Virus record (IMG/VR): IMGVR_UViG_3300015202_000006
Location: 47 to 64,046 of that record
Source of the DNA: a virus
Reading direction: 5' to 3' (one strand)
DNA length: 64,000 nt
Position 1 is the stretch's first letter. Each line of letters begins with the position of its first letter. The notes beneath the pieces were generated by a model that was not told the origin of the DNA, ran no database searches, and saw nothing but the letters and a program-made list of their open reading frames with translations. The position numbers were made by a program, and so were the translations under genes. This document shows, piece by piece, positions 1 to 64,000 of the stretch.

Positions 1-3000
1 ACTCTTCGTCGGCGACCGGGGTGCCTTGGGGTGTCTCAACGTAGAAGTCGACCACCATGGTGTTGGTGTCCAAGGTCCCGTCGAAACGGATCTGAGGTTC
101 CATATGATGTCCGGCAGCCTTCAAGATGGGGATTAGCGCGTCGTTCGCACCGAAACGGATCCGCTGGATGAAATACCGAGAATAGGCGGCGTGGATGCCT
201 TCGGTAACGTCCATCACCTTAGAGATGGTGCCTGAAGGCTTAATCACCGTAGTTCGAATGCTCTCAGGGATGTTGAGCTGTTTGGAATAGTCGCGGTTTT
301 CCTTTTGAATGGCGTCGTAAACACGGTCAAGGACCGAAGGATTGAAGAACTGAGGAGCCTGGAGGCACCCTGTAATGCCGGTTCCCACGCGACGATTCCT
401 GCCAATCACTTCCATAACCTGCGGATGATGATAAAATTCAGTCGTGACCCGCTTACCCCAGCGGTGCATGAGAATCCCTGCCTCTTCGAACTCTTCGACT
501 GAATCGAGATTAGGAAGAGGGATTTCTTGGAGATTGCAGGGCTCGAAATTTTCGAGCGTAGCTTCGGCGCATTGCCCCGTTAAAACTCCATTGAAACATC
601 CAAGGTTGCGCTTGGGCTCCGTAAAGCAGTAGACGACATCCGCTACGCCCGCCGGCTCTACTGAGATAACTGTGGTGAATCTGATTGCCTCTCGTTGAGG
701 AGAGGCCTCGAAGCTCACTCGCTCAGTATTCATCCCAAGCGACAGAAGGTCCTGAATTTGAGTGGACCCGATCAAGATGCGTTTCGATTCTTTGCACATG
801 TACATGGCTGTTCCGCCCCTGCCATTCGGCATAGACCTTTCGCCAGCGTCTCTTCCGTCGCAAACTTTCGACTGTACGCCGAGGGTCGTAAGCATGCGCT
901 GCACCTTACTCAAGAAGGCGTGATCAACTGACACGATCTGACAGCCTCCCTCGATAGTCCTCGTACCATCGGCGTCAATCAACCCGGCCAGCCAATCTAA
1001 AGAAGACTGCACGTCCCACGTTTCTGGAACAAAGTTTTTAGGCTTGGGATCGAACCGAAGAGATACATATGTTCGGTCTTGGGATTCTGAGTATGCCCCA
1101 ATTTCTACATTCATGCGTGGGATGCATTTCACCTTTTCACCATACACAGTGAAACCCGTGTAGCCGTCCATCCCATCACCGGACAGGAAGCCCTGGCCGT
1201 AGGCCCACTTGATCGCCTCACCGCCTTCGATAACAGGAAATTTGTGCTTGATCAGCTTATCGCCGGGGACAAGGTCCTGAGCGTCCTTCCGTTCGGCCCC
1301 ACCTCGATAGTCGGTCGACAAGACGAATTTGTGCGCGATGGTGCAAGTCAGCGATCTGCCGTCACTCAAGGCGACCTTGACCATTTCTTGGTTGTGTCCG
1401 GTCACGCGAGGAGTAACCATCGACCATTCAAAACCATTCCATACGTTGATGGTCTTACCGACAAGCGTCTGGATTTCCTCGTAACCGGTCTCGGTCAAAA
1501 TCTCGGTTCCAGCTGGCACGCAAGGGTTTACTCCGACCGCAGTGTCCTTTTTCTTTTCGCCCATCCGACCGTAAGTCTGGATGTTCTTGCGATTGACGAT
1601 TCCAAAGGGCTCGCCATTCTCGTAGGTCTTCCAGAAGAGTGGTGTCAGGTCCTCGTCAACGTCTTCACAAACGACAGACAAATTGGCGAACGCACGCCAA
1701 GTCGGGATCGGACCGAGGTCCCAGCGCTTCGACTTCAGGTATTCCTTGTCGAAGGGGTCACCGAGGATAATGATGGCCGATCGGCGTACGTTGCCGGCAA
1801 CGACCATTTCTCCCGTGCAACAAAGGAGGTCCATGGCGTCGATTGGCCGGATGTGCTTGCCTTCACGGGCGAGTAGAAGGGCGCAAACGTTCTCAATGAA
1901 CTTGATGAGCGGGATTGGGCCTGAGGCGGTTCCGCCAAACCCGACAATGGATTCGCCGTATCCACGAACGCAAACCGTGGAATAGGTGAAGCCCTTGCCA
2001 GTTACGAAGAACGCTTCCAACGTACGGCGAAAAAGCTCGCACCAGCCTTCACGAGAGTCAGGGACGATGAAGTCAGCATCCTTGGTGCCTTTGTGTTGGA
2101 TGACGACACTTCTTTTGATCTTAGGCAGCTTCGAGGCGAAGCGCTGCTCTACGGACATCCCTACGCCTCCTCCGAGCATCAGGAGATCCATGGCGATGAC
2201 AAAGTTGTTCCACTCTTCCGAGGTAACGAACCAGCAGTTGCCAGTGACGGTTCCGTACTCAAGTGTGAACGAGCGAGTTTCGGGTTCTGTGACGCAGTAA
2301 ACGGGCTCGACGATATTTAAATCTTCAATAGATCGCACAAAGAGAAGTGACGACTCGTTTTTGATCGTGAGTGTTCGAATCTGATTTGACCGCACTCCAA
2401 AATTTGTCTCAAGATTCGAGTCTATGATGTCGCCGGTGATCACTACCCCGAGTAGTGGGGCGCGCTCGCGCAGCCAGTCGATAGCGGCGTGGTCGGTTGA
2501 CCCCAGGCGGCCTCGTGTCGATCCGTCCGCAGCGAACCATCCGTTATAAAATCCGGCCTGGTAATCCCACGAAGTCCCATCACCCGGAACTTCCTTGAGA
2601 TTAATTTGTGATTTCAAAGTTACAACAGCTTCAAAATTCGAAGATAGGTGTCTGGCCACCGAAACAAAACCGTCCTGCTTCATCAGGGCATCTAAGTGTT
2701 TAGATTTGTCGCCGCATAGACGGATCGCAAAGCGTTCTGGGTAGTAGGTGTGCCGAGTCCCGTCGCCGAAAATTAGACCGTGTGCGAACCCATTTTTAAA
2801 ATCCTGAGAATCTTCAAGAGCCTCTCGTGGGTTAACTCGGACCTGGTCGCCGACTTGAAGGTCGGTAGTATCCCCACGTTCGGTCAGCCACATATGGTTT
2901 CGAGTCGCGTAAAAATATTGCTCGGCCCCGCCGCCCCGTGGAGACATCGTAATTTTGAATAGCGCCTGCTCACCGAACTTCGAGACAACCGCCTTACGCT

Positions 3001-3376
3001 GTTTTCCGTCAGCGCATATGACTGAAACGCTACGTCCAACGACCTCCTTAAAGGATTGAAGCCTTCCGTCTGCGAAGAATCGAGTATCTCCGGAGAAGCA
3101 ATTATTAAGCGCTACGCCGCCAATGCGTGCGTGGGATGGCGCTCCCGAGAACCAATAGCCGCGTCCTGCAGGACCTGCTTTGCGGTTGAGCATGAGGTAA
3201 CGGAGTCGATCTTCTTCATTTGGAAGGAGATGTTTAGTTCCGCGAAACCGTCCAATGTTGCCTTCGATTACTCGATCGATGGTCTGGGTCCAGGTTTCAG
3301 TAGGACCAAAGTCTTTACGGGCGTAGGTGCGTTTGTAAACAACCTTGGCAAGGTTGCTCCACAGCTTAACTGACAT
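1..3376 (-). CDS. nrdJ: Class II (adenosylcobalamin-dependent, monomeric RTPR-type) ribonucleotide reductase with two inteins; 3' end beyond the window
   Basis: Hand translation: open from ATG at 3376 (GAGG SD upstream) to base 1. Extein motifs VVYKRTYAR, ALNN|CWFV, LMLGGGVG, VAGNVRRSA, VNP|CAE, EPCNL, TVIKPSGT. Confidence 0.93.
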   Translation of the reverse strand, partial: MSVKLWSNLAKVVYKRTYARKDFGPTETWTQTIDRVIEGNIGRFRGTKHLLPNEEDRLRYLMLNRKAGPAGRGYWFSGAPSHARIGGVALNNCFSGDTRFFADGRLQSFKEVVGRSVSVICADGKQRKAVVSKFGEQALFKITMSPRGGGAEQYFYATRNHMWLTERGDTTDLQVGDQVRVNPREALEDSQDFKNGFAHGLIFGDGTRHTYYPERFAIRLCGDKSKHLDALMKQDGFVSVARHLSSNFEAVVTLKSQINLKEVPGDGTSWDYQAGFYNGWFAADGSTRGRLGSTDHAAIDWLRERAPLLGVVITGDIIDSNLETNFGVRSNQIRTLTIKNESSLLFVRSIEDLNIVEPVYCVTEPETRSFTLEYGTVTGNCWFVTSEEWNNFVIAMDLLMLGGGVGMSVEQRFASKLPKIKRSVVIQHKGTKDADFIVPDSREGWCELFRRTLEAFFVTGKGFTYSTVCVRGYGESIVGFGGTASGPIPLIKFIENVCALLLAREGKHIRPIDAMDLLCCTGEMVVAGNVRRSAIIILGDPFDKEYLKSKRWDLGPIPTWRAFANLSVVCEDVDEDLTPLFWKTYENGEPFGIVNRKNIQTYGRMGEKKKDTAVGVNPCVPAGTEILTETGYEEIQTLVGKTINVWNGFEWSMVTPRVTGHNQEMVKVALSDGRSLTCTIAHKFVLSTDYRGGAERKDAQDLVPGDKLIKHKFPVIEGGEAIKWAYGQGFLSGDGMDGYTGFTVYGEKVKCIPRMNVEIGAYSESQDRTYVSLRFDPKPKNFVPETWDVQSSLDWLAGLIDADGTRTIEGGCQIVSVDHAFLSKVQRMLTTLGVQSKVCDGRDAGERSMPNGRGGTAMYMCKESKRILIGSTQIQDLLSLGMNTERVSFEASPQREAIRFTTVISVEPAGVADVVYCFTEPKRNLGCFNGVLTGQCAEATLENFEPCNLQEIPLPNLDSVEEFEEAGILMHRWGKRVTTEFYHHPQVMEVIGRNRRVGTGITGCLQAPQFFNPSVLDRVYDAIQKENRDYSKQLNIPESIRTTVIKPSGTISKVMDVTEGIHAAYSRYFIQRIRFGANDALIPILKAAGHHMEPQIRFDGTLDTNTMVVDFYVETPQGTPVADEE
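572..1522 (-). mobile_element. Intein 2 in NrdJ (317 aa), Gln-terminated, with LAGLIDADG endonuclease
   Basis: Starts CVPAGTEILT, ends VYCFTEPKRNLGCFNGVLTGQ, +1 Cys (CAE); contains YGQGFLSGDG and WLAGLIDADG. Confidence 0.92.
2237..3100 (-). mobile_element. Intein 1 in NrdJ (288 aa) with LAGLIDADG-type endonuclease
   Basis: Starts CFSGDT, ends VTGN, followed by +1 Cys (CWFV); internal FAHGLIFGDG and FYNGWFAADG motifs. Confidence 0.9.
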
Positions 3377-3426
3377 TCAAGATACCTCTGAGTGGGATAA
3401 AATTTGCGAAGTAGACCGCTATGAAT

Positions 3427-3436
3427 TTTATACGAA
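3427..3436 (-). promoter_or_regulatory. Phage promoter motif variant TTCGTATAAA upstream of nrdJ
   Basis: One mismatch to TCCGTATAAA, 50 nt upstream of the nrdJ ATG. Confidence 0.6.
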
Positions 3437-3501
3437 AGAGGACGGATGCCTTTTGTCCGTTAGAAACAGGCGTTATCCGTTAGAATTATTGAAGAATTAA
3501 A

Positions 3502-3519
3502 TACATCATTAATGCTGAA
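3502..3519. promoter_or_regulatory. Operator-like site TACATCATTAATGCTGAA
   Basis: 16/18 match to the perfect palindrome at 10839-10856; AT-rich intergenic region. Confidence 0.5.
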
Positions 3520-4468
3520 TATAGCTTACGTTCGAAAATATTCTTTGGCAGAATTAAACGCATGAAGACTCAAGCAATCACAGCTCTTGAGATCGAACCG
3601 GGAATGCTAATCTAGGACCGCGACTTCTGGTCGTATGTTGTCGGCGTCTCTAAGCTTCTCATCAGTGGCCTATCTAGAGTGTGCAGCTGGTCTTGAGAGA
3701 GGTTCTTATGGAACTCTCCTCTCTACCGCTCACTCTTACGATACGTCTCTCCTAGAGGCTTATGAGAGGGCTATCAGGGGCTTCTTCTCTTAGAGAGGGT
3801 ATTCTCTTTCTCTCTAAGTTCCCTCTCAAGACGTGACAATCCCTTTTTATTACCACCACTCTTGTCCCCCGGAAGGGTAAAAGCTTTAGGTAGCTGTCTA
3901 AGGGTTAGTTCCTATTACCTCTTAGAGAATCTTGTAGAGACATTGGCCATGATAGGAAGGCTAATTACAGCCCTTCGATTTTCATTGTTGTTCTATCCTC
4001 TCAATCACATTGAGAAGATTGCTACCGGTAACGGTAAGGATTACTCCCCTGATTCACAGGCTTAGATGGAAGAACCATCATGTGCTTTTAGACAAGCGAA
4101 CATACAACGCAGTCTCAGAAACAACACGGGAGTTACACCCGCCGAAGTGTCCTGAACAGTAACTCTGAAAATCAGCCTTTATCTTTATGCTCGGAGATTA
4201 CTTTGGGCGGGGTTCGCGTCAATGATTGTCCTGGAATGTTCCACCAGAGGCGGCCCTACACTTAGCCCGGATCACCAACCCGGGTTCATTTCTCTCTTAG
4301 TTGAGGGTTGTTTCCTCTATGGTCACAGAAGCCGCCTAAGCAGCCGTAGCCCACTGTCTTATCAACCTTCAATTTCAATCTCACTTGAGATTAACGGCAT
4401 TTCTATAACGGAAGCTGCCGTGGCCCACCCGGACACATAAAGGACTGAGCCCAATACACGTCATAGAT

Positions 4469-4478
4469 TTTATACGGA
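4469..4478 (-). promoter_or_regulatory. Phage promoter motif TCCGTATAAA
   Basis: Exact copy; ATG 4 nt downstream opens only a 27-codon ORF. Confidence 0.6.
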
Positions 4479-4594
4479 AATGGGATGGGTTGGATTTTCG
4501 GATTAGAAATGGAGGAGGAAGGAGAATAGGTAGGCGAGTGTGAGGGATGGGATGATGAGCGAGATGAGGACGAGCAGTGGGAGAGCGAAAACCT

Positions 4595-4720
4595 TCATAG
4601 AAGGATAAGTTTTTGGACAAGAGCGGAGATTGCCATGAGACAAACACCCGTACCAAAGAGAATGAACGCGATGAATGTTCCGAGCGCGAATGCCACGAAG
4701 ATGTTTCTAATTGGGCTCAT
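4595..4720 (-). CDS. Small hydrophobic membrane peptide (41 aa)
   Basis: Hand translation MSPIRNIFVAFALGTFIAFILFGTGVCLMAISALVQKLILL; overlaps the upstream stop. Confidence 0.5.
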   Translation of the reverse strand: MSPIRNIFVAFALGTFIAFILFGTGVCLMAISALVQKLILL

Positions 4721-4919
4721 TGGGCGCGTCTTTCGTTTTGGTTCGGTTTAGATGCTCTTCGATTGATTGGGCGGTTTGTGGGTCGCCCATAGAATTATTC
4801 ATGTGACAGGTCGTACAAAGATCGAGGTCCGTGCCGTCTTCTTCTTTGGCAGGAGACTGAGTAATGATGCGACAGACATCGCAAAGTACGGCCCCGTTAC
4901 CGGAATTGAATTTGAACAT
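4707..4919 (-). CDS. Small Cys-containing hypothetical protein (70 aa)
   Basis: MFKFNSGNGAVLCDVC...LCTTC; TAATG coupling with the upstream gene places the start at 4919. Confidence 0.65.
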   Translation of the reverse strand: MFKFNSGNGAVLCDVCRIITQSPAKEEDGTDLDLCTTCHMNNSMGDPQTAQSIEEHLNRTKTKDAPNEPN

Positions 4920-5128
4920 TATTTCCGGTTTCCTGTCCGGTCCGCCTGGCGCTCGGTCCGTTCTTCTCTTGCGAGAGCTTTTCCGTAGGGGGAGCAATCA
5001 ACGATTTCCTTGTCGTTCTGATTAGTTGAGTGCAGGCAGTCCCAGGTGGGGTTTGTTGCACAATTGTTCAGGACGAACGTCAGGAGGATCAGTAAAGAGA
5101 TCGTTCCGTAGGGTTTCAGGTTGTTCAT
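4919..5128 (-). CDS. Small signal-peptide/lipoprotein-like protein (69 aa)
   Basis: Hydrophobic N-terminus followed by Cys; ATGA overlap and SD at 5128. Confidence 0.55.
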   Translation of the reverse strand: MNNLKPYGTISLLILLTFVLNNCATNPTWDCLHSTNQNDKEIVDCSPYGKALAREERTERQADRTGNRK

Positions 5129-5301
5129 AAACCTTCCTGGTCTAGATAGATTTCGTGGGCGTTTCCTTTCCACATATTTCCGTCGGTAAGGAGAACCATC
5201 ACTTCTTTGCCCCAAACAGCGACAACAGTGCCCTTACTTTCCGTTTCACGGATTTCAGAGTCTTTCTTTCTTGCTACAATCACGACATCGCCTTCTTTCA
5301 C
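5125..5301 (-). CDS. Hypothetical protein (58 aa)
   Basis: Hand translation MKEGDVVIVARKK...; GTGA/ATGA coupled at both ends. Confidence 0.55.
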   Translation of the reverse strand: MKEGDVVIVARKKDSEIRETESKGTVVAVWGKEVMVLLTDGNMWKGNAHEIYLDQEGL

Positions 5302-5453
5302 TCGGTTTCCTTTTTTTCTTCTTCCAGCATTGTTTCGACTAATTCGACATGTTGCGGGTTGACGGTTTCGGTGTTGATCAATTCTCTGAGACCTTTTCTG
5401 GCCTCAAACTTGGTAAGTTTTCCTAATTGCCACTGAACGCAAACTGCGCACAT
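5298..5453 (-). CDS. Hypothetical protein (51 aa, MCxxC)
   Basis: Hand translation MCAVCVQWQLGKLTK...; coupled to neighbours. Confidence 0.55.
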   Translation of the reverse strand: MCAVCVQWQLGKLTKFEARKGLRELINTETVNPQHVELVETMLEEEKKETE

Positions 5454-5569
5454 CAGGACTGTCTCCAAAGAACGGCCTTCTTACGGGTAGAGAAGTATTT
5501 AACTTTGAACCCGGCGTAGTGGACTTCGGTATACTCGACCGTCCAGGCGGGGAACCTCTTGGCGGCCAT
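5453..5569 (-). CDS. Hypothetical protein (38 aa)
   Basis: TAATG and TGATG overlaps with both neighbours. Confidence 0.45.
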   Translation of the reverse strand: MAAKRFPAWTVEYTEVHYAGFKVKYFSTRKKAVLWRQS

Positions 5570-5766
5570 TAAAAGCCACCGTCGCCGTATTGGCCATCGT
5601 CAAGCTCGAGTACGCTTGCGATGCTGTAGGAGGTTTTGCTGTCTCGCGCGATTCGTACGGCTTCTAGCTCGGTACGGGCGTTGACGTAGCAAAGGACAGT
5701 ACGAAGGAGAATCGTATCGTAGAGAACAACTTCGAACTGGAGAATGGGAAGTGCTGAAACAGTCAT
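5569..5766 (-). CDS. Hypothetical protein (65 aa)
   Basis: ORF track; GAGG SD; first gene after the promoter motif at 5787. Confidence 0.6.
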   Translation of the reverse strand: MTVSALPILQFEVVLYDTILLRTVLCYVNARTELEAVRIARDSKTSYSIASVLELDDGQYGDGGF

Positions 5767-5786
5767 AGACCCTCTCTTCCGTAACT

Positions 5787-5796
5787 TTTATACGGA
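5787..5796 (-). promoter_or_regulatory. Phage promoter motif TCCGTATAAA
   Basis: Exact copy 20 nt before an SD-led ATG. Confidence 0.75.
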
Positions 5797-5850
5797 AAGG
5801 AGGGTCTAGCTGTTTTGGTTCAGGTATTTAGAAAGGTAAGTGTCGAAAGA

Positions 5851-6324
5851 TTAGGCAGCGCCACTCAGACCGGTAGGGCCACAAGTATCATCATCATCAT
5901 CGTCGTCGTCGAGACACGCGTCGAGCAGATCGTCTTCGGTGAGAGGAGGCTCCTCCTGTCTTAAACCTTTTGGGTTAATGAGATCGTTTAAGAAAGTAGC
6001 AAACTTTTTAAGATCAAAAGGCTTATCGATAACGACGATGTTATGGCCTAATTTGAAAAGCCGGGATTTGGCTTCTGTGCCTAATGCCGTGATCATGATG
6101 ATTGGGATGTTTGCCTTTAGGGCCGCCTCCACCAGAACGTCTCCACGAACTCCAGGCATCTGAAAGTCGGTCACTATCATGTCGGGCTCTTGGGTCTTGA
6201 GGAACTCGAATGCCTCATGAACGTTCGTCACGCTCGTCACCCTCATTTTTGCTCGACGTAAAATTTTCGTAATAATCAGTCGAATCTCATCGTTATCTTC
6301 GACCAGAAGAATGTGTTTACTCAT
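5851..6324 (-). CDS. Stand-alone response-regulator receiver (CheY-like) with acidic tail
   Basis: ILLVEDN, IVTDFQMP (phosphoacceptor Asp), IMITA, KPF; poly-Asp C-terminus. Confidence 0.9.
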   Translation of the reverse strand: MSKHILLVEDNDEIRLIITKILRRAKMRVTSVTNVHEAFEFLKTQEPDMIVTDFQMPGVRGDVLVEAALKANIPIIMITALGTEAKSRLFKLGHNIVVIDKPFDLKKFATFLNDLINPKGLRQEEPPLTEDDLLDACLDDDDDDDDTCGPTGLSGAA

Positions 6325-6481
6325 GTTGCGTCTCGCTCCGATTTATACAACCAAGCACGATAGCCTTTGTTGCTTGTTATAAGAGTATCGTCCTTATTTT
6401 CTTATTATTAAATGTGTCCGAGATGACAGATTGAAAAACATATACAATCGTTGGTTTGCTAACTTTAGTGGGTCACTCGGT

Positions 6482-6491
6482 TCCGTATAAA
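6482..6491 (+). promoter_or_regulatory. Phage promoter motif TCCGTATAAA
   Basis: Exact copy; 6 nt to ATG at 6498. Confidence 0.8.
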
Positions 6492-6497
6492 AAGGAG

Positions 6498-7475
6498 ATG
6501 ATTGACACACGCATAGGGAACCCTGAGTTCATGAAACCCTATTGGCAGGCCTCTGAGGAGACGTTCCCGGGGCTTAATGTCCCTGTCTCCAGGGGCATGC
6601 GCTACGACCGTTCCCCGGAAGAACGCCAGCTTAAGGAAGAGATCGTTCGGATTCATCAAAATATTAAGAACGTGGCCAATCCCGGATCGTATGAAATCGT
6701 CATTGGCTGTGGGGCCACGCAGCTACTCGCTGCCGCTCTCTACACGGCAAAGCGCTCCGGTATCGATGAGGTATACGCTCGCCCTCCTTATTATTTTAGA
6801 TTTCCGTTTATGGCAGACGCTGCCGGCCTAACCCTCACCGGAAGTGGTATCGGTATTCGAGCCCGTCCGCACGCCGAAATCATTACCGTCCCAAGTAATC
6901 CAGACAATGTCGTTTACGAACAGAGTGATCTCGCGTTCCCTATTTTTGATCTCTGCTACAATTGGCCCCAGTACGGGCAGGTCATTGCCCGCGATGACGA
7001 TCTGATGATTTATGGGATGTCTAAAGCCACAGGTCATTCGAGCTGTCGGATTGGTTGGGCTCTTGTAAAAGACAAGAGCGTCGCAGAACAGATGCGTTTC
7101 TACATTGAAATCGCTTCAGGCGGATCGTCCATTGAATCCTTGATTCACGCAAAAATGATTCTGAGTGATCAGTCGCACCTCTATGATGAAGGGTCCGAAA
7201 CGGACTCAGTCTTTGAATACGGGAAAGAAATCTTGAACGATCGCTGGGAACAAATCAAAGCGCTCGATGTTCCTTGTCTGGAGGTGCTGAACACATCCGG
7301 CATGTTCCTCTGGGCGACATACAAGGATGGAATGGCCAGTCTTCGTCAAGACACTCAGATCCATGGGACTGACGGTTCGCTTTGTGGAGGCAGCTCAAAA
7401 CACGTTCGCATTAGTATTGGCGGTTCGAATGAGAACTTTCGGGAAGTTATCAATTCCTTTAAAGGACTAGAATAA
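6498..7475 (+). CDS. PLP-dependent enzyme of the alliinase / tryptophan aminotransferase (TAA1/TAR) family
   Basis: GCGATQL, RPPYY, TVPSNPD, FDLCYNWPQY, GMSKATGHSSCRIGWALVKDK (PLP Lys), closely resembling plant TAA1/alliinase motifs as recalled. Confidence 0.8.
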   Translation: MIDTRIGNPEFMKPYWQASEETFPGLNVPVSRGMRYDRSPEERQLKEEIVRIHQNIKNVANPGSYEIVIGCGATQLLAAALYTAKRSGIDEVYARPPYYFRFPFMADAAGLTLTGSGIGIRARPHAEIITVPSNPDNVVYEQSDLAFPIFDLCYNWPQYGQVIARDDDLMIYGMSKATGHSSCRIGWALVKDKSVAEQMRFYIEIASGGSSIESLIHAKMILSDQSHLYDEGSETDSVFEYGKEILNDRWEQIKALDVPCLEVLNTSGMFLWATYKDGMASLRQDTQIHGTDGSLCGGSSKHVRISIGGSNENFREVINSFKGLE

Positions 7476-7732
7476 TGGCTCATCCAAGAATGCTCGGCGC
7501 TACCTTTGAAACACGGGATGGATTGATCAGCCGAGATTCCACGCTCGTCTCTTTTCCGCCGCCCCATGAGTATCTTAGACCAATGCGGATCGAAGGACGC
7601 CAAATCAGAGAACTCGGCCCAAACGTCATCGAGATTGCTCCGATTCGAAAATACCGACTCGAGAAGATCCTTTTTAAAAACGACGAGTTCGGAAACCGCG
7701 TTCCCGTACGCGCCTGGTACGTCGAAACGTGA
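7475..7732 (+). CDS. Hypothetical protein (85 aa)
   Basis: ORF track; TAATG-coupled. Confidence 0.6.
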   Translation: MAHPRMLGATFETRDGLISRDSTLVSFPPPHEYLRPMRIEGRQIRELGPNVIEIAPIRKYRLEKILFKNDEFGNRVPVRAWYVET

Positions 7733-7814
7733 GCGCCGTCATCCTTTCTGATCTGAGATTCGTTCATACCCCTAAGACCAGAGAGTTCACCATCTGGCAT
7801 AATGAGGTCGAAGA

Positions 7815-8465
7815 GTGAAAATAGTCATTGTTTCGGACACTCACGGTTTTGAAGGTATTGAAGTCCCTGATGGGGACTTGCTCATTCACGCCGGAGACTT
7901 CTCTGGACGTGGAACTGAAAAGGACCTGATCCGTTTCAATGCCTGGATGGGAAGACTCCCTCATTCCAACAAGTTGGTTATTCCAGGAAACCACGATCTA
8001 TTCGTGGAAAAGGACCCTGACCTAGCCAGAGTCATTGCGACCAACTTCAGGTTTCTGATCGACGAAGAAATATCAATCAACGGCATCCGTATCTTCGGTT
8101 CACCCTGGACCCCTCAATTCGGCCCTTGGGCGTACATGCGTGACCCCTGCCAAATGAAAGAGGTCTGGGAGCGTCTACCAAGCGGTCTCGATATATTAGT
8201 CACTCACGGACCTCCTCATGGCGTTCTGGATGAGGTTATTTCCTACGAGGAAAAAAGCGGGAAGACTGGGATTGGTCATGCCGGATGTGTTTCACTTTTT
8301 AATCGAGTGATGGAAATAAAACCCAAACACCATCTTTTCGGACACATCCACGAGGGGTATGGCGAGCTGGAAATGTACGGCACTAAGTTTATCAACGCCT
8401 CAATATGCACGAGATGGCACAAGCCTACGAATCCTCCGATCGTCCTCGAGATCGAATCCGTATAA
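7815..8465 (+). CDS. Calcineurin-like metallophosphoesterase (MPPED-like)
   Basis: SDTHG, HAGD, GNHD, THGPP, GHIHE motifs. Confidence 0.9.
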   Translation: MKIVIVSDTHGFEGIEVPDGDLLIHAGDFSGRGTEKDLIRFNAWMGRLPHSNKLVIPGNHDLFVEKDPDLARVIATNFRFLIDEEISINGIRIFGSPWTPQFGPWAYMRDPCQMKEVWERLPSGLDILVTHGPPHGVLDEVISYEEKSGKTGIGHAGCVSLFNRVMEIKPKHHLFGHIHEGYGELEMYGTKFINASICTRWHKPTNPPIVLEIESV

Positions 8466-8466
8466 A
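8457..8466 (+). promoter_or_regulatory. Phage promoter motif TCCGTATAAA
   Basis: Exact copy; contains the upstream stop codon; 6 nt to ATG at 8473. Confidence 0.85.
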
Positions 8467-8472
8467 ACAGGC

Positions 8473-8841
8473 ATGCCCATTCAAAAGGAAGTTTTACTCG
8501 TCGACGATCTTCGGGATCCGAGTGATGTCCGTAAGCATCAAGATGAGCTTACTAACGAATGGATCTGTTTCGAAGATGAAGAAGTAGAGATTGCTCGTAC
8601 TGGTGAAGAGGGGATTAATCTCCTTCAGACACGCCGCTGGGAAACTCTCCTCCTGGATAACGACATGGGTGCAGGGATTGAAGGCCATGAAGTCCTAAGT
8701 TTTCTTCAAGACAATCCCCAGCACCTTCCTTCAGTAATTATTTTAGTCACAGCGAATATCATAGCCGGCAATCGCATGTCTGATGACCTCCGGATTCTAA
8801 AAGCCAATGGTCTTATCCGTGACTTCGGATGGAGACGGTAA
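8473..8841 (+). CDS. Receiver-fold protein, cyclic-phosphate-processing receiver type
   Basis: LLVDDLRDP, ARTGEEG, LLLDNDMG, VTAN pattern; next to a phosphoesterase. Confidence 0.7.
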   Translation: MPIQKEVLLVDDLRDPSDVRKHQDELTNEWICFEDEEVEIARTGEEGINLLQTRRWETLLLDNDMGAGIEGHEVLSFLQDNPQHLPSVIILVTANIIAGNRMSDDLRILKANGLIRDFGWRR

Positions 8842-9680
8842 TGAACGTTTTAAAGGTGGACTACACCGATCCCGAGGCGGCTCTTAAGCTCGATCAGTCT
8901 CTTCGTGAGACGGGTTTCGCTGTTTTGGTGAACCACCGGATCGATCCGGGCTTGCTTGCTGCGGCCTATGCCGATTGGGCAGTCTTCTTCGCTAGCGAGA
9001 AAAAATATCGATACACGTTTGATCCGAAGGATCAGAGTGGGTTCTTTCCTTTCAAGACCGAGCACGCCAAAGACTCTTCTATCAAGGACCTAAAGGAGTT
9101 CTTCCACATGTTTCCCGATACCGATCTTCCGGTCGGAATGAGCAATGCCACTAAGAAGCTTGCTAAAGCGCTTATGGGTCTTGGTGAAGAGATTTTGATC
9201 GCACTCGATAACGTTCTCCCTAAAAAGATTTCAGATAAGCTCGACGAGCCTTTAGTGTCCATGATTCAGAGGAGCGAGGGCACGCTCTTCCGGATCCTCC
9301 ATTACCCACCATTGAACGGTTCCGAAGAAACCGGTGCTGTAAGAGCGTTTGCTCACGAAGACATCAATCTCATCACCCTATTGCCAGCAGCCACCGCATC
9401 AGGCCTCCAGGTTCGGGATATGAACGGTAACTGGGTGGATGTGCCCGTCGATCCCGGAAGCATCGTTATCAATGCTGGAGACATGCTGAAGGAGGCCACA
9501 GACGGCTATTACCCGTCCACTACCCACCGAGTGATGAATCCGGTGGGTGAGGAAGCGATTTTGTCTCGTTACTCGATGCCGATGTTCATCCATCCTCGTC
9601 CGGGCGTCGTTCTCTCTGAACGATACACTGCCGGACAGTATTTAACCGAGCGCCTCGCTGAGATCGGACTACTTAAATGA
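8841..9680 (+). CDS. 2OG-Fe(II) dioxygenase, isopenicillin-N-synthase/DIOX family
   Basis: GFAVLVNH, RILHYPP, HED(HxD)INLITLL, GLQV, NAGDML, HRV, RYS motifs. Confidence 0.9.
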   Translation: MNVLKVDYTDPEAALKLDQSLRETGFAVLVNHRIDPGLLAAAYADWAVFFASEKKYRYTFDPKDQSGFFPFKTEHAKDSSIKDLKEFFHMFPDTDLPVGMSNATKKLAKALMGLGEEILIALDNVLPKKISDKLDEPLVSMIQRSEGTLFRILHYPPLNGSEETGAVRAFAHEDINLITLLPAATASGLQVRDMNGNWVDVPVDPGSIVINAGDMLKEATDGYYPSTTHRVMNPVGEEAILSRYSMPMFIHPRPGVVLSERYTAGQYLTERLAEIGLLK

Positions 9681-10357
9681 GTTCTGGAGAAGATATGGAA
9701 AACCCAAAAGACCTCAGCGCACAGTACGTCGATTCGATGGGATCCGATTTAACGCCTGTGAACGCGGCGAGAATCTCCTTTAATAACTCCTCAGAAGAGC
9801 TGACCGAGAAAGACAAGAAGCTCATCAACTATCTGGCCAAGCACCAGCACATGTCTGTTTTTGAACATTGTTCTCTTACGGTGATTGTCCATTGTCCTCT
9901 CTACATCCGGTCTCAGTGGCATCGCCACCGCACGATGTCCTACAATGAGGTGTCTCGCCGCTACACCGCAGACGATGTCGAGTTCTATGTTCCGCCAGTT
10001 GATGACATCCGGTTACAGAGCAAATCCAATAAGCAGGGGAGTGAAGGCCCGATGGACCCGGCCCAGGCTGAACTCGCTCAGGCAGCAATGGTTGAGATCT
10101 CAATGAAGGCCAATGAAGTGTTCGAAAAGCTCATTGCTCTTGGTGTCGCACGCGAACAGGCCCGGGCCATCCTCCCTCAAAACGTCATGACGAAGTTCTA
10201 CGCCACCGCAAACCTTCGTAACTGGGCCGCGTTCCTTAAGCTTCGTCTGGACCCGCATGCGCAGAAGGAGATTCGGGTTCTTGCCGAGCAGGTGTCCGAG
10301 ATCATCAAAGAACGCTGGCCAGTGAGTTACAAGGCTCTTGTGGAAAGCGATGAATGA
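9677..10357 (+). CDS. thyX: Flavin-dependent thymidylate synthase
   Basis: HMSVFEH, QWHRHR, NEVSRRY, ARAILP, NLRNW, LRLDPHAQKEIR. Confidence 0.95.
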   Translation: MSSGEDMENPKDLSAQYVDSMGSDLTPVNAARISFNNSSEELTEKDKKLINYLAKHQHMSVFEHCSLTVIVHCPLYIRSQWHRHRTMSYNEVSRRYTADDVEFYVPPVDDIRLQSKSNKQGSEGPMDPAQAELAQAAMVEISMKANEVFEKLIALGVAREQARAILPQNVMTKFYATANLRNWAAFLKLRLDPHAQKEIRVLAEQVSEIIKERWPVSYKALVESDE

Positions 10358-10587
10358 TCGACTCTCTTAAGTTTCGGTGTCGTTACTGCGACAAGCTATT
10401 TACGAAATCGGCACACGAAATAAAAAGAGAAGGCTCGATCAGGTGTACATACTGCAACGACCCTTGCGACGAAACTACTGTCGTAGAAGAAAAATCTATT
10501 CGGACCGATGTGTTTGGATATCGATTCAGTCCCGATTTTCAAAAGCAGTCGAACGATCCTGATGCCTGGACCGAGTTCGTGGACTAG
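10354..10587 (+). CDS. Small zinc-ribbon protein
   Basis: Two CxxC pairs; ATGA overlap. Confidence 0.65.
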   Translation: MIDSLKFRCRYCDKLFTKSAHEIKREGSIRCTYCNDPCDETTVVEEKSIRTDVFGYRFSPDFQKQSNDPDAWTEFVD

Positions 10588-10838
10588 CTGCGTATTAAAC
10601 AGGAAGAAGTTACTTTATGAACTCAGAAATATTGATCCGACTTGGTTTCAAATCAGGTTTTATGTTTGCTCTTGGGGCGCTGAGCGCAATGCTCGCCATG
10701 CAGCTTCTTCAGTTCGGATTCGGGTACTTGAGCCTGCTGGTTTCTAGCCACTAAAGATTATCTCCATCCCTTCTTGTCCTAACCATGAATGATTTCAGCA
10801 TGTGTCATTTATTCTATTTAATAAAAACTAAACGGTAA

Positions 10839-10856
10839 TTCAGCATTAATGCTGAA
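10839..10856. promoter_or_regulatory. Perfect 18-bp palindrome TTCAGCATTAATGCTGAA (operator-like)
   Basis: Exact inverted repeat in an AT-rich intergenic region, 7 bp before a TTGCTC-N17-TAATAT sigma-70-like promoter. Confidence 0.6.
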
Positions 10857-10923
10857 AATGAGCTTGCTCAAATAAAGTAGTCAAGCTAATATCTTTTTAG
10901 GTGGTTAAACACCTGGAGAGAAC

Positions 10924-11364
10924 ATGAACCGAAATAATCTGTACTCGAAAATAGCTCTGGAAGATTTCTACCAGATCTATCTCGATGAGCCAGGTGCTCT
11001 CCTTGTCGACAGTCACTTTATGGGAGCGGCCCATCACTTGAATTGTTGGATTAATTCAAGGGATCTGCACCCTAGTCTTTGCGAGTTTCATTTGGTACGC
11101 TTTGGTGCTCACCTGAGGCATCTCTATGAGACGGTTTACGTTACTGGCGACTTCTTGCTAGCCGTGGACCCATCAGAGAGGAATCTGCATCAGAGGAAAA
11201 CCTGGAGCCCTAACCTTTTGAGTTATCCTCACGAGACAATGTTCAAGGATATGGTTTCAGACGAAAGAGTTCCGATGGGTAAAGAACACCCCTACGATCG
11301 TCTGCTACATAGTCTAGCCCCGCCCCAAACCCTAGCGAGTAGCTGTTTAGCACTCGCCTCATGA
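10924..11364 (+). CDS. Hypothetical protein (146 aa)
   Basis: ORF track; GGAG SD. Confidence 0.55.
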   Translation: MNRNNLYSKIALEDFYQIYLDEPGALLVDSHFMGAAHHLNCWINSRDLHPSLCEFHLVRFGAHLRHLYETVYVTGDFLLAVDPSERNLHQRKTWSPNLLSYPHETMFKDMVSDERVPMGKEHPYDRLLHSLAPPQTLASSCLALAS

Positions 11365-11389
11365 TGAGAGCATAAGAAGGAACCCCCTC

Positions 11390-11716
11390 ATGTCTAAGCA
11401 GAACGTAAAGTCGGGACTGACGCTTGATTCTAAAAACTTCGATATCAAGCTTCCTGGCGATGACTGGCAGAACATAGCCAAGTACTTAGGCGAGGCTCTT
11501 TACGTCGCCGCAAAGAAAATTCAGGTTCACTACAAGGGCGAGACTCCGGTGTCGGTCCAGCAAATTTATATGGAGCTAGTACAGAAGGCGACCGACCATG
11601 CCGAAGACCTGATAAACAATGAAGCGGAAGTGGAGCTGGGCCTGGCCGAAGAAGATTCGGATGAGGAAGATGATAGTGAGCAGCCACCGAAAGGGCACTC
11701 TGCCTGGAAGCCATAG
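11390..11716 (+). CDS. Acidic hypothetical protein (108 aa)
   Basis: ORF track; AAGGA SD; typical codon usage. Confidence 0.7.
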   Translation: MSKQNVKSGLTLDSKNFDIKLPGDDWQNIAKYLGEALYVAAKKIQVHYKGETPVSVQQIYMELVQKATDHAEDLINNEAEVELGLAEEDSDEEDDSEQPPKGHSAWKP

Positions 11717-11820
11717 GCTAAAAAGGTGGCTGAAGAGCGTTTGATGCTACTTGCAAGTTTAGATGCGATAAAAATGCATCGCCAAAGCCATTCAAATTGT
11801 CTGCGCTGATAGCTAAGAAG

Positions 11821-11907
11821 TGGTCCCCGCGAATCGACTCGAACGATCATGCCCTTGCGAGCGCCGCGCCCTGAACACGGTGTGTCTACCAATTCCACCA
11901 CGCGGGG
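11821..11907 (-). tRNA. tRNA-Leu(CAG), long variable arm, encoded CCA
   Basis: Acceptor CCCCGCG/CGCGGGG, D-loop GGAATTGGTAGAC, anticodon arm CCGTG-TTCAGGG-CGCGG, variable hairpin GCTC-GCAA-GGGC, T arm GATCG-TTCGAGT-CGATT, 3' ACCA. Confidence 0.95.
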
Positions 11908-11916
11908 ATTTACGGG

Positions 11917-13029
11917 TCAAAAAGCCTTGACCATAAGTGTGATCCGGTCAATAGCACGATCGGTCAGGACGTATCCAGTGTAATACTTTCTGACTGTCGT
12001 TTCGTCGTCGCCAAGAAGCATCGCGATGTCGCTTAAAGTGGCTCCTTTTTCAAGCATGTAGATGGCGTAGGAGTGCCGTAGATCGTGCGGCGAGATCCAC
12101 TTTGAACGGTCCTTCGGGAACGCTTTCTTTGCCGCTCTAGTAATTTGCTGACAGGCGATGTCCTTCCTAATTCGTCTCTTTTTTTCTAGGGAAAGGTCGC
12201 ACCATTGAGCAAATTCTTCTTTGCCGAATGGAAGAATTACGGTCGTGTGCGGGTTGCCATTCTTCAAATAGCCAACGATCTCGCCGGTTGCTTTGACCAT
12301 TTGCTTATGAACATAGATCCCGCCATTGGGCTTCAGGACTTTTTTGTCGTTAAAAGCAAAGGCTTCGCCCGACCGGACCCCGGTGCAAAAGAGGGTGGCG
12401 GCCAAAAGCTTCACTTCCTCAGAGTGGATGTGTGGGATTATCTTCTGAAGCTCATCCCAGGTAACGTAGCTCACTTCTTTGTATTCTTTTTCAGAGACCA
12501 AAAGTTGAATGTCGCGCTTCAGGAATCTAAGGAGCTGGTTCACCCGTATCGAGGTATTCCTTTGGTCACGGTTGCCCTTAAGCTTATCTGACTTGGCCTG
12601 AAGGTCGGCCTTTGTGGCGACGTGGACACTGAGGGGCTCGATGTTTCGGATTGATCTAAGAAAGTCGTAATAGGCGGCTGCGGTTCCAGTTTCTCTGCGC
12701 CTCTTATTGCCTTTAATTGGACGAACCTTTTCTACCTCCCAAAACTTTCTGAAGACATCAAGATTGTCGTCCGAAATCAGGCTCTCTAACGCGACCCGGT
12801 CCTTGATCCCGGCTGCGACTTTGAGTCTGGTAATGATCTTTTCTTTGATCAAAATCTCCGCGACGGCAGGGCTGGTCACCTTGCTCTTTACGGCCTCATT
12901 TAGACTATCTAATTCTTTGTCATCTACTTGGGTCTGCTCGCGGCGGCCATCGGCGTATTTAACGTCCTTGATGATCGCGAATGTTCGCCGCTTCTTCCCG
13001 GGCTTCTTCAAGCTGTATCTGATTTTCAC
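11917..13029 (-). CDS. int: Tyrosine recombinase / integrase
   Basis: TGVRSGE (R), HDLRHSYA (HxxR), LLGD...VRKYY (Y); ends 9 nt before the tRNA 5' end. Confidence 0.92.
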   Translation of the reverse strand: MKIRYSLKKPGKKRRTFAIIKDVKYADGRREQTQVDDKELDSLNEAVKSKVTSPAVAEILIKEKIITRLKVAAGIKDRVALESLISDDNLDVFRKFWEVEKVRPIKGNKRRRETGTAAAYYDFLRSIRNIEPLSVHVATKADLQAKSDKLKGNRDQRNTSIRVNQLLRFLKRDIQLLVSEKEYKEVSYVTWDELQKIIPHIHSEEVKLLAATLFCTGVRSGEAFAFNDKKVLKPNGGIYVHKQMVKATGEIVGYLKNGNPHTTVILPFGKEEFAQWCDLSLEKKRRIRKDIACQQITRAAKKAFPKDRSKWISPHDLRHSYAIYMLEKGATLSDIAMLLGDDETTVRKYYTGYVLTDRAIDRITLMVKAF

Positions 13030-13227
13030 GCCATAGCTCCTTCAAGGGCGGACGGCGACCGTAGACCCTCGCTATTACATCGGCGAGTTGCTTCAATCGC
13101 TTAAGGTCCTGAAAGGAGACTATGTGTGAATCAGGTGAAGTAAAATCTACCACTGAACTCATTTTTCCGTCTACCAAACTTGCATAACTAATTGAAACTA
13201 TTGGTAAAAGCACATAGGCATTTTCGC

Positions 13228-13258
13228 CCCTGAAACGAGTGTGTCTACCAATCGCGTT
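13228..13258 (-). repeat. Degenerate copy of the tRNA-Leu 5' half (att-like direct repeat)
   Basis: CCCTGAAACGAGTGTGTCTACCAAT (13228-13252) vs CCCTGAACACGGTGTGTCTACCAAT (11869-11893): 21/25 identical, including the 7-nt anticodon loop and a 14-nt perfect block. Confidence 0.75.
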
Positions 13259-13328
13259 ATTTTGTCAATGGTTTCAGTAAGAACGAAAGAAGGTTGACCC
13301 GTGCTTCCCGCGTGGTTCGGACAAGGGT

Positions 13329-13338
13329 TTTATACGGG
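13329..13338 (-). promoter_or_regulatory. Phage promoter motif variant CCCGTATAAA
   Basis: One mismatch; points toward the degenerate tRNA fragment about 70 nt downstream. Confidence 0.65.
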
Positions 13339-13418
13339 AGGCGATTCATGAGCCCGGCGCGGGAGGACTCTGGTTCGGGCGGGCGAGAGGCCGGGCGATT
13401 TATGCGGGCGGTGCCTTT

Positions 13419-13428
13419 TCCGTATAAA
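13419..13428 (+). promoter_or_regulatory. Phage promoter motif TCCGTATAAA
   Basis: Exact copy; 6 nt to an in-frame GTG at 13435. Confidence 0.8.
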
Positions 13429-13434
13429 ATCGAT

Positions 13435-14073
13435 GTGGCACAGAACTTATCTCAAGCACTCATTACGCGACTTCCATACGCGGCTTCACACGACTCAAAA
13501 GTCATTTTCGAGCAGTGTAAAAAGGTCGATCTCCGGGGACTAATTTGTCTCTCCATCCCGATCTTCGTGGAGGCCCCAAATAGTGGGGGCAAACTCATCA
13601 CGGAGCTTGAGGCGATGGGTCTCGTCTTGGTGGCCAAGATCGCCTGGTACCGCGATCGTCACATTGTCTGCTCAAGGTCCCGCCGGCTGACTAATACCTG
13701 GGAAGAGATCGCCATTTTCTCGCGGTCCAAAAACTACATTTTCGATCGCGCTTCGGTCACCAAGATCAAAGCCCACTACGCCAACAAGACCGATTCCTTC
13801 ACCGAAGAAGAGTTCCTCACTTGTGTTGGCGATCACTGGGGAGTGCCAAACGATCGTCGCGACCGGCGCTACCTTCCAGAGCAGATCGTCCTCAACTGCG
13901 CAAACCTGGCCCAGCTTCAGCCCGACGACACCGTTCTAGATCCGTACGGAAACCCAGGAGTGCAAGACGCCTGCGACCATTACGGGTGGACCTACAAAGA
14001 CGGGCTCCTCCCAAGCGAACTTCGAACCACAAGAAAGGCTCCTAAGAAAGAGCCTGGCCTCAAATCCGTATAA
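13435..14073 (+). CDS. Degenerate beta-class N4/N6 DNA-methyltransferase-like protein
   Basis: Layout IAWYR...WEEIAIFS...GDHW...P...VLDPY resembles beta-class MTases, but motif IV reads TRLPY and motif I reads DPYGNPG. Confidence 0.55.
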   Translation: MAQNLSQALITRLPYAASHDSKVIFEQCKKVDLRGLICLSIPIFVEAPNSGGKLITELEAMGLVLVAKIAWYRDRHIVCSRSRRLTNTWEEIAIFSRSKNYIFDRASVTKIKAHYANKTDSFTEEEFLTCVGDHWGVPNDRRDRRYLPEQIVLNCANLAQLQPDDTVLDPYGNPGVQDACDHYGWTYKDGLLPSELRTTRKAPKKEPGLKSV

Positions 14074-14074
14074 A
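14065..14074 (+). promoter_or_regulatory. Phage promoter motif TCCGTATAAA
   Basis: Exact copy; contains the upstream stop; 12 nt to the groEL ATG. Confidence 0.8.
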
Positions 14075-14086
14075 ATTAAGAGTCGT

Positions 14087-15802
14087 ATGAAACTTGTTAC
14101 CTACCTAGATTCAGCTGAGTTCCGAAAAGAAGTGCTTAAAGGCATCACCGATCTCTCGTTGATTGTCGGCCAAACCCTCGGGCCCGGCGGACGACCGATT
14201 CTGATCGAGCAAGAGAATGGCGTATTGGCCACTAAAGACGGCGTCACCGTAGCGCTTGCCTATGCCGCTCATACTCCTATTCAAAAGATCGTTGCCCAGG
14301 CGGCGGTCGAAGCGTCTACCCGCACAGTAAAAGCCTGTGGAGACGGCACTACTACCTCGCTGGTACTTGCAGCCGCAATTACGCAAGCCGGACAGGAGTG
14401 GCTCCAAAGGAATCCGACCTACAGCCCTCAGCGTCTCGCTCGCGAGCTAAAAGACATTCTGAAGACCCAGATCGAGCCAATGGTCACGAAGCTCTCAAAA
14501 GGCATTAAGAACCTTCCTGTAGATGAAGCTCGTAAGGCGATCTACCACGTCGCCATGGTGTCTTCGAACTCTGACGAAAATATCGCAAACTCCGTTGTTG
14601 AAGCGACCGACTATGTTGGCCAAGACGGATTCGTCGTTATTGAAGAAGGCGCAGGCGGCACCGAAACCTCTGTTCAACACAAGGACGGGTTCCCAGTTAA
14701 TTCTGGTCTCGCTGATCTCGGTGGAGCGGCATCCACTGCTTTCGTGAACCGTAAGAACTACGGGGACTGTGTTCTATCCGGTGCCTACGTCACGCTCTAC
14801 GACGGCGAAATTAATGATATCGAAACCGTTACCTCGCTCCTCCAGCGTGTAGCTTCCGAACAGGACGAACGCGGGAACGTCACTCGCCGCCCGCTTGTTA
14901 TTTTTGCACACGGCTTCGGCGATACGGTCCTTCGGATTTTCGCTAACAACTTCCGTAAGGGAACTCTCAGTGTAGTTCCAATGGTCACCCCAAGGTCCGG
15001 ACAGGCCAATGGCCGCCAGAGCTTCCTTTACGACATGCTCGCATACGTTGGCGGAAATGTTTTTGATCCCACTGAGCGGCATCTCACTGAAGCATCGCCA
15101 GCAACCATCGGCTTTTGCGAAGAAGTGAAAGTTACCATGAGCGATGCAGTCTTCATGACTTCGCCCGATGAAGAGGCTGTCGCTTCCCGTATCCAGGAGC
15201 TTAAGGACCAAATGGAAGGTCAGAGCGAGTTTGATTGCGATAAAATGCGTTATCGTATCGGACGTCTTACGGGTGGTGTCGCAACTATTTACGCTGGCGG
15301 CGCTACGGCACTCGAAGCAAAAGAACGCCGCGATCGTATCGTGGATGCTGTCAGTTCAGTTCGATGCAGTGTTGATCTCGGGATCGTACCCGGAGGAGGA
15401 GCAACTCTTCTTCATATCGCCCGAAACCTTCCGCAAGTAGGCCCGTCCCAGATCTTTGTTCAAGCACTCACCCGGCCGTTCGTACAAATTCTCCTCAATG
15501 CCGGCATCACTACCACTGAGGATGACGCTCTTATCAATTTCGGATCCAAGGTTGGCGAACAACCTGACGGCCTATTCTATGTCTTCGACGCCCTCAAGCG
15601 CGAACAGGTGGAGTGGTATACGTCGGGAATTTTCGATCCTGCCAAGGTGACGCTATCCGCCCTGAGTAATTCTTTGTCCGTTGCTCAGACACTCATGACT
15701 ACTGGCGGGGCAATTGCCCGCACGTTGAATGATGGCGAACATCAAGCGCGGGCAATGCAAGAGGCCATGCTTAAGGCCGTAAACAATGGAGAATTAGAGT
15801 GA
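14087..15802 (+). CDS. groEL: GroEL-like chaperonin
   Basis: TLGPGGR, TKDGVTV, GDGTTT, RDRIVDA, GIVPGGG; no GGM tail. Confidence 0.93.
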   Translation: MKLVTYLDSAEFRKEVLKGITDLSLIVGQTLGPGGRPILIEQENGVLATKDGVTVALAYAAHTPIQKIVAQAAVEASTRTVKACGDGTTTSLVLAAAITQAGQEWLQRNPTYSPQRLARELKDILKTQIEPMVTKLSKGIKNLPVDEARKAIYHVAMVSSNSDENIANSVVEATDYVGQDGFVVIEEGAGGTETSVQHKDGFPVNSGLADLGGAASTAFVNRKNYGDCVLSGAYVTLYDGEINDIETVTSLLQRVASEQDERGNVTRRPLVIFAHGFGDTVLRIFANNFRKGTLSVVPMVTPRSGQANGRQSFLYDMLAYVGGNVFDPTERHLTEASPATIGFCEEVKVTMSDAVFMTSPDEEAVASRIQELKDQMEGQSEFDCDKMRYRIGRLTGGVATIYAGGATALEAKERRDRIVDAVSSVRCSVDLGIVPGGGATLLHIARNLPQVGPSQIFVQALTRPFVQILLNAGITTTEDDALINFGSKVGEQPDGLFYVFDALKREQVEWYTSGIFDPAKVTLSALSNSLSVAQTLMTTGGAIARTLNDGEHQARAMQEAMLKAVNNGELE

Positions 15803-16716
15803 ACCTTTCCGAATTTAAGAATCAAACAAAAGCGCTGATGCAAAACCGGCGTGCCCAACTGACACTCCTTGGAGTAGCGTTGATTAGCTTCGGTATTTCG
15901 GCCGCCCTTTCAACGACAATAAAACCCACCTCAACGGCGGACATGTCTCGCACCTCCGTCAAGATCACTCGTAACGACGGTCGATCGGGTGGAACTGGGG
16001 TAATTCTATCTAGTGAAAATTCTGAATCGCTAATCCTTACCAATAGTCACGTCTGTGGTGTTGTTGAAAAAGGCGGAGTTGTCACTACAGACGATGGTGT
16101 CGGGCATGCAGTCACTAGCTACCGCCGCTCTAAAGAATCGGATCTTTGCGTCGTTACCGTCGCGGCAAATCTTCGAATTCATACCGTGATCGCGACAAGC
16201 GCTCCGAATCTCTATGAGGATGCGGCGATCTCTGGCCACCCTTCGCTCCTTCCTAACATCGTCACTCGCGGACATTTCTCGGGGAAGATGATTGTCGAAG
16301 TGATGAAGGGATTGAAAAAATGTACCGAAGAGGACGAAAAAGGACCCCTGGGCATCCTTTGTCTACTTATGGGCGGACTCCCGGAAATTCAGCGCTACGA
16401 AGCTCAGGCCGTCTCCGCCACGATTAAACCGGGCTCCTCTGGCTCGGCCATTTTTAATAGCAAAGGCGAGATCTCGGCTCTTGTGTTCGCAGGATCTGGC
16501 GATCTCGGCTACGCAATGGCTGTTCCGCAAGAAGCGATTCAAAACTTCATGAACGCTGAGCTTAAAACGATTCAACGTGTGGCCCCCAACAACACGGTGG
16601 ATCTAGCAGCGCTAGACGCCTCATCGAAGCTTCGTGAGTTCTGTGTCAATTACTCTGAAGAGTATCGAGAAATCTGTGAAGCAGCTGAAAGAGACATGAC
16701 GTGGAACAATTTTTAG
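15799..16716 (+). CDS. Membrane-anchored trypsin-like serine protease
   Basis: N-terminal TM helix; LTNSHV (His), SDLC (Asp), PGSSGS (Ser). Confidence 0.88.
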   Translation: MNLSEFKNQTKALMQNRRAQLTLLGVALISFGISAALSTTIKPTSTADMSRTSVKITRNDGRSGGTGVILSSENSESLILTNSHVCGVVEKGGVVTTDDGVGHAVTSYRRSKESDLCVVTVAANLRIHTVIATSAPNLYEDAAISGHPSLLPNIVTRGHFSGKMIVEVMKGLKKCTEEDEKGPLGILCLLMGGLPEIQRYEAQAVSATIKPGSSGSAIFNSKGEISALVFAGSGDLGYAMAVPQEAIQNFMNAELKTIQRVAPNNTVDLAALDASSKLREFCVNYSEEYREICEAAERDMTWNNF

Positions 16717-17015
16717 AACGATTTAAATCAATGAGTTTGTTCGGGAAGATCCTTCTGGGTCTCCCGTTCCTCATCCTCCTCATTCTTAAAGTAGTGGGAG
16801 AGCTTAGTGGGATGGTTGATAAGCACGATCGGACGAAGGCTGACGACGCCTCCTCTGTCATCGATAAGCAAAAACAGGAAACCGATAACGCTATCGCTGT
16901 TGATGAAGGAAAACTTCAACAGCTAGAAGCGGATAAGCAAAATGCTGTTGAAGGAGTAAAAAATGAAGATCAAAGCAATTTCATTAATAATCGTTTCAAT
17001 CCTCCTAAGCAATAA
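16701..17015 (+). CDS. Membrane protein with N-terminal TM and coiled coil (possible inner spanin)
   Basis: Single hydrophobic helix followed by a charged helical region. Confidence 0.45.
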   Translation: MEQFLERFKSMSLFGKILLGLPFLILLILKVVGELSGMVDKHDRTKADDASSVIDKQKQETDNAIAVDEGKLQQLEADKQNAVEGVKNEDQSNFINNRFNPPKQ

Positions 17016-17370
17016 TCTTGCATTAGCAGACTGTGCACCCGCCCTGGATTTAAAAGTTGGAGATAAGGTTACTGACTGTGATCGGGTAGGCGTTCGTAAG
17101 GACGTTATCGAGAAAATGAACAAAGATCTCGTCACCGGAGATTTCGATAAGCAAATCGCTGACGAGCAAAAGCGGGTAATCGAACTTAAAGATCTTCGTA
17201 TTGCCGAGTCAGATAAGCAGGGTTCGTTGTGGAAGACGGAGGCTGATCGCGAGCGGGACGCCTACGATAAAGAGCGCAATCACGGTGACACCAAGTTCTG
17301 GATTGGAATCGGACTCGGAGCATTTACAATACTGGCGGGCGCATGGGCAGTGAAGCAAGTAGCGAAGTAG
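16963..17370 (+). CDS. Secreted protein with C-terminal TM helix (possible spanin partner)
   Basis: Signal peptide, coiled coil, C-terminal FWIGIGLGAFTILAGAW; overlaps the previous gene. Confidence 0.5.
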   Translation: MKIKAISLIIVSILLSNNLALADCAPALDLKVGDKVTDCDRVGVRKDVIEKMNKDLVTGDFDKQIADEQKRVIELKDLRIAESDKQGSLWKTEADRERDAYDKERNHGDTKFWIGIGLGAFTILAGAWAVKQVAK

Positions 17371-17407
17371 TGACTACTCCGGTTTATTTTCGACTGCGAG
17401 ACAACTG

Positions 17408-17734
17408 ATGCCATTCTATCGATTCGTGTGTCTTAAGTGCCACACCGAAAGCAGCAGGCTCCTTAGTTTCGTTAAGGCAAAGGAGCATAAAGGCCCATGC
17501 AAGGAGTGCGAGGGAGAACTCAGTCTTACTGTGGGCTCTGCAAGCTCTCAGGCAATGGAGGCTACTGATGAGTATAGAGGCAAGTCGAATCCTCAGGGGC
17601 TCAAGAAGCAGCTTCTGGAGCGCTCTACGGAGCATTTCAAAAAGCACGAGCTTCCTCGCATCATAGAAAAAGAAGGCAAAGAAGTCGCAATACGTCAGGG
17701 CTGGCTGGATATCGAAGGTCGCCCCAAGAAATAA
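17408..17734 (+). CDS. FmdB-like zinc-ribbon protein
   Basis: MPFYRFVCLKC...CKEC pattern. Confidence 0.75.
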   Translation: MPFYRFVCLKCHTESSRLLSFVKAKEHKGPCKECEGELSLTVGSASSQAMEATDEYRGKSNPQGLKKQLLERSTEHFKKHELPRIIEKEGKEVAIRQGWLDIEGRPKK

Positions 17735-17760
17735 CTACGGAATTCATCCCGTGTGCCCTT

Positions 17761-17770
17761 TCCGTATAAC
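17761..17770 (+). promoter_or_regulatory. Phage promoter motif variant TCCGTATAAC
   Basis: One mismatch; SD-led ATG at 17793. Confidence 0.7.
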
Positions 17771-17792
17771 AACCGGCAGAGGGATACGAAAA

Positions 17793-18104
17793 ATGAAAAA
17801 AGACAAAGGTCCGAAGCTTCCAGCCGGTATTACGCAAGAATTCGTCGAAGAAATCGACAGTCTTGGCCCTGACAACCTCAAGACTCGCATCGTTCAGATG
17901 CAGGGCCAAATCGAAGAAACTCGAGCATTTTTAAACTGCGACGAAGAGCGCCTTCCCGAAGAGCAGCTGAAAGGCGCGATTGAGCTTAAGGAGATGAAGG
18001 CCTCCTACAATGAAGCGGCCGCCCCCGCTCGCGAGACCGTGCGCACGCTTCGCGCTCGCACCAAATGGATTGTCGAAGCCCTCAAGAAAAACGGAGCGCT
18101 CTAA
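17793..18104 (+). CDS. Hypothetical coiled-coil protein (103 aa)
   Basis: ORF track trimmed to the SD-led ATG. Confidence 0.7.
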   Translation: MKKDKGPKLPAGITQEFVEEIDSLGPDNLKTRIVQMQGQIEETRAFLNCDEERLPEEQLKGAIELKEMKASYNEAAAPARETVRTLRARTKWIVEALKKNGAL

Positions 18105-18105
18105 T

Positions 18106-18549
18106 ATGGCATCCATCGAACAGTCTGGAACTTTTCATCTGGCTCGCCGTATAGCTAAAACGGTTGCTCCAGAATTTCGAATCTTCGCTACTGACCAGCT
18201 TAAGCCAGGCGAAATCGTGCTCGATTTACGTCGCAAAACTATCGAAATTTGCGAGACTTGCGATGAAATGCAAGCTGTTGCGGGAGTATTGTTTCAGCTC
18301 GGACACGTTCGTCTTATGGGACGGGATGGGACAGATCTCGAAGCGCATTTCGGTAAGATCAGCCCTACTGCCGATGAGACGTTCCTTGTAAAAGATATAA
18401 TCAAGCAAGGCATCATCGCGGACAAACTCGCCTCAGAGTGGGCCACAAGCGTTCTTTCCAACACTTGGAACATGGATGTGTCGGCCGCCGCATCATTGAT
18501 TGATGAATACGTTTGGACCGAAGCTGACTGGCGATCCTACTACCGCTAA
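18106..18549 (+). CDS. Hypothetical protein, possible degenerate ImmA/IrrE-like zincin
   Basis: LFQLGH sits where HELGH would be expected. Confidence 0.45.
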   Translation: MASIEQSGTFHLARRIAKTVAPEFRIFATDQLKPGEIVLDLRRKTIEICETCDEMQAVAGVLFQLGHVRLMGRDGTDLEAHFGKISPTADETFLVKDIIKQGIIADKLASEWATSVLSNTWNMDVSAAASLIDEYVWTEADWRSYYR

Positions 18550-18573
18550 AGTCGGGGAAGTGTCTAAAATATA

Positions 18574-18591
18574 TACATCTAAAATGCTGAA
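18574..18591. promoter_or_regulatory. Operator-like site TACATCTAAAATGCTGAA
   Basis: 15/18 match to the site at 3502; precedes TAGACA-N18-TATCCT (18610-18639) upstream of primase. Confidence 0.45.
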
Positions 18592-18677
18592 TTATTGCTA
18601 AATAAAAGCTAGACATCCACGGATGGGAGATGCTATCCTAAATTAGTAGTGAGGGAGTTTTTACGAAACTCGATCTG

Positions 18678-19661
18678 ATGAAAAAGCGATTCCTTGAGAA
18701 TGGAATCACTGTGAAAGAGACTCAGCGATCCTGGTACTTTACGTGCCCGGGCTGCGGCAAAGAAGACAAGGCCTGGCTGATCAAATCATCAGGCTACACT
18801 TCTTGCTGGAGCTGCGGACGTAACTGGTACAACTGGGCGCAGGTTCTCAAACAGATCTTCAAGGGCGACTCAGAAGAAGTTCTAGAGGCGGTCAATGAAG
18901 TTCAGACAGGAGATGTCTTAAATCATCTTCCTTTCATCATTCACCGTACTGGTGACGAAGAAATTGAAGAAACGACACTCGTGGATTTTGAGCCGATCGA
19001 ATTACCGATCGACTTTATTCCGGTGGAACAATCGGAGACCGGTATGGCGTATTTAATTGAGAGAGGAATAAATAGCGCAGAACAGGTTGCTCAGTTCGAC
19101 ATTCGTTACAGCAGCAATATGAACGCAATCGTATTTCCTGTGAAAAAGGGCGGTTTAGCTTATGGCTGGCAGGCACGTCGAATCAGACCCACCGGAAATC
19201 TTCCGAAAGTACAGACGTCTAAAGGGTTTAAGAAAGCCGAATTCTTGTTAAATTTTAATACCATTCAGGATCGCATACAATATTCTGACGAAATCTTGAC
19301 AGCGCGCGTTAAGAATCTAATACTGGTTGAAGGCCCAGTTGACTGTATTCACGCAAATGTCCTTCCCCAAGCGGTGGCAGTTGCGAGTTTCGGAAAACTG
19401 GTTTCTCGGCAGCAGCTGGATCTTTTGATTCAGTCGGAGGCCGAAAATATCTATCTCGGACTAGACCGGGACGCAGGACGTGAGCTGATGAAACTAGCAG
19501 AAGCACTACATTCGCATAAGAGAATTTTCAGAATGCTGCCTCCAGAGCATAGGAAAGATATGGGCGAGTGTACGCCCGAAGAGATCCAGGAAAGCTTCGA
19601 CGGCGCAGTAGAGATATCTGCGATCAGAGCACAGTGGATGGAGGTCTATCTCAAGGAATAG
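18678..19661 (+). CDS. DNA primase (zinc finger + TOPRIM)
   Basis: CPGC...CWSC; GWQAR; VEGPVD; GLDRD. Confidence 0.88.
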   Translation: MKKRFLENGITVKETQRSWYFTCPGCGKEDKAWLIKSSGYTSCWSCGRNWYNWAQVLKQIFKGDSEEVLEAVNEVQTGDVLNHLPFIIHRTGDEEIEETTLVDFEPIELPIDFIPVEQSETGMAYLIERGINSAEQVAQFDIRYSSNMNAIVFPVKKGGLAYGWQARRIRPTGNLPKVQTSKGFKKAEFLLNFNTIQDRIQYSDEILTARVKNLILVEGPVDCIHANVLPQAVAVASFGKLVSRQQLDLLIQSEAENIYLGLDRDAGRELMKLAEALHSHKRIFRMLPPEHRKDMGECTPEEIQESFDGAVEISAIRAQWMEVYLKE

Positions 19662-19720
19662 GGGGAAAAGATTTACAGGGGCTTTGGGTTCATAAATTTA
19701 AAGATTCGAAGGAACGCAAT

Positions 19721-20602
19721 ATGAGCAACAGCAGCGCTTTTAAGAGACCTCCAAAGAAGAGAAAGAAAGTTAAAAAGGCAAAATCTTTTGTCTTGTTGGA
19801 CTACGCTCAACTTGAGGCTGAGCATATGCAAACAGTTCACTTCTTCATGAAGAAGAAGTTCCCTCTCGGTCGCGGCCCGGGCCTCCCAACCCGCGAAGAC
19901 ATCAAACAGCAGATGATGATTCAGATCATCAAGGCCATGCATAAGTTCGATCCTGAACGCTATTTGACCACCTCTTCGTACAACGAAGAATTGATCAAGG
20001 ATCCAAAAACCAAGCAGATGCGCCCAAATAAATTCTATAATCCTGCCAAGGGTGCGGAGCAAATTGCCATGAAGCAAGTATGCCCCGAAGCTTCCCTGAA
20101 ACAGGGTCGTATTCAATATGGATTTGGAGCACTTACCAACTGGTGCCGCCGATTCCTCAGCGAGAATCATCCGGATAAGCTGGGGGGCATGGAAGTGAAC
20201 CTGACGGACTTTATGGCGAACACCGATCTCGGCCAGCTGGCGAACCCAGAAGATAGCTATATCGAAACGGAAAGCTCGGTTTCGATGCAGATGTCTTCTT
20301 CGGAAGACTCGCTCTCTTTCTACAGCGAAGAAGCCAGGGAGGAGCTTGAGTTCCTTCTTGCCGCTGCAGAGAAAGAAGACTCGATGGCGATTAAGCGCCT
20401 GTTTGCTGCCATGGATGAAGAAACCAAGGCCGCAGTTGGCGCAATGATCCATATCGTTTGTCGTCAGGCCGATCAGCGCAAGTATCTTGGCGCCAACGGA
20501 GAGGCCAAATTCGACAAGTACCAAAAACTTGTGGTCGAACAAAAAGAAGAAGAGACTCCCCAGTCCTCTTCCGGCTTCGAAGAGTCCGACGACGAAACGT
20601 AA
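19721..20602 (+). CDS. Divergent sigma-70-like factor (region 2 recognisable)
   Basis: HMQTVHFFMKKKF...REDIKQQMMIQIIKAMHKFDPERY aligns with sigma region 2.1-2.3 (EDLxQxGxIGLxKAxxKFDPxRG); LTNWCRRFL is a candidate region 2.4 after an insert. Confidence 0.65.
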   Translation: MSNSSAFKRPPKKRKKVKKAKSFVLLDYAQLEAEHMQTVHFFMKKKFPLGRGPGLPTREDIKQQMMIQIIKAMHKFDPERYLTTSSYNEELIKDPKTKQMRPNKFYNPAKGAEQIAMKQVCPEASLKQGRIQYGFGALTNWCRRFLSENHPDKLGGMEVNLTDFMANTDLGQLANPEDSYIETESSVSMQMSSSEDSLSFYSEEAREELEFLLAAAEKEDSMAIKRLFAAMDEETKAAVGAMIHIVCRQADQRKYLGANGEAKFDKYQKLVVEQKEEETPQSSSGFEESDDET

Positions 20603-20624
20603 TTCCTGACAGTCCTACCGGGTC

Positions 20625-20663
20625 GGGCCTCCAGTCTAAATCGGCTGGGGGCCCTTCTCGTTT
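20625..20663 (+). terminator. Stem-loop, probable intrinsic terminator
   Basis: 12-bp stem GGGCCTCCAGTC/GGCTGGGGGCCC followed by TTCTCGTTT. Confidence 0.55.
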
Positions 20664-20675
20664 GTGCCGATAGAA

Positions 20676-20685
20676 TCCGTATAAA
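20676..20685 (+). promoter_or_regulatory. Phage promoter motif TCCGTATAAA
   Basis: Exact copy; 30-nt leader with AAGGAG SD. Confidence 0.8.
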
Positions 20686-20715
20686 TTCCTTGAGACCAAA
20701 ACCTTAAGGAGATTT

Positions 20716-21021
20716 ATGTTCAATCGAAACACTGGCAAATACGAATACTCTAAGCTTTTCCGTTCCACAGGGGCCCTGATTAAAGGCGAGGGCAATACGC
20801 CAGAAGAGGCTCGCTCAGCGTTTAAGGCCGCCAAAGAGGCCTATAAAAGGCAGCCTTTGGTCCCCACTGGCGAATATGTGAATAGCCCAGGCTTCGTCGC
20901 TGTCGAGTACGAGGGCGGGCGGGTTGGCTACGAATTCCGCGCAGATCGCAAGGCCCAGGTCTTGGCGTGCCCTCAGCTTGCTGAGGCGATTAAGAAGGCC
21001 CAGGAAAATGGGAAAGCCTAA
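20716..21021 (+). CDS. Hypothetical protein (101 aa)
   Basis: ORF track; strong SD. Confidence 0.75.
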   Translation: MFNRNTGKYEYSKLFRSTGALIKGEGNTPEEARSAFKAAKEAYKRQPLVPTGEYVNSPGFVAVEYEGGRVGYEFRADRKAQVLACPQLAEAIKKAQENGKA

Positions 21022-21235
21022 TCATCCGTTCAAAGACGGGGCTCGTTTCCGTCACGATGCCTGTCTAGACATGGATCTTGAGATTCTTTCTATTCGTTAC
21101 GCAGGCCCAGACTATGTGGTCGCTAACGTCATTTACCTCAATCGCAATTGGGAAAATGGCGAATTCGTAATCGATAAGGAAAACAACGTCCGCTTGCTGA
21201 AGGAACACTGGCCGCGCTGGAACCGTATAAAGTAG
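21008..21235 (+). CDS. Hypothetical protein (75 aa)
   Basis: AGGA SD; overlaps the upstream stop region. Confidence 0.65.
   Translation: MGKPNHPFKDGARFRHDACLDMDLEILSIRYAGPDYVVANVIYLNRNWENGEFVIDKENNVRLLKEHWPRWNRIK
21222..21231 (+). promoter_or_regulatory. Phage promoter motif variant ACCGTATAAA
   Basis: One mismatch; 6 nt to the dnaE ATG. Confidence 0.8.
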
Positions 21236-21237
21236 GT

Positions 21238-24200
21238 ATGTCGAAGTCGCCCACCAGTATTCAGCTCTGCCCTCTGCATGTACACAGTCAGTACTCGGTC
21301 CTAGACGGGGCAAGCAGTTTGGACGACTTCATTAATTGGGCGAAGCAAAATGGTGCGACGACGGTTGGGGTAACCGATCACGGTTTTCAGATCGGGCTTC
21401 TAGAGCTGTACACGAAGGCAAAGAAGGCTGGCCTCAACGCTGCCCCAGGATGTGAGTTCTACGTTGCACCTCCTAGCGACTGGAAGTTCAACAAGAAGCC
21501 CTACGATTATTTCCATGTCACCGTCTGGTGCTCAAGCGAAATTGGTTACCGAAACCTGATGAAATTGGGGTCGAAGTCGTTCGCCCAAGATGAGATCAAC
21601 GGCAAAAAGCGCGTCGTAAGTAAGTTTGGTCAGGTCAAGCCTCGCATCACCTTTGACGAACTCTTTGAGCACAACGAGGGCCTGGTGATCGGGAGCGGGT
21701 GCCTTATTGGGGCTGTAAATAAAGCTCTCTTGCAAGGTGAGACAACCGGCGCGGAACTGAATCTTCTTAGACTTCTCGAAGTGTTCAAGGGCCGGATGTT
21801 CATTGAAATTCTGCCGCACAATTGCACCCATGACTGGGATCGCAAGGGCAAGAAGTTTGTGGAAAATCGACCATCTAATGAATGTGCCGATTTCTCTCAC
21901 GATGGAGACCTTCAAAAAGCGGCAAATTTAAAGAACATCGAGTACGCCAGAAAATACGACATTCCGCTTTTGATGACCACTGACGCCCACATGGTGAAGC
22001 CTTCACAGAAGGCTATCCAGGATATCCTGCTGCAAAATGGCGATCCCGACGGGTGGAGGTTCTACACCACATACGATTGCCTCACAACCGACCAGGCGTG
22101 GACCCACTGGGTAGAAAATTACGGCAATGATATTGAGCAGAGGAAGATTTTCACCGAAGCAATCGAGAACAATAATGTTCTGGGCGAGATGTGCAAAGAC
22201 CTCACGATCAAAGATAAGTACCATCAGCCGGAGCCAAAGATTGACCAGGAGATTCTGGAGATCACCTCAAACGAGGGCGATGCCATTCGTCTGCAGATCC
22301 TCAAGCAAATCGACTTCCATGGCAGAATGAAGAACGATCCGATCTGGCAAGAACGCCTGGACCGCGAGCTAAACACGATTCTAGATAACCCGACGATGTC
22401 TTTCGGGCGCTACTTCCTGTTCTTGGAACAATGGTGCCGGACGATGCGCGGATACTCTTCCATTAGCGCCCCAGGGCGCGGCTCGGCAGCGGGTTGCTTG
22501 GTAGCATACCTCCTGAAAATCACTCACCTGGATCCGATTAAATACAACCTGCCGTTCGAGCGTTTTCTTTCAAACGCTCGTATTCAACGTGGTAAATTTC
22601 CGGATATCGACTGGGATCAAGGCTCAAAAGGCCGCGATCTTATGATCGCTCTGATGAAACAGGAGTATGGCGATAAGATCGCCCAATGCTCTACGCTTGG
22701 CACTCTCAAGGTTAAGGGCGCCCTAAAGGACGTATGCCGAATTTTACTCGGTTGGAATAGTGCCGATCCTCGAATTAACGAAATCACCAAAACGATTCCC
22801 AATACTCCACAGGGTGTACCGGACGGCAAGTGGCTGACTGGCTATCAGGATCAGGATGGAATCATTCACGATGGCCACATTCTTCAGAATCCAGTTCTAG
22901 ACGCCTTCTTTAAGGCCCATCCGGAAGTCTATGATGCAGTGATGGGAGTACTTAATACTCCAAGGTCCATCGGCTCTCATGCCAGTGCCTATCTGATTTC
23001 GGACGAGTCAATTTTCAATTCCGTTCCCACGATGCAGTTCAAGGACGGAACGCTTCTTACTCAATACAATGCGGCTGCTTCTTTCAACTCAGTTGAAAAG
23101 GCGGGTCTCGTGAAATTCGACTTCCTGAGTGTTCGAGTGCTGGACACGGTCTCTCAGACGATCCGGCTCGTTCAGCAACAGGCCGGCTACAAGGTTTGGG
23201 ACGAAGAAATTAAGGTAGGGGATGAGACCTTCACTGTCACTCGTGGCGAACTCCCTATCGAGATGATTCCCACTCCGGACGGCAGGCTTACAGACATCTA
23301 CGAGCTTCCCGAAATTGCAGGCGTCTTCCAGATGATCTCTGAAGGCAAAACCGAATCACTCTTTCAGATCAATACCCCCATCATGACCCCGGCCTGCCGC
23401 CAGGTAAAGCCGCACTCGATCATGTGTCTGTCTGATTTGGTGGCAGGAATTCGTCCAGGTCCACTCGAAGCCATTATCGAAGACGGTAAAACCACAATGT
23501 GGGGAGCCTACGTTAAACGTCGTGCCGGTAAAATGGCGACCACATATGCCCATCCGGACATGGAGCCAATCCTCAGGGGCTCATACGGAGTCGCTCTCTA
23601 TCAAGAGGATCTCCAGCTGATGTTCCAGGATCTAGCGGGTTACAGTGCGACAGAGGCCGATGAGCTTCGTGAAATTTTGGCTAAAAAGCAGAAAGAAAAG
23701 GTTCAGCAGCGTATCCCCGAACTCCGCCAGAGGCTCAAGGACAAAGGCTGGACGGATGCACAGGCCCAGGTTTTCGTTAACCTTTGTATAGCATCTTCGG
23801 CTTACAGTTTTAACCGAGCCCATTCGGCCAGTTACGCAATGGTCGCCTATATTACAGCTTATTTGCGCTATCACTTCCCGACCCCATATTGGTGCTCGGT
23901 TCTATCCTGTGAAAAATTGGAAGATATCAAGGAGCAGAATTACGCCAAGACCATTAAGGATCTTCTTCTGCTCCCAAGCGTAAACGGATCTCTGCATAAA
24001 TTTGAGATGATTGACGATAAGGTTCATGCGCCACTCATCATCATCAGCGGCGTAGGCCCTGCAGCGGTTGAGGGTATCTCAAGGGCGCGCAGGGATAGCG
24101 GCCCATTCATCAGCTTTCAGGACTTTTTCGAACGAGTGAACCGAAGCGCTGTCGACCAGAGCGTAATGCACAACCTGATCCTCTGTGAGTCCTTCGCGTC

Positions 24201-24837
24201 TATTGAGCCCGATAAGAGCCCGAATGAACTCATGGAAGAGTACCACTACCTGAAGAGGGTTACGGCACTCAAGGTCGGTAAGGGAAAGACGGGCGAAGAT
24301 CTTTTTAATGCAGTCATTGAATACCGCATCAAGGAAATGGAAAAAGGACAGAAACTCGACATTCCAGAAGAATGCTTCCGTGATCGACTTCAGACCGAAG
24401 TGGCCAGGCTCTCGGCACTTCCCATTTACAGGATCAACGTTCATGAGGACTTCAAAGACCTCCTTGCGGCGAAGGGAGTTCTTTACGATGAACATAAGGC
24501 GACACTTCGAGTTCAGGGCAGCGCTATCCGTGTGTACAAAAACGTACCAGAACTAACCGGAAATATTGACGGACAAAAAGGCACTATTGGCGTTTTTGCC
24601 GGAATGATTCAGGAGTCAGATACCTTCCAGTTTTCTAAGGATGGTTCCAAGGTGACCGCTCTTAAAATGACAATCACTAACGACGGTGACTCAATTGAGG
24701 CCGTTCTGTGGCCTGAACAATATGCCGAGCTGGGCGCTCCGAAAACTGATCGGATCGTTTTCGTAATTGGGAAAATTAAAGAAGCCCGCGATCCTGGCAA
24801 GTGGTCCATGAGCGTAAATCAGCTTAGATACGTCTGA
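21238..24837 (+). CDS. dnaE: DNA polymerase III alpha subunit (family C)
   Basis: PHP domain (LHVHSQYSVLDG, TDHG, TTDAH), GRGSAAG, PDID, HAS, KFDFL, FNRAHSASY, C-terminal OB fold. Confidence 0.97.
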   Translation: MSKSPTSIQLCPLHVHSQYSVLDGASSLDDFINWAKQNGATTVGVTDHGFQIGLLELYTKAKKAGLNAAPGCEFYVAPPSDWKFNKKPYDYFHVTVWCSSEIGYRNLMKLGSKSFAQDEINGKKRVVSKFGQVKPRITFDELFEHNEGLVIGSGCLIGAVNKALLQGETTGAELNLLRLLEVFKGRMFIEILPHNCTHDWDRKGKKFVENRPSNECADFSHDGDLQKAANLKNIEYARKYDIPLLMTTDAHMVKPSQKAIQDILLQNGDPDGWRFYTTYDCLTTDQAWTHWVENYGNDIEQRKIFTEAIENNNVLGEMCKDLTIKDKYHQPEPKIDQEILEITSNEGDAIRLQILKQIDFHGRMKNDPIWQERLDRELNTILDNPTMSFGRYFLFLEQWCRTMRGYSSISAPGRGSAAGCLVAYLLKITHLDPIKYNLPFERFLSNARIQRGKFPDIDWDQGSKGRDLMIALMKQEYGDKIAQCSTLGTLKVKGALKDVCRILLGWNSADPRINEITKTIPNTPQGVPDGKWLTGYQDQDGIIHDGHILQNPVLDAFFKAHPEVYDAVMGVLNTPRSIGSHASAYLISDESIFNSVPTMQFKDGTLLTQYNAAASFNSVEKAGLVKFDFLSVRVLDTVSQTIRLVQQQAGYKVWDEEIKVGDETFTVTRGELPIEMIPTPDGRLTDIYELPEIAGVFQMISEGKTESLFQINTPIMTPACRQVKPHSIMCLSDLVAGIRPGPLEAIIEDGKTTMWGAYVKRRAGKMATTYAHPDMEPILRGSYGVALYQEDLQLMFQDLAGYSATEADELREILAKKQKEKVQQRIPELRQRLKDKGWTDAQAQVFVNLCIASSAYSFNRAHSASYAMVAYITAYLRYHFPTPYWCSVLSCEKLEDIKEQNYAKTIKDLLLLPSVNGSLHKFEMIDDKVHAPLIIISGVGPAAVEGISRARRDSGPFISFQDFFERVNRSAVDQSVMHNLILCESFASIEPDKSPNELMEEYHYLKRVTALKVGKGKTGEDLFNAVIEYRIKEMEKGQKLDIPEECFRDRLQTEVARLSALPIYRINVHEDFKDLLAAKGVLYDEHKATLRVQGSAIRVYKNVPELTGNIDGQKGTIGVFAGMIQESDTFQFSKDGSKVTALKMTITNDGDSIEAVLWPEQYAELGAPKTDRIVFVIGKIKEARDPGKWSMSVNQLRYV

Positions 24838-24854
24838 TTCGGGCACTGCTCACT

Positions 24855-24864
24855 TCCGTATAAA
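24855..24864 (+). promoter_or_regulatory. Phage promoter motif TCCGTATAAA
   Basis: Exact copy; followed by a structured leader of about 97 nt. Confidence 0.8.
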
Positions 24865-24961
24865 TCTCTGTAAGGCGCGGAAAGTGAGTCAGGCGGGTAT
24901 CTCTCCCACCATCTACCTCATCCGGAATACCCACTCCGCGCCGTAATTTATTAAGGAAATT

Positions 24962-25447
24962 ATGGCTATTACGAAAAAGAAACTCATCATCAATCCAAGC
25001 TCAGAAGAACAGGCGGGCATCGTGATGCTTAATCCGGGACCTCTTCTAGAAGAGATCGTGACCAAGGTTTTGCAAAAAGGACCCAAGGATCGCTTCGACC
25101 CCTTTTATGTAAGTGCCGCCCAAGTTACGCGTTTCCTGTCCAATGTGGAGAACAAAACCATTGGAGCCCAGAAGTACGCCGGGGTCGAAATTAAGTCATA
25201 CGATGAGGCGCTAAAGTTCTTCTCCGAAACCGCCAGCGACGTCTATGGGCCTGGTTGGATGGCGAAAGTAATTAGTAACGAAATTCATCTCTCCTCCGGG
25301 CCTAGTAAGGTCTTTGGCGTGATGGTTCCCTCCTCTGAAAACATTGAGGTTCTTAAGAAAGAGATCTCGATCTTTGCCGACGTACAGATCGGCGAACAGG
25401 CCGCCTCTGATACGTCGAAAAAGAAGACGAAGAAGCAATCCGTATAA
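24962..25447 (+). CDS. Hypothetical protein (161 aa)
   Basis: ORF track; AAGGA SD. Confidence 0.75.
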   Translation: MAITKKKLIINPSSEEQAGIVMLNPGPLLEEIVTKVLQKGPKDRFDPFYVSAAQVTRFLSNVENKTIGAQKYAGVEIKSYDEALKFFSETASDVYGPGWMAKVISNEIHLSSGPSKVFGVMVPSSENIEVLKKEISIFADVQIGEQAASDTSKKKTKKQSV

Positions 25448-25448
25448 C
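25439..25448 (+). promoter_or_regulatory. Phage promoter motif variant TCCGTATAAC
   Basis: Contains the upstream stop; leads to the SSB gene. Confidence 0.75.
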
Positions 25449-25490
25449 ACCAGTACGCAACTAGAAACGATCCCCGAAAGGACAAATGAC

Positions 25491-26465
25491 ATGAGTAATC
25501 TCGAACTTGGTTTTGACTTGGACGCCCTTAAAAATCAGGGCAAGCGTAAACGTCTTGTAAACTTTGAATACATCAAGGATGGCACGTCCGTTTACCATCT
25601 TGTGCCAGCCTACGCCTCCACCAGTCGTGAGCTTTCTCATCTCTATCGCTCCCACCGCATGACCGGGCCTACTGGAAATTTCATGTCGGTTTCCTGCACC
25701 TACTACAGTCCTGAACGCTACTGCCCACTTTGCGAGTCTCGCAAACAAACGATGGAAGCGATTGATCGCGCGAAGCGTGAAGGAAATGAAGACGAGGCCA
25801 CTCGTTTGAGCGAGCAAGAAAAGGGTCTCCGCGTTTGGAGTAATGTTTACTACAATGCTGTTAATGCGGCTAACGAAGTGGTCATTCTCCAACTCTCGTC
25901 CACGGTCGCAAACGATTTAAATATGCTCGTCGCCGAAGCGGTTGAAAAACGTAAGTTTGATCCGTCTAGCCCTACTACGGGAGTGTGGTTCAAATTCCGC
26001 AAGACCGGAAAAGGTCAGGGAAGCACGAAAGTGGAATTCAGTCGCATCACAGCCATCAGTGAGAGCGGCGAGGAGATTGAGAAGCTCGATCGCAGTTCAA
26101 TTCATGCCGACGTTCTCAATGGTCTCGACGAAAAGGTCGCCGATATTCATAGTCCTTCTTCGATGTTTATCAAGGAATACACGGCAGCCCAGCTCGTTAA
26201 CGTAATGCGGGGAGTGCCTGCAGAAGGAGAGTCTACGGCTAAGCCGACGATTGCACAGGTCACTTCGCCGATCAAAGCGGTCGCTGACGTAAAGGCTCCG
26301 GCGGTCGAGATGGATGTTCCTGACTTTGTGGCTAAGGTCGCGGCTGCGCCCACGGCCATTCCTGCAGCTCAGGCTCCCATCTCCACACCAAAAACCACCA
26401 ACTACGCAGCTGAAATCGCCCGACTCAAGGCCTTTCAGGAAAAAGCGAAGTCGAAACAGGGCTAA
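25491..26465 (+). CDS. gp32-like single-stranded DNA-binding protein
   Basis: H...C...CPLC zinc site, OB-like core, Ala/Pro-rich tail; located between polymerase and recombinase. Confidence 0.7.
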   Translation: MSNLELGFDLDALKNQGKRKRLVNFEYIKDGTSVYHLVPAYASTSRELSHLYRSHRMTGPTGNFMSVSCTYYSPERYCPLCESRKQTMEAIDRAKREGNEDEATRLSEQEKGLRVWSNVYYNAVNAANEVVILQLSSTVANDLNMLVAEAVEKRKFDPSSPTTGVWFKFRKTGKGQGSTKVEFSRITAISESGEEIEKLDRSSIHADVLNGLDEKVADIHSPSSMFIKEYTAAQLVNVMRGVPAEGESTAKPTIAQVTSPIKAVADVKAPAVEMDVPDFVAKVAAAPTAIPAAQAPISTPKTTNYAAEIARLKAFQEKAKSKQG

Positions 26466-26468
26466 TCG

Positions 26469-26999
26469 ATGAGCAATAGTTTCAACGGGGACGACTCTCT
26501 GTCGTCCCCGTCCCTCTATCACGAACACCCTGCCGGAATGCCGGTGCCTCTAGACATGACCGCGCTCTACGCGATCGAACGTCAGATGAACGACATCACC
26601 CGAACAAATTCGATCACAGGGCCTCTGCTGATGCAGAGCTTCTTGAGGGGCATGGAGCTTGCCGCTTCGTTTCTTGCCCGGCTGACCTTTGACTACGAAC
26701 AGGCAAAGACCAAAACGAAAGAGGCCTATTCTATAGCGATTCTCGACAAAGCCGATGGCGAGTTAGAGAAACGCAAACTCAAGTCGACCGAAGAAAACCG
26801 TAAGGCAGTTGCGCTTCTGGATGCGGACTACCGAACTTCAAAAAACCAAGAAGACCTTCTAAAGGCGCTTGTAACTCTCATGGAGAACAAACTCTCCAGA
26901 TACGAACACGCACACAACGACGTAAAGAAAATTTACGATAAGTCCCCAGAGCCTCGCGGCTCATCGGGGTCTCTCCCGAGCAGTAAGGATACCCAATGA
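26469..26999 (+). CDS. Helical protein, possible UvsY-like recombination mediator
   Basis: All-helical; lies between SSB and RecA-like genes. Confidence 0.45.
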   Translation: MSNSFNGDDSLSSPSLYHEHPAGMPVPLDMTALYAIERQMNDITRTNSITGPLLMQSFLRGMELAASFLARLTFDYEQAKTKTKEAYSIAILDKADGELEKRKLKSTEENRKAVALLDADYRTSKNQEDLLKALVTLMENKLSRYEHAHNDVKKIYDKSPEPRGSSGSLPSSKDTQ

Positions 27000-27277
27000 G
27001 CGATACCCCTAATTTTATTTGGAATCGAATGATGACCGTCCGTAAGCAAGCGATGGTCGTTCGTAAGGATAGCGAGGGCAACGATGTCTCCGTACAAGAG
27101 GAGGGCATCGCTAATATGACTCTTAAGGAAATTCTGAGTGAACCCGAGGGCGTTGACCACATGGCCATCCTCGAGTCGGTCCGCGTCGTTGTCCTCCAGT
27201 CTATCCTCATCGCTGAGGCTCAAGTGGCTCAAGCCGAGGCTAACGCAAAGTCGCCAGTAGATGAGAACGAAAAATGA
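26996..27277 (+). CDS. Hypothetical protein (93 aa)
   Basis: ORF track; ATGA-coupled. Confidence 0.65.
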   Translation: MSDTPNFIWNRMMTVRKQAMVVRKDSEGNDVSVQEEGIANMTLKEILSEPEGVDHMAILESVRVVVLQSILIAEAQVAQAEANAKSPVDENEK

Positions 27278-27477
27278 TTGTCGACTTCAGATCCTCAAGC
27301 CTCATTTTTGCGAAGGCTCTTGAAGAGGCGATCAAAGACCGGGGCGCAGAAGAAAACGACGAGCGCACTTTAGAAGATTTTAAGGAAGGGTTCACCGCTG
27401 GCTGGATCCAATCAAAAATTCACACGTTAGATGTTTTAAGTTCATTTCAGAAGGAGTCCCCAGATGGCGAAGAATAA
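27274..27477 (+). CDS. Hypothetical protein (67 aa)
   Basis: ORF track; ATGA-coupled. Confidence 0.6.
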   Translation: MIVDFRSSSLIFAKALEEAIKDRGAEENDERTLEDFKEGFTAGWIQSKIHTLDVLSSFQKESPDGEE

Positions 27478-28561
27478 ATGGATGCAGATGTTGTTGAAGG
27501 ACGAGAAGTCCGTTTTGGCAAGCGAGGCGGTCCAAAAGGGGCGAGTGATTCTTCCGAGCCCATCCCTTAACTGGGCCCTATCGGGAGGATTCTATAAGGG
27601 TTACGCGACCTGCTTGTATGGACCAGAGCAGTCTGGGAAGAGTTTAATCTCTATGATGGCAATTGGTTCGATGCACCAGTCAGATCCAGAAGCCATTGCG
27701 ATGTTGATCTCGACTGAAATGCGCGTGCCTTCAAAAGAACGTCTCATAAAAATGGGCGTGGACCCTGATCGTCTGGTGGTTCGTCAGGTGAATCGACTGG
27801 AAGACGTATTCGATTACATCGCGAGCGTCGATGAGTCGTTTGAGAATACCGACGGTTCCAAAGCCGGTCCCGGACTCTTCTACCTTCTGAAAGAAGGTGC
27901 TCCAATCAAGGCCCTGATTATTGATTCAGTGAAAGGTATCGTCGGAAACCGCGAAAACTCATCTGAATCTGTGGCCAAAGAGATTATGGGCGATTTGTCT
28001 AAATCGCTTGGGCCTGCGCTCCGCAAGATTCTTCCGGTCATCCGCGAGCACGACTTGCTCTGCCTGTTGGTCCAGCAGGTCTCGATGAACATGAATCCTG
28101 ACGAAGTTAAGTATCAAAATAAGAAGTGGATCATTCCATCGGGACAAGCGCTTAAGCACTTTTGCGAAACGATGATGCTGGTCGAACGTGTCGAAAGCAA
28201 AGACAGTAAAATCTTCAGCGAAGACAATTTCTCTATGCGCGATGTCGCCCTTCAGGACGGTCACTCGATTCGCTGTCGCCTTGATAAGCAAAACCTTGAT
28301 GCTCCGTTTCGGGAAGCCCAGTTCCAGGTCCACTACCGCAAGGGTATCGTGAATACGGGCCAAGAAGTGGCGCTACTCGCAAAGGGCCTCGGCGTGATTA
28401 AGCACCCTGTCAATGAAACGACTGGCAAAGAGATCGTCGCTCAGTGGTTGTTCGGAGAGAAGAAATGGATCGGATGGGACCGAATGGTCGATGAGATTGA
28501 AGCCAATCCAGAACTTCAGCGCCAGGTGATGTCGGAGATCCACGATCTTGATCGAAAATGA
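27464..28561 (+). CDS. RecA/UvsX-like recombinase
   Basis: SPSLNWALSGG, GPEQSGKS (Walker A), IIDSV (Walker B), SGQALKH. Confidence 0.92.
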   Translation: MAKNKWMQMLLKDEKSVLASEAVQKGRVILPSPSLNWALSGGFYKGYATCLYGPEQSGKSLISMMAIGSMHQSDPEAIAMLISTEMRVPSKERLIKMGVDPDRLVVRQVNRLEDVFDYIASVDESFENTDGSKAGPGLFYLLKEGAPIKALIIDSVKGIVGNRENSSESVAKEIMGDLSKSLGPALRKILPVIREHDLLCLLVQQVSMNMNPDEVKYQNKKWIIPSGQALKHFCETMMLVERVESKDSKIFSEDNFSMRDVALQDGHSIRCRLDKQNLDAPFREAQFQVHYRKGIVNTGQEVALLAKGLGVIKHPVNETTGKEIVAQWLFGEKKWIGWDRMVDEIEANPELQRQVMSEIHDLDRK

Positions 28562-28715
28562 TCCCCAATTCGTCGTAGAGATTGAAAAAGAGAATCCAAG
28601 TCGGCCCGGGAAATCAAACCGGGTCGTTTTTATGTTTGTAGATGAGGACGACGCAAAGAAGAAGCTGGCTGAAGCTCTGAAGAAAGGACTGAAGGCCAAG
28701 ATCCGTATAAAATAG
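28548..28715 (+). CDS. Small hypothetical protein (55 aa)
   Basis: Hand translation from a TTG with GGAG SD; fills the gap before the nuclease gene. Confidence 0.5.
   Translation: MIENDPQFVVEIEKENPSRPGKSNRVVFMFVDEDDAKKKLAEALKKGLKAKIRIK
28702..28711 (+). promoter_or_regulatory. Phage promoter motif TCCGTATAAA
   Basis: Exact copy; 6 nt to ATG at 28718. Confidence 0.85.
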
Positions 28716-28717
28716 GC

Positions 28718-29725
28718 ATGAGGCTTTTGGTAATAGGTGATGCCCACCTTAAGATCAACATTCTGAGTGAAGCTCGATCGTTCATCGATCAGCTCCTTAT
28801 TCGGATTAGGACCATGGAATACGACCACGTTGTCCTCCTTGGAGACCAGTTCGATACATTCGCGGTCGTCAGAACGGAGGTGCTCGGCCTCTGGACCAAG
28901 TTCTTTCAGGAAGCGTCAAAACACACCAAGGTTATCGCCCTGGTTGGAAACCATGACCTCGCAGGAGCTGAGGGCGGTTCTAACCCGATGGAGCCTTTCA
29001 GTAGCTACAAGAACGTTCGGGTCGTGTCTAAACCTGTCCTAATTGATGGGATGTGGTTCGTGCCCTTCATGCGATCCAACGACGACTTTGCGTTTACTCT
29101 CGCTCACATTGACGAAGGCTCACACGTTTTTTGTCATCAATCCTTTAACGGATGTCAGTTTGAGAACGGTTTTTATGACCCAAACGGAGCCGACGTCCAG
29201 TGTGCCGAGCACCTCGCTTCCGTCATTTCCGGTCACGTTCACAAGCAACAGACCCTCGGTAATATTTGGTACCCGGGTACCCCGTTCCAGCACACGTTCA
29301 ATGATGCTGACGAGGTCAAATTCATCTACGAAATCAGTCTGAGTGCCGAGGGTTACAATGTAACAGATCGAATTATCTTGGAAATGCCTCGTTTTGTTGT
29401 GTTTGAGCAAGAAACAATTCCCGAGCTTCTATTGCAGGTTGAGCGTCTGGCTAGTCCTCAGGCTCACTTTAATTACAAATTTATCGCCAGAGGCACTCCT
29501 TCAGAAATTGCACAGTTCTGGGCAGATCCGAAGGTTAAGGATTTCAAGTCCAAGGCAAAGAGGGTGGTCGATGCGCTCGTCTCGATCAAACCTGACACCG
29601 TTTTAACTCCCGTCACCGGGAAGACCCATCAAGAGAAATTGCACGAATATGTCCAAAACAGAAAATGGCGGACGCAAGAATCTGCCAGACTTATCCTACT
29701 CGCAGAAAAGTACCTCACTAACTGA
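28718..29725 (+). CDS. SbcD/Mre11/gp47-like nuclease subunit
   Basis: GDAH, LGDQFD, GNHD, CHQ, SGHVH, YPGTP motifs. Confidence 0.88.
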   Translation: MRLLVIGDAHLKINILSEARSFIDQLLIRIRTMEYDHVVLLGDQFDTFAVVRTEVLGLWTKFFQEASKHTKVIALVGNHDLAGAEGGSNPMEPFSSYKNVRVVSKPVLIDGMWFVPFMRSNDDFAFTLAHIDEGSHVFCHQSFNGCQFENGFYDPNGADVQCAEHLASVISGHVHKQQTLGNIWYPGTPFQHTFNDADEVKFIYEISLSAEGYNVTDRIILEMPRFVVFEQETIPELLLQVERLASPQAHFNYKFIARGTPSEIAQFWADPKVKDFKSKAKRVVDALVSIKPDTVLTPVTGKTHQEKLHEYVQNRKWRTQESARLILLAEKYLTN

Positions 29726-30095
29726 GTTCCTAGCTGCTGAGCATTTCCTATTTCAAAGCGGGCTCATCACAGCCACTGCAGGCGATAATCTTTTATCCTA
29801 CGCTTACGCCCAGCCCGGTGTTCGGCACGCGACCATTCACATCCCTAATGAAGAAGAGAAGCAAATATCTCAAATCACATTTGAGATCTCGCTCGAAAAG
29901 AAATTTGGGGCTCGTTACGCAAAGCTCCGCGAACTCTGGGATAAACCTGGGCTCTTCAACAAGCTCAGACTCCTCTGGCTCTTAAAAAAAGGAATTCCGT
30001 CCCCAGGCCAGCTCGAAAAAATTATTCAGTTTCATGCAAAAAACTACGTGCCAGCCGGTATCCAGGTAATTGTAAATGTCACAAACTGGTCTTGA
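29649..30095 (+). CDS. Hypothetical protein
   Basis: ORF track; start uncertain. Confidence 0.6.
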   Translation: MSKTENGGRKNLPDLSYSQKSTSLTEFLAAEHFLFQSGLITATAGDNLLSYAYAQPGVRHATIHIPNEEEKQISQITFEISLEKKFGARYAKLRELWDKPGLFNKLRLLWLLKKGIPSPGQLEKIIQFHAKNYVPAGIQVIVNVTNWS

Positions 30096-30684
30096 AATTT
30101 ACACAACTAAGTCTCTCAGCAGTGAAGAGGCTAAAGTTGTTGAAAGCTTTGAAGAACGAGGAAGGCCTGGGGTCGTAAGACTTCGCGTGGATTTTCTTCA
30201 GTCGGTCTACAACCTCGGTTATTCCTGCCAAGAGATCAACTCTCAGATGCCCGAGTATCCGCTAGACGCACTCTTGTGGGCCCGGTGGAAGTACGATTGG
30301 GACAAGAAGCGGGACGACTACCAGGCCTCTGTCCAAAACCGTGTACTTCCAAACGCCACTCACGCTCGTGTAGACGGACTTCAGTTCCTAAGTGAGATCA
30401 TGGGTGCGACCCATGCGATGTGGCGCCAGCAGCTGCTGAAGTATCTTGCGGCCCCAGATCGTGAAAAGGCCCCTGAATTTCTGCCTAAAACACTGCATCA
30501 GTACAGCTCTCTCGCTGCTCTGATGAAGGATCTCATGACTCCGGACAACAAAACCGCAGGTGCAGGCTCCATGGCCCAGCCCTTGGTTTCAGTGAACATT
30601 TCTGGAGACTCAAGGACGGTCGAAGTGAGAGCAGGGGACGTTAAAGACGCACTCAAGAAATCACTCGGAAAAGACAAGAAGTAA
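30076..30684 (+). CDS. Hypothetical protein, candidate terminase small subunit
   Basis: Helical protein TAATG-coupled to the large terminase; call is positional. Confidence 0.5.
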   Translation: MSQTGLEIYTTKSLSSEEAKVVESFEERGRPGVVRLRVDFLQSVYNLGYSCQEINSQMPEYPLDALLWARWKYDWDKKRDDYQASVQNRVLPNATHARVDGLQFLSEIMGATHAMWRQQLLKYLAAPDREKAPEFLPKTLHQYSSLAALMKDLMTPDNKTAGAGSMAQPLVSVNISGDSRTVEVRAGDVKDALKKSLGKDKK

Positions 30685-32594
30685 TGAGTGACGGGAAGAT
30701 ACCACAGGCACTCACTGATGCGGAACTGCTCATGGCTCCGATCTTGGACCGCGAGCATATGCAGCTTTGGATCGAGAAGTTCATCGGCCTAGAGGGTGGG
30801 CTTCCTGATTGCACAGTGACTTCGAAGGCCAACTCAAATCCCCTCGATTTCGTTTATGAGGTCTATCGGGCGGTTATGGACGGGAAACCGCTCGGGATTC
30901 TCGCACTTGCTGGGCGTGATTCGGGCAAGACCCTTGCGTTGTCGATCATCGATCTTTTGGTATTTCTTCACGACAATCGCGACGGCGTCCACTTTGCTAT
31001 GACTAAAGGCCAAGGCCTACGAGCGCGGGTTTATCTCGAACAATTCATACAGCGCATTCCTGCACTTCAGGCGGCTGTCGTAAAACAAAATAATTCCAAG
31101 GTGTCTCTGAACATTAACGGCGAAGAGGTGGGGCTCGAAGTTTTGCCTTGTACCCCGAAGGCCGCTCAGGGAGCACACGCCGCATTTGTTTCATTCGATG
31201 AGCTTGCCTCCTCGATGGATCCGATGAACATACGCGGGTACCGAGATGCTCACGGGGTCGCAGGAACGAGTCGTAAGGGAAAGCCTGCTGTCATAGTAAA
31301 GATCACTTCTCGTCAGAGTTCTGCTTCTTTGGCTGAGGAGGAACTTGAAAACGCACCTCGAAGCGGACTTCAGGTTCGTACCTGGACCACGATCGATTCA
31401 ATGGAGAGATGCCCAGACGAAAGGTCCGGCACCGAGCTAACTCCTCTCTGGATCAATATCATGACTGGCGAGCGGTACACCGAGGCCGAGTTTGAAATGA
31501 TGCCGGTCAGTAACCGCGACGGCTTCGAGCGTTCGGTCGATACGCGGAACAAATGCTTCACCTGTCCAATCGTGTCTCTCTGTCAGGGATCGAGTAAAAA
31601 GCAGACCTCTACGAGCCCCATCCTCCGTAAGGTTGAAGACGTAATTTCAAAATACTCATTTGCAGGCGTCCACGACTGGGGTGTTTCGCAGCTGATGAGC
31701 TTAAAGCCCAACTCCGAATCTCTGGTCTATGCCCGATTTGACAACAAGATCCACGTCGTAAACTGGGACGTGATGTGGGAGCGCCTGACGGGCGAGCCTC
31801 CAAAGAAGCCTGGAGTGACAAGGCAGCAATGGATGGAACGAGCGAAGCGAGCTGGCATTACGTTCATCGCAGGCGTCGACTGGGGTTGGACCAGCCCTTC
31901 CACCTGCGTCGTCCTTGGGATCGACCGTAGAGACAATGTGTACGTCGTAGAGGCTCGCGGTGCCCTTCGTAAGGACGACGCTGAGTGGGTGAAGTTCATT
32001 AAAGACAACATCCATCAGACTTATGACGTTCAAATGTACTGCCCGGATTCAGAGAGCAAGTCAGGCGTTAACTTTTTCCGAAAAGAAGATCTTCCGGTCG
32101 TTGATATCGACAAAGGACCCGGCAGCGTATTAGCCGGCGTAAATTTAGTGAGAGGTTTTGTCCGCGTCCCGGGGACCAACAAAGAGACCAAACTTTTTAT
32201 TGCCTCAGACATCGTTTCTTCAATCCCAAACGTCCCTGGCATCATCGAAGAATTCGCAAAGTACTCTAAAGAGGTCGACGCTGCAGGAAGCGTCCTCGAC
32301 GATAAGTTCAAAAAAGGATTCGACCATTATCTCGACGCTCTAAGATATTGTATTTACTGGTATTTCGGTAAGGCTACCGTCCGCTCACTGATGGGTGAAG
32401 GCGATACAAGAAGTCTCGATTCCCCAAATGCCGATATGGTCGCTCTCGCAAAAGCTCAGGGCATTAACTTCAACGACAACCGCCAAGGCTTCGACCATAT
32501 GGGCCCGCAAGCCGATCCAGACGATGACGACGACGATGACGACGACCCAAATAAAGGCGGCGGAGGGTCCGGCCTTCAATGGGCGTGGACGTGA
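30684..32594 (+). CDS. terL: Terminase large subunit
   Basis: AGRDSGKT (Walker A), FVSFDE (Walker B), GVDWGW and DHYLDALRY nuclease motifs. Confidence 0.92.
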   Translation: MSDGKIPQALTDAELLMAPILDREHMQLWIEKFIGLEGGLPDCTVTSKANSNPLDFVYEVYRAVMDGKPLGILALAGRDSGKTLALSIIDLLVFLHDNRDGVHFAMTKGQGLRARVYLEQFIQRIPALQAAVVKQNNSKVSLNINGEEVGLEVLPCTPKAAQGAHAAFVSFDELASSMDPMNIRGYRDAHGVAGTSRKGKPAVIVKITSRQSSASLAEEELENAPRSGLQVRTWTTIDSMERCPDERSGTELTPLWINIMTGERYTEAEFEMMPVSNRDGFERSVDTRNKCFTCPIVSLCQGSSKKQTSTSPILRKVEDVISKYSFAGVHDWGVSQLMSLKPNSESLVYARFDNKIHVVNWDVMWERLTGEPPKKPGVTRQQWMERAKRAGITFIAGVDWGWTSPSTCVVLGIDRRDNVYVVEARGALRKDDAEWVKFIKDNIHQTYDVQMYCPDSESKSGVNFFRKEDLPVVDIDKGPGSVLAGVNLVRGFVRVPGTNKETKLFIASDIVSSIPNVPGIIEEFAKYSKEVDAAGSVLDDKFKKGFDHYLDALRYCIYWYFGKATVRSLMGEGDTRSLDSPNADMVALAKAQGINFNDNRQGFDHMGPQADPDDDDDDDDDPNKGGGGSGLQWAWT

Positions 32595-32666
32595 AGGTCT
32601 GCGCATTCACCCAGATAATAGACCCAGAGCGCTCATCCAAACACTCACTCTTTCGAAGGTATTTTC

Positions 32667-33593
32667 ATGTCTCTTATTAACGTCAATGTAGCTGTGCTTT
32701 GTTATTCGGATGGTCCCGCATCCAACCAGCCCAACATCCGGCTGGCAGATATTAAGTGGAGTCTGATGGGCCTTCAGACCGACAACTTCCGTAACATGCC
32801 AATCAGTTTGGCTCCTGGCGAACAGCTCGACATTGTCTCGAACGTCCGTACGCTCCCAGCCGCCCCTTCAGTAGTGACTGTTACTCAGTCCGGATCAAAG
32901 ATGACCCTCACTGGCGCTCGCGGAAGCTTCAGGACCGCCCGCGCCTCTGCAAGCGGCGACAACACAACCGCGTGGAGCGTGAGCATCGATGTCTCCGGAC
33001 TCGTCACTCTAGCGTTTCACGGCGGTACCGCACCGGATATGTCCGCAGTTCAGCTCGGAGATCAGGTTTCGCTCGGAACCGCATTTCAGATTTATAATCA
33101 GGGCGACTTCACGGTCCTCACGAAGACCTCCACACAGGTTCAATTCAAAAATCCGCTTGGCCAAACGGAAGCAGGTACCGCAGGACAGGTCTCGGTCTAT
33201 TCGAATGGTCCGGTCCAGGCTGGCGACGTGCTGGATATCTCGGGAGCGCCATTCGCCGCTCCAAACCAAGGCACCTTTCAAATCACTCGAGTTACCGACT
33301 CAACGATCGAAGTTATCAACCAAAACGGCATTGCCCAGGCCTCACTCTCGGGAGCGGCAAGCGTAATCAACGTTTATCCTTTCGCGTTCAAATGGATGGC
33401 AATGGCAGTGGATGGAAAAGTAAAGGTTGGTCTCAACGGAGATGCGCCCGGAAACCTTGAAGTGGAACCGCATGTCGAGGGCGATATCGTTCGTGCGCCC
33501 GGACTATTCATAAAACGCGGCAAGCTGTTTCGATTAAGCATTTTAAATCCGGGCATTATGCCAGTCAGCGGATTTGTAATACTGGCGGAGTAA
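32667..33593 (+). CDS. Probable virion structural protein with an internal duplication
   Basis: Beta-rich; VQLGD...NQGDF and VQAGD...NQGTF repeats. Confidence 0.55.
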   Translation: MSLINVNVAVLCYSDGPASNQPNIRLADIKWSLMGLQTDNFRNMPISLAPGEQLDIVSNVRTLPAAPSVVTVTQSGSKMTLTGARGSFRTARASASGDNTTAWSVSIDVSGLVTLAFHGGTAPDMSAVQLGDQVSLGTAFQIYNQGDFTVLTKTSTQVQFKNPLGQTEAGTAGQVSVYSNGPVQAGDVLDISGAPFAAPNQGTFQITRVTDSTIEVINQNGIAQASLSGAASVINVYPFAFKWMAMAVDGKVKVGLNGDAPGNLEVEPHVEGDIVRAPGLFIKRGKLFRLSILNPGIMPVSGFVILAE

Positions 33594-33595
33594 GC

Positions 33596-34129
33596 GTGAA
33601 GCCGAAGTTCAACGAGAATTCTGCGATAAGAGGTGCGATCAGGCGCATGTTTTCTCGCTCTCCGGTCGTTAGAGAAGTTCAAGCAAAGGTTCGGCGTGAA
33701 GTTCCTAAGTATAACAAAGATGGGTCTAGGGCCAAAAAGAACGCAGTTCAATATCAGTGCAATCTCTGTAAGCAGTGGACAAAGTCGACGGCAATTGCAG
33801 TGGATCACATCGAGCCGGTGATTGATGTGGAGCATGGGTTTACGGACTGGAACGCTTTCGTGAAGCGGCTCTTTTGTGAGGCCAGCAACTTACAAGTGGT
33901 TTGCGATGACTGTCACCAAAAGAAGACCAACAAGGAAAGACACGATCGGCAGCTCCTGAAAGACAAAGAGCTATTGGGGAAACTAGAAAAGCTCTCTGAC
34001 TCTAGTTCGGTGATCGAAGGTCTCAAGAAGTTTACCAAGAAAAAACTTTTGACCTATCCAGCAGAAATTGTAACCCGCGTCTTAGCCCTGAAAGAAAACC
34101 ACGGCAAAGCGAAGCGGGGCAGGAAGTAA
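33596..34129 (+). CDS. HNH endonuclease
   Basis: CNLC, VDHIEP, NLQVVCDDCHQKK. Confidence 0.85.
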   Translation: MKPKFNENSAIRGAIRRMFSRSPVVREVQAKVRREVPKYNKDGSRAKKNAVQYQCNLCKQWTKSTAIAVDHIEPVIDVEHGFTDWNAFVKRLFCEASNLQVVCDDCHQKKTNKERHDRQLLKDKELLGKLEKLSDSSSVIEGLKKFTKKKLLTYPAEIVTRVLALKENHGKAKRGRK

Positions 34130-34132
34130 ATT

Positions 34133-36163
34133 ATGGCCAACATATTCTCTAAACTATACGACTACGCCGATGCTAGCTTGGATAGCCGAATTGGAGGTCT
34201 CCGTAAGGACGACACTGATGCCGGTACCGAAGTCCTTGCCAAGGGCGAAAAGGTCGATGGCACAATTGGCCGAAAAGGCCTGCTTTTTGACCCGATCGTT
34301 GATGTCGCATACGCCAGCGGCGGACTCTATCAGCCAAGAGGCTCCCTTATAACTAACGTTGCGCTTAAGCAGGTATCTCGCAAGAATCCGATCGTAGCCA
34401 TCGCTATCGACGTTCGTGCTTCCCAGGCTGCATCAGCTGCGAAACTCCCTGAGAACCGATTTGAAATGGGGATCGAAATCGGTCCTAAGGTAAAAGGCGA
34501 GCAGGTCGATCCCGAAGAAAAACGCAAGATCGAAGAGTTCATTCTAAATTGCGGGTTTACCGAAAATAGATCAGAACCCGACCGAATGACATTCGATCAA
34601 TGGTGCTACGCGATCGTACGCGACTTCATGATTTATGGTCATGCTGCAGTGGAAAAGGTCCGCAAAAAAGACGGATCGCTATACTGCTTCCTTCCGCTGC
34701 CCGGCGAATCAATTTTCTTCGCTACAAAAGATGCCGATAAAGGAATGATTGAATCGATGAAGGCGTCATTCGCTCTTCGGTTGGATCCCAATAAGGCCGA
34801 AGTAGACGATACGAACGATGACAATATCGAGTACGTTCAGGTCATTGAAGGCAAGGTCGTCGAAGGATTCTCCAGTAAGGAACTCGCGTTTGTTAAGCTC
34901 TACACCGAATCAGATTTGGATCTTCGTTCTTATTGCGTCGGCCCGTTAGAGCGCGCTATTTCCGCAATTATTTCTTCGATGCAAATTGAAAATCATCAAA
35001 GACAGTTTTTTGCGAACGGCACTGCCAGCCGAGGCGTATTCACGATCAACGGCGACTGCACCCCTAATCAACTTCGGACTCTCCAGGCTCAGTGGAATCA
35101 AATCACTGGTCCGGTAAACGCATGGAGAACTCCAGTCCTTGCAGGTATCAAGTCGGCGTCTTTCATTCCCCTGACGATGAGCAACCGGGACATGGAATAC
35201 GCTGCTTACCAAGACCATATTCTACGCATTCTATTTAGCTGTTTCGCAATGGATCCAGAGGAAGCAGGCTTTGGGCACCTCTCTAAGGGTACTGAACAGC
35301 GTTCGATGAGTGAGAGTTCGAACGAATGGCGCATGACTGCCTCCAGGGACCGTGGACTTCGTCCGGTACTTGGACGCATCGAAGCACTTATTAATGAAAC
35401 GATTATTCCGGATGCTTTCGGTAAGGCCGTATCCGAGCGAGTCCATTTCAGATTCGTAGGATTAGACAGCGAAACTCGGATGGAAGAGCTTTCTCGCCAA
35501 CAGGTAGAAGTAAGCCTTCACACCACTCTGAATGAAGCTCGTCGTGAGGCTGAACGTAAGGAACTTCCGATCGGCGGGAACCTCATCCTTAATCCTCTTC
35601 TCCTCCAGATCCTCCAAAACAATATGACAAAAGGTCAGTTTATGGAGCAGTTCATGGGCATTCAGGGTGCTGCACAAGATCCTCAGTACTCCTATCTCCC
35701 GGACCCGATGTGGTTCCAGTGGCAGCAAATGCAGATTCAGCTCACACAAATGCAGTCCGGCGGTGAACCGCAGGATCCAAACGGCGATGACGACGCTCCA
35801 AAGGAAACCGATAAGAAATCGAAATCCAGGTCCGACGACAGTGCAGCGGAAGGCGACGAGCCTTCTGAGGAAGAGCAAGAGGCCGCCCAGCAACAGGCCC
35901 AGCAACAGTCTTCGGCAGTTGAGCAATACATTGCCGCGAACCCGACTCTTTTCAAATCGATGCTCACTAATTGGAAGACCGATAGCGATCTGAAGAAGAC
36001 CGAGTTCAAGCATCGTAAGATCCGAAACGATCATGTCGAGAAGATGACCAGCAGTCTTGTAAAAGACTTCCGCCAGTCCTCCAGCCTTTTAATCAAGGAG
36101 ATTCTGGAAGTGGTTAAAGAAGACATGGATGCGCAGACAAAAAAGCCTAAGAAGGACACCTAA
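34133..36163 (+). CDS. Portal protein
   Basis: HK97-like portal features: FFANG...RGV, NAWRTPVL, CFAMDPEEAG, TLNEARRE; position after terL. Confidence 0.9.
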   Translation: MANIFSKLYDYADASLDSRIGGLRKDDTDAGTEVLAKGEKVDGTIGRKGLLFDPIVDVAYASGGLYQPRGSLITNVALKQVSRKNPIVAIAIDVRASQAASAAKLPENRFEMGIEIGPKVKGEQVDPEEKRKIEEFILNCGFTENRSEPDRMTFDQWCYAIVRDFMIYGHAAVEKVRKKDGSLYCFLPLPGESIFFATKDADKGMIESMKASFALRLDPNKAEVDDTNDDNIEYVQVIEGKVVEGFSSKELAFVKLYTESDLDLRSYCVGPLERAISAIISSMQIENHQRQFFANGTASRGVFTINGDCTPNQLRTLQAQWNQITGPVNAWRTPVLAGIKSASFIPLTMSNRDMEYAAYQDHILRILFSCFAMDPEEAGFGHLSKGTEQRSMSESSNEWRMTASRDRGLRPVLGRIEALINETIIPDAFGKAVSERVHFRFVGLDSETRMEELSRQQVEVSLHTTLNEARREAERKELPIGGNLILNPLLLQILQNNMTKGQFMEQFMGIQGAAQDPQYSYLPDPMWFQWQQMQIQLTQMQSGGEPQDPNGDDDAPKETDKKSKSRSDDSAAEGDEPSEEEQEAAQQQAQQQSSAVEQYIAANPTLFKSMLTNWKTDSDLKKTEFKHRKIRNDHVEKMTSSLVKDFRQSSSLLIKEILEVVKEDMDAQTKKPKKDT

Positions 36164-36168
36164 GTCTC

Positions 36169-37029
36169 ATGGCACTGTCTGGAGATGCACAAAAGAAGAT
36201 CATGGACCTCATCAAGGCTTTCAAGGCGCTGATGAAGCTCAAGTCATCGGGTCCTCAGCGGCTCACTCAGTCCGAGTGGAAGGCGTTGATCAATTCAGAG
36301 TTTTGGAAAAAGGGTAACCCGGAAATCACCGCTCCTGTCGGAGAGGCCTATCTTCTTACCCACCAGCAGGTAGTGGGAGAAAACGGACCCGCTCCTAAGG
36401 CCATGCGCGATGGGGCCATGCAATTCCTTGAGCGGACTATGGAACGATACTCCGGCAAAGCTGTTGATCAGCTTTCCACCGACATCCTCTCTACCGTCGA
36501 AACACAGTTGTTTCCGTTTGAAGACCGCAGGGAAGGCGAGGCTATTTACGAAGCGCTCAAAGACCCTAACATTTATAAGAAGAACCTTCGCTCACTCCTC
36601 GAGGACAAGGTTGATAACTGGACGGCCCGCTACAAGACCGTAGTGAAGACAGAATTGAATCGTGCTTCAAACTGGGGATCGATGGACGCAATCCTCCATA
36701 ATAACCCTGATAAAGAGCCTCATCAGCTGACCGTCTATAAGCAGGGGAATAAGCCTGGCCACGGGGCGTGTAAGTACTGCGAGAAGTTCTGGTACATGGA
36801 CGACAGAATCACACCTCGCACATACCGCCTCTCTGAACTCATCGCCAATGGAAGTAATCTCGGAAAGAAAGCAGCCGATTGGCAGCCCACCGTTGATTCT
36901 ACTCATCCCAACGAATCCCATTTGCTGAACGAACTGCGCCCGGGATTCGGATTCGATAACGGCGGAAATATCACTTACGTCCGTGAAGATCATGACGAGT
37001 ACAAAAAGCAAAAAGGCGACAATGAGTAG
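36169..37029 (+). CDS. Head morphogenesis protein (SPP1 gp7 / Mu gpF-like)
   Basis: VVKTELNRA, ACKYC, THPN pattern; follows portal. Confidence 0.75.
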   Translation: MALSGDAQKKIMDLIKAFKALMKLKSSGPQRLTQSEWKALINSEFWKKGNPEITAPVGEAYLLTHQQVVGENGPAPKAMRDGAMQFLERTMERYSGKAVDQLSTDILSTVETQLFPFEDRREGEAIYEALKDPNIYKKNLRSLLEDKVDNWTARYKTVVKTELNRASNWGSMDAILHNNPDKEPHQLTVYKQGNKPGHGACKYCEKFWYMDDRITPRTYRLSELIANGSNLGKKAADWQPTVDSTHPNESHLLNELRPGFGFDNGGNITYVREDHDEYKKQKGDNE

Positions 37030-37660
37030 CAAGATCGAAGATCTAAAGAAAAAACTCGAAACCGCTCGTGACTCCATCAGGTCCTATCGCGAAGAAGAAC
37101 TCGACAAGAGCTTCAAGGACCTTGCGATCGGCGCTGCAATGGGCGCATCCATCCTTCACGGTCATACAGCGACCTCATTTGAAGACAGGGCTCCTCAGGT
37201 GGCCTATCAGCACCACTCCGTCATGCATGATGATCTAAGACGCATCTCAATGATCGAATCTTCGGGCGGCAAGAATAAAAACCACGAGATGACGACTGTA
37301 GGAGTGAATGCCGGACACACTGCGGGCGGGTCCACTGGACTGATGCCAATCACCATCGCCGAAACGGTAGCCAAAACCCCTGAATTAAAAGCTAAATATC
37401 AGCACCTGCTATCGATGAAGCCTGATCAGGTTACTGCGGCCATCAACCAGCACCCAGACATGGAAACGGACATCGCCAATCACCACTGGAAGAGACTGTC
37501 GAACGTATTCCGTAATGATCGACCTCGGATGGCATTCGCGTGGAGAAACGGCATTACAGCTGCCAAGAATGCTACGTCTGAGCAGATTAGCAACCACCCG
37601 TATGTACAAAAATTTATGGGCCTTAGTAAGGCCGAGGACCCGGAATCAACTCCGGTTTAA
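37022..37660 (+). CDS. Lytic transglycosylase (SLT)-like virion protein
   Basis: ISMIESSGG (catalytic Glu), GLMP, AFAWRNG; flanked by K-S/K-A motifs. Confidence 0.65.
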   Translation: MSSKIEDLKKKLETARDSIRSYREEELDKSFKDLAIGAAMGASILHGHTATSFEDRAPQVAYQHHSVMHDDLRRISMIESSGGKNKNHEMTTVGVNAGHTAGGSTGLMPITIAETVAKTPELKAKYQHLLSMKPDQVTAAINQHPDMETDIANHHWKRLSNVFRNDRPRMAFAWRNGITAAKNATSEQISNHPYVQKFMGLSKAEDPESTPV

Positions 37661-37667
37661 TACCAGT

Positions 37668-37979
37668 ATGAAAAAAATCACCTTCTTAATAAATAGGGCT
37701 AGGGGTTTGATGGCGGATCTAAAGAAGGCCTCTGTTTCCGACTCGGTCGGTAAGACAAGATCGGGCAAGACCGTATATTCGAAGCCCGATAATCCTTCCC
37801 ACTCAAAGTTCGACTCAGACGACCACCGCGATGCATACACTCTTCATAAAGAAGCTGCAGCGGAACAAAAAGAAAACTCTAAGATGTGCGCTAATGGCAG
37901 CAGGTCAGAGGCGCATTTTTTGGAGCTATCTGAAAGGCACGGAGAATGCGCCCGGATTCATCTCGCGGAGTGCGGATAG
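37668..37979 (+). CDS. Hypothetical protein, possible internal head protein
   Basis: DLKKA motif followed by VGKTRSGKTVY...DHRDA. Confidence 0.55.
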   Translation: MKKITFLINRARGLMADLKKASVSDSVGKTRSGKTVYSKPDNPSHSKFDSDDHRDAYTLHKEAAAEQKENSKMCANGSRSEAHFLELSERHGECARIHLAECG

Positions 37980-38016
37980 GGCCTATGTCGAATGGCATGC
38001 TCGCCATTCAGTTTGG

Positions 38017-38517
38017 TCATCCTTGGGGCGAGAACTGAGCCAGTTTTTTCGCGCGTTTAAAGGCAAGCTCCCGTTTTAAAGGGCTCAAGCGATCAATGAA
38101 CAGCTTCCCTGCCAAATGGTCAGTCTCGTGCTGTATCGCTCTGGCAAAAAGCCCTTCTGCCGTTCCCTTGTGGGAAGCCCCGTCCACGTCCTGGTAGTCG
38201 AAATCGACTTTCTCAAAACGTTTCACTGTTTCATGGATGTGATCGACGCTGAGACATCCTTCGACCTCCTGAAGCTCCCCATAGGACTTCGTGATGGTGC
38301 AGTTGCAGAACGCCTTGGGGCCTTCTCCGATATCTAAAACAAACACATTCAATCTGACGCCGATTTGGTTGGCCGCAAGACCGATGCCCCTATTGGAATA
38401 CATCGTCTCGGTCATGTCCCGGACCAAGGCTCTCAGCTCATCGGTTGAAAAAGCTTGAACCTTTTCTGAAGCCTTTTTCAGTATTGGGTTCGGAAACTTG
38501 ATCAGGAGATAATTCAT
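38017..38517 (-). CDS. def: Peptide deformylase
   Basis: GIGLAANQIG, EGCLS, QHETDHL. Confidence 0.96.
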   Translation of the reverse strand: MNYLLIKFPNPILKKASEKVQAFSTDELRALVRDMTETMYSNRGIGLAANQIGVRLNVFVLDIGEGPKAFCNCTITKSYGELQEVEGCLSVDHIHETVKRFEKVDFDYQDVDGASHKGTAEGLFARAIQHETDHLAGKLFIDRLSPLKRELAFKRAKKLAQFSPQG

Positions 38518-38520
38518 AAG

Positions 38521-38742
38521 CTATTCCCGAGTAAGATCTTCAAGATCCTTGAGGATCTTCTCAATGTCGGCATGGATCTGAGAGAGCTTGTCTATCTCGA
38601 CCTGCACATCGGACTTGGCGCTAGGCCTCTTTGGTATCGCGATAGGTCCGGTGAGAGAGGTGTCTTTTCCGAGCTTATAGAGCGCGTAATAATTTATGTC
38701 GCTGAAAACAAATTTCTGACTCATATCCCTACTTGCGCTCAT
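38521..38742 (-). CDS. Hypothetical protein (73 aa)
   Basis: ORF track; co-oriented with def. Confidence 0.6.
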   Translation of the reverse strand: MSASRDMSQKFVFSDINYYALYKLGKDTSLTGPIAIPKRPSAKSDVQVEIDKLSQIHADIEKILKDLEDLTRE

Positions 38743-38767
38743 TGCTTTGTTCCTTCTGTAGAACTCA

Positions 38768-39100
38768 TTAAAAGCCCCAATTTAAAGAGATTGAACCAAC
38801 GCCCGGTGCCGCTGATAGGCTAAGCTTCTGAACCAACGGCACCCGACGCGTACTAAAACGGATCTCGCGCTTAACTCCAATGACGTAGGCAGATGCCAGG
38901 AGCCCTTGCGTGTCTTTATCTAAAAAGTAGCTGATGCGCCTCTGACCCTCGCCCTGAACGTATACGTTCACTTTGGATTCAAGATGAGTGGCGCCGGACT
39001 GAAGCATAAAAGCCTGTCCGGCTTTGTTGCACGCTTCAGGAGCGGTTCCATTAAGAGCGAAACTGGCACAGGAGATTGCGACTAATTCGTTAAGTCCCAT
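38768..39100 (-). CDS. Hypothetical protein with N-terminal hydrophobic segment (110 aa)
   Basis: ORF track; starts 6 nt after a promoter motif. Confidence 0.65.
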   Translation of the reverse strand: MGLNELVAISCASFALNGTAPEACNKAGQAFMLQSGATHLESKVNVYVQGEGQRRISYFLDKDTQGLLASAYVIGVKREIRFSTRRVPLVQKLSLSAAPGVGSISLNWGF

Positions 39101-39106
39101 GCTCCT

Positions 39107-39116
39107 CTTATACGGA
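39107..39116 (-). promoter_or_regulatory. Phage promoter motif variant TCCGTATAAG
   Basis: 6 nt to ATG at 39100; divergent from the copy at 39146. Confidence 0.75.
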
Positions 39117-39145
39117 ACGTCCCCAGGTCAAGAGATGTGCCTGCT

Positions 39146-39155
39146 TCCGTATAAA
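39146..39155 (+). promoter_or_regulatory. Phage promoter motif TCCGTATAAA
   Basis: Exact copy; 9 nt to ATG at 39165. Confidence 0.8.
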
Positions 39156-39164
39156 ACAGGCAAG

Positions 39165-39371
39165 ATGGCTAAACAGTTAAAAGTACAAAAAAGCGAAGAG
39201 GGAACACCAGTGGTGCAATGCCCTCGATGCGACGAAGTAATCACTCCGAACTATTTTGAGATATTCGATGGGTACCACTGCCCCGAATGTGACCAAACAT
39301 TAGACAGCGGGGCACTTCGAGCTTACCGACGAGCGGCTAAGGACTTCGAAGACTCGGGCGGCATGGAATGA
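39165..39371 (+). CDS. Zinc-ribbon protein (68 aa)
   Basis: CPRC...CPEC. Confidence 0.7.
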   Translation: MAKQLKVQKSEEGTPVVQCPRCDEVITPNYFEIFDGYHCPECDQTLDSGALRAYRRAAKDFEDSGGME

Positions 39372-39952
39372 GACTCCACCGCGATTCTATCGATCGATTC
39401 TTCGAATACGATTTTCATCTCGAGACCCGAACAATTTTCATCTCGGATCATGAGGACGGAACTGGCGTAGGCCCATTAATGGCCGAAAAGGTCATTAAAG
39501 CCCTTCATCTTTTCGTTGCGGCCAATCCCTCCGAAGAAGCCACCATCAAAATTATCATGAACTCGAAAGGTGGCTCTTGGGATGACGGCATGGCCATTTT
39601 CGATGCCATTATCGCTTGTCCTTGCCACGTAATAATCGAGTCCTACGGCAGCTGCATGTCTATGGCCACGGTTATCCTGCAGGCTGCCGACGAGCGGATC
39701 CTTCATCCGAATTCGACTTTTATGGTTCATGATGGAAGCGATTATTTCGAAGGGGAGTCTAAGAACTTCGAAGCCTGGGGCAAGCACTCTCACTACATCC
39801 GTGGGCGCATGTACGAGATCTACTCTGAGGCGAGTGAAAAAGACGAGACGTTTTGGCGAAAGAAGTGCGCGACCGACTTCATCGTCACTGCAAAAGAAGC
39901 CGTTGAACTCGGGTTGGCCGACAGAGTTGCGGGCGAAGGAAAAGATGAATAA
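39368..39952 (+). CDS. ClpP-like protease
   Basis: MNSKGG, CMSMA (Ser), FMVHDG (His), TDFIVTAKEAVELGLADRV. Confidence 0.88.
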   Translation: MRLHRDSIDRFFEYDFHLETRTIFISDHEDGTGVGPLMAEKVIKALHLFVAANPSEEATIKIIMNSKGGSWDDGMAIFDAIIACPCHVIIESYGSCMSMATVILQAADERILHPNSTFMVHDGSDYFEGESKNFEAWGKHSHYIRGRMYEIYSEASEKDETFWRKKCATDFIVTAKEAVELGLADRVAGEGKDE

Positions 39953-39969
39953 CCAAAAAGGAGACTCCT

Positions 39970-40428
39970 ATGGGAAGTCGTGACCACAGAATTGACAAGA
40001 TCAACGCTTACCGAAAACTCTTGAGTAGCCGGAAGCTTCCAAAGTTCGACGAAAATGCTGATAAAACGCTCGAATCCGAACTAAATGACGAATTCAATTC
40101 CTGGGTTGAGGACCAAATCTCAGACCTCTTGGGAGAGAAAGTAACTCAGGGCGAATACGGCGTATTCACTCAGTCCGAAGTGGAATTCATTAAAGCGTTC
40201 GCCGCCCGAGCTTTAGCGAAGGCAGCGCCTGCGCCCCAGGCGAACGCCCAGGCGGTCGAGCCCCAAGTCCGTATAAATCCAGATGTGAGGCAAAAGCCCA
40301 CTCAAGTAAAGCCTCAGGCCCCTCGTTCAAAATCGGACGATTCTGCCGTGAGAGCAAAGGACCGCTGGGTCCGGCAGCTTGATCAAATGGAAGACGACAA
40401 TAACGTCCCTGATTTTCTTAAGGAGTAG
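39970..40428 (+). CDS. Hypothetical protein (152 aa)
   Basis: ORF track; GGAG SD. Confidence 0.7.
   Translation: MGSRDHRIDKINAYRKLLSSRKLPKFDENADKTLESELNDEFNSWVEDQISDLLGEKVTQGEYGVFTQSEVEFIKAFAARALAKAAPAPQANAQAVEPQVRINPDVRQKPTQVKPQAPRSKSDDSAVRAKDRWVRQLDQMEDDNNVPDFLKE
40268..40277 (+). promoter_or_regulatory. Phage promoter motif TCCGTATAAA (inside a CDS)
   Basis: Exact copy 157 nt upstream of the gene at 40435. Confidence 0.55.
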
Positions 40429-40434
40429 TTTGAA

Positions 40435-41049
40435 ATGAACAAGAACCCAAAGGCCCTAAATTACAGTAAGCGCAACATCCAACAGATTGGCGCTCAGGCC
40501 GAAGCGAATAATCAAAACATGTCTCAGATCCAACAAATGCTCCAGGGTCTGATGTACCAAAATTATCAAACCGCGAACACAATCCAAGACCTGAACCGTC
40601 AGATGAAGGCCAATACCTTCCGCTCCCAGGCTGCCGGTAAGATGCTTCAAAAGCTTGGCATCACGGAATCAGAGATTGAAGCGACCGTAGACACCCTGAT
40701 CATTGCCGAATTTGATAAAAACAGTAATGACGACGATGCCGAGAAGAAGCTTTCTATCGTTAGTAGCGGCACTGCAACGATCGGGATGAACGCGATTCTG
40801 TCGCTCCGCCTATTCAAAGACGGCGCCGAACTTATTGAACAGCGTATCCTTCGCTCGAAGATTGAAATCGGAAAGTCTGAACTCCTTCCTCAAGTCGACG
40901 AGGTGCTCGTTGGTATGTCTGTAGGAGAAGCCAAGAAGTTCCTTATCGATCTTCAGGGCAAAACCGATGAGGCCGAAGTCACTCTTCTCGGTCTCCGCTC
41001 CCAGCCAGCAGCCGAAGCCACCTCTCAAACGGAAGCGAGCGGCTCCTAA
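40435..41049 (+). CDS. Coiled-coil protein with C-terminal FKBP / trigger-factor-like domain
   Basis: IEIGKSELLPQVDEVLVGMSVGEAKKF resembles the FKBP-type LGxGxLIPGFEExLxGMxxGExKxF. Confidence 0.6.
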   Translation: MNKNPKALNYSKRNIQQIGAQAEANNQNMSQIQQMLQGLMYQNYQTANTIQDLNRQMKANTFRSQAAGKMLQKLGITESEIEATVDTLIIAEFDKNSNDDDAEKKLSIVSSGTATIGMNAILSLRLFKDGAELIEQRILRSKIEIGKSELLPQVDEVLVGMSVGEAKKFLIDLQGKTDEAEVTLLGLRSQPAAEATSQTEASGS

Positions 41050-41050
41050 G

Positions 41051-42649
41051 ATGTCAAAACCGGATAAGCAGCTTACGGCCAAAGGAAAGGAGATCCTTTC
41101 GGCTTTTGTAAAAGCTGCAAGCAAACTTAAGCGTTTTCCAACCCGAGCGGACATGATGTCCCTTGGATACTCTAGGGATGCTATCCGCGAAAATTTTACG
41201 TCCCTGGAGAAGCTTAAAGAGGTGGCCGTCGCTCAGAGACCGGTCCTGTTTGATGAGATTGAACGAGGGCAGATCACATCTGACGATAGAGCCGCTGAGC
41301 TTAAGAAGGCGGTAAAGAAGTACAAACGTTATGTCGTCACGTCTGTTGTTGATGGCGCCCCTGTTCATAAAGGGATGCTTGCCAGTCTGAAGGGATACTG
41401 CGAGCACGAGAATGCTATCCTCTTGCTCCTTCCTTCTGGAAATACCTGGGACGACATCGATCCGGCGCTTAGTTCCGAGCACTGGGTATTTGAATCTCTC
41501 TCTTTAAACTCAAACATCATGATCTCGTCGATCAGGGTGCCGTCAAAGACCGTAAATCCACTGACCGGACTCGGACGACTGGGCCAACGCAATGGCTCCA
41601 CGATCATGGCTAGCCCAAAGCAGTTCTTTGAGCCGGTAGCAGTTGGCGACTCTAAGTTTCCGCATGTGATGATGTCTACAGGCGCGGTAACAAAGCCTTT
41701 TTACAGCTCTTTAAATGGCCAGATGAGAAAGACAGATACGGTCGCCTCTCACGATCATATTCTCGGTGCTATCGTGGTGGAGATTGAAGACGACAAATTC
41801 TATCATTTCAGACAGCTTCAGGCCGAGCCGGATACGGGTGCAGTCGTTGATCTAGGCTATCGCTATTGCGGAGACAAGAAGAAGAAGTACGCCCCAAGTC
41901 ACTTTGTCATCGGTGATTACCACGTCACAGAAACAGATCCCTTTGCCGCAAAAGCATGGGATGAAATCCAGAAGTTTACCGGGGTTCGTAAAAGAGTTCA
42001 TCATGATGCGTTTAGCGGAGTGTCCATTAATAGGCACGAGCAGGATAACTACGTTCTTCGGGCCAAGCTCTCCCTCGAATGCAAACTAGATCTCGAAACA
42101 GAGCTTCGAGAGTTTGCAAAAATGCTCGATGTGGAAACCGCCAAATGTGACGAAGTGGTAATTGTTGACTCAAACCACCACGATTTTCTGACCAAACATT
42201 ACCTTCAGCACGGCATTTATCTGAATGAGCCTAATAACTTCAAAATTGCACATAAACTGGTGGCTGCTGTCATGGAAGGGAAGGATCCTCTCCGGTATGC
42301 GGTCGAAGAAGTGATTGGCCTTAAATACCCAAAGAAAATTCGGTGGTTGAAGCGCGACGAGTCCTATTGCGCAGCCGGTATCGAAATGGGCGCACATGGT
42401 GATAAGGGAGCGAACGGATCGAAGGGTTCGCCTAATACACTTGAGAGAGCCTACGGAAATTGCGTAGTAGGGCATAGCCATAGTCCGAGAATCGTACGCG
42501 GCTTTTGGCAGGTTGGAACTTCTACTCTTCTCCGTTTGCCTTATACTGTGGGCGCAAGTTCCTGGATGCAGACGTCTTGTCTCGTTTATCCAAACGGATC
42601 AAGGCAGCTCGTGAACTCCATTTGTGGTAAGTGGCGGGTAAAGAAGTGA
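41051..42649 (+). CDS. T5 A1-like nuclease (metallophosphoesterase fold) with N-terminal helical domain
   Basis: YVVTS, SPKQ, STGAVTKP.Y, FYHFRQL, GDYH, HHD, SNHHD, HGDKGANG, GHSHSP, SSW: the pattern recalled for the T5 A1 family. Confidence 0.7.
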   Translation: MSKPDKQLTAKGKEILSAFVKAASKLKRFPTRADMMSLGYSRDAIRENFTSLEKLKEVAVAQRPVLFDEIERGQITSDDRAAELKKAVKKYKRYVVTSVVDGAPVHKGMLASLKGYCEHENAILLLLPSGNTWDDIDPALSSEHWVFESLSLNSNIMISSIRVPSKTVNPLTGLGRLGQRNGSTIMASPKQFFEPVAVGDSKFPHVMMSTGAVTKPFYSSLNGQMRKTDTVASHDHILGAIVVEIEDDKFYHFRQLQAEPDTGAVVDLGYRYCGDKKKKYAPSHFVIGDYHVTETDPFAAKAWDEIQKFTGVRKRVHHDAFSGVSINRHEQDNYVLRAKLSLECKLDLETELREFAKMLDVETAKCDEVVIVDSNHHDFLTKHYLQHGIYLNEPNNFKIAHKLVAAVMEGKDPLRYAVEEVIGLKYPKKIRWLKRDESYCAAGIEMGAHGDKGANGSKGSPNTLERAYGNCVVGHSHSPRIVRGFWQVGTSTLLRLPYTVGASSWMQTSCLVYPNGSRQLVNSICGKWRVKK

Positions 42650-42888
42650 TCCTAGGTAGCGTCGACTCCCATGATGTACCGGACATGCTTCACGAAGAGG
42701 CTCCTAAGGGATACATCATGGGACTTGGTAGAGACTGTCCTGTTCCCAAGCGCTCACATCTCTATAAGGGAAACTTCGAAGATCCCGGGCGGCCCATGTG
42801 CCGATACGGATGGAATAGAAAAGAATACGGATACTCGATCTGGCGCGGCTATTGGCATTCTAGCGGTTCCAGTCTGATACCCTTCTAA
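42646..42888 (+). CDS. Hypothetical protein (80 aa)
   Basis: GTGA-coupled; Cys/aromatic-rich. Confidence 0.5.
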   Translation: MILGSVDSHDVPDMLHEEAPKGYIMGLGRDCPVPKRSHLYKGNFEDPGRPMCRYGWNRKEYGYSIWRGYWHSSGSSLIPF

Positions 42889-43010
42889 GATTGCATGGCC
42901 TATTAGGACGCGCGTTAATTGTCGCATATCTTTTAGACAATTGATCAAAAGATCGACGACATTTTATGGCTGCTATTGGGCTAAGTTGCTAATATCGTTA
43001 ATTCCCTATT

Positions 43011-43027
43011 TTGGCATTGGCCTTGCT
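43011..43027 (+). promoter_or_regulatory. Possible sigma-54-type (-24/-12) promoter TTGGCATTGGCCTTGCT
   Basis: GG-N10-GC with TGGCA and TTGC flanks; overlaps a TGnTATA extended -10 alternative. Confidence 0.4.
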
Positions 43028-43039
43028 ATATAGTATGGC

Positions 43040-43369
43040 ATGACGAAACAAACTAAAACGGTCCTTCAGTTACTCGCCGAAAAACAAGCCGCCCAAGATG
43101 CGGTAATGAATGCCGATGCGGCTATGCGCCAAGTTCCATTCTATCGTGACATTGTGTCCATCGCGACCGACTTTGGCTTTGAATCGGAAGCGGGTCGGTT
43201 AGTCGTAGCTATCCAAGATCGTGAATCGCCTTTGTCCCGCGAAGAGATCCGCGCGGTATTCGTCGCATCGGGCTTTGACTTTGACGAATCCCACGTTGAC
43301 GCTTGTAACCCGGATTCAGACAAAACGATTAAAAAGTTTGTAAGTGATCTTAACTGGTCTATGCGATAA
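43040..43369 (+). CDS. Hypothetical protein (109 aa)
   Basis: ORF track; first gene of an AT-richer block. Confidence 0.7.
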   Translation: MTKQTKTVLQLLAEKQAAQDAVMNADAAMRQVPFYRDIVSIATDFGFESEAGRLVVAIQDRESPLSREEIRAVFVASGFDFDESHVDACNPDSDKTIKKFVSDLNWSMR

Positions 43370-43662
43370 GGGGGATTCTATGCTTAAAGTCAAGTTCGCT
43401 AAATACTTCGTTTCGGGCATGCTTAAAGACATAACCATTGACGTTAGTCTTCCCATGGCCAATTTAGAAGCTGCTAACCTATATGCGGTTTTGCCATGTG
43501 CACGCCGAAAAACCAGTTAGTCCTATCGGTGGGAATAGTTCCTTTGTTATCCTAACCGCTCGCATCGTATTGGAGTAAACTATATATGTTTAAAGCTAAA
43601 CTGACTTTGGTTGACCTAACTTTGGTAGGGTCTACGTTTTGCCCGGTAGGTTATATGGAGAT

Positions 43663-43839
43663 ATGACCTTTAAGACCATTAAGGCGGCCAAGGCATGGGC
43701 CAAGTCTGCCGGTTATCGCATTGACCTTGTTTTGACTCATGCAAGTGACCTGCAAGGCGCAACGATGGACGTTTACATATTGGATTTTGGGAATTTCCGG
43801 ACCCGAAGCGCGCCAGAGTTATCTGGCTCGAATACATGA
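43663..43839 (+). CDS. Small hypothetical protein (58 aa)
   Basis: GGAG SD before ATG (MTFKTIKAAKAWAK). Confidence 0.5.
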   Translation: MTFKTIKAAKAWAKSAGYRIDLVLTHASDLQGATMDVYILDFGNFRTRSAPELSGSNT

Positions 43840-43933
43840 CATCCTCATGTCGCTGTAAAATCCTTACCGTCTGCAGCTTGTGTTTTACTTGGATTCATCC
43901 GGACTGTGCCGAAGCGCAGTCTGAGACTGAAGA

Positions 43934-44116
43934 CTAAGCTGCTTCCTTCTTCTCTTCGTCAATCGATCCGTCCTCGTCGATATATCCCTTCACCTCGACG
44001 ATCAAACACTCCGTCAAAGTACAGAACCTCTCAATAGACGTAGAGTCGACTGGCGACTTCTTAAAGTCCTCCAGAGCCTCAAGTACGAGCAATAATCTGT
44101 GTTTCGGGCCCCACAT
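43934..44116 (-). CDS. Hypothetical protein (60 aa)
   Basis: ORF track; starts 6 nt after a promoter motif. Confidence 0.65.
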   Translation of the reverse strand: MWGPKHRLLLVLEALEDFKKSPVDSTSIERFCTLTECLIVEVKGYIDEDGSIDEEKKEAA

Positions 44117-44122
44117 GCTTTT

Positions 44123-44132
44123 TTTATACGGA
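44123..44132 (-). promoter_or_regulatory. Phage promoter motif TCCGTATAAA
   Basis: Exact copy; 6 nt to ATG at 44116. Confidence 0.8.
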
Positions 44133-44192
44133 CTCGCGCAGTGTCAGATCTACCTGCGGCTATCCCCGTACAATAAGACAAGAGGGCCCGCT

Positions 44193-44432
44193 GTGAAGAA
44201 ACTCAAGAAAGAGTTGGAGAAACAGAGGAGGGAGATCAGTCGGTTAGAGAAGCTCCTACAGCGCTATGAGACGGAAGAATCACAGCACCTAGAAGAGACT
44301 CCCCAACTGCCCGCCCCCAAGAATAACATCGCGTCTTGTTCCAAATGTAAGGGAGAGACACGACGACTGGAGTTGGGAAAGTATTCATATCATGTTTGTG
44401 ATTGGTGCAATTCCCGCGAAAAGATCAAATGA
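44193..44432 (+). CDS. Coiled-coil + zinc-ribbon protein (79 aa)
   Basis: CSKC...CDWC; GAGG SD before GTG. Confidence 0.65.
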   Translation: MKKLKKELEKQRREISRLEKLLQRYETEESQHLEETPQLPAPKNNIASCSKCKGETRRLELGKYSYHVCDWCNSREKIK

Positions 44433-44758
44433 AGACCGTTAAGGGATACAATATTGCGAAGGTCGCAGAGACGTTTAGCGCCGTAAAGTCCCAAGAAATT
44501 ATCAAAAGTATTAAGCAGTTAGAGGACAACCTCGATACCCTGCGCTCTTTCCGTATAAAAATCGTGAGTCTATCAGAGTTCAAGAAGGCCGATGATGGCC
44601 TGGCAGTTCTTAGTGAAGTACTCAGGATGCGCAATGATGGACAGCAGGTGCCCGCGAAAACTCAAGACACTTCCTCAGGAACCCTGCCAAGAAGGCAGGA
44701 AAGCCGTGGACGCTGCCCGAAACGGCGAGCACCAAGGTTGTCCTTGGTTTGTGGTTGA
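44429..44758 (+). CDS. Hypothetical protein
   Basis: ATGA-coupled; 3' part overlaps the next gene. Confidence 0.45.
   Translation: MKTVKGYNIAKVAETFSAVKSQEIIKSIKQLEDNLDTLRSFRIKIVSLSEFKKADDGLAVLSEVLRMRNDGQQVPAKTQDTSSGTLPRRQESRGRCPKRRAPRLSLVCG
44550..44559 (+). promoter_or_regulatory. Phage promoter motif TCCGTATAAA (inside a CDS)
   Basis: Exact copy about 75 nt before the gene at 44634, upstream of the prohead protease/capsid block. Confidence 0.6.
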
Positions 44759-44933
44759 TCGCGAATCCAACTACTGCTTTTTTAAGTCGATGGCTGACAA
44801 TGGACAACCCATGGAAACAGCCGATATCGCCCGCCAGCTCATGATGGACGACTCAGATGTGAAAAGGGTCGTTTCCAAATTCAGGAAAACCGCCGCCCTT
44901 ATTAATGATCCTGATAAGGACCCGTCCGACTAA
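44634..44933 (+). CDS. Cys-cluster protein with C-terminal sigma-region-4-like HTH
   Basis: C...C...CPW...YCF, then GQPMETADIARQLMMDDSDVKRVVSKFRK. Confidence 0.5.
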   Translation: MMDSRCPRKLKTLPQEPCQEGRKAVDAARNGEHQGCPWFVVDRESNYCFFKSMADNGQPMETADIARQLMMDDSDVKRVVSKFRKTAALINDPDKDPSD

Positions 44934-44993
44934 ACCCAACTATTTCTGACCCTTCCGAGCGCGGTCTGCGGGTCCTGACAGATCATTCTATAG

Positions 44994-45728
44994 ATGAGTC
45001 TTAGGAAAAGCACTGTCATCGAATGTGTCGCGTCCACTTCGGACCGGGACATCACGAATGAGGTTTTAGATCTCGACGGTGCGGATATTTCGCCACTGCT
45101 GGAAGGCCGTGGTTTCGTCAATGCGGATCATAGACAGGGATTTGATTCCCTTCTTGGTCGGGTGATGGAAGCGAAAAAGATCACCAAGATGGAAGACTGT
45201 ACTACTCCGACCCAGATTAAATACTGGCAAGAGTTACAGAGGCCCTTCTTGTGGACCAAAGCAGAACTCTGGGACGGTGTAGGACATAAGGAAGCTGATT
45301 CTGTCGCTTCTATTTATAAGTTCTACAGCGCCAAGAATGAAGCTCCTCCTATTAAAGTCTCTGTCGAAGGCAAGACCATACAACGTGGCCCCGACGGAAA
45401 ACTTAGTAAGACCCAGATTCGTGGCATTGCCTTAACAATTGCACCCTGCAATCGCAATACGCGAACCGAAGTCACTGCGATTAATAAATCAGTAGGCGCA
45501 GACGACTCTCTCATCAAGTCAGAAGATTACGAAGTTCCGTTCTTTCGAGAACAGAGCGTCGAACCACTACAGAAAATTTATCAGCTTGCGGTGACCGCTC
45601 GCGAGCTGCTGCGAGAGGCAAGGATTTCCTTGTCGAAAGCAGATTCTGGAATCGTGCTCCTAAAAAGCCCGGTTCTTTTAGAGCGGCTGAAACTAATGAT
45701 CTCTGACTACAAAAAGTCAGATTTATAA
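44994..45728 (+). CDS. Prohead (capsid maturation) protease
   Basis: CVASTSDRD..NE, VNADH (His), KVSVEG (Ser), IALTIAPCN; upstream of scaffold and capsid. Confidence 0.88.
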   Translation: MSLRKSTVIECVASTSDRDITNEVLDLDGADISPLLEGRGFVNADHRQGFDSLLGRVMEAKKITKMEDCTTPTQIKYWQELQRPFLWTKAELWDGVGHKEADSVASIYKFYSAKNEAPPIKVSVEGKTIQRGPDGKLSKTQIRGIALTIAPCNRNTRTEVTAINKSVGADDSLIKSEDYEVPFFREQSVEPLQKIYQLAVTARELLREARISLSKADSGIVLLKSPVLLERLKLMISDYKKSDL

Positions 45729-45745
45729 CTGGAGGATACTCTACA

Positions 45746-46195
45746 ATGGCTCTCCCAAATAACCATAGGGACCAAATGCTTCACCGCCTGATCGCCGACA
45801 TGAATATGTTGGCTGCTGGCGATCTCGCGGCTGCTCCTGCTTACCTATCGGATGGAACTCCGGCTGCAACGATTAAAAGTGCAGCTGGCGACACCATCGC
45901 TCTTATTGCGCTGAAGCGCCGTACCTTTGCCGGTGCAGGCTTCAACATCGTTAACGACATCTCTGCTTCGGCTGGCGAAGGCTATCCTGAAACCGAATGC
46001 TGGGTTGACATGAATTCTGACAACACGAAGGCCACTCTGGCGCGTCATGCGAAGATCTTCAAGCTTGCTACGGCCATGGGCTGCAGCGTGATGAAGGTCC
46101 TTTCTTCGGCTGCCCCAGTTGAAGCGGATCTCGTGGACGCTAACGTCCAAGCTGAAATCGCTAACGACGCCCGCCTCGGTCAAGTCGGTAACTAA
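45746..46195 (+). CDS. Probable head-associated protein (149 aa)
   Basis: Strong SD and highly-expressed codon bias in the head operon. Confidence 0.6.
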   Translation: MALPNNHRDQMLHRLIADMNMLAAGDLAAAPAYLSDGTPAATIKSAAGDTIALIALKRRTFAGAGFNIVNDISASAGEGYPETECWVDMNSDNTKATLARHAKIFKLATAMGCSVMKVLSSAAPVEADLVDANVQAEIANDARLGQVGN

Positions 46196-46222
46196 ACTCC
46201 TTAGGAGAAAAAGGAGAACGTT

Positions 46223-46960
46223 ATGGAAAAAATCGAAGCAACACAAACTCAGAGCAAAGAAGAATTGCTTAAGGCCGTTGCCGACGTTCTAGAAGAGGCG
46301 CTCGCTGAGTACGAAGCGCTTTCCAAAGCTGACCTCTATATGGGAGAGCCCGAAGAAGGCGCTCCTATCGCTGAATCTAAAGACGAAGAGTCTGAAGAGA
46401 GCGAAGAGGAAAAAGAGAAGAAGAAGAAAAAGAAAGACGAAGATGAATCTGAAGACGAAGAGTCTGAAGAAGCGTTGAAGTCTGAATTCGCAGCGATCTC
46501 CGCTAAAATGGCAGCTCGCGGTCTTCTTAATAAATCTCAAGAGACTAAGTCCGAAACAATCGCAGCTAAAGTTGAAGCTCACAAAGCTGAAACCGCGACG
46601 ATTCAGAAGTCTGAAGCCGCTCCGGTTGCTCCAGCTGAAGACAAGACAGAGTCCCTTAAGAAAGCTTTCGATGAACGTTTCGACAGCGTGAGCAAAGCAA
46701 TCGCTGCTTTATCGGAAACCGTCAACAAGATCGCGGCCCAACCCGCTTCACCTCGCAAGGGTGTTGCAGGCTACGCGCCTTCTCTCCGCAAGTCGGAAGA
46801 GGGTTCGGAACAGCCGCTTAAAAAGTCTGTGGTCCTTGAAGTGCTTCTGAAAGCGAAGCGCGAAGGGAACCGTGGGGTTGATTCAACCCTTATTAACCGA
46901 ATCGAGACCAACAGGGCGACCCCTGCTGATCTTCAATTTGTCAAAGGATTGCTGGGTTAA
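46223..46960 (+). CDS. Capsid scaffold-like protein
   Basis: Acidic/charged helical protein directly before the capsid gene; many LxKS/LxKA motifs. Confidence 0.7.
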   Translation: MEKIEATQTQSKEELLKAVADVLEEALAEYEALSKADLYMGEPEEGAPIAESKDEESEESEEEKEKKKKKKDEDESEDEESEEALKSEFAAISAKMAARGLLNKSQETKSETIAAKVEAHKAETATIQKSEAAPVAPAEDKTESLKKAFDERFDSVSKAIAALSETVNKIAAQPASPRKGVAGYAPSLRKSEEGSEQPLKKSVVLEVLLKAKREGNRGVDSTLINRIETNRATPADLQFVKGLLG

Positions 46961-46991
46961 TCCAGCTCCCCATTTACCAGGAGGAAACAAA

Positions 46992-48494
46992 ATGTTTCAA
47001 AATGATCCAATTATGAATGCTCAGAGCGGCGAACTTAGTACGGCCTCTCTCGACATGAACCAAGCCGAAGCGCTCGCGAAGACGCTTCAAGTTGGTCACG
47101 CGTACGCGAGTGGTTCGCCAACGTCGTTGACCGGTGCCGGCGCTCTCCAAATGGAAAGCATCGACGCGACCCTTAAGTCGGTACTGTACGAAGCTAAAAA
47201 TCTCGTCCTCTATCCATCCCTTCCTCAGGATAAGGCCTATAGCCTGGTCGAACAATTTGTTCGTACCAATTCCGTAGGAGATGGCGGATCCGTTTTCGTT
47301 AGCGAAAGCGCAAGCCCTGTCATGAACGACAGCGAGTTCCAACGGGCCGCTTCGAAAGTAGTTTTCTTCGCGACTCGTCGCGGAGTGAGCTTGCCAGCGA
47401 CTCTCGTCCGAATGAACTTCGGCGGAGATCTCGAAGGCAAAGAAGCTGCTGCCGGAAGTCTCTGGATGCTCGAACGCGTCGAACGCGCTTGCTACAAGGC
47501 AATGAGCGATTACACGAACGACGGACACTTTGATGGCGCACTTGCTGCCATTCCAGGCGTCATTCAGAATCTCGAACTCGATGGTCTCGAAAGACAGATC
47601 CGCTCGGCGGATGCTGATTTCAGCCAACAAGTTCGTGCTTTCGACGGATACGGCGGCGCTCAAAGCGTTGTTAAGGATCTCGCGGGCAATGTCATCGACG
47701 AAACTTCGATCGAAGACGAAGCTGAAGTCATCATGGAAAACTTCGGCATGCCGCAAGAACTCCATTTGGCTCCTAAGCAGCTCTCTGATTTCGTGAAACA
47801 GTTTCTTCCTAAAGAACGCGTCATGCAACTCGGGATTCAAGATGCTCGTGCCGGCTACGTCGTGCGCACGTTCGCCACTTCCGCTGGAGACATCGGACTT
47901 AAGGCCAACATCTTCCTGAAGCCAAAAGAGAATCCGAAGTCCCAAAACGATCGCGCTAACGTACCAAACGCTCCGGCGTCTGTTACGCCAGCTACGTCGA
48001 CTCCTTCTGATACGGCCTCGAAGCTTAAGGCTGGCGACAAGTATTCGTACTCTGTTGCTGCCTGCTCCGAAGCTGGCGAGTCTGCCTCTATCGCTGCTAC
48101 CTCGGCTGATACCGTGATTGCTGTCGACGGAGATATCGTGACTCTCGCGATTGCTGCTCCTAGCTCTGGTGTTCGCGCTACGCACTTTGCTGTGTATCGT
48201 ACGAGCAAAGCTGGCGGAACTGCTGCCCCGAAGAAATTCATTGGGTATGTTAAGACCGCTGGAACGTCTACCGTGTTCAAAGATCGCGGCGAACGTACTG
48301 AAGGTTCGGCTACCGCGTTCATGCTCGATCTTCGCCCGGAGATTCTGGTTTGGAAGCAACTCGCCCCAATGATGAAGATCGCTCTTGCTCAGGTTTCCCT
48401 CAGCAAAGAGTTCATCCTGTGGATGGCTGCTACCCTGCAAGTGTTCAACGGACGCAAGCTCGGTGTGATCCAAAACATCGGCCGCTCCACCTAA
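46992..48494 (+). CDS. Major capsid protein (500 aa)
   Basis: ALAKTLQVG...GAGALQMESID N-terminus like SPO1/Twort-type capsids; strong SD, codon bias, followed by a terminator. Confidence 0.88.
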   Translation: MFQNDPIMNAQSGELSTASLDMNQAEALAKTLQVGHAYASGSPTSLTGAGALQMESIDATLKSVLYEAKNLVLYPSLPQDKAYSLVEQFVRTNSVGDGGSVFVSESASPVMNDSEFQRAASKVVFFATRRGVSLPATLVRMNFGGDLEGKEAAAGSLWMLERVERACYKAMSDYTNDGHFDGALAAIPGVIQNLELDGLERQIRSADADFSQQVRAFDGYGGAQSVVKDLAGNVIDETSIEDEAEVIMENFGMPQELHLAPKQLSDFVKQFLPKERVMQLGIQDARAGYVVRTFATSAGDIGLKANIFLKPKENPKSQNDRANVPNAPASVTPATSTPSDTASKLKAGDKYSYSVAACSEAGESASIAATSADTVIAVDGDIVTLAIAAPSSGVRATHFAVYRTSKAGGTAAPKKFIGYVKTAGTSTVFKDRGERTEGSATAFMLDLRPEILVWKQLAPMMKIALAQVSLSKEFILWMAATLQVFNGRKLGVIQNIGRST

Positions 48495-48522
48495 TCCTGA
48501 ATTAGGACAATAAAATATTAAG

Positions 48523-48556
48523 AAAGGCTCGTTCCCCATGGGAGCGGGCCTTTTTT
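48523..48556 (+). terminator. Rho-independent terminator
   Basis: GGCTCGTTCCC/GGGAGCGGGCC stem followed by T6. Confidence 0.9.
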
Positions 48557-48630
48557 AATTTGTATACACATCAGCGCAAATACACTTATCGGGTTGCATT
48601 TATTCCTAAACACATCTATTTGTGGTCGGT

Positions 48631-48975
48631 ATGAGCGTTAGAATCTGTATCTCCGAATGCGATCAGGACGTCCTGTCGGCATTAGAGTCTGCATTGAATG
48701 ATCATGGCTATTCTGTGCAAAACGGAGTCGATGTACAGTGCGATGTGGCTGTGATCGTTTATCAGCCTTGGAGCCACAAGGAGTGCCTGGAGAGGGTGAT
48801 CGAATTCAGGAAGGCTCATCCTAGAATCAAGATCGTACTCGCCTCAACGAGCCCATCTACCGAAGCAATTAAAGGATTAAATCCGGACGCGTACCTCGAT
48901 ATGCCATTTAGTCTCGTACAATTTAACGAGATGATTAAGAAGATCATACCGCCCGATTGTGCCAAAGCCGTCTGA
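48631..48975 (+). CDS. Degenerate receiver-domain protein
   Basis: Receiver topology (ICISECD, DVAVIV, IVLASTS, MPF) with altered acidic pocket and Lys. Confidence 0.65.
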   Translation: MSVRICISECDQDVLSALESALNDHGYSVQNGVDVQCDVAVIVYQPWSHKECLERVIEFRKAHPRIKIVLASTSPSTEAIKGLNPDAYLDMPFSLVQFNEMIKKIIPPDCAKAV

Positions 48976-48976
48976 G

Positions 48977-49915
48977 TTACTTGCCGGTACTGCCGAATCC
49001 GCCCGAGCCGCGCTCGGTTTCGTCGAAACAGTCGACTTCCTCGATGTCTACCATTGCATATCTTTTGGGTATAAACTGAGCGACCCTATCACCTACATTA
49101 ATTGTTGCGTCTGTTCGGGTTTTAAAGAATACACAAATAATCTCACCAGTGTATCCATTGTCGATCACACCAACGGAATTCATCAGCATGATCCCTTTTT
49201 TCGTATTGGAAGATCTCGAATAAACTTCTCCGTACCATCCAGCAGCGGGCTGAACGGCAATACCCGTCCCAACCTTGATCCGGTCACCCAGATCTTCGAC
49301 TGTCATGGCAGTTAGATCATACCCAGCGTCTCCAACCTTTGATCGCTCCGGGACTCTTGAATCTGGATGCAGTTTAACAACTTTTATATGACAGGTGTTC
49401 GCGGTCCTTGCCTGGATGAAGTTGAGGAACCCCTGAAACTCTAGGGTATCAGAAGAGCCCTTGGCTTTATTGATGGCATTGCAGCAAAAGACAAAATTGC
49501 CTTCGACGTATCCTTTTGCGGAATCTATACGATCTACCGAAAGAATATCCAAATCAGCCTGTCTTTTGGAGGTCCGGTCTCTTGTAGTGACGAGAGACAT
49601 GGGTATTCCTGTGTAAAAACAAAGTCCGTTTTGTTTTTGATATTGGGAAAGGAGGATTTCTGGGGTTAGCCCATAGGCGATGCCCCGCTGCTCTGCTGGG
49701 TGAGCGAGCTTACTATGTTTGTCCGCAAAGAAGGCCTGGGCAGGAGTTAATCCTCGCCGTGCTTTAGAATTTGGGTTGTTTGCCCCAATGTAAAATGTTT
49801 TCCAATGTTCAGCCCTGCATATCCTTGAACAGGTTATTCCGGTCCTGACCCTCTCCAGTCTTGACGGCTTGACTCCAGCCACATCAACTCCGCACACGAT
49901 ACAGCTTTTGGTCAT
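48977..49915 (-). CDS. dut: Trimeric dUTPase fused C-terminal to a zinc-finger/HNH-like endonuclease domain (312 aa)
   Basis: dUTPase motifs GDAGYDL, SRSS, GVIDNGYTGEI, AQF, RGSGGFGSTG; upstream in frame CIVC, CSRIC, CFYTG, SVDRIDSAKGYVEGN, CCNAINKAK. Start set by the promoter motif. Confidence 0.9.
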   Translation of the reverse strand: MTKSCIVCGVDVAGVKPSRLERVRTGITCSRICRAEHWKTFYIGANNPNSKARRGLTPAQAFFADKHSKLAHPAEQRGIAYGLTPEILLSQYQKQNGLCFYTGIPMSLVTTRDRTSKRQADLDILSVDRIDSAKGYVEGNFVFCCNAINKAKGSSDTLEFQGFLNFIQARTANTCHIKVVKLHPDSRVPERSKVGDAGYDLTAMTVEDLGDRIKVGTGIAVQPAAGWYGEVYSRSSNTKKGIMLMNSVGVIDNGYTGEIICVFFKTRTDATINVGDRVAQFIPKRYAMVDIEEVDCFDETERGSGGFGSTGK

Positions 49916-49921
49916 GCAGTT

Positions 49922-49931
49922 TTTATACGGA
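49922..49931 (-). promoter_or_regulatory. Phage promoter motif TCCGTATAAA
   Basis: Exact copy; 6 nt to ATG at 49915. Confidence 0.85.
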
Positions 49932-49949
49932 CCCGGCCACCGACCCCAG

Positions 49950-49959
49950 TCCGTATAAA
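49950..49959 (+). promoter_or_regulatory. Phage promoter motif TCCGTATAAA
   Basis: Exact copy; 7 nt to ATG at 49967. Confidence 0.85.
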
Positions 49960-49966
49960 ACAGGTG

Positions 49967-51343
49967 ATGACCAAAGAGATCCCTTACGGCCTCGATTTTC
50001 AGCGCGGAGTTTTCAAACTCATGGCCACAGACGAGGTGTTCTGTGCGAAGGCTTGCCACCATCTGAATGGTAAGTTTTTTACCGGAGAACTTAAGTGGTT
50101 CTTCAATGTGGCAAAAAGCCATTACGAGAACTTTAAGGAAGTGCCTTCTCAGGGAGTCTTTGAGACCGAAGCCCTGAAGCATGAGATCAAAAAGCAGCAA
50201 TACTACTTTGACGAGGTCCAAAAGATCTTCCACTCAAGCCCTTCAATTGAGAAGACTAAGCGGGAGCTGACAGGATTTATACGGGCCAACATCTTTGTCG
50301 ATGCCTATCAGAGAGCGTCCGATCTCTTTAATGCAGGCTCGAAAGACAATGCCTATGAGATCACCTCATTTGAGCTTGAACGACTGAACAAGATCGATTT
50401 CGAGCGAGAACGGGTCGTTCGGTTCGGTGATCACGAAAAGGTCCTTGGCATCCTCTCTTCTCAAAAGAGGGACGCCATCCCTACCGGGATCCGAGCTATC
50501 GATGATGCGATGAACGGAGGGCTGTATCCGGGCTCTTGGACGACGTTTATCGGCGGATCCAATTCTGGAAAGAGCCTTTTGACCTGCACGCTCGGCTACT
50601 TCGCGGTGATGTCTGGAAAGAAGGTATTCTGTACAATCCACGAAGACGAGGAGTTTCCAACCAAGTGTCGCTGGCTCTCTAGGTTCTCGGGCATTCCGTT
50701 TGCTCGTCTAATGACAGGCCTCGCTCTGCTTTCTCCTGAAGAACGAGAGATGCTCGCGCGCGCCGATGAGATCCTAAAGGAGAACGTCGTTCTTCGGTTC
50801 ATGTACACTCAAGAAGCGATCGTTGAGCGCGTGCTCGAAGCGGCTCGCATGCTTCACAAGGAATGGCCGTTTCATCTCTTCCTTTGCGACTACGGGCAAT
50901 GCCTCACCTCCTCACGCTTTAAGTCCATGGACAACCCACGGATGCTCCAGGAGTACGTCTATGGGGAGCTGAAACAGATTTGTCTCGAACTCAATATTGC
51001 AGGTGCTGGCGGCGCTCAGACTAACCGTCAAGGCCATGCGCTCGCAAAGTCGGGGGCCGACTACATTCGCTGTACTGACGTGGCCGAAGCGTTCGGTATC
51101 GTTCGTAAGTCCTCAAACGTAATCACCATGAACCGTTCCAACTCAGATGCTGGCAAAGACCGCATTGTCTATCTTTTAGACAAGGTCAGAAATGGGATCT
51201 GCCCTATCGCTGTCGAGTGTGTAACCGACTACAACCGATGCCGCACTCATACCGATGAAGTGGGCTCTCAGGCCATGGTTAACGTTGATGATGGGCCGAA
51301 CAAGAAGGCCTCCAGAACTGAGGATGCGGAGCAATCCGTATAA
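49967..51343 (+). CDS. Replicative DNA helicase (DnaB/gp41-like)
   Basis: IPTGIRAID, GGSNSGKS (Walker A), LCDYGQ, AQTNR, LDKVRNG. Confidence 0.9.
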   Translation: MTKEIPYGLDFQRGVFKLMATDEVFCAKACHHLNGKFFTGELKWFFNVAKSHYENFKEVPSQGVFETEALKHEIKKQQYYFDEVQKIFHSSPSIEKTKRELTGFIRANIFVDAYQRASDLFNAGSKDNAYEITSFELERLNKIDFERERVVRFGDHEKVLGILSSQKRDAIPTGIRAIDDAMNGGLYPGSWTTFIGGSNSGKSLLTCTLGYFAVMSGKKVFCTIHEDEEFPTKCRWLSRFSGIPFARLMTGLALLSPEEREMLARADEILKENVVLRFMYTQEAIVERVLEAARMLHKEWPFHLFLCDYGQCLTSSRFKSMDNPRMLQEYVYGELKQICLELNIAGAGGAQTNRQGHALAKSGADYIRCTDVAEAFGIVRKSSNVITMNRSNSDAGKDRIVYLLDKVRNGICPIAVECVTDYNRCRTHTDEVGSQAMVNVDDGPNKKASRTEDAEQSV

Positions 51344-51344
51344 A
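51335..51344 (+). promoter_or_regulatory. Phage promoter motif TCCGTATAAA
   Basis: Exact copy; contains the helicase stop; 6 nt to ATG at 51351. Confidence 0.85.
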
Positions 51345-51350
51345 ACAGTC

Positions 51351-51617
51351 ATGGGTAAGCTGATCCGATCAACAGTCTTTATCGTCCTTCTCTCCTCGGT
51401 AATCGTGGGTGTGCTTGGAAATGCTCTCGGGCTGAATCCTTCTCAGCGTCAGATCCTCGCACTTTTTAATGGGGTCCTTGTCTACGCAATCTACTTTGCT
51501 CCCGGTCTGGATAAGATTGTCCGGGCCAATAACGCGAAACTTGAGGCTGAGATGAAAGAGGATATTCGCAAAGCCAAAGAGGAACGCGAGAGGACCGACC
51601 ATGATCAAAACTCTTGA
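51351..51617 (+). CDS. Two-TM membrane protein (88 aa)
   Basis: Two hydrophobic segments and a charged tail. Confidence 0.65.
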   Translation: MGKLIRSTVFIVLLSSVIVGVLGNALGLNPSQRQILALFNGVLVYAIYFAPGLDKIVRANNAKLEAEMKEDIRKAKEERERTDHDQNS

Positions 51618-51852
51618 TGGTATTAAGATCTTTGCAGTGATGCTCTTGGTCGTTACCGGTACGACGACCTTGGTAAATGCGCTTGCAATCAGCATGATTG
51701 GGCACCATCTCAATGGCCCGGCTCAGATGACGGTGTGCTCGGGTGCCACGATCCTCGCTTATGTAGTTTATGGATACGGCGCAGTCTCTCGAGCCATTCG
51801 CCCTGAAAATATGCCTCCTTATCCGAAGTCTGGAGACGGGCGTGGGTTATAA
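51601..51852 (+). CDS. Two-TM membrane protein (83 aa)
   Basis: ORF track; SD; hydrophobic. Confidence 0.6.
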   Translation: MIKTLDGIKIFAVMLLVVTGTTTLVNALAISMIGHHLNGPAQMTVCSGATILAYVVYGYGAVSRAIRPENMPPYPKSGDGRGL

Positions 51853-52375
51853 GAATCGGGAAATCGAACGCAAGTTTGTCATAGCCGAAAAGGACTACAA
51901 CAGCGGTGTCCGTCTCCTGAAACGCGCAATCGGTAACTGGGACCGTCTAGTTACAGGTGATTCTACCGACATTTACTTTGAGGTCCCGAGTAATCTACCG
52001 GCTGATTTTGCTCGCGTGCGGATGATGCCAAGAGGCAAGGCGCAGCTCACCATTAAGTATCAGGACCGCGACTGTAATCTTGACCGAGTTGAGATTGACG
52101 TAAACGTTGATGATCCCGCTCAGGCCATAGCGTTCTGCACTCATCTTTTCGGATACCCTGCGCGGTCAGTAAGAAAGAAGTACCTCGTACTGTTCCTCGA
52201 CGACAGGGATACGAACGTTTCCATCTATACGGTCAGGGGAGACAAGCGCGTCTTCATTGAAATTGAAGCTCGCACTGTTGAAAAGGTCGAAAAAATTACC
52301 AAACGTCTTGGTAAGAAACTCAGCATTGAAGTTGAAAAGCGTTCAATCTATCAGCTGTTTGTAAAAAGGAAGTAG
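51842..52375 (+). CDS. CYTH-domain (triphosphate tunnel) protein
   Basis: EIERKF, DIYF, ARVR, LTIK, EID, FIEIE. Confidence 0.85.
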   Translation: MGYKNREIERKFVIAEKDYNSGVRLLKRAIGNWDRLVTGDSTDIYFEVPSNLPADFARVRMMPRGKAQLTIKYQDRDCNLDRVEIDVNVDDPAQAIAFCTHLFGYPARSVRKKYLVLFLDDRDTNVSIYTVRGDKRVFIEIEARTVEKVEKITKRLGKKLSIEVEKRSIYQLFVKRK

Positions 52376-52379
52376 TTCT

Positions 52380-52634
52380 ATGGAAAAGCGAATTAAGATC
52401 AAAATTGTTCATATGGGTTACGAGCTTTTAATTAAGCGTGAGCGCGGGGCTCTCGCACAAAAGGGACAGGGCAACCGCGAGACAAAGTTTTTGCGCGAAG
52501 GTTCGCTTTTTTTAGGCCGTGGCCTGGCCGAGACATTCGCAAAGAAGCATTTCCCTGATCTTCCATACCGGATTAAAGGCGTCCGCATCGATATGACCCC
52601 TGTATCATTCGTCGCCGCAAAAGACCGTGGATAA
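52380..52634 (+). CDS. Hypothetical protein (84 aa)
   Basis: ORF track. Confidence 0.55.
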   Translation: MEKRIKIKIVHMGYELLIKRERGALAQKGQGNRETKFLREGSLFLGRGLAETFAKKHFPDLPYRIKGVRIDMTPVSFVAAKDRG

Positions 52635-52857
52635 TCCGCGAACTGTTGAAGAGCTGGAGAAAGAAAATACAGTTCTCAGAAACGCTCTCGCAGACGTACT
52701 TCTTCCTCTTTATGTGATTTGTCGCGCTCCCTGTAGGAATGGCTTCAGTTCTGTCGCGATTTCTGGTGCCGAAGAGGCTCTAAGACATGTCAGGCAGGCA
52801 CTAGGAATGAATGAAAACATCACCTCTGATTCTGGTTCTGGTACTGACGGCCTGTAG
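52627..52857 (+). CDS. Hypothetical protein (76 aa)
   Basis: ORF track; overlap-coupled. Confidence 0.55.
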   Translation: MDNPRTVEELEKENTVLRNALADVLLPLYVICRAPCRNGFSSVAISGAEEALRHVRQALGMNENITSDSGSGTDGL

Positions 52858-53059
52858 CTCTAAGAACTCTTGTGAGTTGCCTCGGAGCAATCTTGAGATG
52901 GCAGAGGTTTCGTATGAGACGGGATGCCTTAACTCAGCCCTTAGTTCGTGTTCAGGCACGATTGAACGAGGAGCCTGCTACGATCAGGCCATTCGTCTTT
53001 GCCCTGTTGAAGCCAAGGTCTTCCGGTCCTGGATCGCTAATTCAGGAGCCCGTAAATGA
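52811..53059 (+). CDS. Lipoprotein (82 aa, Cys-rich)
   Basis: MKTSPLILVLVLTAC lipobox. Confidence 0.7.
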   Translation: MKTSPLILVLVLTACSSKNSCELPRSNLEMAEVSYETGCLNSALSSCSGTIERGACYDQAIRLCPVEAKVFRSWIANSGARK

Positions 53060-53391
53060 GCGCATACAAAGACGACGGATTCGAACCTGCTTTTTGTCCT
53101 TATCTTCTCAACGTCCCTAGGAATGCGATGCTCATGACTCTACTGGAGTGTCAGTTTGATGAGCAAACTGATTATGAGGTGGCTAAAATGAGGGTAGACC
53201 TCAGGGATCTCAAGAGGGTCTATCTGTTTAAGGCGGCCCTATTTCCATTTGAAATCACGTTTGGGACACTGATGTTTGGGAAGGGGTACTTTGTTCGTCG
53301 GTTGGCCCTGATGAAGGCTTCTCTTAAATTTCTTTTCGGACAGATGAGTATCGACAAGTTCAGGGCCATCGCAGACTCATCGCAAGTTTAG
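53056..53391 (+). CDS. Hypothetical protein (111 aa)
   Basis: ORF track; ATGA-coupled. Confidence 0.55.
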   Translation: MSAYKDDGFEPAFCPYLLNVPRNAMLMTLLECQFDEQTDYEVAKMRVDLRDLKRVYLFKAALFPFEITFGTLMFGKGYFVRRLALMKASLKFLFGQMSIDKFRAIADSSQV

Positions 53392-53666
53392 CACTCAGAG
53401 TCCTCTTCGTCGGCATGCTCTTCGCTAGGCAAGAACCAACGTTTCTCGGTGTAATTCCAATGGCGGTTGTCTTGAATCGCCAAATTAAAGAACAGCCCAA
53501 ATAGACTGAAATTCGCGGAAAATCCTGCGTGGTCCTGAGAGTGGCTCCATCGAATATCAAACTCGAAGTACTCACCAATTTTTGTAAATCGGACGAGCTG
53601 TATCTCCAGGCTCTTATTCACCGTGATTGGCAGGCTGGTACCGTAATTAAAGGTTCGTTGTTCCAT
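53388..53666 (-). CDS. Hypothetical protein (92 aa)
   Basis: Starts 6 nt after a promoter motif. Confidence 0.65.
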   Translation of the reverse strand: MEQRTFNYGTSLPITVNKSLEIQLVRFTKIGEYFEFDIRWSHSQDHAGFSANFSLFGLFFNLAIQDNRHWNYTEKRWFLPSEEHADEEDSEC

Positions 53667-53672
53667 ATCGAT

Positions 53673-53682
53673 TTTATACGGA
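53673..53682 (-). promoter_or_regulatory. Phage promoter motif TCCGTATAAA
   Basis: Exact copy; 6 nt to ATG at 53666. Confidence 0.85.
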
Positions 53683-53699
53683 GATCTGGATGGTTCTAA

Positions 53700-53709
53700 T
53701 CCGTATAAA
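53700..53709 (+). promoter_or_regulatory. Phage promoter motif TCCGTATAAA
   Basis: Exact copy; 6 nt to ATG at 53716. Confidence 0.85.
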
Positions 53710-53715
53710 ACAAGC

Positions 53716-55797
53716 ATGAGGATTCTGTCAGTTGTAGCGCGGAATTTCCGGTCCTACGAAACAATCGACTGGAGCATTCCCAGTACCGGCCTGTTTTTAA
53801 TCGATGGCGAAAACCTGGAAACAGGTCGCTCGAATATGGTGGGCAAGACCACCCTTTGCGATTCGATTTTCTGGTGCCTTTACGGATACCTTCCGAAATG
53901 GGGAGGTCCTAAGGGCGGACCGGTAGACGCTGTTATCAAACGCGGCCAAAAGAGTTGCAGAGTTGAGGTCATCGTCGAGCATGCTGGACGTTCGTACCGG
54001 ATCGAGAGGTCAAGACCGGGAGGGCTAAAAATCTGGACTCCGGGAATTCACTCTCAAGAATCGCTCGATTCGTTTCAGGCCTTTGAGCATGGGGTTTGTG
54101 CCACGAATCAATTGCACGGCAAGACTTCCGATCTAGATGACCGCATTCCTGAATTAATCGGGATGGATGACAAGCAGTTTCTGCTGGCCGTCTATATCTC
54201 CCAAGATCGAAACAAATCTTTCTTCTCAATGGGAGACGCCGAACGCGCCGCCCACCTCTCAATCATCGCGGGTCTTGAATCTCTCAATCTGGCGCTCGAG
54301 CGGGTTAAAGAGGAGAAGAAGGCGATCGAATCTGAACTGGAAAGAGCCAATGGGTCACTCAAAGTTCTTCATGAACAATCAGTTAGTCTTCATACCGAGC
54401 GGGACGAGCTTGTATCTCGAACAGCAATCCTTTTTGAGGCAGTTGCTAAAGAGTCCGGCGATTTTATCGATCTTAAAGGAAGACTCGATCAAGACGAACG
54501 AGACGACCGGACCGAGCACGACAGCGTCGTCAGGGGTGCTCAAGAAAACCTCTCGGAAAGCCTCAAGATCTTAAACAACGAGTACACGGATCTTATGGGT
54601 CAAAAGATGACTCTCCAGGCCGGCCTCTCGCAACGGCCCAAGATCGATGCGGCAACCTCCCAGCTGCTTTCTGAACTCACTGCCGAAGTAGACGCGGTTC
54701 AGTCTTCAAATTTCGTCAGGGAAAAGGTTGTTCGTGAAAACGCTCGCATCCAGGACTCTCTGGACCGCGAGATCCGAGCCGTTGAAAACCTGCAAAAGGG
54801 CGCAAGCTGCGGCACCTGCAAGCAGCCCTTACCTTCAGAGGGTATCGATAGCGAGATTGAGTCTCATCTGAGACGTGCCGACTCATTGTCAGCGCAACTC
54901 AAGGAAGTGTTGGAGGAGCGAGACCTGGCCGCCATCATGAAGCGCCAGCGTGAGGCGTCCGAAGTCTATCACAGGACGGAGGCAGAGCTTAATGCCAGAC
55001 CCAATGAGATCCGTGGCGAAATTCGTCTGATCGAACAAACGGCACTCATCGTAAAGCAGAAGGCTTCGACACTCGACAGCCAGTCTAAAGCCGAGATTGA
55101 GAAAGCAGGCCGTGTTCTTAGGGACTCCAAACGAAGGAACGACGATGCCCTTCGTGTCCTCGAGAATCAGATTAGGCTCAAGCAGACGCAGCTTGAAGCA
55201 GCAGAAAACAGCCTTAGTTCCTTCGATAAGCGGGCCGCAAAGATTCATGCCGATGCGGGGGCAAATAAGATCAGGGTTAGAGATTTGCTAGTGGAAATCG
55301 ATGAACTCATGGACCTCATTGATCTATTCGGACCGAAAGGCATCCGTCAGATCTATTTCGATGGTTTGATTGAACGCATCGGTTCGCGTGCGGGACAGCT
55401 CTTCAGTCTCATGACGGATGGGATTTATTCGACTCGGATCGACCAGCTTGGAGAAACCGCTAAGGGCGAACAGCGGCTCATCCTGAAGCCGGTCATCACT
55501 AAGGGCGGGCTTGAGGTTCCTGAAGACGATCTGTCGGGAGGGGCCCGCCGAATGGCCATGCTTGCCTACGATGTGGCGGTTTCTGAAGCGATTGGCGAGT
55601 GCAACGTATTCTTCCTCGATGAGGCTCTCGACGGGCTGGATGCCCAGGGTAAGGCCGAGGCGGTCAGGCTTTTAGAAGAAGTGGCCAGGACCCGCGCAGT
55701 TTTCATGATTGACCACACCTCGGAAATTAAATCGTCCGTCCAGGCGATCATCAAGGTCACCTATAAAAACGAAACCTCCCAGATTGAGCGCGGGTAG
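53716..55797 (+). CDS. SbcC/Rad50/gp46-like ATPase subunit
   Basis: RNFRSY, NMVGKTT (Walker A), CGTCKQP zinc hook, LSGG signature, FFLDE, IDH. Confidence 0.93.
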   Translation: MRILSVVARNFRSYETIDWSIPSTGLFLIDGENLETGRSNMVGKTTLCDSIFWCLYGYLPKWGGPKGGPVDAVIKRGQKSCRVEVIVEHAGRSYRIERSRPGGLKIWTPGIHSQESLDSFQAFEHGVCATNQLHGKTSDLDDRIPELIGMDDKQFLLAVYISQDRNKSFFSMGDAERAAHLSIIAGLESLNLALERVKEEKKAIESELERANGSLKVLHEQSVSLHTERDELVSRTAILFEAVAKESGDFIDLKGRLDQDERDDRTEHDSVVRGAQENLSESLKILNNEYTDLMGQKMTLQAGLSQRPKIDAATSQLLSELTAEVDAVQSSNFVREKVVRENARIQDSLDREIRAVENLQKGASCGTCKQPLPSEGIDSEIESHLRRADSLSAQLKEVLEERDLAAIMKRQREASEVYHRTEAELNARPNEIRGEIRLIEQTALIVKQKASTLDSQSKAEIEKAGRVLRDSKRRNDDALRVLENQIRLKQTQLEAAENSLSSFDKRAAKIHADAGANKIRVRDLLVEIDELMDLIDLFGPKGIRQIYFDGLIERIGSRAGQLFSLMTDGIYSTRIDQLGETAKGEQRLILKPVITKGGLEVPEDDLSGGARRMAMLAYDVAVSEAIGECNVFFLDEALDGLDAQGKAEAVRLLEEVARTRAVFMIDHTSEIKSSVQAIIKVTYKNETSQIERG

Positions 55798-55804
55798 GGC
55801 GCTT

Positions 55805-55814
55805 TCCGTATAAA
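55805..55814 (+). promoter_or_regulatory. Phage promoter motif TCCGTATAAA
   Basis: Exact copy; 6 nt to GTG at 55821. Confidence 0.8.
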
Positions 55815-55820
55815 CCCTAG

Positions 55821-55994
55821 GTGAAGCTCAAACTCGTTTTCTTTACCTTTTTTGCGGTGTATTTCGGTTTGTATCTCATACCGACGCTCATTGCGGCCGT
55901 GGCAATTTCAGCCAGGCTGACCGCTCTGTCTACGGGTTCAATCGGACAATATGAGAATGATTCCTCAGTCCGATCCGGGCCTTCTGCTCATTGA
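55821..55994 (+). CDS. Small membrane protein (57 aa)
   Basis: Hand translation MKLKLVFFTFFAVYFGLYLIPTLIAAVAISARL...; below the ORF track cutoff. Confidence 0.5.
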   Translation: MKLKLVFFTFFAVYFGLYLIPTLIAAVAISARLTALSTGSIGQYENDSSVRSGPSAH

Positions 55995-57813
55995 TCAACT
56001 CGTGATGTTGGCCTCTAGTCTTAAAGAAGAAGATCTTGAGGATCCGGAGACGTTTGCTCTATGCTCTCAGCTTGTCCAAATTCTAGACCCAAAGCCCGAG
56101 CCAATGCCTCAGGATGTAGTCGATCAGTTAAGCCAAATTCAAAACACCGCCGATCGTTTCCGTCAGGCCGTCCAACTCTTTGGAGTGATGGACACTCCAG
56201 GCATGCAAAAACTCCTGGAGTCTATGAAGTCTGCAGGTCTTATGAAAGCCGAAACACTTTTAAAGATGCCATTTGTTAGCCAACATAATTCTGATGTCGC
56301 TCAACGGATTGGCCCGCTGGTTCCTAAAGGAAAGCTTATTGGGACCTACAAAGTAGGTAGCCACACAGTATTTCATCACCAAGAAGAAAGCGGCGAATCT
56401 AATCATTTTACTATTCACCCTAAAAACGACTCCGGTGCAAGACCGATAGCAGGGCTTTTTACAAACTCCTTTTACGACCATGGGGCAGACGAAGGCCTCC
56501 ATGGCCTTCAATACTCCGAACATATTGCAGTCGAACCTAGGCATCACGGAAAAGGGATGGGGGCCGCACTCGTAATTGCGGCCACAAAACACTTCGGAAC
56601 ACTGCTAAGTGGAAACACACTCTCTCCAGGCAGTGACGGCCTTTTTAGAGAAATTGGTAAAAAGCATAAGCAAATTCGCGTCGAAGTTGGAACTGGAGAC
56701 GATGCTCCTCATGTAGCCACTTGGACAAAACAAAAAAAGAACTCAAAATCTCAAGACGTTAATAAGTCCGAAGTCCTCATGAAGATGCCAATGATCCGGA
56801 ACAACAAGTTCCCGGATCATCAGGAGCGGTTGAAGGGCGCCAGCAACGGCATGCAGTACGAAGGATCCGAGACGTTCGGTCGTCACACCATCCATAAGTA
56901 TTCAAACCCGATCCTCGGACAACACGCTTACACGATTAATGAGGGCGGGCACGAATCAGGCGAGCACGTCTCTGCAGTGATTGTTCATCACAACAAAGAA
57001 TCCTTTGCTGGCGCACATCATTCCATCGAGTTTGCGGCCACTAAGACCAGTCATTCCGGAAGAGGCCATTCCACCGCCCTCCATGCCTTTGCAACAACAA
57101 AGCATCAGAAGGTATCCTCTGCCGAGATCCTGACCGATTCGGGTGACAAGGTTTACAAGAAACTTTCTCAGCTCCCTCATTTTGAGGTGAAGCGCCACGT
57201 TCACGGGGCCAATCGGCCCGCATCGAGCCCTTCTTCCGTTAAGGGAACTAGACATGTGGTCATCAGCAATAAGGTCGCTGAGCATTTTGATAAAGTTAAA
57301 CAAAACTGGGCCGGAAAATTCTTTAAAAAGTCTGAGACCGATGCCGACCATCTTGTCCATTATTCCGTTCATGCAAATGAGCTGAACACGATCGATCCTA
57401 GCTTTCATGGTACAGGCGCTGTCGGCCACGAAAGCCGTAGGACAAACCGGATACCCCGCTCCTATTTTTATGAGCACGGAACTCAGCCCGAAGATGCGGT
57501 TACAGCCCAGTCAAAGCGAGTTTACAAGGTTAAGCGTCCGGAGAAGGTATTAGATATCGCGAGCGAAGAAGCTCGTCCGGTCTATCATGCGGCCTTCGGT
57601 GAGGCTGACCGCACTAAAATTGATCGTCGTTCCATGGACGCCAGTCGTCTTGAATTCGAAATCAAGAAGCAGGGCTTTCACGGCTACAAGAACTCCGAAG
57701 GGCCTCTTCCTAATGTGGTCGCTCTATTTCATTCGACCCCAGTCGAATCGAGCGAGCCGGTAGATCATGAGCATTTCGCAAAAATTCGGGATCTTGCCAG
57801 GAAGGCAAAGTAG
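55951..57813 (+). CDS. Multidomain (polyvalent-like) protein: two GNAT-like modules plus an ART-like module
   Basis: IAVEPRHHGKGMGAAL and AATKTSHSGRGHSTAL (acetyl-CoA motif A-like); LVHYS...GTG...SYFY...VYKV...GFHGY; modules preceded by KAE/KSE. Confidence 0.6.
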   Translation: MRMIPQSDPGLLLIDQLVMLASSLKEEDLEDPETFALCSQLVQILDPKPEPMPQDVVDQLSQIQNTADRFRQAVQLFGVMDTPGMQKLLESMKSAGLMKAETLLKMPFVSQHNSDVAQRIGPLVPKGKLIGTYKVGSHTVFHHQEESGESNHFTIHPKNDSGARPIAGLFTNSFYDHGADEGLHGLQYSEHIAVEPRHHGKGMGAALVIAATKHFGTLLSGNTLSPGSDGLFREIGKKHKQIRVEVGTGDDAPHVATWTKQKKNSKSQDVNKSEVLMKMPMIRNNKFPDHQERLKGASNGMQYEGSETFGRHTIHKYSNPILGQHAYTINEGGHESGEHVSAVIVHHNKESFAGAHHSIEFAATKTSHSGRGHSTALHAFATTKHQKVSSAEILTDSGDKVYKKLSQLPHFEVKRHVHGANRPASSPSSVKGTRHVVISNKVAEHFDKVKQNWAGKFFKKSETDADHLVHYSVHANELNTIDPSFHGTGAVGHESRRTNRIPRSYFYEHGTQPEDAVTAQSKRVYKVKRPEKVLDIASEEARPVYHAAFGEADRTKIDRRSMDASRLEFEIKKQGFHGYKNSEGPLPNVVALFHSTPVESSEPVDHEHFAKIRDLARKAK

Positions 57814-57815
57814 TC

Positions 57816-59723
57816 ATGAAGGATCCAACTTTCTCTGCGATTTTAGCGAAAGCGCAAACCGTAATTGCAGGGCTTGAAACCCTTCATCTTAACTTTGAGG
57901 CGACTACACTCAAGAAGGCCGTCGACGATTTTGATTTCGATGCGGTTGATAAAGAGGTCAAAAGCGCTAGACGGAAGAACCTATCCTCTCATCCAGAAAA
58001 AGAGACTGATTCGGTCACTCCTGAAGCCAAAGACATACTGAACGACAAGGGCTTTCCGGAAGACAAGAAGAACACTCTCGACGAAAGTGCCAAGAAAGTC
58101 GTGGCGGACTTCAAGAACAGTGTTGGTGCCAAGAATCCATCCGCAGCATACGCCACTGGCAATGAAGAGAATCCTGCCAAGGCGGTCCCTCATGCGATCA
58201 GCTCCTACGGTAATCACTGGCAGTTTGCCAGGAAGCTGGGTCATGGAACGGGCGAGGACTTCAAGGACTCCGGTCTTGTCGCAGTCAATACTCACAAATA
58301 CGGCAGCGATACCGAACAGCTCGGTTCGCGCGTTCATCGCGAACTCCATAACGAATACGGACAAGAGAACTTAATCCGGGTCAATCACCCGGACTACATC
58401 AAGTCGGCCAAGATCATTCATGGCGGAACTGATGCCATTCACGCCCACTTGCTAGACGCTCGAGATAATCATCCTGATCTTAACTCGCGCGCGCAGGCAC
58501 ACGAGGATCTCGAGAAGCTGCAGCGTAGGGGACTCATTAAGCCCGGCTCGTTTCCGAGTACCCAAGAGAGTAAAGGCGATTCGCGTTTCGGAATGGATGC
58601 TGAGGCCAATAAGGCCAAGCGTCTTGACGGATACAGTCGTTTCGCAAGCCAATTAGGCCTCGAAATTAAGACCGATCAGGCGGGCCGAAAATCCATGGGA
58701 TCCATGGGTCCGAACGTCATCAATCCTACGACCGGCGGCAAGAAGGAAGAAGGCCCGATTGAACAGCAGGTTGTTCACGATATGGGCCATGGCATTTCTA
58801 ATACGAACGTCGGCAATACCCTTGCTGAGACCCAGGACATTATCGGTAAGCCCGGCACGCACTTCTTCATGGACGATCCGACCAAATCGAAGAAGCGCCG
58901 TCTCGAAGGCTCGATGGAACAGACCGAAAAGTTTACGAAACAGTTTAAGAACCTGCCACAGCCTGCTCCCGGGTACAGCCGTAACGAGGCCGGCAAAAAG
59001 GTCATCACTAAGAATCCGGCCAAGGGCCGCATCTCAAACGAGGTCACCTCGCAGTATTCCGAGGCTACGATCGCAAGACGTTCTGGTAACGAAGTGTTCC
59101 GGGTTAAGCCTCATCTTCCGGCCCGTACGGAAACGAAGGCAGGCACCCTGCGCCCTCCGTCCGCTCAAGAGCGGGCCCTTCATGTCGGTCGCAACATGGT
59201 TGAGCTTGCTCATTCAGGAATTGCCGACTTTAAATCTCCCGACAAGTCGCTCACCGTTCACAATAATCCAAACTCCCTAATCAACATGCGCGCTCTTGGC
59301 GCACCGAAGATGGCTCTTAAAGAGGCCTACAATCGTTACAAGAAGGGTCTTATTAAAGCCGAGATCATGATCCGGGTCCTTGAGAACGCCGGCTACCTCG
59401 ATGAGGTCGCCCCGCTTAGGAAGTCGATCGATCGTATGCGGGAGAATCTAGAGGTGCTCGAGAAGGGCTGGTCCAGTAGCAAGAAGTACGGGATCAAGAC
59501 AGATTGGAACACCCACACTCCGGAAGATCAAAAGAGCGCTCACCACAAGGCGATGGAGGCTGCTGTTCGTGCGGTCGAAGAGAAGATTAAGCCGGTGAAT
59601 CAGGGTCCGAAACCCAAGAAAAAGAAACAAACGATCTGTCCCAAGACAGGTGTCGTAACCGACGTTGAATCGCCAGCCGATAAGACGTCTGAAACGAAGG
59701 GAAACGAAGATGCGAACGATTGA
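57816..59723 (+). CDS. Large hypothetical protein, probable internal virion protein with a zincin-like HDMGH motif
   Basis: ORF track; LKKA, LIKAE, LRKS motifs; QVVHDMGH. Confidence 0.55.
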   Translation: MKDPTFSAILAKAQTVIAGLETLHLNFEATTLKKAVDDFDFDAVDKEVKSARRKNLSSHPEKETDSVTPEAKDILNDKGFPEDKKNTLDESAKKVVADFKNSVGAKNPSAAYATGNEENPAKAVPHAISSYGNHWQFARKLGHGTGEDFKDSGLVAVNTHKYGSDTEQLGSRVHRELHNEYGQENLIRVNHPDYIKSAKIIHGGTDAIHAHLLDARDNHPDLNSRAQAHEDLEKLQRRGLIKPGSFPSTQESKGDSRFGMDAEANKAKRLDGYSRFASQLGLEIKTDQAGRKSMGSMGPNVINPTTGGKKEEGPIEQQVVHDMGHGISNTNVGNTLAETQDIIGKPGTHFFMDDPTKSKKRRLEGSMEQTEKFTKQFKNLPQPAPGYSRNEAGKKVITKNPAKGRISNEVTSQYSEATIARRSGNEVFRVKPHLPARTETKAGTLRPPSAQERALHVGRNMVELAHSGIADFKSPDKSLTVHNNPNSLINMRALGAPKMALKEAYNRYKKGLIKAEIMIRVLENAGYLDEVAPLRKSIDRMRENLEVLEKGWSSSKKYGIKTDWNTHTPEDQKSAHHKAMEAAVRAVEEKIKPVNQGPKPKKKKQTICPKTGVVTDVESPADKTSETKGNEDAND

Positions 59724-60192
59724 TCCGAGCGCTAATGCCTCACAGCACTTTACTTTCAAAGAGTTGCTTTGGCTGCCCTCATGGGGCCGTCTTGCAAACG
59801 AGTCTGATGGTCTCACGGACGAGACTCTCGACCGTCTTGTATTCATGGCCCAGAAACTCGATGTCGTTCGCGAGTTTTTCGGTAAGCCAATCAACATCCA
59901 TGTCTGGTACCGCCCACACGCTTACAACGCGCTTATAGGTGGCAAAGACAATAGCGCCCACATGGCCACTCAAAACGCCCATGGTGTGCCTCTGACGGCC
60001 GTGCAGATGGAAGCGGCAGTGGATTTTGATGTAGAGGGAATGTCTTGTGACGACGCTCGCCAGATGATCCTAGACGCCGGAAAACTGCCCGAGTGGGGTC
60101 TTCGTATGGAGAACAACGGGCCTGGCTCCCCATGGATCCATTTGGACTGCCGCGCGCCCGTCATTCAAGATCATTGGTATTTTAACCCCTAA
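59710..60192 (+). CDS. Peptidase M15 family zinc peptidase (candidate endolysin)
   Basis: HFTFKEL, LDVVREFFGKPI...WYR...YNALIGG...SAHM...AVDF...WIHLD. Confidence 0.85.
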   Translation: MRTIDPSANASQHFTFKELLWLPSWGRLANESDGLTDETLDRLVFMAQKLDVVREFFGKPINIHVWYRPHAYNALIGGKDNSAHMATQNAHGVPLTAVQMEAAVDFDVEGMSCDDARQMILDAGKLPEWGLRMENNGPGSPWIHLDCRAPVIQDHWYFNP

Positions 60193-60263
60193 CGTCATCA
60201 CTGGTACGTCAGTACGTTTATAGACTCGCTGAACGCATACCAGTAGGATATACAACCGCTCGC

Positions 60264-60512
60264 ATGGCCCAACCTAAACCAAAGATAAGCTTAGTACTCG
60301 ACGGCAACCACTCCCACAATCCCGAGAGGGCATCGACCATCCAATATGGCGATGGTGGTCCTGATGGCGACCTGGTCGGCAAAGTTCAAATCCAGCTTGC
60401 TCAAAACGGGTACGTCCTCACTCTCTTTGGACCGACGAATACAGAGCCGCAAGTGTTCATCTTTCCAAATAAGTCTGACATGTTAGCTGTCTTGGCAAAG
60501 TGCTTAAAATAG
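60264..60512 (+). CDS. Hypothetical protein (82 aa)
   Basis: ORF track. Confidence 0.55.
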   Translation: MAQPKPKISLVLDGNHSHNPERASTIQYGDGGPDGDLVGKVQIQLAQNGYVLTLFGPTNTEPQVFIFPNKSDMLAVLAKCLK

Positions 60513-60514
60513 GT

Positions 60515-60524
60515 TCCGTATAAA
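60515..60524 (+). promoter_or_regulatory. Phage promoter motif TCCGTATAAA
   Basis: Exact copy; 6 nt to GTG at 60531. Confidence 0.85.
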
Positions 60525-60530
60525 CCCTAT

Positions 60531-60968
60531 GTGGCACCAACATATTTTCTCGACGAACACGGCAAATCGGTAGAGGTTCCGGATTCTCCAGGATCTCCCA
60601 TCCTGACAATTACGGATAAAATCATCTCCGACATGGACCATGGTCCAATGTCCGCCGCTGCCAAGACCGCGCTTGTCGCATCGGTTCTCGCAAAGACCTT
60701 CCCGAAACACTTCAATGGCAAGTGGTACAGTCTGGAAAGAATCCGGGAACGAGCCCAGTCTCACTACGTCCATGGCCCGGCCTCACGCCAAGATAGAGGT
60801 CTGCTCGAAAGGGCTTTTATCCATGCCCTGGCCGACGACCTTCATGCCAGCGGTGAAACGTTTGAGCCGTTCTCTCTTTCATTCCCAATGATCGACAATT
60901 ACGTCCGTCCAAGATGGCACGTCAGTGTTTCTGATGGGGCCGACTCTCAACCTGCGAAAACGCCCTGA
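60531..60968 (+). CDS. Hypothetical protein (145 aa)
   Basis: ORF track; start matches the motif spacing. Confidence 0.6.
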   Translation: MAPTYFLDEHGKSVEVPDSPGSPILTITDKIISDMDHGPMSAAAKTALVASVLAKTFPKHFNGKWYSLERIRERAQSHYVHGPASRQDRGLLERAFIHALADDLHASGETFEPFSLSFPMIDNYVRPRWHVSVSDGADSQPAKTP

Positions 60969-61038
60969 TAATTGATCTGTAGCCGAATACGCTTCCGTCT
61001 CAGCAAGGGTGCTGGGTTCGTCAAGGTTCTAGGGAAGT

Positions 61039-61953
61039 ATGATAGAGAAACGCCTTGCAGCGGTTCCTCCAATAGCGGTCACGGCCCCGTGTACCTTTGT
61101 TGGGGCGATCACGCTCACAACATCTTATCCGCTCAAGGTTAAACAGAAGATTATCCTCAATGATTCTTCTATGCCCCAGCTGGAACTAGAAGTGAAGCGG
61201 GTGCCGAGCCCTAACGTCATCGAAGTCGGACCGGCAGGGGATATCAGCTTACGCGCGAACCTCACCGGCTACGGCACAACCTCCTTCGTTTATGCGATAG
61301 AGCAGTCTAGACCAAACGTCCCTCTCGATGATCGGCAACGCGCGGTCTACGAAGAAGAACCGATATTAGCTCTCCGTAACCTTCTTGTCGATCCGTTCGG
61401 AAATCCGGTTAGCCTAAAAAACCCGCTGCCAGTTCAGCTTTCAGACGGCTCGATCAATATCGAGACGCTCAATGCCGAACTCAGAGTTCAGCTCTCGGCC
61501 AAAGACAACGATCCAAAAGCAGGGGATGTCCATTCTTCTGTTCGACTGGGCGATGGTGCGAACGAACTGGTAGTTAATCCTGACGGCTCAGTTAACGTCA
61601 ATGTTGTCCAGTCTTCTAGCATCCCGGTCTCAGGTCTCCTGTTCTTTCCGAACGAAGTGTCCGCAGTGCCTTCAAGCGTAGAAACAACGCTCATCAGTTT
61701 GATTGCGCCCCCACAAGGCTATCGTTTTACGAAAGTAGACGTATCTGGCGAGAACATTGCGCTTTTTAAGCTGAAATTGAACGGATCCGTTCTGATGTGG
61801 AAGAGAACCTGGTGGAACCAGTTCAATCAGTCGTTCTCATTTGAGAACTTTCAGAACGGTCTCAAGCTTCTGCCGGGCGATGTCCTAACAGTGACCGTTT
61901 ATCACCAGCGCCCTAACCCCGCCAATTTCGAGGTTACTTGCACGGCCGAGTGA
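61039..61953 (+). CDS. Probable virion structural protein
   Basis: Beta-rich, V/P/S-rich; first of a structural-like run. Confidence 0.55.
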   Translation: MIEKRLAAVPPIAVTAPCTFVGAITLTTSYPLKVKQKIILNDSSMPQLELEVKRVPSPNVIEVGPAGDISLRANLTGYGTTSFVYAIEQSRPNVPLDDRQRAVYEEEPILALRNLLVDPFGNPVSLKNPLPVQLSDGSINIETLNAELRVQLSAKDNDPKAGDVHSSVRLGDGANELVVNPDGSVNVNVVQSSSIPVSGLLFFPNEVSAVPSSVETTLISLIAPPQGYRFTKVDVSGENIALFKLKLNGSVLMWKRTWWNQFNQSFSFENFQNGLKLLPGDVLTVTVYHQRPNPANFEVTCTAE

Positions 61954-61998
61954 TCGTTCTGCGATTCTGCCCAGATAATCAAACAGTAAGGATTACCA

Positions 61999-62184
61999 AT
62001 GATGACACCATTTGAAATTAAAAAGTTGAAACTAGAAATCGCTCGGGTAACTACGGCGAAAATGGAACTTGAGCTGCGTATGGACGAGCGGCTCCAGGAA
62101 ATTGAAAACCTTAAGCAATACATCGCGGCTCAAGAGGCAAAAGAAAAAGAGCTTCAAGATAAATTGTCCGCAGATTCTCAATAA
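61999..62184 (+). CDS. Small coiled-coil protein
   Basis: ORF track; heptad pattern. Confidence 0.6.
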   Translation: MMTPFEIKKLKLEIARVTTAKMELELRMDERLQEIENLKQYIAAQEAKEKELQDKLSADSQ

Positions 62185-62207
62185 TTAGAAAAAGCCAGGA
62201 GGGCTAA

Positions 62208-63239
62208 ATGTCAGCAACCGATTTTAATTCATCTCAGCCAGTTCGTACCGAATCAAACGGAGATATAGCAGCGAAGATTGTCGACGGCACAGTACCGTCA
62301 CAAGCATTAGGCGTAGATAGCGCTGGTCGCGTTACCGTTAAGCTCGACGACGGAGCGGGTAACGTAATCTCGTCTCAAACTAACGGAACCCAGCGCGCTC
62401 TCGATGTCGGTATCGACGTTGCCGGCGTTCAGATCGATCCTCGTCAGGTCCGTACTCTTACGGCAGCCGATATCGTCACCGCCGCTCAGGGCGCGCCAAA
62501 CACCATTGCGAATGCTTGGACTGTTAAGCCAACTGATGGCACTAACTCGCAGGCATACACTGCTGCGAGCGAAGCAAAGGTGAGCGTAACTCAGCCTCTT
62601 CCGGCCGGAACTAATATCATTGGTTCAGTGAAGCTTGATGACGGCTCTGGTACTCCAATCACGTCTACTGCGATTAACGCAAAACAGACCTTGGACGCCA
62701 ACCTTCCTTCGAGTGGTGTCAACGGTTCCGCCGTCCCATACGGAATTAACCTTATCGCCGGTTCTGATGGAACGAACGCTCGTTCAATTTCTACTGATGC
62801 CAATGGTAAAGTTAAAGTTGACCTGAACGATGCTTCTGGTAATCCGTTCTCTGCTACGAACCCACTTCCTGTTTTGCTCTCGGCTACCGTTCCAGGTACT
62901 GCAGTGAACAACTACAGCGCTTCACTTACAAACGTCGCTGCCGGATCAAGCGATCTTCATACCTACACGATCACTGCCGGTAAGACGTTCTTAGGCAAAA
63001 AGTGGATTATGTCCGCTTCTGGCCGCGCACGTTTTGACATTCAAGTGTCAACGAACGGAACGACCTTCAATACGATCGCGACTGTTTGGACAACGGCTTC
63101 ATGCCCAACCCAACAAGTCGACATGGGCCAGCTTGCTATCGCCGATGCCGGTACCGGCGCCGCTGTTCAGGTTGTTCGCATCAACGAAGATAAACAGCCG
63201 TTTGGTCTCTACTCCTCGATCTGCGGCGTTGAACAATAA
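62208..63239 (+). CDS. Probable tail fibre/appendage-like structural protein with internal repeats
   Basis: Repeats such as VKLDDGAGN, VKLDDGSGT, VDLNDASGN; T/A/G/S-rich. Confidence 0.6.
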   Translation: MSATDFNSSQPVRTESNGDIAAKIVDGTVPSQALGVDSAGRVTVKLDDGAGNVISSQTNGTQRALDVGIDVAGVQIDPRQVRTLTAADIVTAAQGAPNTIANAWTVKPTDGTNSQAYTAASEAKVSVTQPLPAGTNIIGSVKLDDGSGTPITSTAINAKQTLDANLPSSGVNGSAVPYGINLIAGSDGTNARSISTDANGKVKVDLNDASGNPFSATNPLPVLLSATVPGTAVNNYSASLTNVAAGSSDLHTYTITAGKTFLGKKWIMSASGRARFDIQVSTNGTTFNTIATVWTTASCPTQQVDMGQLAIADAGTGAAVQVVRINEDKQPFGLYSSICGVEQ

Positions 63240-63274
63240 TCAATAGCCCGGATTCCTTAACCTGATTTGAGGAT

Positions 63275-63310
63275 GGCCCTGGGGTTAAAGCTCTGGGGCC
63301 ATTTGTTTTT
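63275..63310 (+). terminator. Possible intrinsic terminator
   Basis: GGCCCTGGGG/CTCTGGGGCC stem (3 G-U pairs) followed by ATTTGTTTTT. Confidence 0.5.
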
Positions 63311-63709
63311 ATGGCAAGTACCGATTTACCACTAGATAGCTCAGCTCAACCCGTCGTCGTCGTTGGTGCAACCAACGCTGGCGTTACGGGTACGCCCGTT
63401 GGCTCCTCTGCCAATGGCGATGCCTTCGTTCGCGACTCGATCAACACGAGTTCGCTGAATGCTGCCATCTCTATTGCGACCACGGCTGCTGAAGCTAAAG
63501 TGGGAGCATCTCGCCTCACAAACCGTAAATTCCTTTCGATCACCCCGACTAACGGAACAATCTACTGGGGTTCAACCAATACCGTCACTACGGCTAACGG
63601 CACTCCGATTTTCAAAAACCAATGCATAACCATGGCTTTTACCGACAACGTTGCGGTGTGGTTGATTGGCGTTGCCACAACTGACGTTCGGATTGTTGAA
63701 GGTTCGTAA
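63311..63709 (+). CDS. Probable virion structural protein (132 aa)
   Basis: ORF track; T/A/G-rich beta protein. Confidence 0.6.
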   Translation: MASTDLPLDSSAQPVVVVGATNAGVTGTPVGSSANGDAFVRDSINTSSLNAAISIATTAAEAKVGASRLTNRKFLSITPTNGTIYWGSTNTVTTANGTPIFKNQCITMAFTDNVAVWLIGVATTDVRIVEGS

Positions 63710-64000
63710 TGAATTATCCTTACGTTTCCAGCACTCAAGTAGCATCAAGTGTTCCATACGACAACTCTGTTTCAGGTCTTGGAACTGGTGACGTTCAAAG
63801 CGCAATTGATGTTCTTGCAAGCAAAGCTGGCGGCAACACGGGAGTAACTCCGTTTTTTCAATTAGGCATATCCGGCTCTGTGGGTGGGGGCCAATACTTA
63901 AGAAATGGGGTAGGAATACCTTCTAATCAAACTGGTCAACTCATACCGGGGCTAAATAAAATTGTTAAAATAAGCGTTTCACTTTCTCAATCTGATAACA
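63709..64000 (+). CDS. Probable structural protein, truncated by the window edge
   Basis: TAATG-coupled; open to the end (MNYPYVSSTQVASSVPYDN...). Confidence 0.55.
   Translation, partial: MNYPYVSSTQVASSVPYDNSVSGLGTGDVQSAIDVLASKAGGNTGVTPFFQLGISGSVGGGQYLRNGVGIPSNQTGQLIPGLNKIVKISVSLSQSDN

Follow-up and report, generated by a model that had tools for sequence, protein, structure and literature searches.

What is the sequence TCCGTATAAA, which recurs close to the start codons of an uncultivated glacier phage, and what reads it? We examined this in the window, by which we mean the whole 64,000-nt stretch of DNA analyzed here. An earlier note on this DNA had proposed a genome-wide promoter with a constant 6-nt spacer to the start codon and, from this spacing, a probable programme of leaderless mRNAs. 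Our analysis makes it probable that TCCGTATAAA(A) is the phage's own -10-type promoter, read via a phage sigma-like protein and heading units that are partly leaderless. The lead to a host in Bdellovibrionota is weak.

Distribution and anatomy of the motif

A scan of the window revealed 28 copies of TCCGTATAAA with at most one mismatch, 20 of them exact (Table 1), whereas dinucleotide shuffles average 2.78 copies and never exceed 7. A gene on the same strand lies downstream of 26 of the 28. The earlier note had reported at least 26 copies, always oriented toward a gene; the number holds, but two one-mismatch copies (11565- and 50276-) lie antisense within genes. A similar number of one-mismatch matches is expected by chance.

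Table 1. Coordinates of the motif copies and associated features in the window.
Feature	Position	Strand	Context
Motif copy TTCGTATAAA	3427..3436	-	50-nt leader, AGAGG, then class II RNR gene, ATG 3376
Exact copy	4469..4478	-	No convincing ORF downstream; faces gene-poor ~1 kb (3437-4468), in which no Rfam match was found
Exact copy	5787..5796	-	20-nt leader, GAGAGGG, then 65-aa ORF, ATG 5766
Exact copy	6482..6491	+	6 nt to ATG 6498, alliinase-family PLP enzyme
Exact copy, overlaps upstream gene's stop	8457..8466	+	6 nt to ATG 8473, cREC_REC receiver protein
One-mismatch copy TCCATATAAA	11565..11574	-	Antisense within ORF 11390-11716; probably a chance match (2.8 expected)
CCCGTATAAA	13329..13338	-	Faces integrase / tRNA-Leu island, integrase start 13029
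Exact copy	13419..13428	+	6 nt to GTG 13435, DNA methylase, 212 aa
Exact copy, overlaps methylase stop	14065..14074	+	12 nt without SD to ATG 14087, GroEL
TCCGTATAAC	17761..17770	+	22-nt leader with SD, ATG 17793, 103 aa
Candidate sigma-like factor gene	19721..20602	+	Predicted domain 2 only, acidic tail; between primase and dnaE
Strong terminator-like hairpin, 12 pairs, 9 GC	20625..20654	+	Between sigma-like gene and next motif copy
Exact copy	20676..20685	+	30-nt leader with AAGGAG, ATG 20716, 101 aa
ACCGTATAAA	21222..21231	+	6 nt to ATG 21238, DnaE
Exact copy	24855..24864	+	97-nt leader, ATG 24962, 161 aa
TCCGTATAAC	25439..25448	+	42-nt leader with SD, ATG 25491, gp32-like SSB
Exact copy	28702..28711	+	6 nt to ATG 28718, SbcD-like phosphoesterase
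TCCGTATAAG	39107..39116	-	6 nt to ATG 39100, 110 aa; divergent pair with 39146+
Exact copy	39146..39155	+	9 nt to ATG 39165, 68 aa, then ClpP-like protease gene; pairs with 39107-
Exact copy within gene 39970-40428	40268..40277	+	157 nt to ATG 40435; may be an internal promoter
Exact copy	44123..44132	-	6 nt to ATG 44116, 60 aa
Exact copy	44550..44559	+	32 nt to ATG 44592, 113 aa
Exact copy	49922..49931	-	6 nt to ATG 49915, N-terminally extended dUTPase, 312 aa; pairs with 49950+
Exact copy	49950..49959	+	7 nt to ATG 49967, DnaB helicase; pairs with 49922-
CCCGTATAAA	50276..50285	-	Antisense within dnaB; chance match or antisense promoter
Exact copy, overlaps dnaB stop	51335..51344	+	6 nt to ATG 51351, 88 aa
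Exact copy	53673..53682	-	6 nt to ATG 53666, 92 aa; divergent pair with 53700+
Exact copy	53700..53709	+	6 nt to ATG 53716, SbcC; pairs with 53673-
Exact copy	55805..55814	+	6 nt to GTG 55821, 57-aa hydrophobic ORF
Exact copy	60515..60524	+	6 nt to GTG 60531, 145 aa

Alignment of the 28 copies delimited a conserved block of 10–11 nt, TCCGTATAAAa, in which TATAAA is invariant and is followed by A in 20 copies; no -35 box or other upstream conservation beyond TCCG was found across them. The window holds 36 TATAAA hexamers, 23 of which fall within CCGTATAAA. Thirteen lack the full CCG, and only two of these variants face a gene start: TTCG at 3432-, which precedes the RNR gene, and TTG at 6347-, which precedes the gene at 6324. 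Three back-to-back divergent pairs of motif copies occupy intergenic gaps of 50–60 bp, and the terminator-like hairpin lies directly upstream of copy 20676. The motif precedes replication and structural genes alike and is therefore not late-specific.

The copies extend across the window, as the term genome-wide had implied, but the 64,064-bp record may cover just a fraction of a roughly 160-kb genome, because the genes at both ends run off it and a completeness of 96% is assigned to relatives of about 157 kb. Within 38501–56500, contigs from four glacier DNA runs that are >99% identical over this region revealed about 47 variant sites, none in the motif, where only about 0.3 would be expected, so this comparison has no power.

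Distance to the start codon

Exactly 6 nt separate TATAAA from ATG or GTG in the 13 copies that the earlier note had named, all of which we recovered and which open ORFs of 57–1199 aa. At the background ATG/GTG frequency of 0.026, the probability of finding at least 13 of 28 is 5e-14; this and the excess of copies (28 versus 2.8 expected) confirm the observation made in the earlier note. One further copy, before dnaB, has a 7-nt spacer, which implies a leader of 1 nt. In these 14 copies, the 16 nt before the start codon consist of motif and spacer and leave no room for a Shine-Dalgarno sequence (SD). The predicted -1 position is a pyrimidine in 11 of the 13 six-nt copies, and a pyrimidine-purine step (Y-R) occupies the 6th and 7th bases in 10 of the 15 copies that have no start codon there (background 0.23, p = 3e-4). 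GTG is the start codon in 3 of the 13 six-nt units; it is a poor leaderless start codon in E. coli, which counts against a leaderless reading.

Homology agrees with these start codons. The Alliinase_C profile aligns from residue 2 of the protein starting at 6498, the Metallophos profile aligns from residue 1 of that starting at 28718, and SbcC is aligned from residue 1 (start 53716), its N terminus being conserved from that residue in relatives L010 and L014. Ortholog N termini likewise align from residue 1 with the motif-defined starts. At the level of sequence, these profile and ortholog alignments confirm the motif-adjacent start codons as true N termini. The motif can serve as an annotation rule for this phage and its relatives, as it marks the starts of transcription units. 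The earlier note had expected the spacing to expose misplaced starts, and at least six that the longest-ORF rule misplaces were corrected (6498, 8473, 13435, 49915, 51351, and 53666). Its statement that ssb and groEL keep leaders or SDs is right for ssb, which has a 42-nt leader with an SD, and wrong for groEL, whose 12-nt spacer implies a leader only about 6 nt long and lacking an SD.

Sister phages, a candidate reader, and alternative explanations

The motif is conserved in sister phages, where it has changed in concert. They keep it at sbcC, dut, dnaB, and dnaE and as the pair before clpP, each in its own version. The version TC[CG]GTATAA occurs in 19 copies in 61.7 kb, AACGTATAAG lies 6 nt before dnaE, and ATCGGTACAGCA occurs in 17–18 copies in 37.5 kb with spacers of mostly 6–8 nt; TACAGC stands at equivalent sites in sister phages. 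In phage L032, the dnaE ortholog begins 6 nt after that phage's own motif, and the layout of copy 20676, with its 30-nt leader and AAGGAG, is shared. The same layout combined with differing motif versions points to a phage-encoded reader. In the fetched loci of L013 and L015–L019, whose MCPs are 50–55% identical, only SD-like words were found before the starts, and the layout is thus shown for the nearer subclade only. A very frequent word in the relative L020, GGAACAGCGG, proved to be a coding tandem repeat and was rejected as a promoter motif.

The protein encoded at 19721–20602 is likely a sigma domain-2-like candidate for this reader, as judged from structural models. Its AF2 model (mean pLDDT 62) gave top VIA-align matches to sigma domain 2 at Z 6.8–7.9, scores that are mid-range, as helical models commonly yield Z values below 8. 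Sigma domain 2 makes up roughly half of the 50 best structural matches and 10 of the top 11, and T4 gp55 (7d7d_F) is among them (Z 6.8 over 80 residues). The best Pfam match is Sigma70_r2, over a region-2.2-like stretch but below threshold (14 bits, cutoff 24; E = 0.045); nothing significant was found in Pfam or PHROGs, no match in the PDB by phmmer or profile search, and no match to T4 gp55 by hhalign (probability 0.3%). In predicted docking, residues 51–74 of the candidate, in the region-2.2-like helix, contact residues 267–298 of beta-prime (clamp helices) with a score of 0.69, compared with 0.20 for the best control. Among solved complexes, 58 of 80 attain the mark for this score, and among mismatched pairs 2 of 110 do, although the score may reflect only resemblance to solved sigma-core complexes. 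The candidate appears to lack a region 4 module. Synteny of its locus is conserved. An exhaustive HMMER search returned one homolog besides the protein itself, and a word-based search returned none. Looking for further homologs for covariation, we found the two known distant loci in viral contigs and none in metagenome contigs; a contig walk in L010 reached bacterial-looking genes and not the replication module.

The sequence itself shows the motif, its spacing and orientation, its place at the head of units, and its concerted change in sister phages; from these we infer promoter activity, the exact start site, the identity of the reader, and leaderless translation. No RNA run containing this phage was found among the runs listed. 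The promoter would comprise TATAAA as a -10-type element and the 4-nt upstream TCCG, with no -35 box. This reading, like the earlier note's inference of transcripts starting at or next to the start codon, fits the spacing, the Y-R step, the N termini, the terminator, the divergent pairs, and the sister-phage layout. The host's multisubunit RNA polymerase would be redirected to it by a phage sigma-like protein consisting of a domain-2-like module only (candidate 19721–20602), in a scheme analogous to that of T4 gp55 at the TATAAATA late promoters. Initiation would fall on the 7th base downstream of TATAAA; in 13 units this is the first letter, A or G, of the start codon, and at dnaB it is the base just ahead of the ATG. 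These mRNAs would have neither a 5' leader nor an SD and would be translated by a leaderless route, with ribosomes binding the 5'-terminal start codon. The earlier note's further suggestion, that the phage could in this way govern translation apart from that of host mRNA, is speculative. About half of the motif-driven transcripts would begin at the start codon; the remaining copies would give leaders of 9–157 nt (about 3–150 nt as transcribed), mostly with an SD, and operon-internal genes would rely on SDs or translational coupling.

Several observations bear on whether the host's primary sigma factor could read the motif alone, as an ordinary -10-only or extended -10 promoter whose mRNAs would still be leaderless. 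Primary sigma factors almost universally require a T at -7, and the hexamer ends in T in none of the 28 copies. TATAAT is nearly absent from the window (3 copies), TATAAA hexamers outside the TCCG context do not mark genes, and sigma-70-type promoter matches in 3300–21300 are not enriched (11 versus 16.3 expected). The TACAGC found at equivalent sites in sister phages is hard to reconcile with a shared host sigma. We therefore consider this explanation unlikely, even though TATAAA resembles the -10 consensus, an ORF-adjacent -10 element is sufficient for promoter function and yields leaderless mRNA in Deinococcus-Thermus (PMC12340547), and the middle and late transcripts of phage phiYS40 are reported to be mostly leaderless (PMC3594737).

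A near-invariant, phage-private motif of 10–11 bp that differs among sisters is also typical of promoters for phage-encoded RNA polymerases. Such a polymerase, or another factor, is possibly encoded elsewhere, as the contig is perhaps incomplete and the whole genome may measure some 160 kb; the start offset would then differ, giving leaders of about 5–6 nt. Against this, no polymerase gene was found among about 60 window proteins searched in Pfam and PHROGs, whereas the window does encode a sigma-like protein with predicted binding to the beta-prime clamp helices. A Y-R step at 6/7 nt past a TATAAA-type hexamer agrees with multisubunit-polymerase geometry, and promoters of the T7 type have about double the length of the motif; we regard a phage polymerase as quite improbable. 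The fixed 6-nt distance would equally suit contact by a protein or ribosome overlapping the initiation region, as at the T4 RegA operators, and the motif might then act in RNA as a translational operator, ribosome-recruiting element, or processing site, with promoters elsewhere. This is barely credible given that in at least 10 copies the start codon is 20–157 nt away and an SD lies between, that the divergent pairs in their 50–60-bp gaps leave no space for upstream promoters, that one copy follows a terminator, and that the motif has no complementarity to the anti-SD.

If the sigma-like protein does read the motif, as we favor, the TATAAA and TACAGC sisters would constitute a natural experiment on changing -10 specificity in a minimal sigma, and compact orthogonal promoter-sigma pairs could be obtained. 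More tentatively, and as a possibility rather than our expectation, a clade of glacier phages, possibly on predatory Bdellovibrionota, may run an orthogonal programme with a fast-evolving, domain-2-only sigma and mostly leaderless first operon genes. The -10 specificity of this sigma would have shifted between sister phages (TATAAA, TATAAC/G, TACAGC), and the matching promoters would sit directly on start codons; natural sigma-promoter pairs would then be available for studying the evolution of -10 recognition. On the host lead, a pattern-based scan of species genomes found no prophage relatives, and a literature search on Bdellovibrio and leaderless mRNAs found nothing useful.

Comparison with known promoter systems

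In T4, gp55 acts with gp33 and the gp45 clamp to read the late promoters (TATAAATA). Like these promoters, the motif described here is an A-rich -10-type element whose last hexamer base is not T and which has no -35 box. The presumed reader would likewise be a small domain-2-like phage sigma, the candidate aligning structurally with gp55, and this phage also carries gp32, recombinase, and SbcCD genes of the T4 type. Unlike in T4, the motif needs TCCG, the base after TATAAA is usually A and not T, the core is not identical to TATAAATA, and the candidate has no sequence similarity to gp55. No gp33 or clamp homolog was recognized among the window proteins searched, on a contig that is perhaps incomplete. 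T4 late mRNAs have leaders with SDs, whereas about half of the units here would have none. The sigma cascade of SPO1 (gp28, gp33/34) resembles the proposed scheme in that a phage sigma redirects the host core to a non-host motif. The SPO1 factors recognize two-part -35/-10 promoters; the present candidate, in contrast, apparently lacks region 4, and its presumed promoters lack a -35 element.

For the Thermus phage phiYS40, the original study reportedly described host polymerase acting at host-like extended -10 promoters, whereas the motif here departs from a host-type consensus and co-varies between sister phages. In both, the promoter, presumed in the present phage, lies directly before the start codon. 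Leaderless mRNAs are common in the phylum of the phiYS40 host; for the host of the present phage there is the weak lead to Bdellovibrionota. Most middle and late transcripts of phiYS40 are reported to be leaderless, and a bias of translation toward such mRNAs has been proposed (PMC3594737). In Deinococcus-Thermus and Actinobacteria, a -10 element lying about 6 nt upstream of the start yields transcripts with AUG or GUG at the 5' end and makes the start codon predictable (PMC12340547). These promoters and the lambda PRM-cI unit resemble our motif in the roughly 6-nt interval between -10 hexamer and start codon, but they are cellular or temperate-phage TANNNT promoters of primary sigma, in contrast to a 10-nt phage-private motif with no T at -7. 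Leaderless initiation from start-codon promoters is a known phage strategy, probably present here in a new lineage. The comparison suggests one more lineage with private promoters placed on start codons, and a strategy common among phages beyond those of Thermus.

Motif copies and their position at gene starts

Allowing one mismatch, we found 28 copies of the TCCG-extended TATAAA motif TCCGTATAAA in the window, 20 of them exact, compared with 2.8 copies (maximum 7) in dinucleotide-preserving shuffles, which bears out the count of at least 26 given in the earlier note. In the 13 copies for which that note had claimed a 6-nt spacer, the gap between TATAAA and ATG/GTG was exactly 6 nt, and every one opened an ORF of 57–1199 aa. 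With the background ATG/GTG frequency taken into account, finding this distance in 13 of 28 copies has P = 5e-14; a random distribution with respect to gene starts, named in the note as counter-evidence, was thus not what we observed. Spacers of 7, 9, and 12 nt precede dnaB, one small gene, and groEL, respectively; groEL would be nearly leaderless as well, rather than keep a leader or SD as had been proposed. The remaining copies lie 20–157 nt upstream of a start, mostly with an intervening SD. A same-strand gene is faced by 26 of the 28 copies; the statement that the motif always points toward a gene fails only for two one-mismatch copies lying antisense within genes.

The conserved stretch covers 10–11 positions (TCCGTATAAAa), and no −35 or other upstream conservation was found among the copies. 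At the final hexamer position, 25 copies have A, 2 have C, 1 has G, and none has T, so that the hexamer deviates from the primary-sigma consensus at a position that is normally T. Within the window, 23 of the 36 TATAAA hexamers form part of CCGTATAAA, and only 2 of the 13 lacking the full CCG still face a gene start: the one-mismatch copy TTCGTATAAA upstream of the RNR gene and TTGTATAAA, resembling a conventional extended −10 element, upstream of the gene at 6324. Because TATAAA without CCG is rare at gene starts and the final T is missing, the signal is more than a −10 box, and the TCCG extension counts. TATAAT occurs only three times in the whole window, both strands counted, and sigma-70-type promoter matches in 3300–21300 numbered 11, below the 16.3 in shuffles; this scarcity may mean that host-type −10 elements are avoided. 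A TATAGT near ATG 43040 and, in the 61.7-kb related record, one canonical TTGACT-17-TAGTCT placed 6 nt upstream of an ATG (L008:1679) indicate that the leaderless layout may reach host-type promoters too in this clade.

In bacteria, transcription usually begins on the seventh base after the −10 hexamer, and multisubunit polymerases favour start sites with a pyrimidine at −1 followed by a purine at +1. With a 6-nt spacer, this geometry would make the first base (A or G) of the start codon the start site. Of the 13 six-nt copies, 11 have a pyrimidine just before the start codon, and 10 of the 15 copies without a start codon there have a pyrimidine-purine step at exactly the 6th and 7th bases (background 0.23, P = 3e-4). 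Since the 16 nt 5' of these start codons consist of motif and spacer, a normally spaced SD is impossible. GTG accounts for 3 of the 13 six-nt starts; leaderless GUG is functional in some bacteria and poor in E. coli.

Judging by homology, the motif-defined start codons appear to be real: family matches begin at or next to residue 1 (see the table), and the N termini of SbcC orthologs (MRILSVVARNFR / MKLISVSARNFR / MRILSVSATNFR) and DnaE orthologs (MSKSPTSIQLCP / MSQAPTNTQLSP) align from residue 1. All in silico tests (spacing, pyrimidine-purine step, unit architecture, homology, and relatives) supported the promoter and leaderless reading of the earlier note, and we infer from them that the motif is active as a promoter, that transcription starts at the predicted sites, and that the motif units are translated without leaders. 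That the phage thereby controls translation is speculation.

Features of the window and motif versions in related phages
Feature	Coordinates or record	Observation
Divergent back-to-back motif pairs (three)	39107−/39146+, 49922−/49950+, 53673−/53700+	No other promoter-like elements in the 50–60-bp gaps
Motif copies overlapping the preceding gene's stop codon	8457, 14065, 25439, 51335	
Antisense one-mismatch copies	11565−, 50276−	Number close to chance expectation
Terminator-like hairpin	20625–20654	12 pairs, strongest of 3300–21300; between stop of the 19721–20602 gene and motif copy 20676
Alliinase_C match	start 6498	Begins at residue 2
Metallophos match	start 28718	Begins at residue 1
SbcC family match	start 53716	Begins at residue 1
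Host-type −10-like TATAGT	43011–43042	5 nt upstream of ATG 43040, without TCCG motif
Gene-poor stretch (~1 kb)	3437–4468	Downstream of exact copy 4469−; no convincing ORF, no Rfam match; could be a non-coding transcript or very small genes
tRNA-Leu(CAG), ARAGORN	11821–13338 (region)	9 nt from end of 370-aa ORF 11917–13029 (called an integrase in the earlier note); no tRNA reported here by Rfam at gathering threshold
dUTPase	48977–49915	Domain at residues 187–311 only; ~180-aa N-terminal extension with CxxC motifs, starting at the motif-defined ATG
Strain variant, one contig	42848 to 43767	Skips 918 bp, region with ORF 43040–43369
Strain variant, two glacier runs	after 52829	6-bp insertion
Motif version TC[CG]GTATAA[C/A/T]	61.7-kb record (L008/L012 = G001)	19 copies, often 5–8 nt before start codons
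Motif version ATCGGTACAGCA	L010 and 37.5-kb record G002 (L014)	17–18 copies in 37.5 kb; spacers mostly 6–8 nt
Motif version AACGTATAAG	3.1-kb contig L032	One copy with leader and SD before a small gene; one with exactly 6 nt to the dnaE ATG

Motif versions in relatives and a candidate sigma-like reader

The major head protein has many metagenome relatives at 50–64% identity, and the motif versions of related phages align as TC-S-GTA-Y-A-R-M-A. In L010 and G002, the motif precedes the counterparts of the window's sbcC, dut, and dnaB and of the divergent pair upstream of clpP. Contig L032, where the closest homolog of the gene at 19721 lies, shares its layout with window copies 20676 and 21222. 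These alignments indicate that motif position and short spacing are conserved and that the letters change in concert in each genome. Such a concerted change is what a phage-encoded reader would predict; a host sigma factor shared by these phages would be hard to reconcile with it, TACAGC being a very poor −10 element. A motif of this sort was absent from the loci fetched for more distant relatives. A k-mer "motif" in a 132-kb relative (L020:18519–18849) was rejected, being a long 15-nt tandem repeat of GGAACAGCGGC-containing units inside a coding region.

Searches of Pfam and PHROGs assigned no family to the protein encoded at 19721–20602 (+), between the primase and dnaE genes; PDB gave neither a sequence nor a profile match, and hhalign did not match it to T4 gp55. 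Its best Pfam match was Sigma70_r2, over a region-2.2-like stretch (E = 0.045, 14 bits, below the cutoff of 24). Only one clear homolog was present among 1.8 billion representatives, and weak homologs hold the primase-X-dnaE position in three related records. The protein is fast-evolving and has an acidic C-terminal tail.

An AlphaFold model based on five sequences was of moderate quality (mean pLDDT 62; residues ~20–155 at 65–89). In an exhaustive structural search, model residues 20–156 aligned chiefly with sigma domain 2, namely that of pro-sigma-K (Z 7.9), sigma-28 (7.8), sigma-B (7.6), the SigE N-terminal domain (7.5), E. coli sigma-70 residues 375–446 (7.4), and T4 gp55 (7d7d_F; 6.8), values that are not decisive for helical proteins; many ECF sigma factors were among the further matches. 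The Foldseek list also consisted mostly of sigma factors, with non-significant E-values. Docking of residues 20–160 against Bdellovibrio RpoC 220–350 scored 0.69 (best control, 0.20), passing a mark that was also attained by 58 of 80 solved complexes and, among mismatched pairs, by 2 of 110. The predicted contacts, candidate residues 51–74 with beta-prime 267–298, correspond to the canonical region 2.2/clamp-helix interface, although this pass may stem from resemblance to solved holoenzymes. No region-4-like module was recognised in the protein, which fits a motif without a −35 element. Taken with the model, these data make it reasonably probable that the protein is a sigma-like, domain-2-only factor; that it reads the motif is somewhat less probable.

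Phage record and possible host

The virus record comprises 64,064 bp, almost all of it covered by the window, which has a GC content of ~50%. It encodes class II RNR, GroEL, terminase, portal, major head protein, DnaB, SbcC, SbcD, DnaE, a Toprim primase, a gp32-like SSB, a RecA/UvsX-like recombinase, a DNA methylase, an alliinase-family PLP enzyme, a cREC receiver protein, a ClpP-like protease, and an N-terminally extended dUTPase; in relatives L010 and L014, the corresponding place is taken by a plain dUTPase of ~145 aa. The DnaB of the 61.7-kb relative (L008:16704–19289) contains an intein with a LAGLIDADG domain according to precomputed Pfam hits, whereas the window DnaB has none. Eight studies yielded glacier or ice metagenomes with near-identical DNA, and no RNA run was among those listed with this phage. 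Apart from the two variants tabulated, glacier-run strains are >99% identical over 38501–56500.

Both ends of the record cut through a gene: the minus-strand RNR gene at the left and, at the right, an open frame of 103 aa. Completeness is rated at 96% for a 157-kb relative and 37% for the 61.7-kb one, so the 64-kb record may represent only part of a longer genome. The motif, described earlier as genome-wide, is indeed spread across the window, but the genome may extend beyond it.

As to the host, the contig of L010 (L036:11400–20297) extends into genes for a CsoR-like repressor and a NicO transporter. The NicO protein is 67–77% identical to MAG proteins of Pseudobdellovibrionaceae, Bdellovibrio, and other Bdellovibrionota, several from glacier samples, and a head-protein relative was found in 1 of 301 Bdellovibrionota genomes (E = 4e-125). 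This is a weak lead to Bdellovibrionota as a possible host of the clade; a prophage junction, gene capture, or mis-binning could be behind it.

Comparison with known systems

The kind of system described here is already known. Its nearest mechanistic analogue is provided by the T4 late promoters, which are −10-only (TATAAATA) and read by a domain-2-only sigma; for the 19721–20602 protein, a gp55 match came from the structural search and not from hhalign, and T4 late mRNAs, in contrast, have leaders. In output, the nearest analogue is Thermus phage phiYS40, whose middle and late transcripts are mostly leaderless, with IF2/IF3 levels shifting in their favour (review PMC3594737). In Deinococcus-Thermus, an ORF-adjacent −10 element yielding leaderless mRNA is common (PMC12340547). 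New here are a TCCG-extended TATAAA without T at −7 as a putative promoter motif, its apparent concerted swap to TACAGC in sister phages, and a very divergent sigma-like candidate.

Follow-up and report, generated by a model that had tools for sequence, protein, structure and literature searches.

Region 11821-13337 of this DNA is probably the phage's own site-specific integration module, of the type that serves tRNA-dependent lysogeny. The window, by which we mean the whole stretch of 64,000 nucleotides that was analysed, makes up about 41% of the ~156-kb genome of a large glacier phage. Read on the minus strand, the module consists of a promoter-like motif, attP, a small conserved ORF, a tyrosine integrase and a whole tRNA-Leu(CAG), in that order (Table 1).

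According to the mechanism that we propose, the integrase would recombine attP with the sole tRNA-Leu(CAG) gene of a Bdellovibrionota host (Bacteriovoracaceae-type), and a crossover within the anticodon loop would split that gene. Neither attL nor attR would rebuild the host gene, and the tRNA-Leu(CAG) of the phage would stand in for it. Integration may furthermore shift the integrase and the tRNA from a phage promoter to the promoter of the host tRNA.

All sequence features listed in the original prediction were found in place. A repeat search recovered a direct repeat of 25 nt (11869-11893 and 13228-13252; 84% identity, spacing 1359), which contains an exact run of 14 nt and the 7-nt TTCAGGG, confirming that the two TTCAGGG cores are 1359 bp apart. 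The promoter motif that had been recognised at 13329 is a copy of the phage-wide motif CCGTATAAA, of which the 64-kb window holds 23 exact copies against 0.23 expected by chance, and a role as promoter is suggested by this abundance. A generic scan for sigma-70 promoters and terminators between 11600 and 13500 gave no signal above chance.

Table 1. Features of the predicted integration module (positions in the window).
Feature	Position	Strand	Remarks
Complete class II tRNA-Leu(CAG), encoded CCA	11821-11907	-	ARAGORN; predicted replacement for host tRNA-Leu(CAG)
Integrase TGA stop	11917-11919	-	9 nt before the tRNA
Tyrosine integrase, 370 aa, intact ORF	11917-13029	-	PF00589 and phrog_1
Small ORF, 84 aa	12959-13213	-	Overlaps integrase start in another frame
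Putative arm-type integrase-binding pair	13145-13175	-	P' arm, between core and integrase
Putative arm site GGTAGAT	13145-13151	-	One of the pair, 24 nt start to start
Putative arm site GGTAGAC	13169-13175	-	Other of the pair, 24 nt start to start
Predicted attP common core	13224-13252	-	29 nt identical to Bdellovibrionota tRNA-Leu(CAG)
Anticodon-loop equivalent TTCAGGG	13228-13234	-	Predicted crossover region
Promoter-like motif CCGTATAAA	13329-13337	-	Points to attP, integrase and tRNA; putative promoter
Divergent copy of the CCGTATAAA motif	13420-13428	+	Faces a methylase-like gene

The partial tRNA copy and the complete tRNA-Leu(CAG)

ARAGORN made one tRNA call in the whole window, and this is the complete tRNA-Leu(CAG) that had been placed 9 nt after the integrase stop. 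The general tRNA model of Rfam did not report it. This silence was dismissed as an argument against the tRNA in view of a custom tRNA-Leu covariance model, built from 13 other tRNA-Leu genes with the window tRNA excluded, which scored it at 77 bits (E 3e-18) with 23/23 pairs standard. Its 5' and 3' halves pair perfectly, and it is therefore one native gene and no chimera. The distance of only 9 nt from the integrase stop suggests a single transcript, and the tRNA is presumably both expressed and charged.

The second-best match of the custom model is the upstream copy, which comprises the D-loop and the anticodon arm only; its similarity to tRNA begins at the D-loop (ATTGGTAGAC) and stops four bases beyond the anticodon loop. 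It had been described as a decayed 5' half with a 7-nt deletion. The partial copy is indeed there, whereas decay and deletion are interpretation and not observation. The 29-nt core corresponds to the part of Bdellovibrionota tRNA-Leu(CAG) that runs from the D-loop to four bases into the 3' strand of the anticodon stem, and in a search of 185,579 species genomes it was identical (29/29) to the tRNA-Leu(CAG) genes of 30 Bdellovibrionota-type MAGs, with 1 other match beyond these. On one side attP lacks the variable arm, the T arm and the 3' strand of the acceptor, and on the other side the acceptor and D-stem 5' strand; past the loop only GCGA still matches the host tRNA, followed by non-tRNA sequence. 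The stretch from the crossover to the 3' end of the tRNA, which attP carries in the classical restoring arrangement, is thus missing from the attP of the window. Since both the 3' half and the acceptor/D-stem 5' strand are absent from attP, neither junction could rebuild the gene.

The location of the core and its left boundary are the same as in the attP of relatives. Between core and integrase lies a pair of GGTAGAY sites that occurs once in the whole 64-kb window. This pair precedes the start of the integrase by 146 nt, and by 146-149 nt in the related loci L019, L020, L021, L024, L029 and L086. These arm-type sites would bind the integrase.

No stem of the phage tRNA is the same as in the tRNA-Leu(CAG) genes of Bdellovibrionota. 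Compared with the candidate host tRNA, 8/10 anticodon-stem positions differ with pairing kept, and the CAG anticodon of the phage tRNA agrees with the attP loop TTCAGGG. Both attP and the phage tRNA contain the D-loop site and the 7-nt loop, as direct repeats. The phage must have some way of preventing recombination between the two, and the recoded anticodon stem may shield the phage tRNA from its own integrase.

The original prediction explained the same layout by a 1359-bp integrase-only element that had entered the phage's own tRNA-Leu(CAG) and restored the gene by supplying a new 5' half. The direct repeats do flank the integrase alone, a phage promoter motif is located upstream of the partial copy, and the succession of partial copy, integrase and whole tRNA recurs in other phages. 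We nevertheless find this history hardly credible. The stem strand CTCGT of the copy pairs with its own GCGA and cannot pair with the CGCGG of the tRNA, so that the fragment and the tRNA 3' half never formed a single gene; moreover, random decay would not yield a copy identical at every position to Bdellovibrionota tRNAs. Both observations contradict an entry into the phage's own tRNA-Leu, and a new 5' half is difficult to reconcile with a complete tRNA that is native and an upstream fragment that has no acceptor strand. The D-loop left boundary of the copy is also that of the relatives' attP sites carrying a tRNA 3' half, and in L085 the anticodon loop of the linked tRNA differs from the loop of the upstream site, so that this linked tRNA cannot be a crossover product. 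Neither the excised 1359-bp form nor the empty form was present in Logan contigs of four glacier runs. Furthermore, three distant phage relatives (GroEL 51-62% identical) keep the methylase-GroEL synteny and carry neither tRNA nor integrase at this locus, and such a joint absence had been named beforehand as evidence against the element. The alternative offered alongside it, that this is the phage's own attP and integrase, was near right; in our reading, however, attP corresponds to the partial copy upstream, and the complete tRNA would be a replacement gene linked to it.

The integrase family and its integrated members

The integrase matches PF00589 (E 8e-9) and PHROG integrase families including phrog_1, and R219, K256, H315, R318 and Y350 are invariant in the family alignment. 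These matches, together with the invariant R, K, HxxR and Y, make it a phage-encoded tyrosine integrase. The LGH histidine usual in tyrosine recombinases is replaced by Asp (LGD) throughout the family. We found 33 homologues, the closest being 44-45% identical. A search of IMG/VR with the integrase as a query returned no relatives, and tblastn against cultured phage records gave remote matches of 25% only; a blastn search of 9500-17000 against 50,697 phage records returned no matches. In the relative G001 a short ORF of 234 aa matches the integrase, with no tRNA nearby.

The small ORF has no Pfam or PHROG matches. A core peptide of ~30 aa is kept upstream of every family integrase examined (three-frame translations, 13 loci), and an excisionase-like factor, a coupled leader and a frameshift extension are candidate roles.

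Two attP designs occur within the family. In the restoring design, found in three lineages (P0010, P0013 and P0004), attP carries the tRNA 3' half and there is no linked tRNA. In the replacing design, found in eight lineages (the window, P0007, P0009, P0011, P0012, P0014, P0005 and G387), attP is without the 3' half and a whole tRNA-Leu is located beside the integrase. The anticodon of the linked tRNA is that of the attP loop in all of these except P0005, where an AAG tRNA accompanies a GAG loop. In the integrase tree the window clusters with a CAG member of the restoring type. The GAG lineages of the replacing type likewise cluster with a restoring GAG member, so that the design has switched at least twice.

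Support for a crossover at the anticodon loop, as had been proposed, comes from one relative whose integrase, P0010, is encoded on two contigs. One of them (L019) represents attP, with phage genes on both sides of the site and no tRNA. The other (L020) represents attL: it carries ABC-transporter genes of the host, and a whole tRNA-Leu(GAG) precedes its integrase by 200 nt. From the anticodon loop rightwards the two contigs have the same sequence, and to the left of the loop they are unrelated. Hence attP is located upstream of the integrase, and the crossover lies at the loop or to its right; cores stopping at the loop set the limit on the other side.

An integrated relative was identified in G387, where an element of 112 kb and 39% GC is inserted in a Bdellovibrionota chromosome of 63% GC. 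Its attL consists of the host 5' half, arm sites, a whole but different tRNA-Leu(GAG) and the integrase, and its attR of the host 3' half. The two halves of the split host tRNA-Leu(GAG) pair with each other, and the uninterrupted junction was found in two genomes of the same order and is absent from G387. ARAGORN called no tRNA at the G387 junctions. Thus neither host half is rebuilt, and a whole replacement is carried. PHROG terminase and portal families had no matches inside the element, which has only the integrase and one "DNA transfer protein" in common with the window; it may be either a prophage or another mobile element. The restoring and replacing attP sites, the attP/attL pair and the split tRNA of G387 together bracket the crossover at the anticodon loop.

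These integrated forms also bear on the reading that attP is the complete tRNA itself, recombining with the host tRNA-Leu, and that the upstream copy is a scar or a secondary site. The complete tRNA does have the same D-loop site and 7-nt loop, and whole tRNA genes adjoining the integrases are conserved in the family. In G387, however, the partner of the host half at the junction is the P' arm and not the tRNA of the element, and the L019/L020 pair has its attP upstream of the integrase. In the window, arm-type sites are absent around the tRNA, the only GGTAGAY pair adjoining the upstream core, and it is this core that is identical to the host and not the phage tRNA with its divergent anticodon stem. 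We consider this reading highly unlikely, and retain the upstream copy as the predicted attP.

Relation to known integration systems

In classical tRNA-targeting integrases, among them lambda-like systems such as L5 and P4, attP carries the 3' part of the tRNA. Sublocation classes of such integrases were reportedly defined by Williams in 2002. The window resembles these systems in having a tyrosine integrase, an attP adjoining the integrase gene and a predicted crossover in the anticodon loop, and P0010, P0013 and P0004 of its own integrase family work in the classical way. Unlike the classical systems, the window has an attP without the 3' half, so that attL would not be a functional tRNA. 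Zhao and Williams are said to have described, also in 2002, an integrative element with reversed target orientation that restores the 5' part of a tRNA. That element, located on the 5' side of an intact gene, is a precedent for the originally proposed insertion. Its design needs a hybrid intact gene, whereas the tRNA of the window is native and the upstream fragment derives from a host-type tRNA.

The closest parallel is tRNA-dependent lysogeny, which has been shown experimentally in actinobacteriophages, including Fionnbharth/K4, Cluster L, Cain, Gaia and others (Guerrero-Bustamante and Hatfull 2024, mBio, PMC10865867). In Gaia, a tRNA-Leu is located just downstream of the integrase, and a single integrase family contains both restoring and replacing forms, which arose on more than one occasion (PMC10865867). 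Like this system, the window has a tyrosine integrase with arm-type sites, a predicted attB within a tRNA gene of the host, a core too incomplete to restore that tRNA at attL or attR, and a phage tRNA of the same isotype, and its family likewise mixes restoring and replacing forms with repeated switches (PMC10865867). The module thus adds another case to an already described phenomenon. It differs from the actinobacteriophages in an unrelated integrase lineage, in a predicted host phylum that is Bdellovibrionota and not Actinobacteria, and in its carrier, a ~156-kb phage with its own replication genes. Furthermore, the core is 29 bp, compared with 8-17 bp in actinobacteriophages, and covers the D-loop and the anticodon arm; only 9 nt separate the tRNA from the integrase stop, and the module is known from sequence alone. 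As tRNA-dependent lysogeny has been proven for actinobacteriophages only, the present case would add to its range an unrelated integrase family, Bdellovibrionota hosts and a large phage of otherwise lytic appearance. It also suggests that a tRNA gene adjoining a phage integrase can be a lysogeny gene, and that a partial tRNA copy can be attP instead of debris.

Predicted host and lifestyle

Occurring as it does in one bacterial phylum only, the 29-nt att core gives a concrete host prediction for an uncultured glacier phage, namely Bdellovibrionota of the Bacteriovoracaceae type. Each of four candidate host genomes, all of one family, has a single tRNA-Leu(CAG) gene. The att core is the one basis of this assignment; a search of 401 Bdellovibrionota genomes for the capsid protein gave a single further link, a match of 39% identity in one MAG, which is located on a contig of 4 kb and is uninformative.

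Prophage junctions in host genomes, which the original prediction had suggested as a check, were looked for by searching 75 genomes from the candidate host family for an attL-type pattern, which had 0 matches. Likewise, the exact P' arm patterns of the window and of L015 had 0 matches in viral contigs, so that IMG/VR yielded no attL or attR of this phage. The Logan contigs of four glacier runs, in which rare forms are dropped, contained the free-phage arrangement only and no joints; loose contig ends at 11850-11911 are tRNA-Leu genes of other organisms. These negative results hold for the data searched and do not demonstrate that junctions are absent in nature. As a lysogen of this phage was not found, we infer that it integrates and do not claim to observe it.

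The phage carries a lytic-style gene set, comprising ribonucleotide reductase, ThyX, DNA polymerase, primase, helicase, UvsX, SbcCD and chaperonin, and within the examined 41% of the genome a repressor was not recognised. It is possible, if doubtful, that this ~156-kb self-replicating phage of predatory glacier-ice Bdellovibrionota is truly temperate, that integration acts as a promoter switch and that the recoded stem blocks self-recombination.

The module might instead be a passenger or relic from a small temperate phage, carried by a large phage that is effectively lytic, with the tRNA serving translation or defence against anti-tRNA systems. The lytic-style gene content and the failure to find a lysogen in IMG/VR and the 75 genomes fit this explanation, as does the placement of the module at a synteny break relative to the three phage relatives that lack it. 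We judge the passenger explanation unlikely, since the integrase ORF is uninterrupted and retains the catalytic residues, the core still matches a host tRNA at 29/29 positions, the arm sites are at the position typical of the family and a phage-type promoter motif faces the module. A functional integration module of the phage itself is also favoured by contigs from several glacier studies, in which the module is unchanged and the core and arm sites are without a single variant.

Origin of the upstream tRNA copy

The tRNA, integrase, repeat and promoter motif listed in the original prediction were all found in the window (see table). They had been read as an integrase mini-element inside the phage's own tRNA-Leu. 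A crossover within a resident tRNA, at its anticodon loop, should leave an orphan 5' half and an intact gene whose 3' half shares the same parent tRNA. This is not what the sequence holds, as the upstream copy and the 3' half of the intact tRNA come from different tRNAs. The upstream copy has its own, nearly complete anticodon arm (CTCGT, TTCAGGG, GCGA), whereas the arm of the complete tRNA reads CCGTG, TTCAGGG, CGCGG. Their 5' stem strands differ at 4/5 positions, and each pairs with its own partner only.

Features of the candidate integration module and other genes encoded in the window
Feature	Position	Strand	Remark
tRNA-Leu(CAG)	11821-11907	-	Sole tRNA of the window
Tyrosine integrase, 370 aa	11917-13029	-	Stop codon 9 nt before the tRNA
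25-nt direct repeat	11869-11893 and 13228-13252		Spacing 1359; D-loop-to-anticodon-loop part of the tRNA and its upstream copy
Small ORF	12959-13213	-	Overlaps the integrase start in another frame
GGTAGAY pair	13145-13175		Once only in the 64-kb window
Upstream copy	13224-13252	-	Identical to Bdellovibrionota-type tRNA-Leu(CAG)
Promoter motif CCGTATAAA	13329-13337	-	1 of 23 window copies; 0.23 expected
Class II ribonucleotide reductase, ThyX, 2OG-Fe(II) oxygenase
GroEL-type chaperonin
Primase, DNA polymerase, helicase, UvsX-like recombinase, SbcCD
Terminase, portal, major capsid protein

A scan of the upstream-copy sequence against 185,579 prokaryote species, one genome each, returned 31 loci. 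Thirty of these are tRNA-Leu(CAG) genes of Bdellovibrionota-type MAGs, assigned by their titles (Bacteriovoracaceae, Bdellovibrionia, Oligoflexia), and the identity to such genes covers 29 bases without a break, beginning in the D-loop and ending at base four of the 3' stem strand. The complete phage tRNA departs from them in three stems (acceptor, anticodon and T) and the variable arm, and its own 5' and 3' halves pair perfectly. The 29-base identity, the stem differences and the perfect pairing of the halves show that the phage carries one native, complete tRNA gene and, upstream of it, an exact copy of a segment from another tRNA, of bacterial origin; the mini-element was therefore rejected.

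The general Rfam tRNA model RF00005 did not match this tRNA (window 11821-11907; locus L013, 7123-7209) even at E 10; with the same model, the tRNAs linked in relatives score 47-58 bits. Against a custom tRNA-Leu model built without it, the window tRNA scored 77 bits, with 23/23 pairs standard.

The original prediction named relatives lacking both integrase and tRNA as evidence against it. Three distant relatives of the phage (IMG/VR contigs L002/L031 and L032, metagenome contig L034) keep the methylase-GroEL-downstream synteny, with GroEL 51-62% identical to that of the window, and neither a tRNA nor an integrase was found within 4-8 kb upstream in any of them. Contig L034 keeps a homologue of the left-flank gene (10924-11364) and has two unrelated genes where the module would be. 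The joint absence indicates that integrase and tRNA come or go together.

attP in the integrase family

The window integrase has 33 detectable homologues, the nearest 44-45% identical, and genomic context was inspected for 12 of them. One integrase, P0010, occurs on two contigs. On L019 it is flanked on both sides by phage genes, with no tRNA; on L020 it is accompanied by bacterial ABC-transporter genes and a whole tRNA-Leu(GAG) 200 nt ahead of it. The contigs are identical rightwards from the anticodon loop and unrelated leftwards. Judged from this alignment, they are a natural attP/attL pair: attP precedes the integrase, and exchange took place at the loop or further right.

The D-loop motif TTGGTAGAC is where the tRNA-like part of attP begins in all free-phage members; in none does it start with the acceptor stem. 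Furthermore, a GGTAGAY pair, 24 nt apart, lies 146-149 nt ahead of the integrase start at seven loci including the window (L019 and L020 having the same integrase). By its shared position, left boundary and arm sites, the upstream piece of the window has the attP features of this family. In the nearest integrase relative, P0007, a repeated site TTATCCGAC in three copies (L083, ~400-560) replaces GGTAGAY; the motif recognised in arm and core has apparently shifted within the clade formed with the window.

Two designs of attP were found. In three lineages (P0010, P0013 and P0004) it spans the D-loop to the tRNA 3' end, restoring the gene, and there is no complete tRNA nearby. In eight (the window, P0007, P0009, P0011, P0012, P0014, P0005 and the integrated element of Bdellovibrionota genome G387) it ends at or just past the anticodon loop, and all have a whole tRNA-Leu beside the integrase, 6-67 nt after its stop codon or, in G387, just before its start codon. 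The L019/L020 pair and the cores that end at the loop confine the crossover to the anticodon loop. In a maximum-likelihood tree the window integrase falls with P0007 and P0013, the latter a restoring-type CAG member (support 99/93), and the replacing-type GAG integrases group with the restoring-type P0010 (95/87). The design has thus switched at least twice.

The anticodon of the linked tRNA equals that of the attP loop in all replacing lineages but one. In contig L085 (~70-100, 1299-1382) the attP-like loop is of GAG type (TTGAGGG) and the linked tRNA is Leu(AAG). This mismatch supports a role of the linked tRNA as a functional replacement, not a recombination product; in L085 replacement would be by decoding capacity, not by identical anticodon.

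An integrated relative in Bdellovibrionota

Family integrases were found in 16/401 sampled Bdellovibrionota genomes, most of them adjoining tRNA genes. The best match, 39% identical to the window integrase, sits at the end of a 112-kb element in G387 (C1:424,300-536,600; loci L067, L087-L094) with 39% GC within a 63% GC chromosome. At one end the 5' half of a host tRNA-Leu(GAG) (acceptor strand, D arm, stem strand CATGT, loop) breaks off in the loop and is followed by non-tRNA sequence with two TTGGTAGAT sites, a complete, different tRNA-Leu(GAG) and, 12 nt on, the integrase. The other end has a TTGGTAGAC-type core and loop, then the 3' half of the host gene: GCATG, variable arm, T arm, acceptor strand and CCA. 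This half pairs with the host 5' half at the first end, and ARAGORN called no tRNA at either junction. The uninterrupted junction is not present in G387; it is found in two genomes of the same order, within intact tRNA-Leu(GAG) genes. This is direct natural evidence that family integrases cut a host tRNA-Leu in two, leave it unrepaired and supply a whole replacement.

The G387 element encodes a PolA-type polymerase, primase-like and FtsK-like proteins, a Lon-like protease, a transposase and a 'DNA transfer protein'; the terminase and portal families tried gave no match in it.

Predicted tRNA-dependent lysogeny in a large phage

The design of the window module is that of tRNA-dependent lysogeny, which is already known. 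It has been experimentally demonstrated for mycobacteriophages and proposed for Gordonia phages, and combines a tyrosine integrase with an attB inside a tRNA gene and a short core from which the tRNA is not rebuilt; the lysogens need a cognate phage tRNA to survive (PMC10865867). In Gaia a tRNA-Leu lies downstream of the integrase, and in actinobacteriophages restoring and replacing forms are intermixed in one integrase family, with several origins; how frequent the strategy is elsewhere was a question raised by the authors (PMC10865867). It is also mentioned for prophages of rhizobia in a more recent paper (PMC12429752). Compared with the actinobacteriophage systems, the core of the window is longer but misplaced. 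The case is of interest for this core, its carrier phage, the host phylum predicted and the natural comparisons that the family as a whole allows.

In the free phage, the phage-type promoter motif points over attP towards the small ORF, integrase and tRNA. Only 9 nt separate the integrase stop from the tRNA, which suggests a single transcript that would be processed to free tRNA. Each of four candidate host genomes has a single tRNA-Leu(CAG) gene, which integration would split into two non-functional parts. That would bring the P' arm, integrase and phage tRNA behind the host tRNA promoter and move the phage promoter to the far junction. Relative to the host gene, the phage tRNA keeps the D arm exactly and differs at 8/10 anticodon-stem positions with pairing intact; attP keeps the host's anticodon-stem bases. 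The stem differences may keep the integrase from using the phage tRNA as a partner for attP.

We consider it likely that this is an integration module with a replacement tRNA. That the large phage truly forms lysogens is less certain. The window, a 64-kb IMG/VR virus record, is 41% complete by CheckV, implying a genome of ~156 kb, and no repressor was recognised in the part covered. DNA near-identical to the window occurs in glacier and ice metagenomes of nine studies. Neither a lysogen nor a junction of this phage was found in IMG/VR, 75 genomes of the candidate host family or the contigs of four glacier runs, and blastn of 9500-17000 against 50,697 phage records gave no DNA-level match among cultured phages. 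The predicted host, Bdellovibrionota, rests on the att core.

The small ORF has no Pfam or PHROG match. A core peptide of ~30 aa (pattern like ..E.K.A..LAD.Y...Y.RRLS..EF..LG) is kept in every family member examined (window, L015, L019, L021, L022, L024, L026, L029, L083, L084, L086 and L067). Candidate roles for the ORF are those of an excisionase-like factor, of a coupled leader and of an integrase extension reached by frameshift.

A second CCGTATAAA copy, at 13420-13428 (+), stands back to back with the module's copy across 82 nt, the two forming inverted-repeat arms; one aims at the module, the other at a methylase-like gene.

At 531-690 of locus L041, from a Bacteriovoracaceae MAG (G003), a tRNA-Leu(CAG) matching the window attP core is followed ~40 nt on by a GGTAGAC pair resembling the arm sites of the family. 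The integrase is absent and a P-loop protein gene comes next; the locus probably preserves the remains of a restoring-type element of the family at the predicted attB.

Four metagenome contigs with family integrases (L018, L025, L028, L085) start 170-230 nt upstream of the integrase, at attP, where assembly would be expected to break if the free form occurs side by side with the integrated one. On contig L021 a second, different PF00589 integrase gene (6516-7661) lies ~300 nt past the linked tRNA-Leu(GAG) of the P0012 module, which could be a tandem or nested integration module.

Follow-up and report, generated by a model that had tools for sequence, protein, structure and literature searches.

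A probably cut-apart multi-enzyme protein of the polyvalent kind, with GNAT-like and ART-fold modules, in an uncultured large phage

An open reading frame at positions 55951-57813 (+) of a 64-kb stretch of DNA (the window) encodes a 620-aa protein of an uncultured large phage, and the question that it raises is what this chain is made of and whether its parts are separated and carried into the host. The presence of TerL, portal, and major capsid protein genes identifies the window as phage. Searches with the whole protein against Pfam, PHROGs, NCBIfam, and PDB sequences returned almost nothing, and a word-index search for homologues retrieved only the protein itself, as it did for the next ORF. 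Likewise, tblastn with the leader domain, module 1, and the next ORF against 50,697 phage records gave no match and thus no cultured relative, and an AF2 model of all 620 aa from the single sequence was unusable (pLDDT 35). HMMER against 1.84 billion representatives retrieved 295 proteins at E <=1e-3 that match single modules, mostly within large multi-domain proteins. The chain is made up of four parts, namely an acidic N-terminal leader, two GNAT-like modules, and a C-terminal ART-fold module, which are laid out with their junctions as follows:

55951..56253, + strand: leader domain (aa 1-101), acidic, helical, and conserved, pI 4.3, ending in AGLMKAE
56236..56253, + strand: junction motif 1, GLMKAE (aa 96-101)
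56254..56772, + strand: module 1, GNAT-like acetyltransferase domain (aa 102-274), from Pfam, family alignment A2, and PDB profile matches
56539-56571, + strand: motif A of module 1, RHHGKGMGAAL (aa 197-207)
56755..56772, + strand: junction motif 2, DVNKSE (aa 269-274)
56773..57336, + strand: module 2, diverged duplicate of module 1 (aa 275-462), from BLASTP and alignment A2
57049-57081, + strand: motif-A-like string of module 2, SHSGRGHSTAL (aa 367-377)
57319..57336, + strand: junction motif 3, FFKKSE (aa 457-462), where the model of module 3 is of low confidence (disordered)
57337..57813, + strand: module 3, ART-superfamily fold domain (aa 463-620 and the stop codon), from the AF2 model and structural matches

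The initial annotation of this DNA had described three modules, each behind a similar linker. The modular layout is borne out, with K-[SA]-E linkers at all three borders (GLMKAE, DVNKSE, and FFKKSE), and the three modules claimed are real, but a fourth, the conserved N-terminal domain of aa 1-101, had been overlooked, as had the continuation of the module series in the next ORF. A zincin domain, which had been named as part of the polyvalent-protein repertoire, is absent from the 620-aa protein. That this arrangement goes beyond chance follows from the alignment of module 1 with module 2 (BLASTP E 3e-5, 23% identity across 143 aa), from the 295 single-module homologues, and from the occurrence of three [LFMIV]x[KQ][SAT]E sites in 620 aa, which has P ~0.003 at the window's non-head rate for a motif chosen post hoc.

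Judged by sequence, modules 1 and 2 are diverged duplicates belonging to one GNAT-like family. Module 1 matches Pfam Acetyltransf_7 (E 6.8e-4) with 20.4 bits, under the gathering score of 27, and module 2 alone has no Pfam match. Module 2 aligns within the GNAT-like family alignment A2, in which 11 of 14 family segments match GNAT Pfam families (best E 3e-6), and the matches of the A2 profile in PDB are nearly all GNATs (best E 1.7e-6). These Pfam and PDB matches support the earlier reading of both modules as GNAT-like, and the acetyl-CoA motif-A-like strings reported for them are found at the positions given above, the GNAT motif A being R/Q-x-x-G-x-G/A.

The pattern of H, G.G, YF, and GFHGY that had been noticed in the third module is real, and it comprises the most conserved columns among 71 aligned homologues; here it reads LVHYS (468-472), GTG (487-489), SYFYE (504-508), and GFHGY (575-579). 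Y507, E514, G575, and G578 are invariant in this alignment, and H470, S472, D535, and N581 are at least 90% conserved. Structure prediction from the 71 sequences (AF2, pLDDT 90.4, pTM 0.84), followed by structure search, yielded the fold that the initial annotation had anticipated: on the model, module 3 adopts the split beta-sheet fold of the ART superfamily. Strand 1 of the model bears H470 and strand 2 bears Y507, and these two, together with an acidic residue that would be either D535 or E514, are the candidate catalytic residues. Essentially all structural matches listed (MbcT/RES, ParT, NatT, diphtheria toxin, AcrIF11, Arr, PARPs, and pertussis S1) are ART-fold proteins, at modest Z values of up to 7.5. 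MbcT, a RES NAD+ phosphorylase (PDB 6fkg), superimposes across 133 residues (Z 7.5, rmsd 4.3) and AcrIF11, an ART anti-CRISPR (PDB 6kyf), across 112 residues (Z 4.8, rmsd 4.0). What module 3 shares with both is the minimal ART-superfamily fold, at an identity of ~8-14% and without an HMM-level relationship and, unlike either, it is embedded in a multi-module chain. Searched against BFVD, module 3 matched phage proteins that are ART-PolyVal-like or annotated as 'large polyvalent protein associated' (best 6.6e-8). No Pfam model matched module 3 or its 71 family members; ART-PolyVal (PF18760) in particular was unmatched by the query at E <=10 and by every member at E <=0.01, and the relationship between module 3 and ART-PolyVal is, according to the model, one of fold level only. 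Among PDB sequences, the module-3 profile matched only CCT-zeta, weakly (E 0.007), which was taken as chance. The structural match to the pre-ejectosome chain 9k3a_B of cyanophage A4 was set aside as evidence for a module-3-like domain in a solved ejectosome, being too scattered (chain residues 464-1622, rmsd 5.6). The paper on the A4 pre-ejectosome makes no mention of a module-3-like domain.

Together, these domain identities and the membership of the protein among phage polyvalent proteins, which the initial annotation had proposed, can be stated with high confidence. The modules recur in multi-domain phage proteins, some of more than 2,000 aa, and are shared combinatorially: in homologues as long as 2353 aa, single modules stand beside NUDIX, SAM-lyase, PI3/4-kinase, mCpol, or ART-PolyVal domains. 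At least two distinct effector-type domains in one polypeptide of a phage or conjugative element are expected of a polyvalent protein, and this one has two GNAT-like modules and an ART-fold module; packaging in the capsid and entry with the DNA are predictions for the family. Proteins of this kind, combining GNAT and ART, are known: according to Iyer et al. (2017; PMC5512222), an H-Y-D ART is, among the domains of polyvalent proteins that modify proteins, the one found most often, and one GNAT family typically neighbours the polyvalent ART. As in the proteins treated there, several effector-type domains share one phage polypeptide, a GNAT neighbours the ART, and the ART has a strand-1 His, a strand-2 Tyr, and a conserved acidic residue. 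In contrast to the proteins described there, the present one lacks an embedded metallopeptidase, MuF, portal, or assemblin domain, and it has a conserved leader domain and K-[SA]-E junctions.

The leader domain was found in 32 other proteins of 90-1668 aa and is N-terminal in all of them, and homology among these proteins breaks off at GLL-K-[SA]-E. A quarter of the representatives (8 of 32) are stand-alone proteins of 90-103 aa, which argues that the domain has a role of its own and is more than a disposable tag; it is a candidate leader, pro-domain, or delivery domain. No match to it was found in Pfam or PHROG, and an Atlas search gave no usable match. Neither the leader domain nor the K-[SA]-E junction motif is mentioned in the passages of Iyer et al. 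(2017; PMC5512222) consulted, and both look undescribed so far. A conserved N-terminal domain with variable C-terminal effectors and stand-alone forms is also known from MuF-toxin polymorphic proteins but, unlike those, the leader is acidic, ~95 aa long, and without a MuF (PF04233) match or linkage to head genes.

Across the family, the junction motif can be written as [LFM]-x-K-[SA]-[ED]. In 149 homologues, KSE occurs 161 times versus 54 expected, K[SAT]E occurs 290 times versus 163 +/- 11.5 in shuffles, and L, F, or M is enriched 4-5 times two residues ahead of the motif K. Successive sites lie about one domain apart and have uniform contexts such as FGKSEL, and the motif lies 5-15 aa ahead of the first strand of module 3 across many unrelated architectures, among them short N-terminal leaders of 16-20 aa that end in KSE. 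One giant protein of a cyanopodophage bears a module-3-like domain but not the motif, which indicates that the motif is not inherent to the domain. In one relative (P0014), the junctions are K-S-D and the leader does not end in K-x-E. No DNA repeats longer than 17 nt were found at the junctions, and there is thus no sign of recombination cassettes.

The same motif marks head-assembly proteins of this phage, which are encoded elsewhere in the window:

44994..45728, + strand: candidate assemblin-fold (S78/S77-like) prohead protease, from phrog_1028 (E 1.5e-8) and Atlas
46223..46960, + strand: scaffold-like acidic protein with six K[SAT]E motifs
46992..48494, + strand: major capsid protein, from phrog_752 (E 1.3e-67)

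In Atlas, the protease candidate falls with Peptidase_S78 and S77 clusters (score 0.94-0.96, TM 0.5-0.6). Directly after its protease fold stands SLIKSE (aa 173-177), with the counterpart ALMKSE in the relative L007, which comes from a 113.7-kb Logan contig, the nearest long one, and the scaffold homologue of L007 has three K[SAT]E motifs, one of which (LRKSE) is at a matching position. The capsid protein is ~30% identical to SPO1-like capsid proteins; compared with that of L007, its N-terminus is variable ahead of QAE and conserved beyond, and from the sequences the capsid propeptide probably ends at MNQAE/ALAKTLQ (cut after E). Overall, the head module shows a 5.3-fold enrichment of [LFMIV]x[KQ][SAT]E (Fisher p 8e-4), a pattern chosen post hoc, and the sites, which cluster in the tails of the protease and the portal protein as well as in the scaffold and the capsid N-terminus, are conserved in position in L007.

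The gene itself sits outside the head module, between SbcC and a lysis-type hydrolase, in an apparent operon of three genes behind a phage promoter-like motif. The features around it, along with a second phage-encoded protease, are:

39368-39952: ClpP-like protease
55805..55814, + strand: TCCGTATAAA, phage promoter-like motif upstream of the operon
57816..59723, + strand: adjacent ORF of 635 aa with more polyvalent-protein modules and GLIKAE at aa 512-517
59665..60192, + strand: M15 peptidoglycan hydrolase (Peptidase_M15_3, Pfam E 6.2e-8), last gene of the apparent operon

The TCCGTATAAA motif occurs 28 times in the window versus 2.8 expected and also precedes replication genes. The adjacent ORF begins 2 nt past the stop codon of the 620-aa protein gene, and phmmer matched its product to P0023 (E 3.5e-44), P0116 (2.3e-27), and P0101, proteins that also bear module 3 or the N-terminal leader domain. 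In four related contigs, a peptidoglycan hydrolase gene likewise lies downstream of the polyvalent gene.

Since the junction motif also marks head-assembly proteins, the 620-aa protein is probably a multi-enzyme protein that is cut apart, of the polyvalent kind and serving host takeover or anti-defence. An alternative, which we regard as possible but unlikely, is that it is never packaged and acts in the cytoplasm, either uncut or after cleavage by another protease such as the ClpP-like one, K-[SA]-E serving just as a flexible linker or cap that is conserved and passed on along with the shuffled modules. The location of the gene away from head genes would suit this, as would the promoter motif that it has in common with replication genes, the stand-alone leader proteins, the K-S-D variants of P0014, and the very existence of a second protease. 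This alternative sits less well with the clustering of the motif at conserved positions in four head proteins, with the resemblance of the short leaders ending in KSE to capsid-targeting sequences, and with the podophage giant protein, in which a module-3-like domain is found without the motif.

A separate matter, which fits either delivery scenario, is the chemistry of module 3. Rather than a protein ART, it may be an enzyme that consumes NAD+ (an NADase, or an NAD+ phosphorylase like MbcT/RES) or one that modifies nucleic acids or small molecules (DarT/Tpt1/Arr-like), a reading that we hold to be the less probable one. The top structural match, MbcT (Foldseek probability 0.99), is an NAD+ phosphorylase and not a protein ART, RES clusters recur, and Arr, DarT, and Tpt1 are among the matches; furthermore, the spacing of H470, Y507, and D535 resembles that of Arr-type H-Y-D residues. 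Conversely, the RES signature (Arg-Glu-Ser) is not seen, as strand 1 has a conserved His in place of Arg and PF08808 is unmatched, and AcrIF11, which is a protein ART, also appears among the matches. Iyer et al. (PMC5512222) class H-Y-D polyvalent ARTs as protein-modifying by analogy with T4 Alt. It is improbable that the modules have lost catalysis and serve for binding or structure, in a protein that is itself structural or a decoy. The strong divergence of module 2 and its lack of a Pfam match would suit this, as would the sub-threshold score of module 1, but both GNAT-like modules retain the G-x-G of motif A, and module 3 retains every invariant or near-invariant residue of its family.

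The explanation that best accounts for the whole, and that we favor somewhat, is a polyvalent effector whose modules are cut by the prohead protease and delivered to the host. Cleavage at the junctions by that protease, for which the distribution of the motif is circumstantial support, is an evenly balanced proposition, and packaging of the protein in the capsid is slightly more doubtful. Under this explanation, disordered linkers bearing [LFM]-x-K-[SA]-E would join the modules, and the assemblin-type prohead protease would cut after the junction Glu, as it apparently does in the scaffold, its own C-terminal tail, and the capsid N-terminus. Such cleavage would take off the leader and release the acetylating and the ADP-ribosylating enzymes as separate proteins, which may enter together with the DNA or work in the cell at an early stage and, by analogy with T4 Alt, AcrIF11 (ART), and AcrVA5 (GNAT), could modify host or defence proteins. 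The arrangement is like that of the T4 internal proteins and Alt, whose capsid-targeting sequences are cut by gp21, in having a leader that terminates at Glu and, as in Alt, an ART as cargo, although packaging is inferred in the present case. As among the substrates of gp21, gp245, and gp175 in T4, SPN3US, and phiKZ, the motif is repeated in the scaffold and the protease C-terminal tail, and the gene of an assemblin-type protease adjoins scaffold and capsid genes. The T4 prohead-protease motif is L/I-x-E, compared with [LFM]-x-K-[SA]-E in this phage. That of SPN3US is A-x-E, and in T4-like and giant phages the prohead proteases cleave behind Glu and strip N-terminal propeptides of 20-254 aa from ejection proteins (PMC10052503). 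Unlike in the cargo of those phages, the sites here would also part several enzymes of one chain.

More tentatively, and with clear doubt, a lineage of uncultured ~150-kb phages might use a modular cargo code, in which a leader and protease-read junctions allow enzyme modules to be loaded, cut, and injected. The leader would be either the conserved acidic ~95-aa domain or a short sequence of 16-20 aa, and the modules strung on one chain would be arbitrary enzymes, such as GNAT, ART, NUDIX, kinase, SAM lyase, and mCpol. Polyvalent proteins are regarded as the chief phage vehicles for ready-made counter-defence enzymes, and the loading and separation of such long chains are explained mainly for cases with embedded peptidases. 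The family described here offers several handles, namely a junction motif that matches those of the phage's own head proteins, a conserved leader, and GNAT and ART modules, the enzyme classes of the known enzymatic anti-CRISPRs AcrVA5 and AcrIF11. If the cargo code holds, polyvalent proteins would gain a defined way of being processed without an embedded peptidase, and confirmation of the motif as a cleavage site would make the borders of modules and the mature effectors predictable from sequence in hundreds of metagenomic phage proteins.

The open reading frame at 55951-57813 (+) translates to a protein of 620 aa, which the initial annotation took to be a candidate capsid-packaged GNAT-GNAT-ART polyprotein cut by the prohead protease. 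The three linkers on which that proposal was built are present as quoted (GLMKAE at aa 96-101, DVNKSE at aa 269-274, FFKKSE at aa 457-462), as are the acetyl-CoA motif-A-like strings (aa 197-207 and 367-377) and the residue pattern of the third module (aa 468-472, 487-489, 504-508, and 575-579). HMMER comparison with 1.84 billion representatives yielded 295 proteins at E <=1e-3, including 127 at E <=1e-10; none was a full-length relative, and each of the 295 covers just one part of the protein. Re-scoring the best 149 of the 295 homologues by segment resolved four units:

aa 1-101, 32 proteins
aa ~100-270 (module 1), 12 proteins
aa ~270-460 (module 2), 5 proteins
aa ~460-615 (module 3), 114 proteins, many of them 1,000-2,350 aa long

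Module 3 had no match in the Pfam, NCBIfam, or PDB sequence libraries, and no support was found for its membership in Pfam PF18760. For this module, the structural check proposed with the initial annotation pointed to an ART fold. An AlphaFold2 model based on a 71-sequence alignment was confident (pLDDT 90.4, pTM 0.84), and nearly all of its matches in Foldseek and VIA-align were proteins of the ART superfamily. These included MbcT/RES (Z 7.5, 133 aligned residues, rmsd 4.3; Foldseek probability 0.99), ParT, NatT, diphtheria-toxin homologues, AcrIF11, Arr, PARPs, pertussis S1, DarT, and Tpt1. Among AFDB clusters the model matched RES, ART-PolyVal-like, DUF3990, and DarT. Its Atlas matches were clusters from viruses, of which some bear PF18760 or RES. 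The BFVD matches, with E down to 6.6e-8, comprised proteins named "large polyvalent protein associated domain", others that are ART-PolyVal-like, and a "structural protein" of a Flavobacterium podophage. H470 in strand 1, Y507 in strand 2, D535 (conserved at >=90%), and the invariant E514 make up a conserved set that fits an ART active site. In their account of polyvalent proteins, Iyer et al. (2017; PMC5512222) describe the H-Y-D ART, exactly of the kind seen in module 3, as the commonest protein-modifying domain and one that a GNAT family typically adjoins. The confident model, the structural matches, the conserved residues, and this description together support a predicted ART fold, for which protein ADP-ribosylation and NAD+ breakdown would both be candidate chemistries.

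Modules 1 and 2 can be aligned with one another over 143 aa (23% identity, E 3e-5), the leading K-x-E-x-L-x-K-M-P included, and so represent an old internal duplication. The GNAT models of Pfam match module 1 at sub-threshold scores only (Acetyltransf_7, E 6.8e-4, 20.4 bits vs 27). In a 14-segment alignment of the module 1/2 family, 11 segments match GNAT families (best 3e-6), and the profile of that alignment matches, among solved structures, almost exclusively GNAT acetyltransferases (best 1.7e-6). Both modules retain the G-x-G of motif A. We accept both as GNAT-like modules, with a catalytic competence that is putative, above all in module 2. The domain calls of the initial annotation hold, modules 1 and 2 being GNAT-like and module 3 having a predicted ART fold.

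That account did not include a fourth module, the conserved aa 1-101, which is acidic (pI 4.3) and predicted to be helical. It had no match in Pfam, PHROG, or the Atlas. In its 32 representatives, from proteins of 90-1668 aa, it is always N-terminal, and its conservation extends to SMK-x-AGLL-K-[SA]-E, where it ends abruptly. Eight representatives (90-103 aa) consist of this domain alone; one of them, P0029, is intact as a gene on a related contig, with a GP88-family gene 5 nt downstream. We interpret the domain as a leader, pro-domain, or delivery domain whose logic resembles that of MuF or of the long propeptides found on ejection proteins of giant phages. Its stand-alone forms show an independent role as well. 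On the related contig L002 (6001-7547) the leader forms its own 99-aa gene with AGLLKRE at the end, followed 5 nt on, in a different frame, by a GP88-family gene with a short leader (FRKAE) and the C-terminal junction-like motifs KLAASE and LKKAES.

The linker motif recurs across the family. KSE ranks third among the over-represented tripeptides of the 149 homologues (161 vs 54 expected; TPE, SPE, IDP, and GTG, also enriched, come from the conserved module-3 core). For K[SAT]E the count is 290 vs 163 +/- 11.5 in shuffles, and L, F, or M is enriched 4-5 times two residues before its K. Leader-bearing proteins have uniform site contexts (FGKSEL, MKKSEL, and similar), mostly spaced at the domain scale of 100-450 aa. 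In many different architectures the motif lies 5-15 residues ahead of module-3 strand 1, in a stretch that is disordered in the AlphaFold2 model, and several proteins open with a 16-20 aa leader ending in KSE with module 3 immediately after, recalling the T4 capsid-targeting sequence. The motif is not part of the module-3 domain itself, because a cyanopodophage giant protein has a module-3-like domain (tblastn E 4e-4) with no junction motif before it and no K[SAT][ED] enrichment. In P0014, the polyvalent protein of contig L007, the junctions are K-S-D and the leader lacks a K-x-E end. Many giant proteins (P0005, P0012, P0024, P0028, P0047, P0058, P0070, P0136, and the giant ORF of L001 at aa ~1400-1450) carry an extra conserved unit, with the signature G-x-x-F-x-x-N-F-D-F-D-K, immediately ahead of module 3; it is absent from the 620-aa protein.

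The IMG/VR virus record is linear, 64,064 bp, nearly all of it within the window, and 41% complete by CheckV, so the full genome is probably ~150 kb. The window encodes a class II RNR, GroEL, a PolIII-alpha-like polymerase, DnaB, and a major capsid protein ~30% identical to SPO1-like capsid proteins; around the 620-aa gene, no cultured phage matches at the DNA level. Other genes of the window include:

30684, TerL
34133, portal
39368-39952, ClpP-like protease of the head module (Pfam CLP_protease, E 8.6e-29; phrog_94)
44994-45728, candidate prohead protease just ahead of the genes for scaffold and capsid (phrog_1028, E 1.5e-8; leads in the Atlas pointing to clusters of S78 and S77)
46223-46960, scaffold-like protein, acidic, with a poly-K/E stretch

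The head module thus codes for two candidate maturation proteases, one ClpP-like and one S78/S77-like; the latter resembles prohead proteases of the HK97/T4 type with an assemblin fold. For the capsid gene, the start is probably ATG 46992 and not the listed GTG 46872.

K[SAT]E is rare in window proteins (26 in 18,501 aa), with six copies in the scaffold-like protein and three in the 620-aa protein. The wider [LFMIV]x[KQ][SAT]E, a motif defined post hoc, shows a 5.3-fold enrichment in proteins of the head module (11/4,425 aa vs 6/12,781 aa, Fisher p 8e-4) and tends toward termini (portal aa 620/676, ORF 36983 aa 214/225, capsid protein aa 22). SLIKSE lies immediately past the fold of the candidate prohead protease. 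A relative, the 113.7-kb contig L007, retains these three places, in the protease tail (ALMKSE), the scaffold (LRKSE), and the capsid-protein N-terminus, the last being variable between the two phages up to QQAE and conserved beyond. In T4-like and giant phages, the prohead proteases of this class are described as cleaving after Glu, stripping N-terminal propeptides of 20-254 aa off ejection proteins, and trimming their own C-terminal tail (PMC10052503). This circumstantial evidence fits the proposed prohead-protease cleavage, whereas the K-S-D junctions of P0014 and its leader end speak against it. We consider cleavage and capsid packaging of the 620-aa protein plausible, at about an even chance.

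A phage promoter-like motif, TCCGTATAAA, has 28 copies in the window (<=1 mismatch) vs 2.8 expected, for example at 53700, 55805, and 60515. Since copies stand ahead of both replication and structural genes, the motif is uninformative on expression timing. Around the copy at 55805, the 620-aa gene stands third in this order, with an M15 peptidoglycan hydrolase after the last entry:

53716-55797, SbcC-like ATPase
55821-55994, 57-aa strongly hydrophobic ORF with a GTG start 6 nt past the motif, overlapping the start of the 620-aa gene
55951-57813 (+), the 620-aa gene
57816-59723, 635-aa ORF, whose core is found again within polyvalent proteins bearing module 3 as well

The 57-aa product may be a small membrane protein, or a holin-like one, encoded first in an operon whose last gene is the M15 hydrolase. 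The 635-aa ORF had no match in Pfam, PHROG, or PDB. It shares modules with P0023, P0116, and P0101, homologues that bear module 3 or the leader, so that the two large ORFs resemble the pieces of a single polyvalent protein that has been split. It also has GLIKAE, in DNA nearly identical to that of the leader's GLMKAE (17 nt, 1 mismatch). In four related contigs a hydrolase (M15 or lysozyme) directly follows the leader-bearing polyvalent gene, which in two of the four lies downstream of an SbcC-like gene; in L007, tail-fibre-like genes follow. L007 also has a peptide deformylase (9459-9944) between its SbcC-like and polyvalent genes.

The 620-aa protein belongs to the known polyvalent-protein kind, in which the pairing of GNAT and ART is already described. 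Three features appear new: the conserved N-terminal leader, an ART-fold family that no Pfam model covers, and the K-[SA]-E junction motif, which runs through the whole family and is echoed in the proteins of head assembly.
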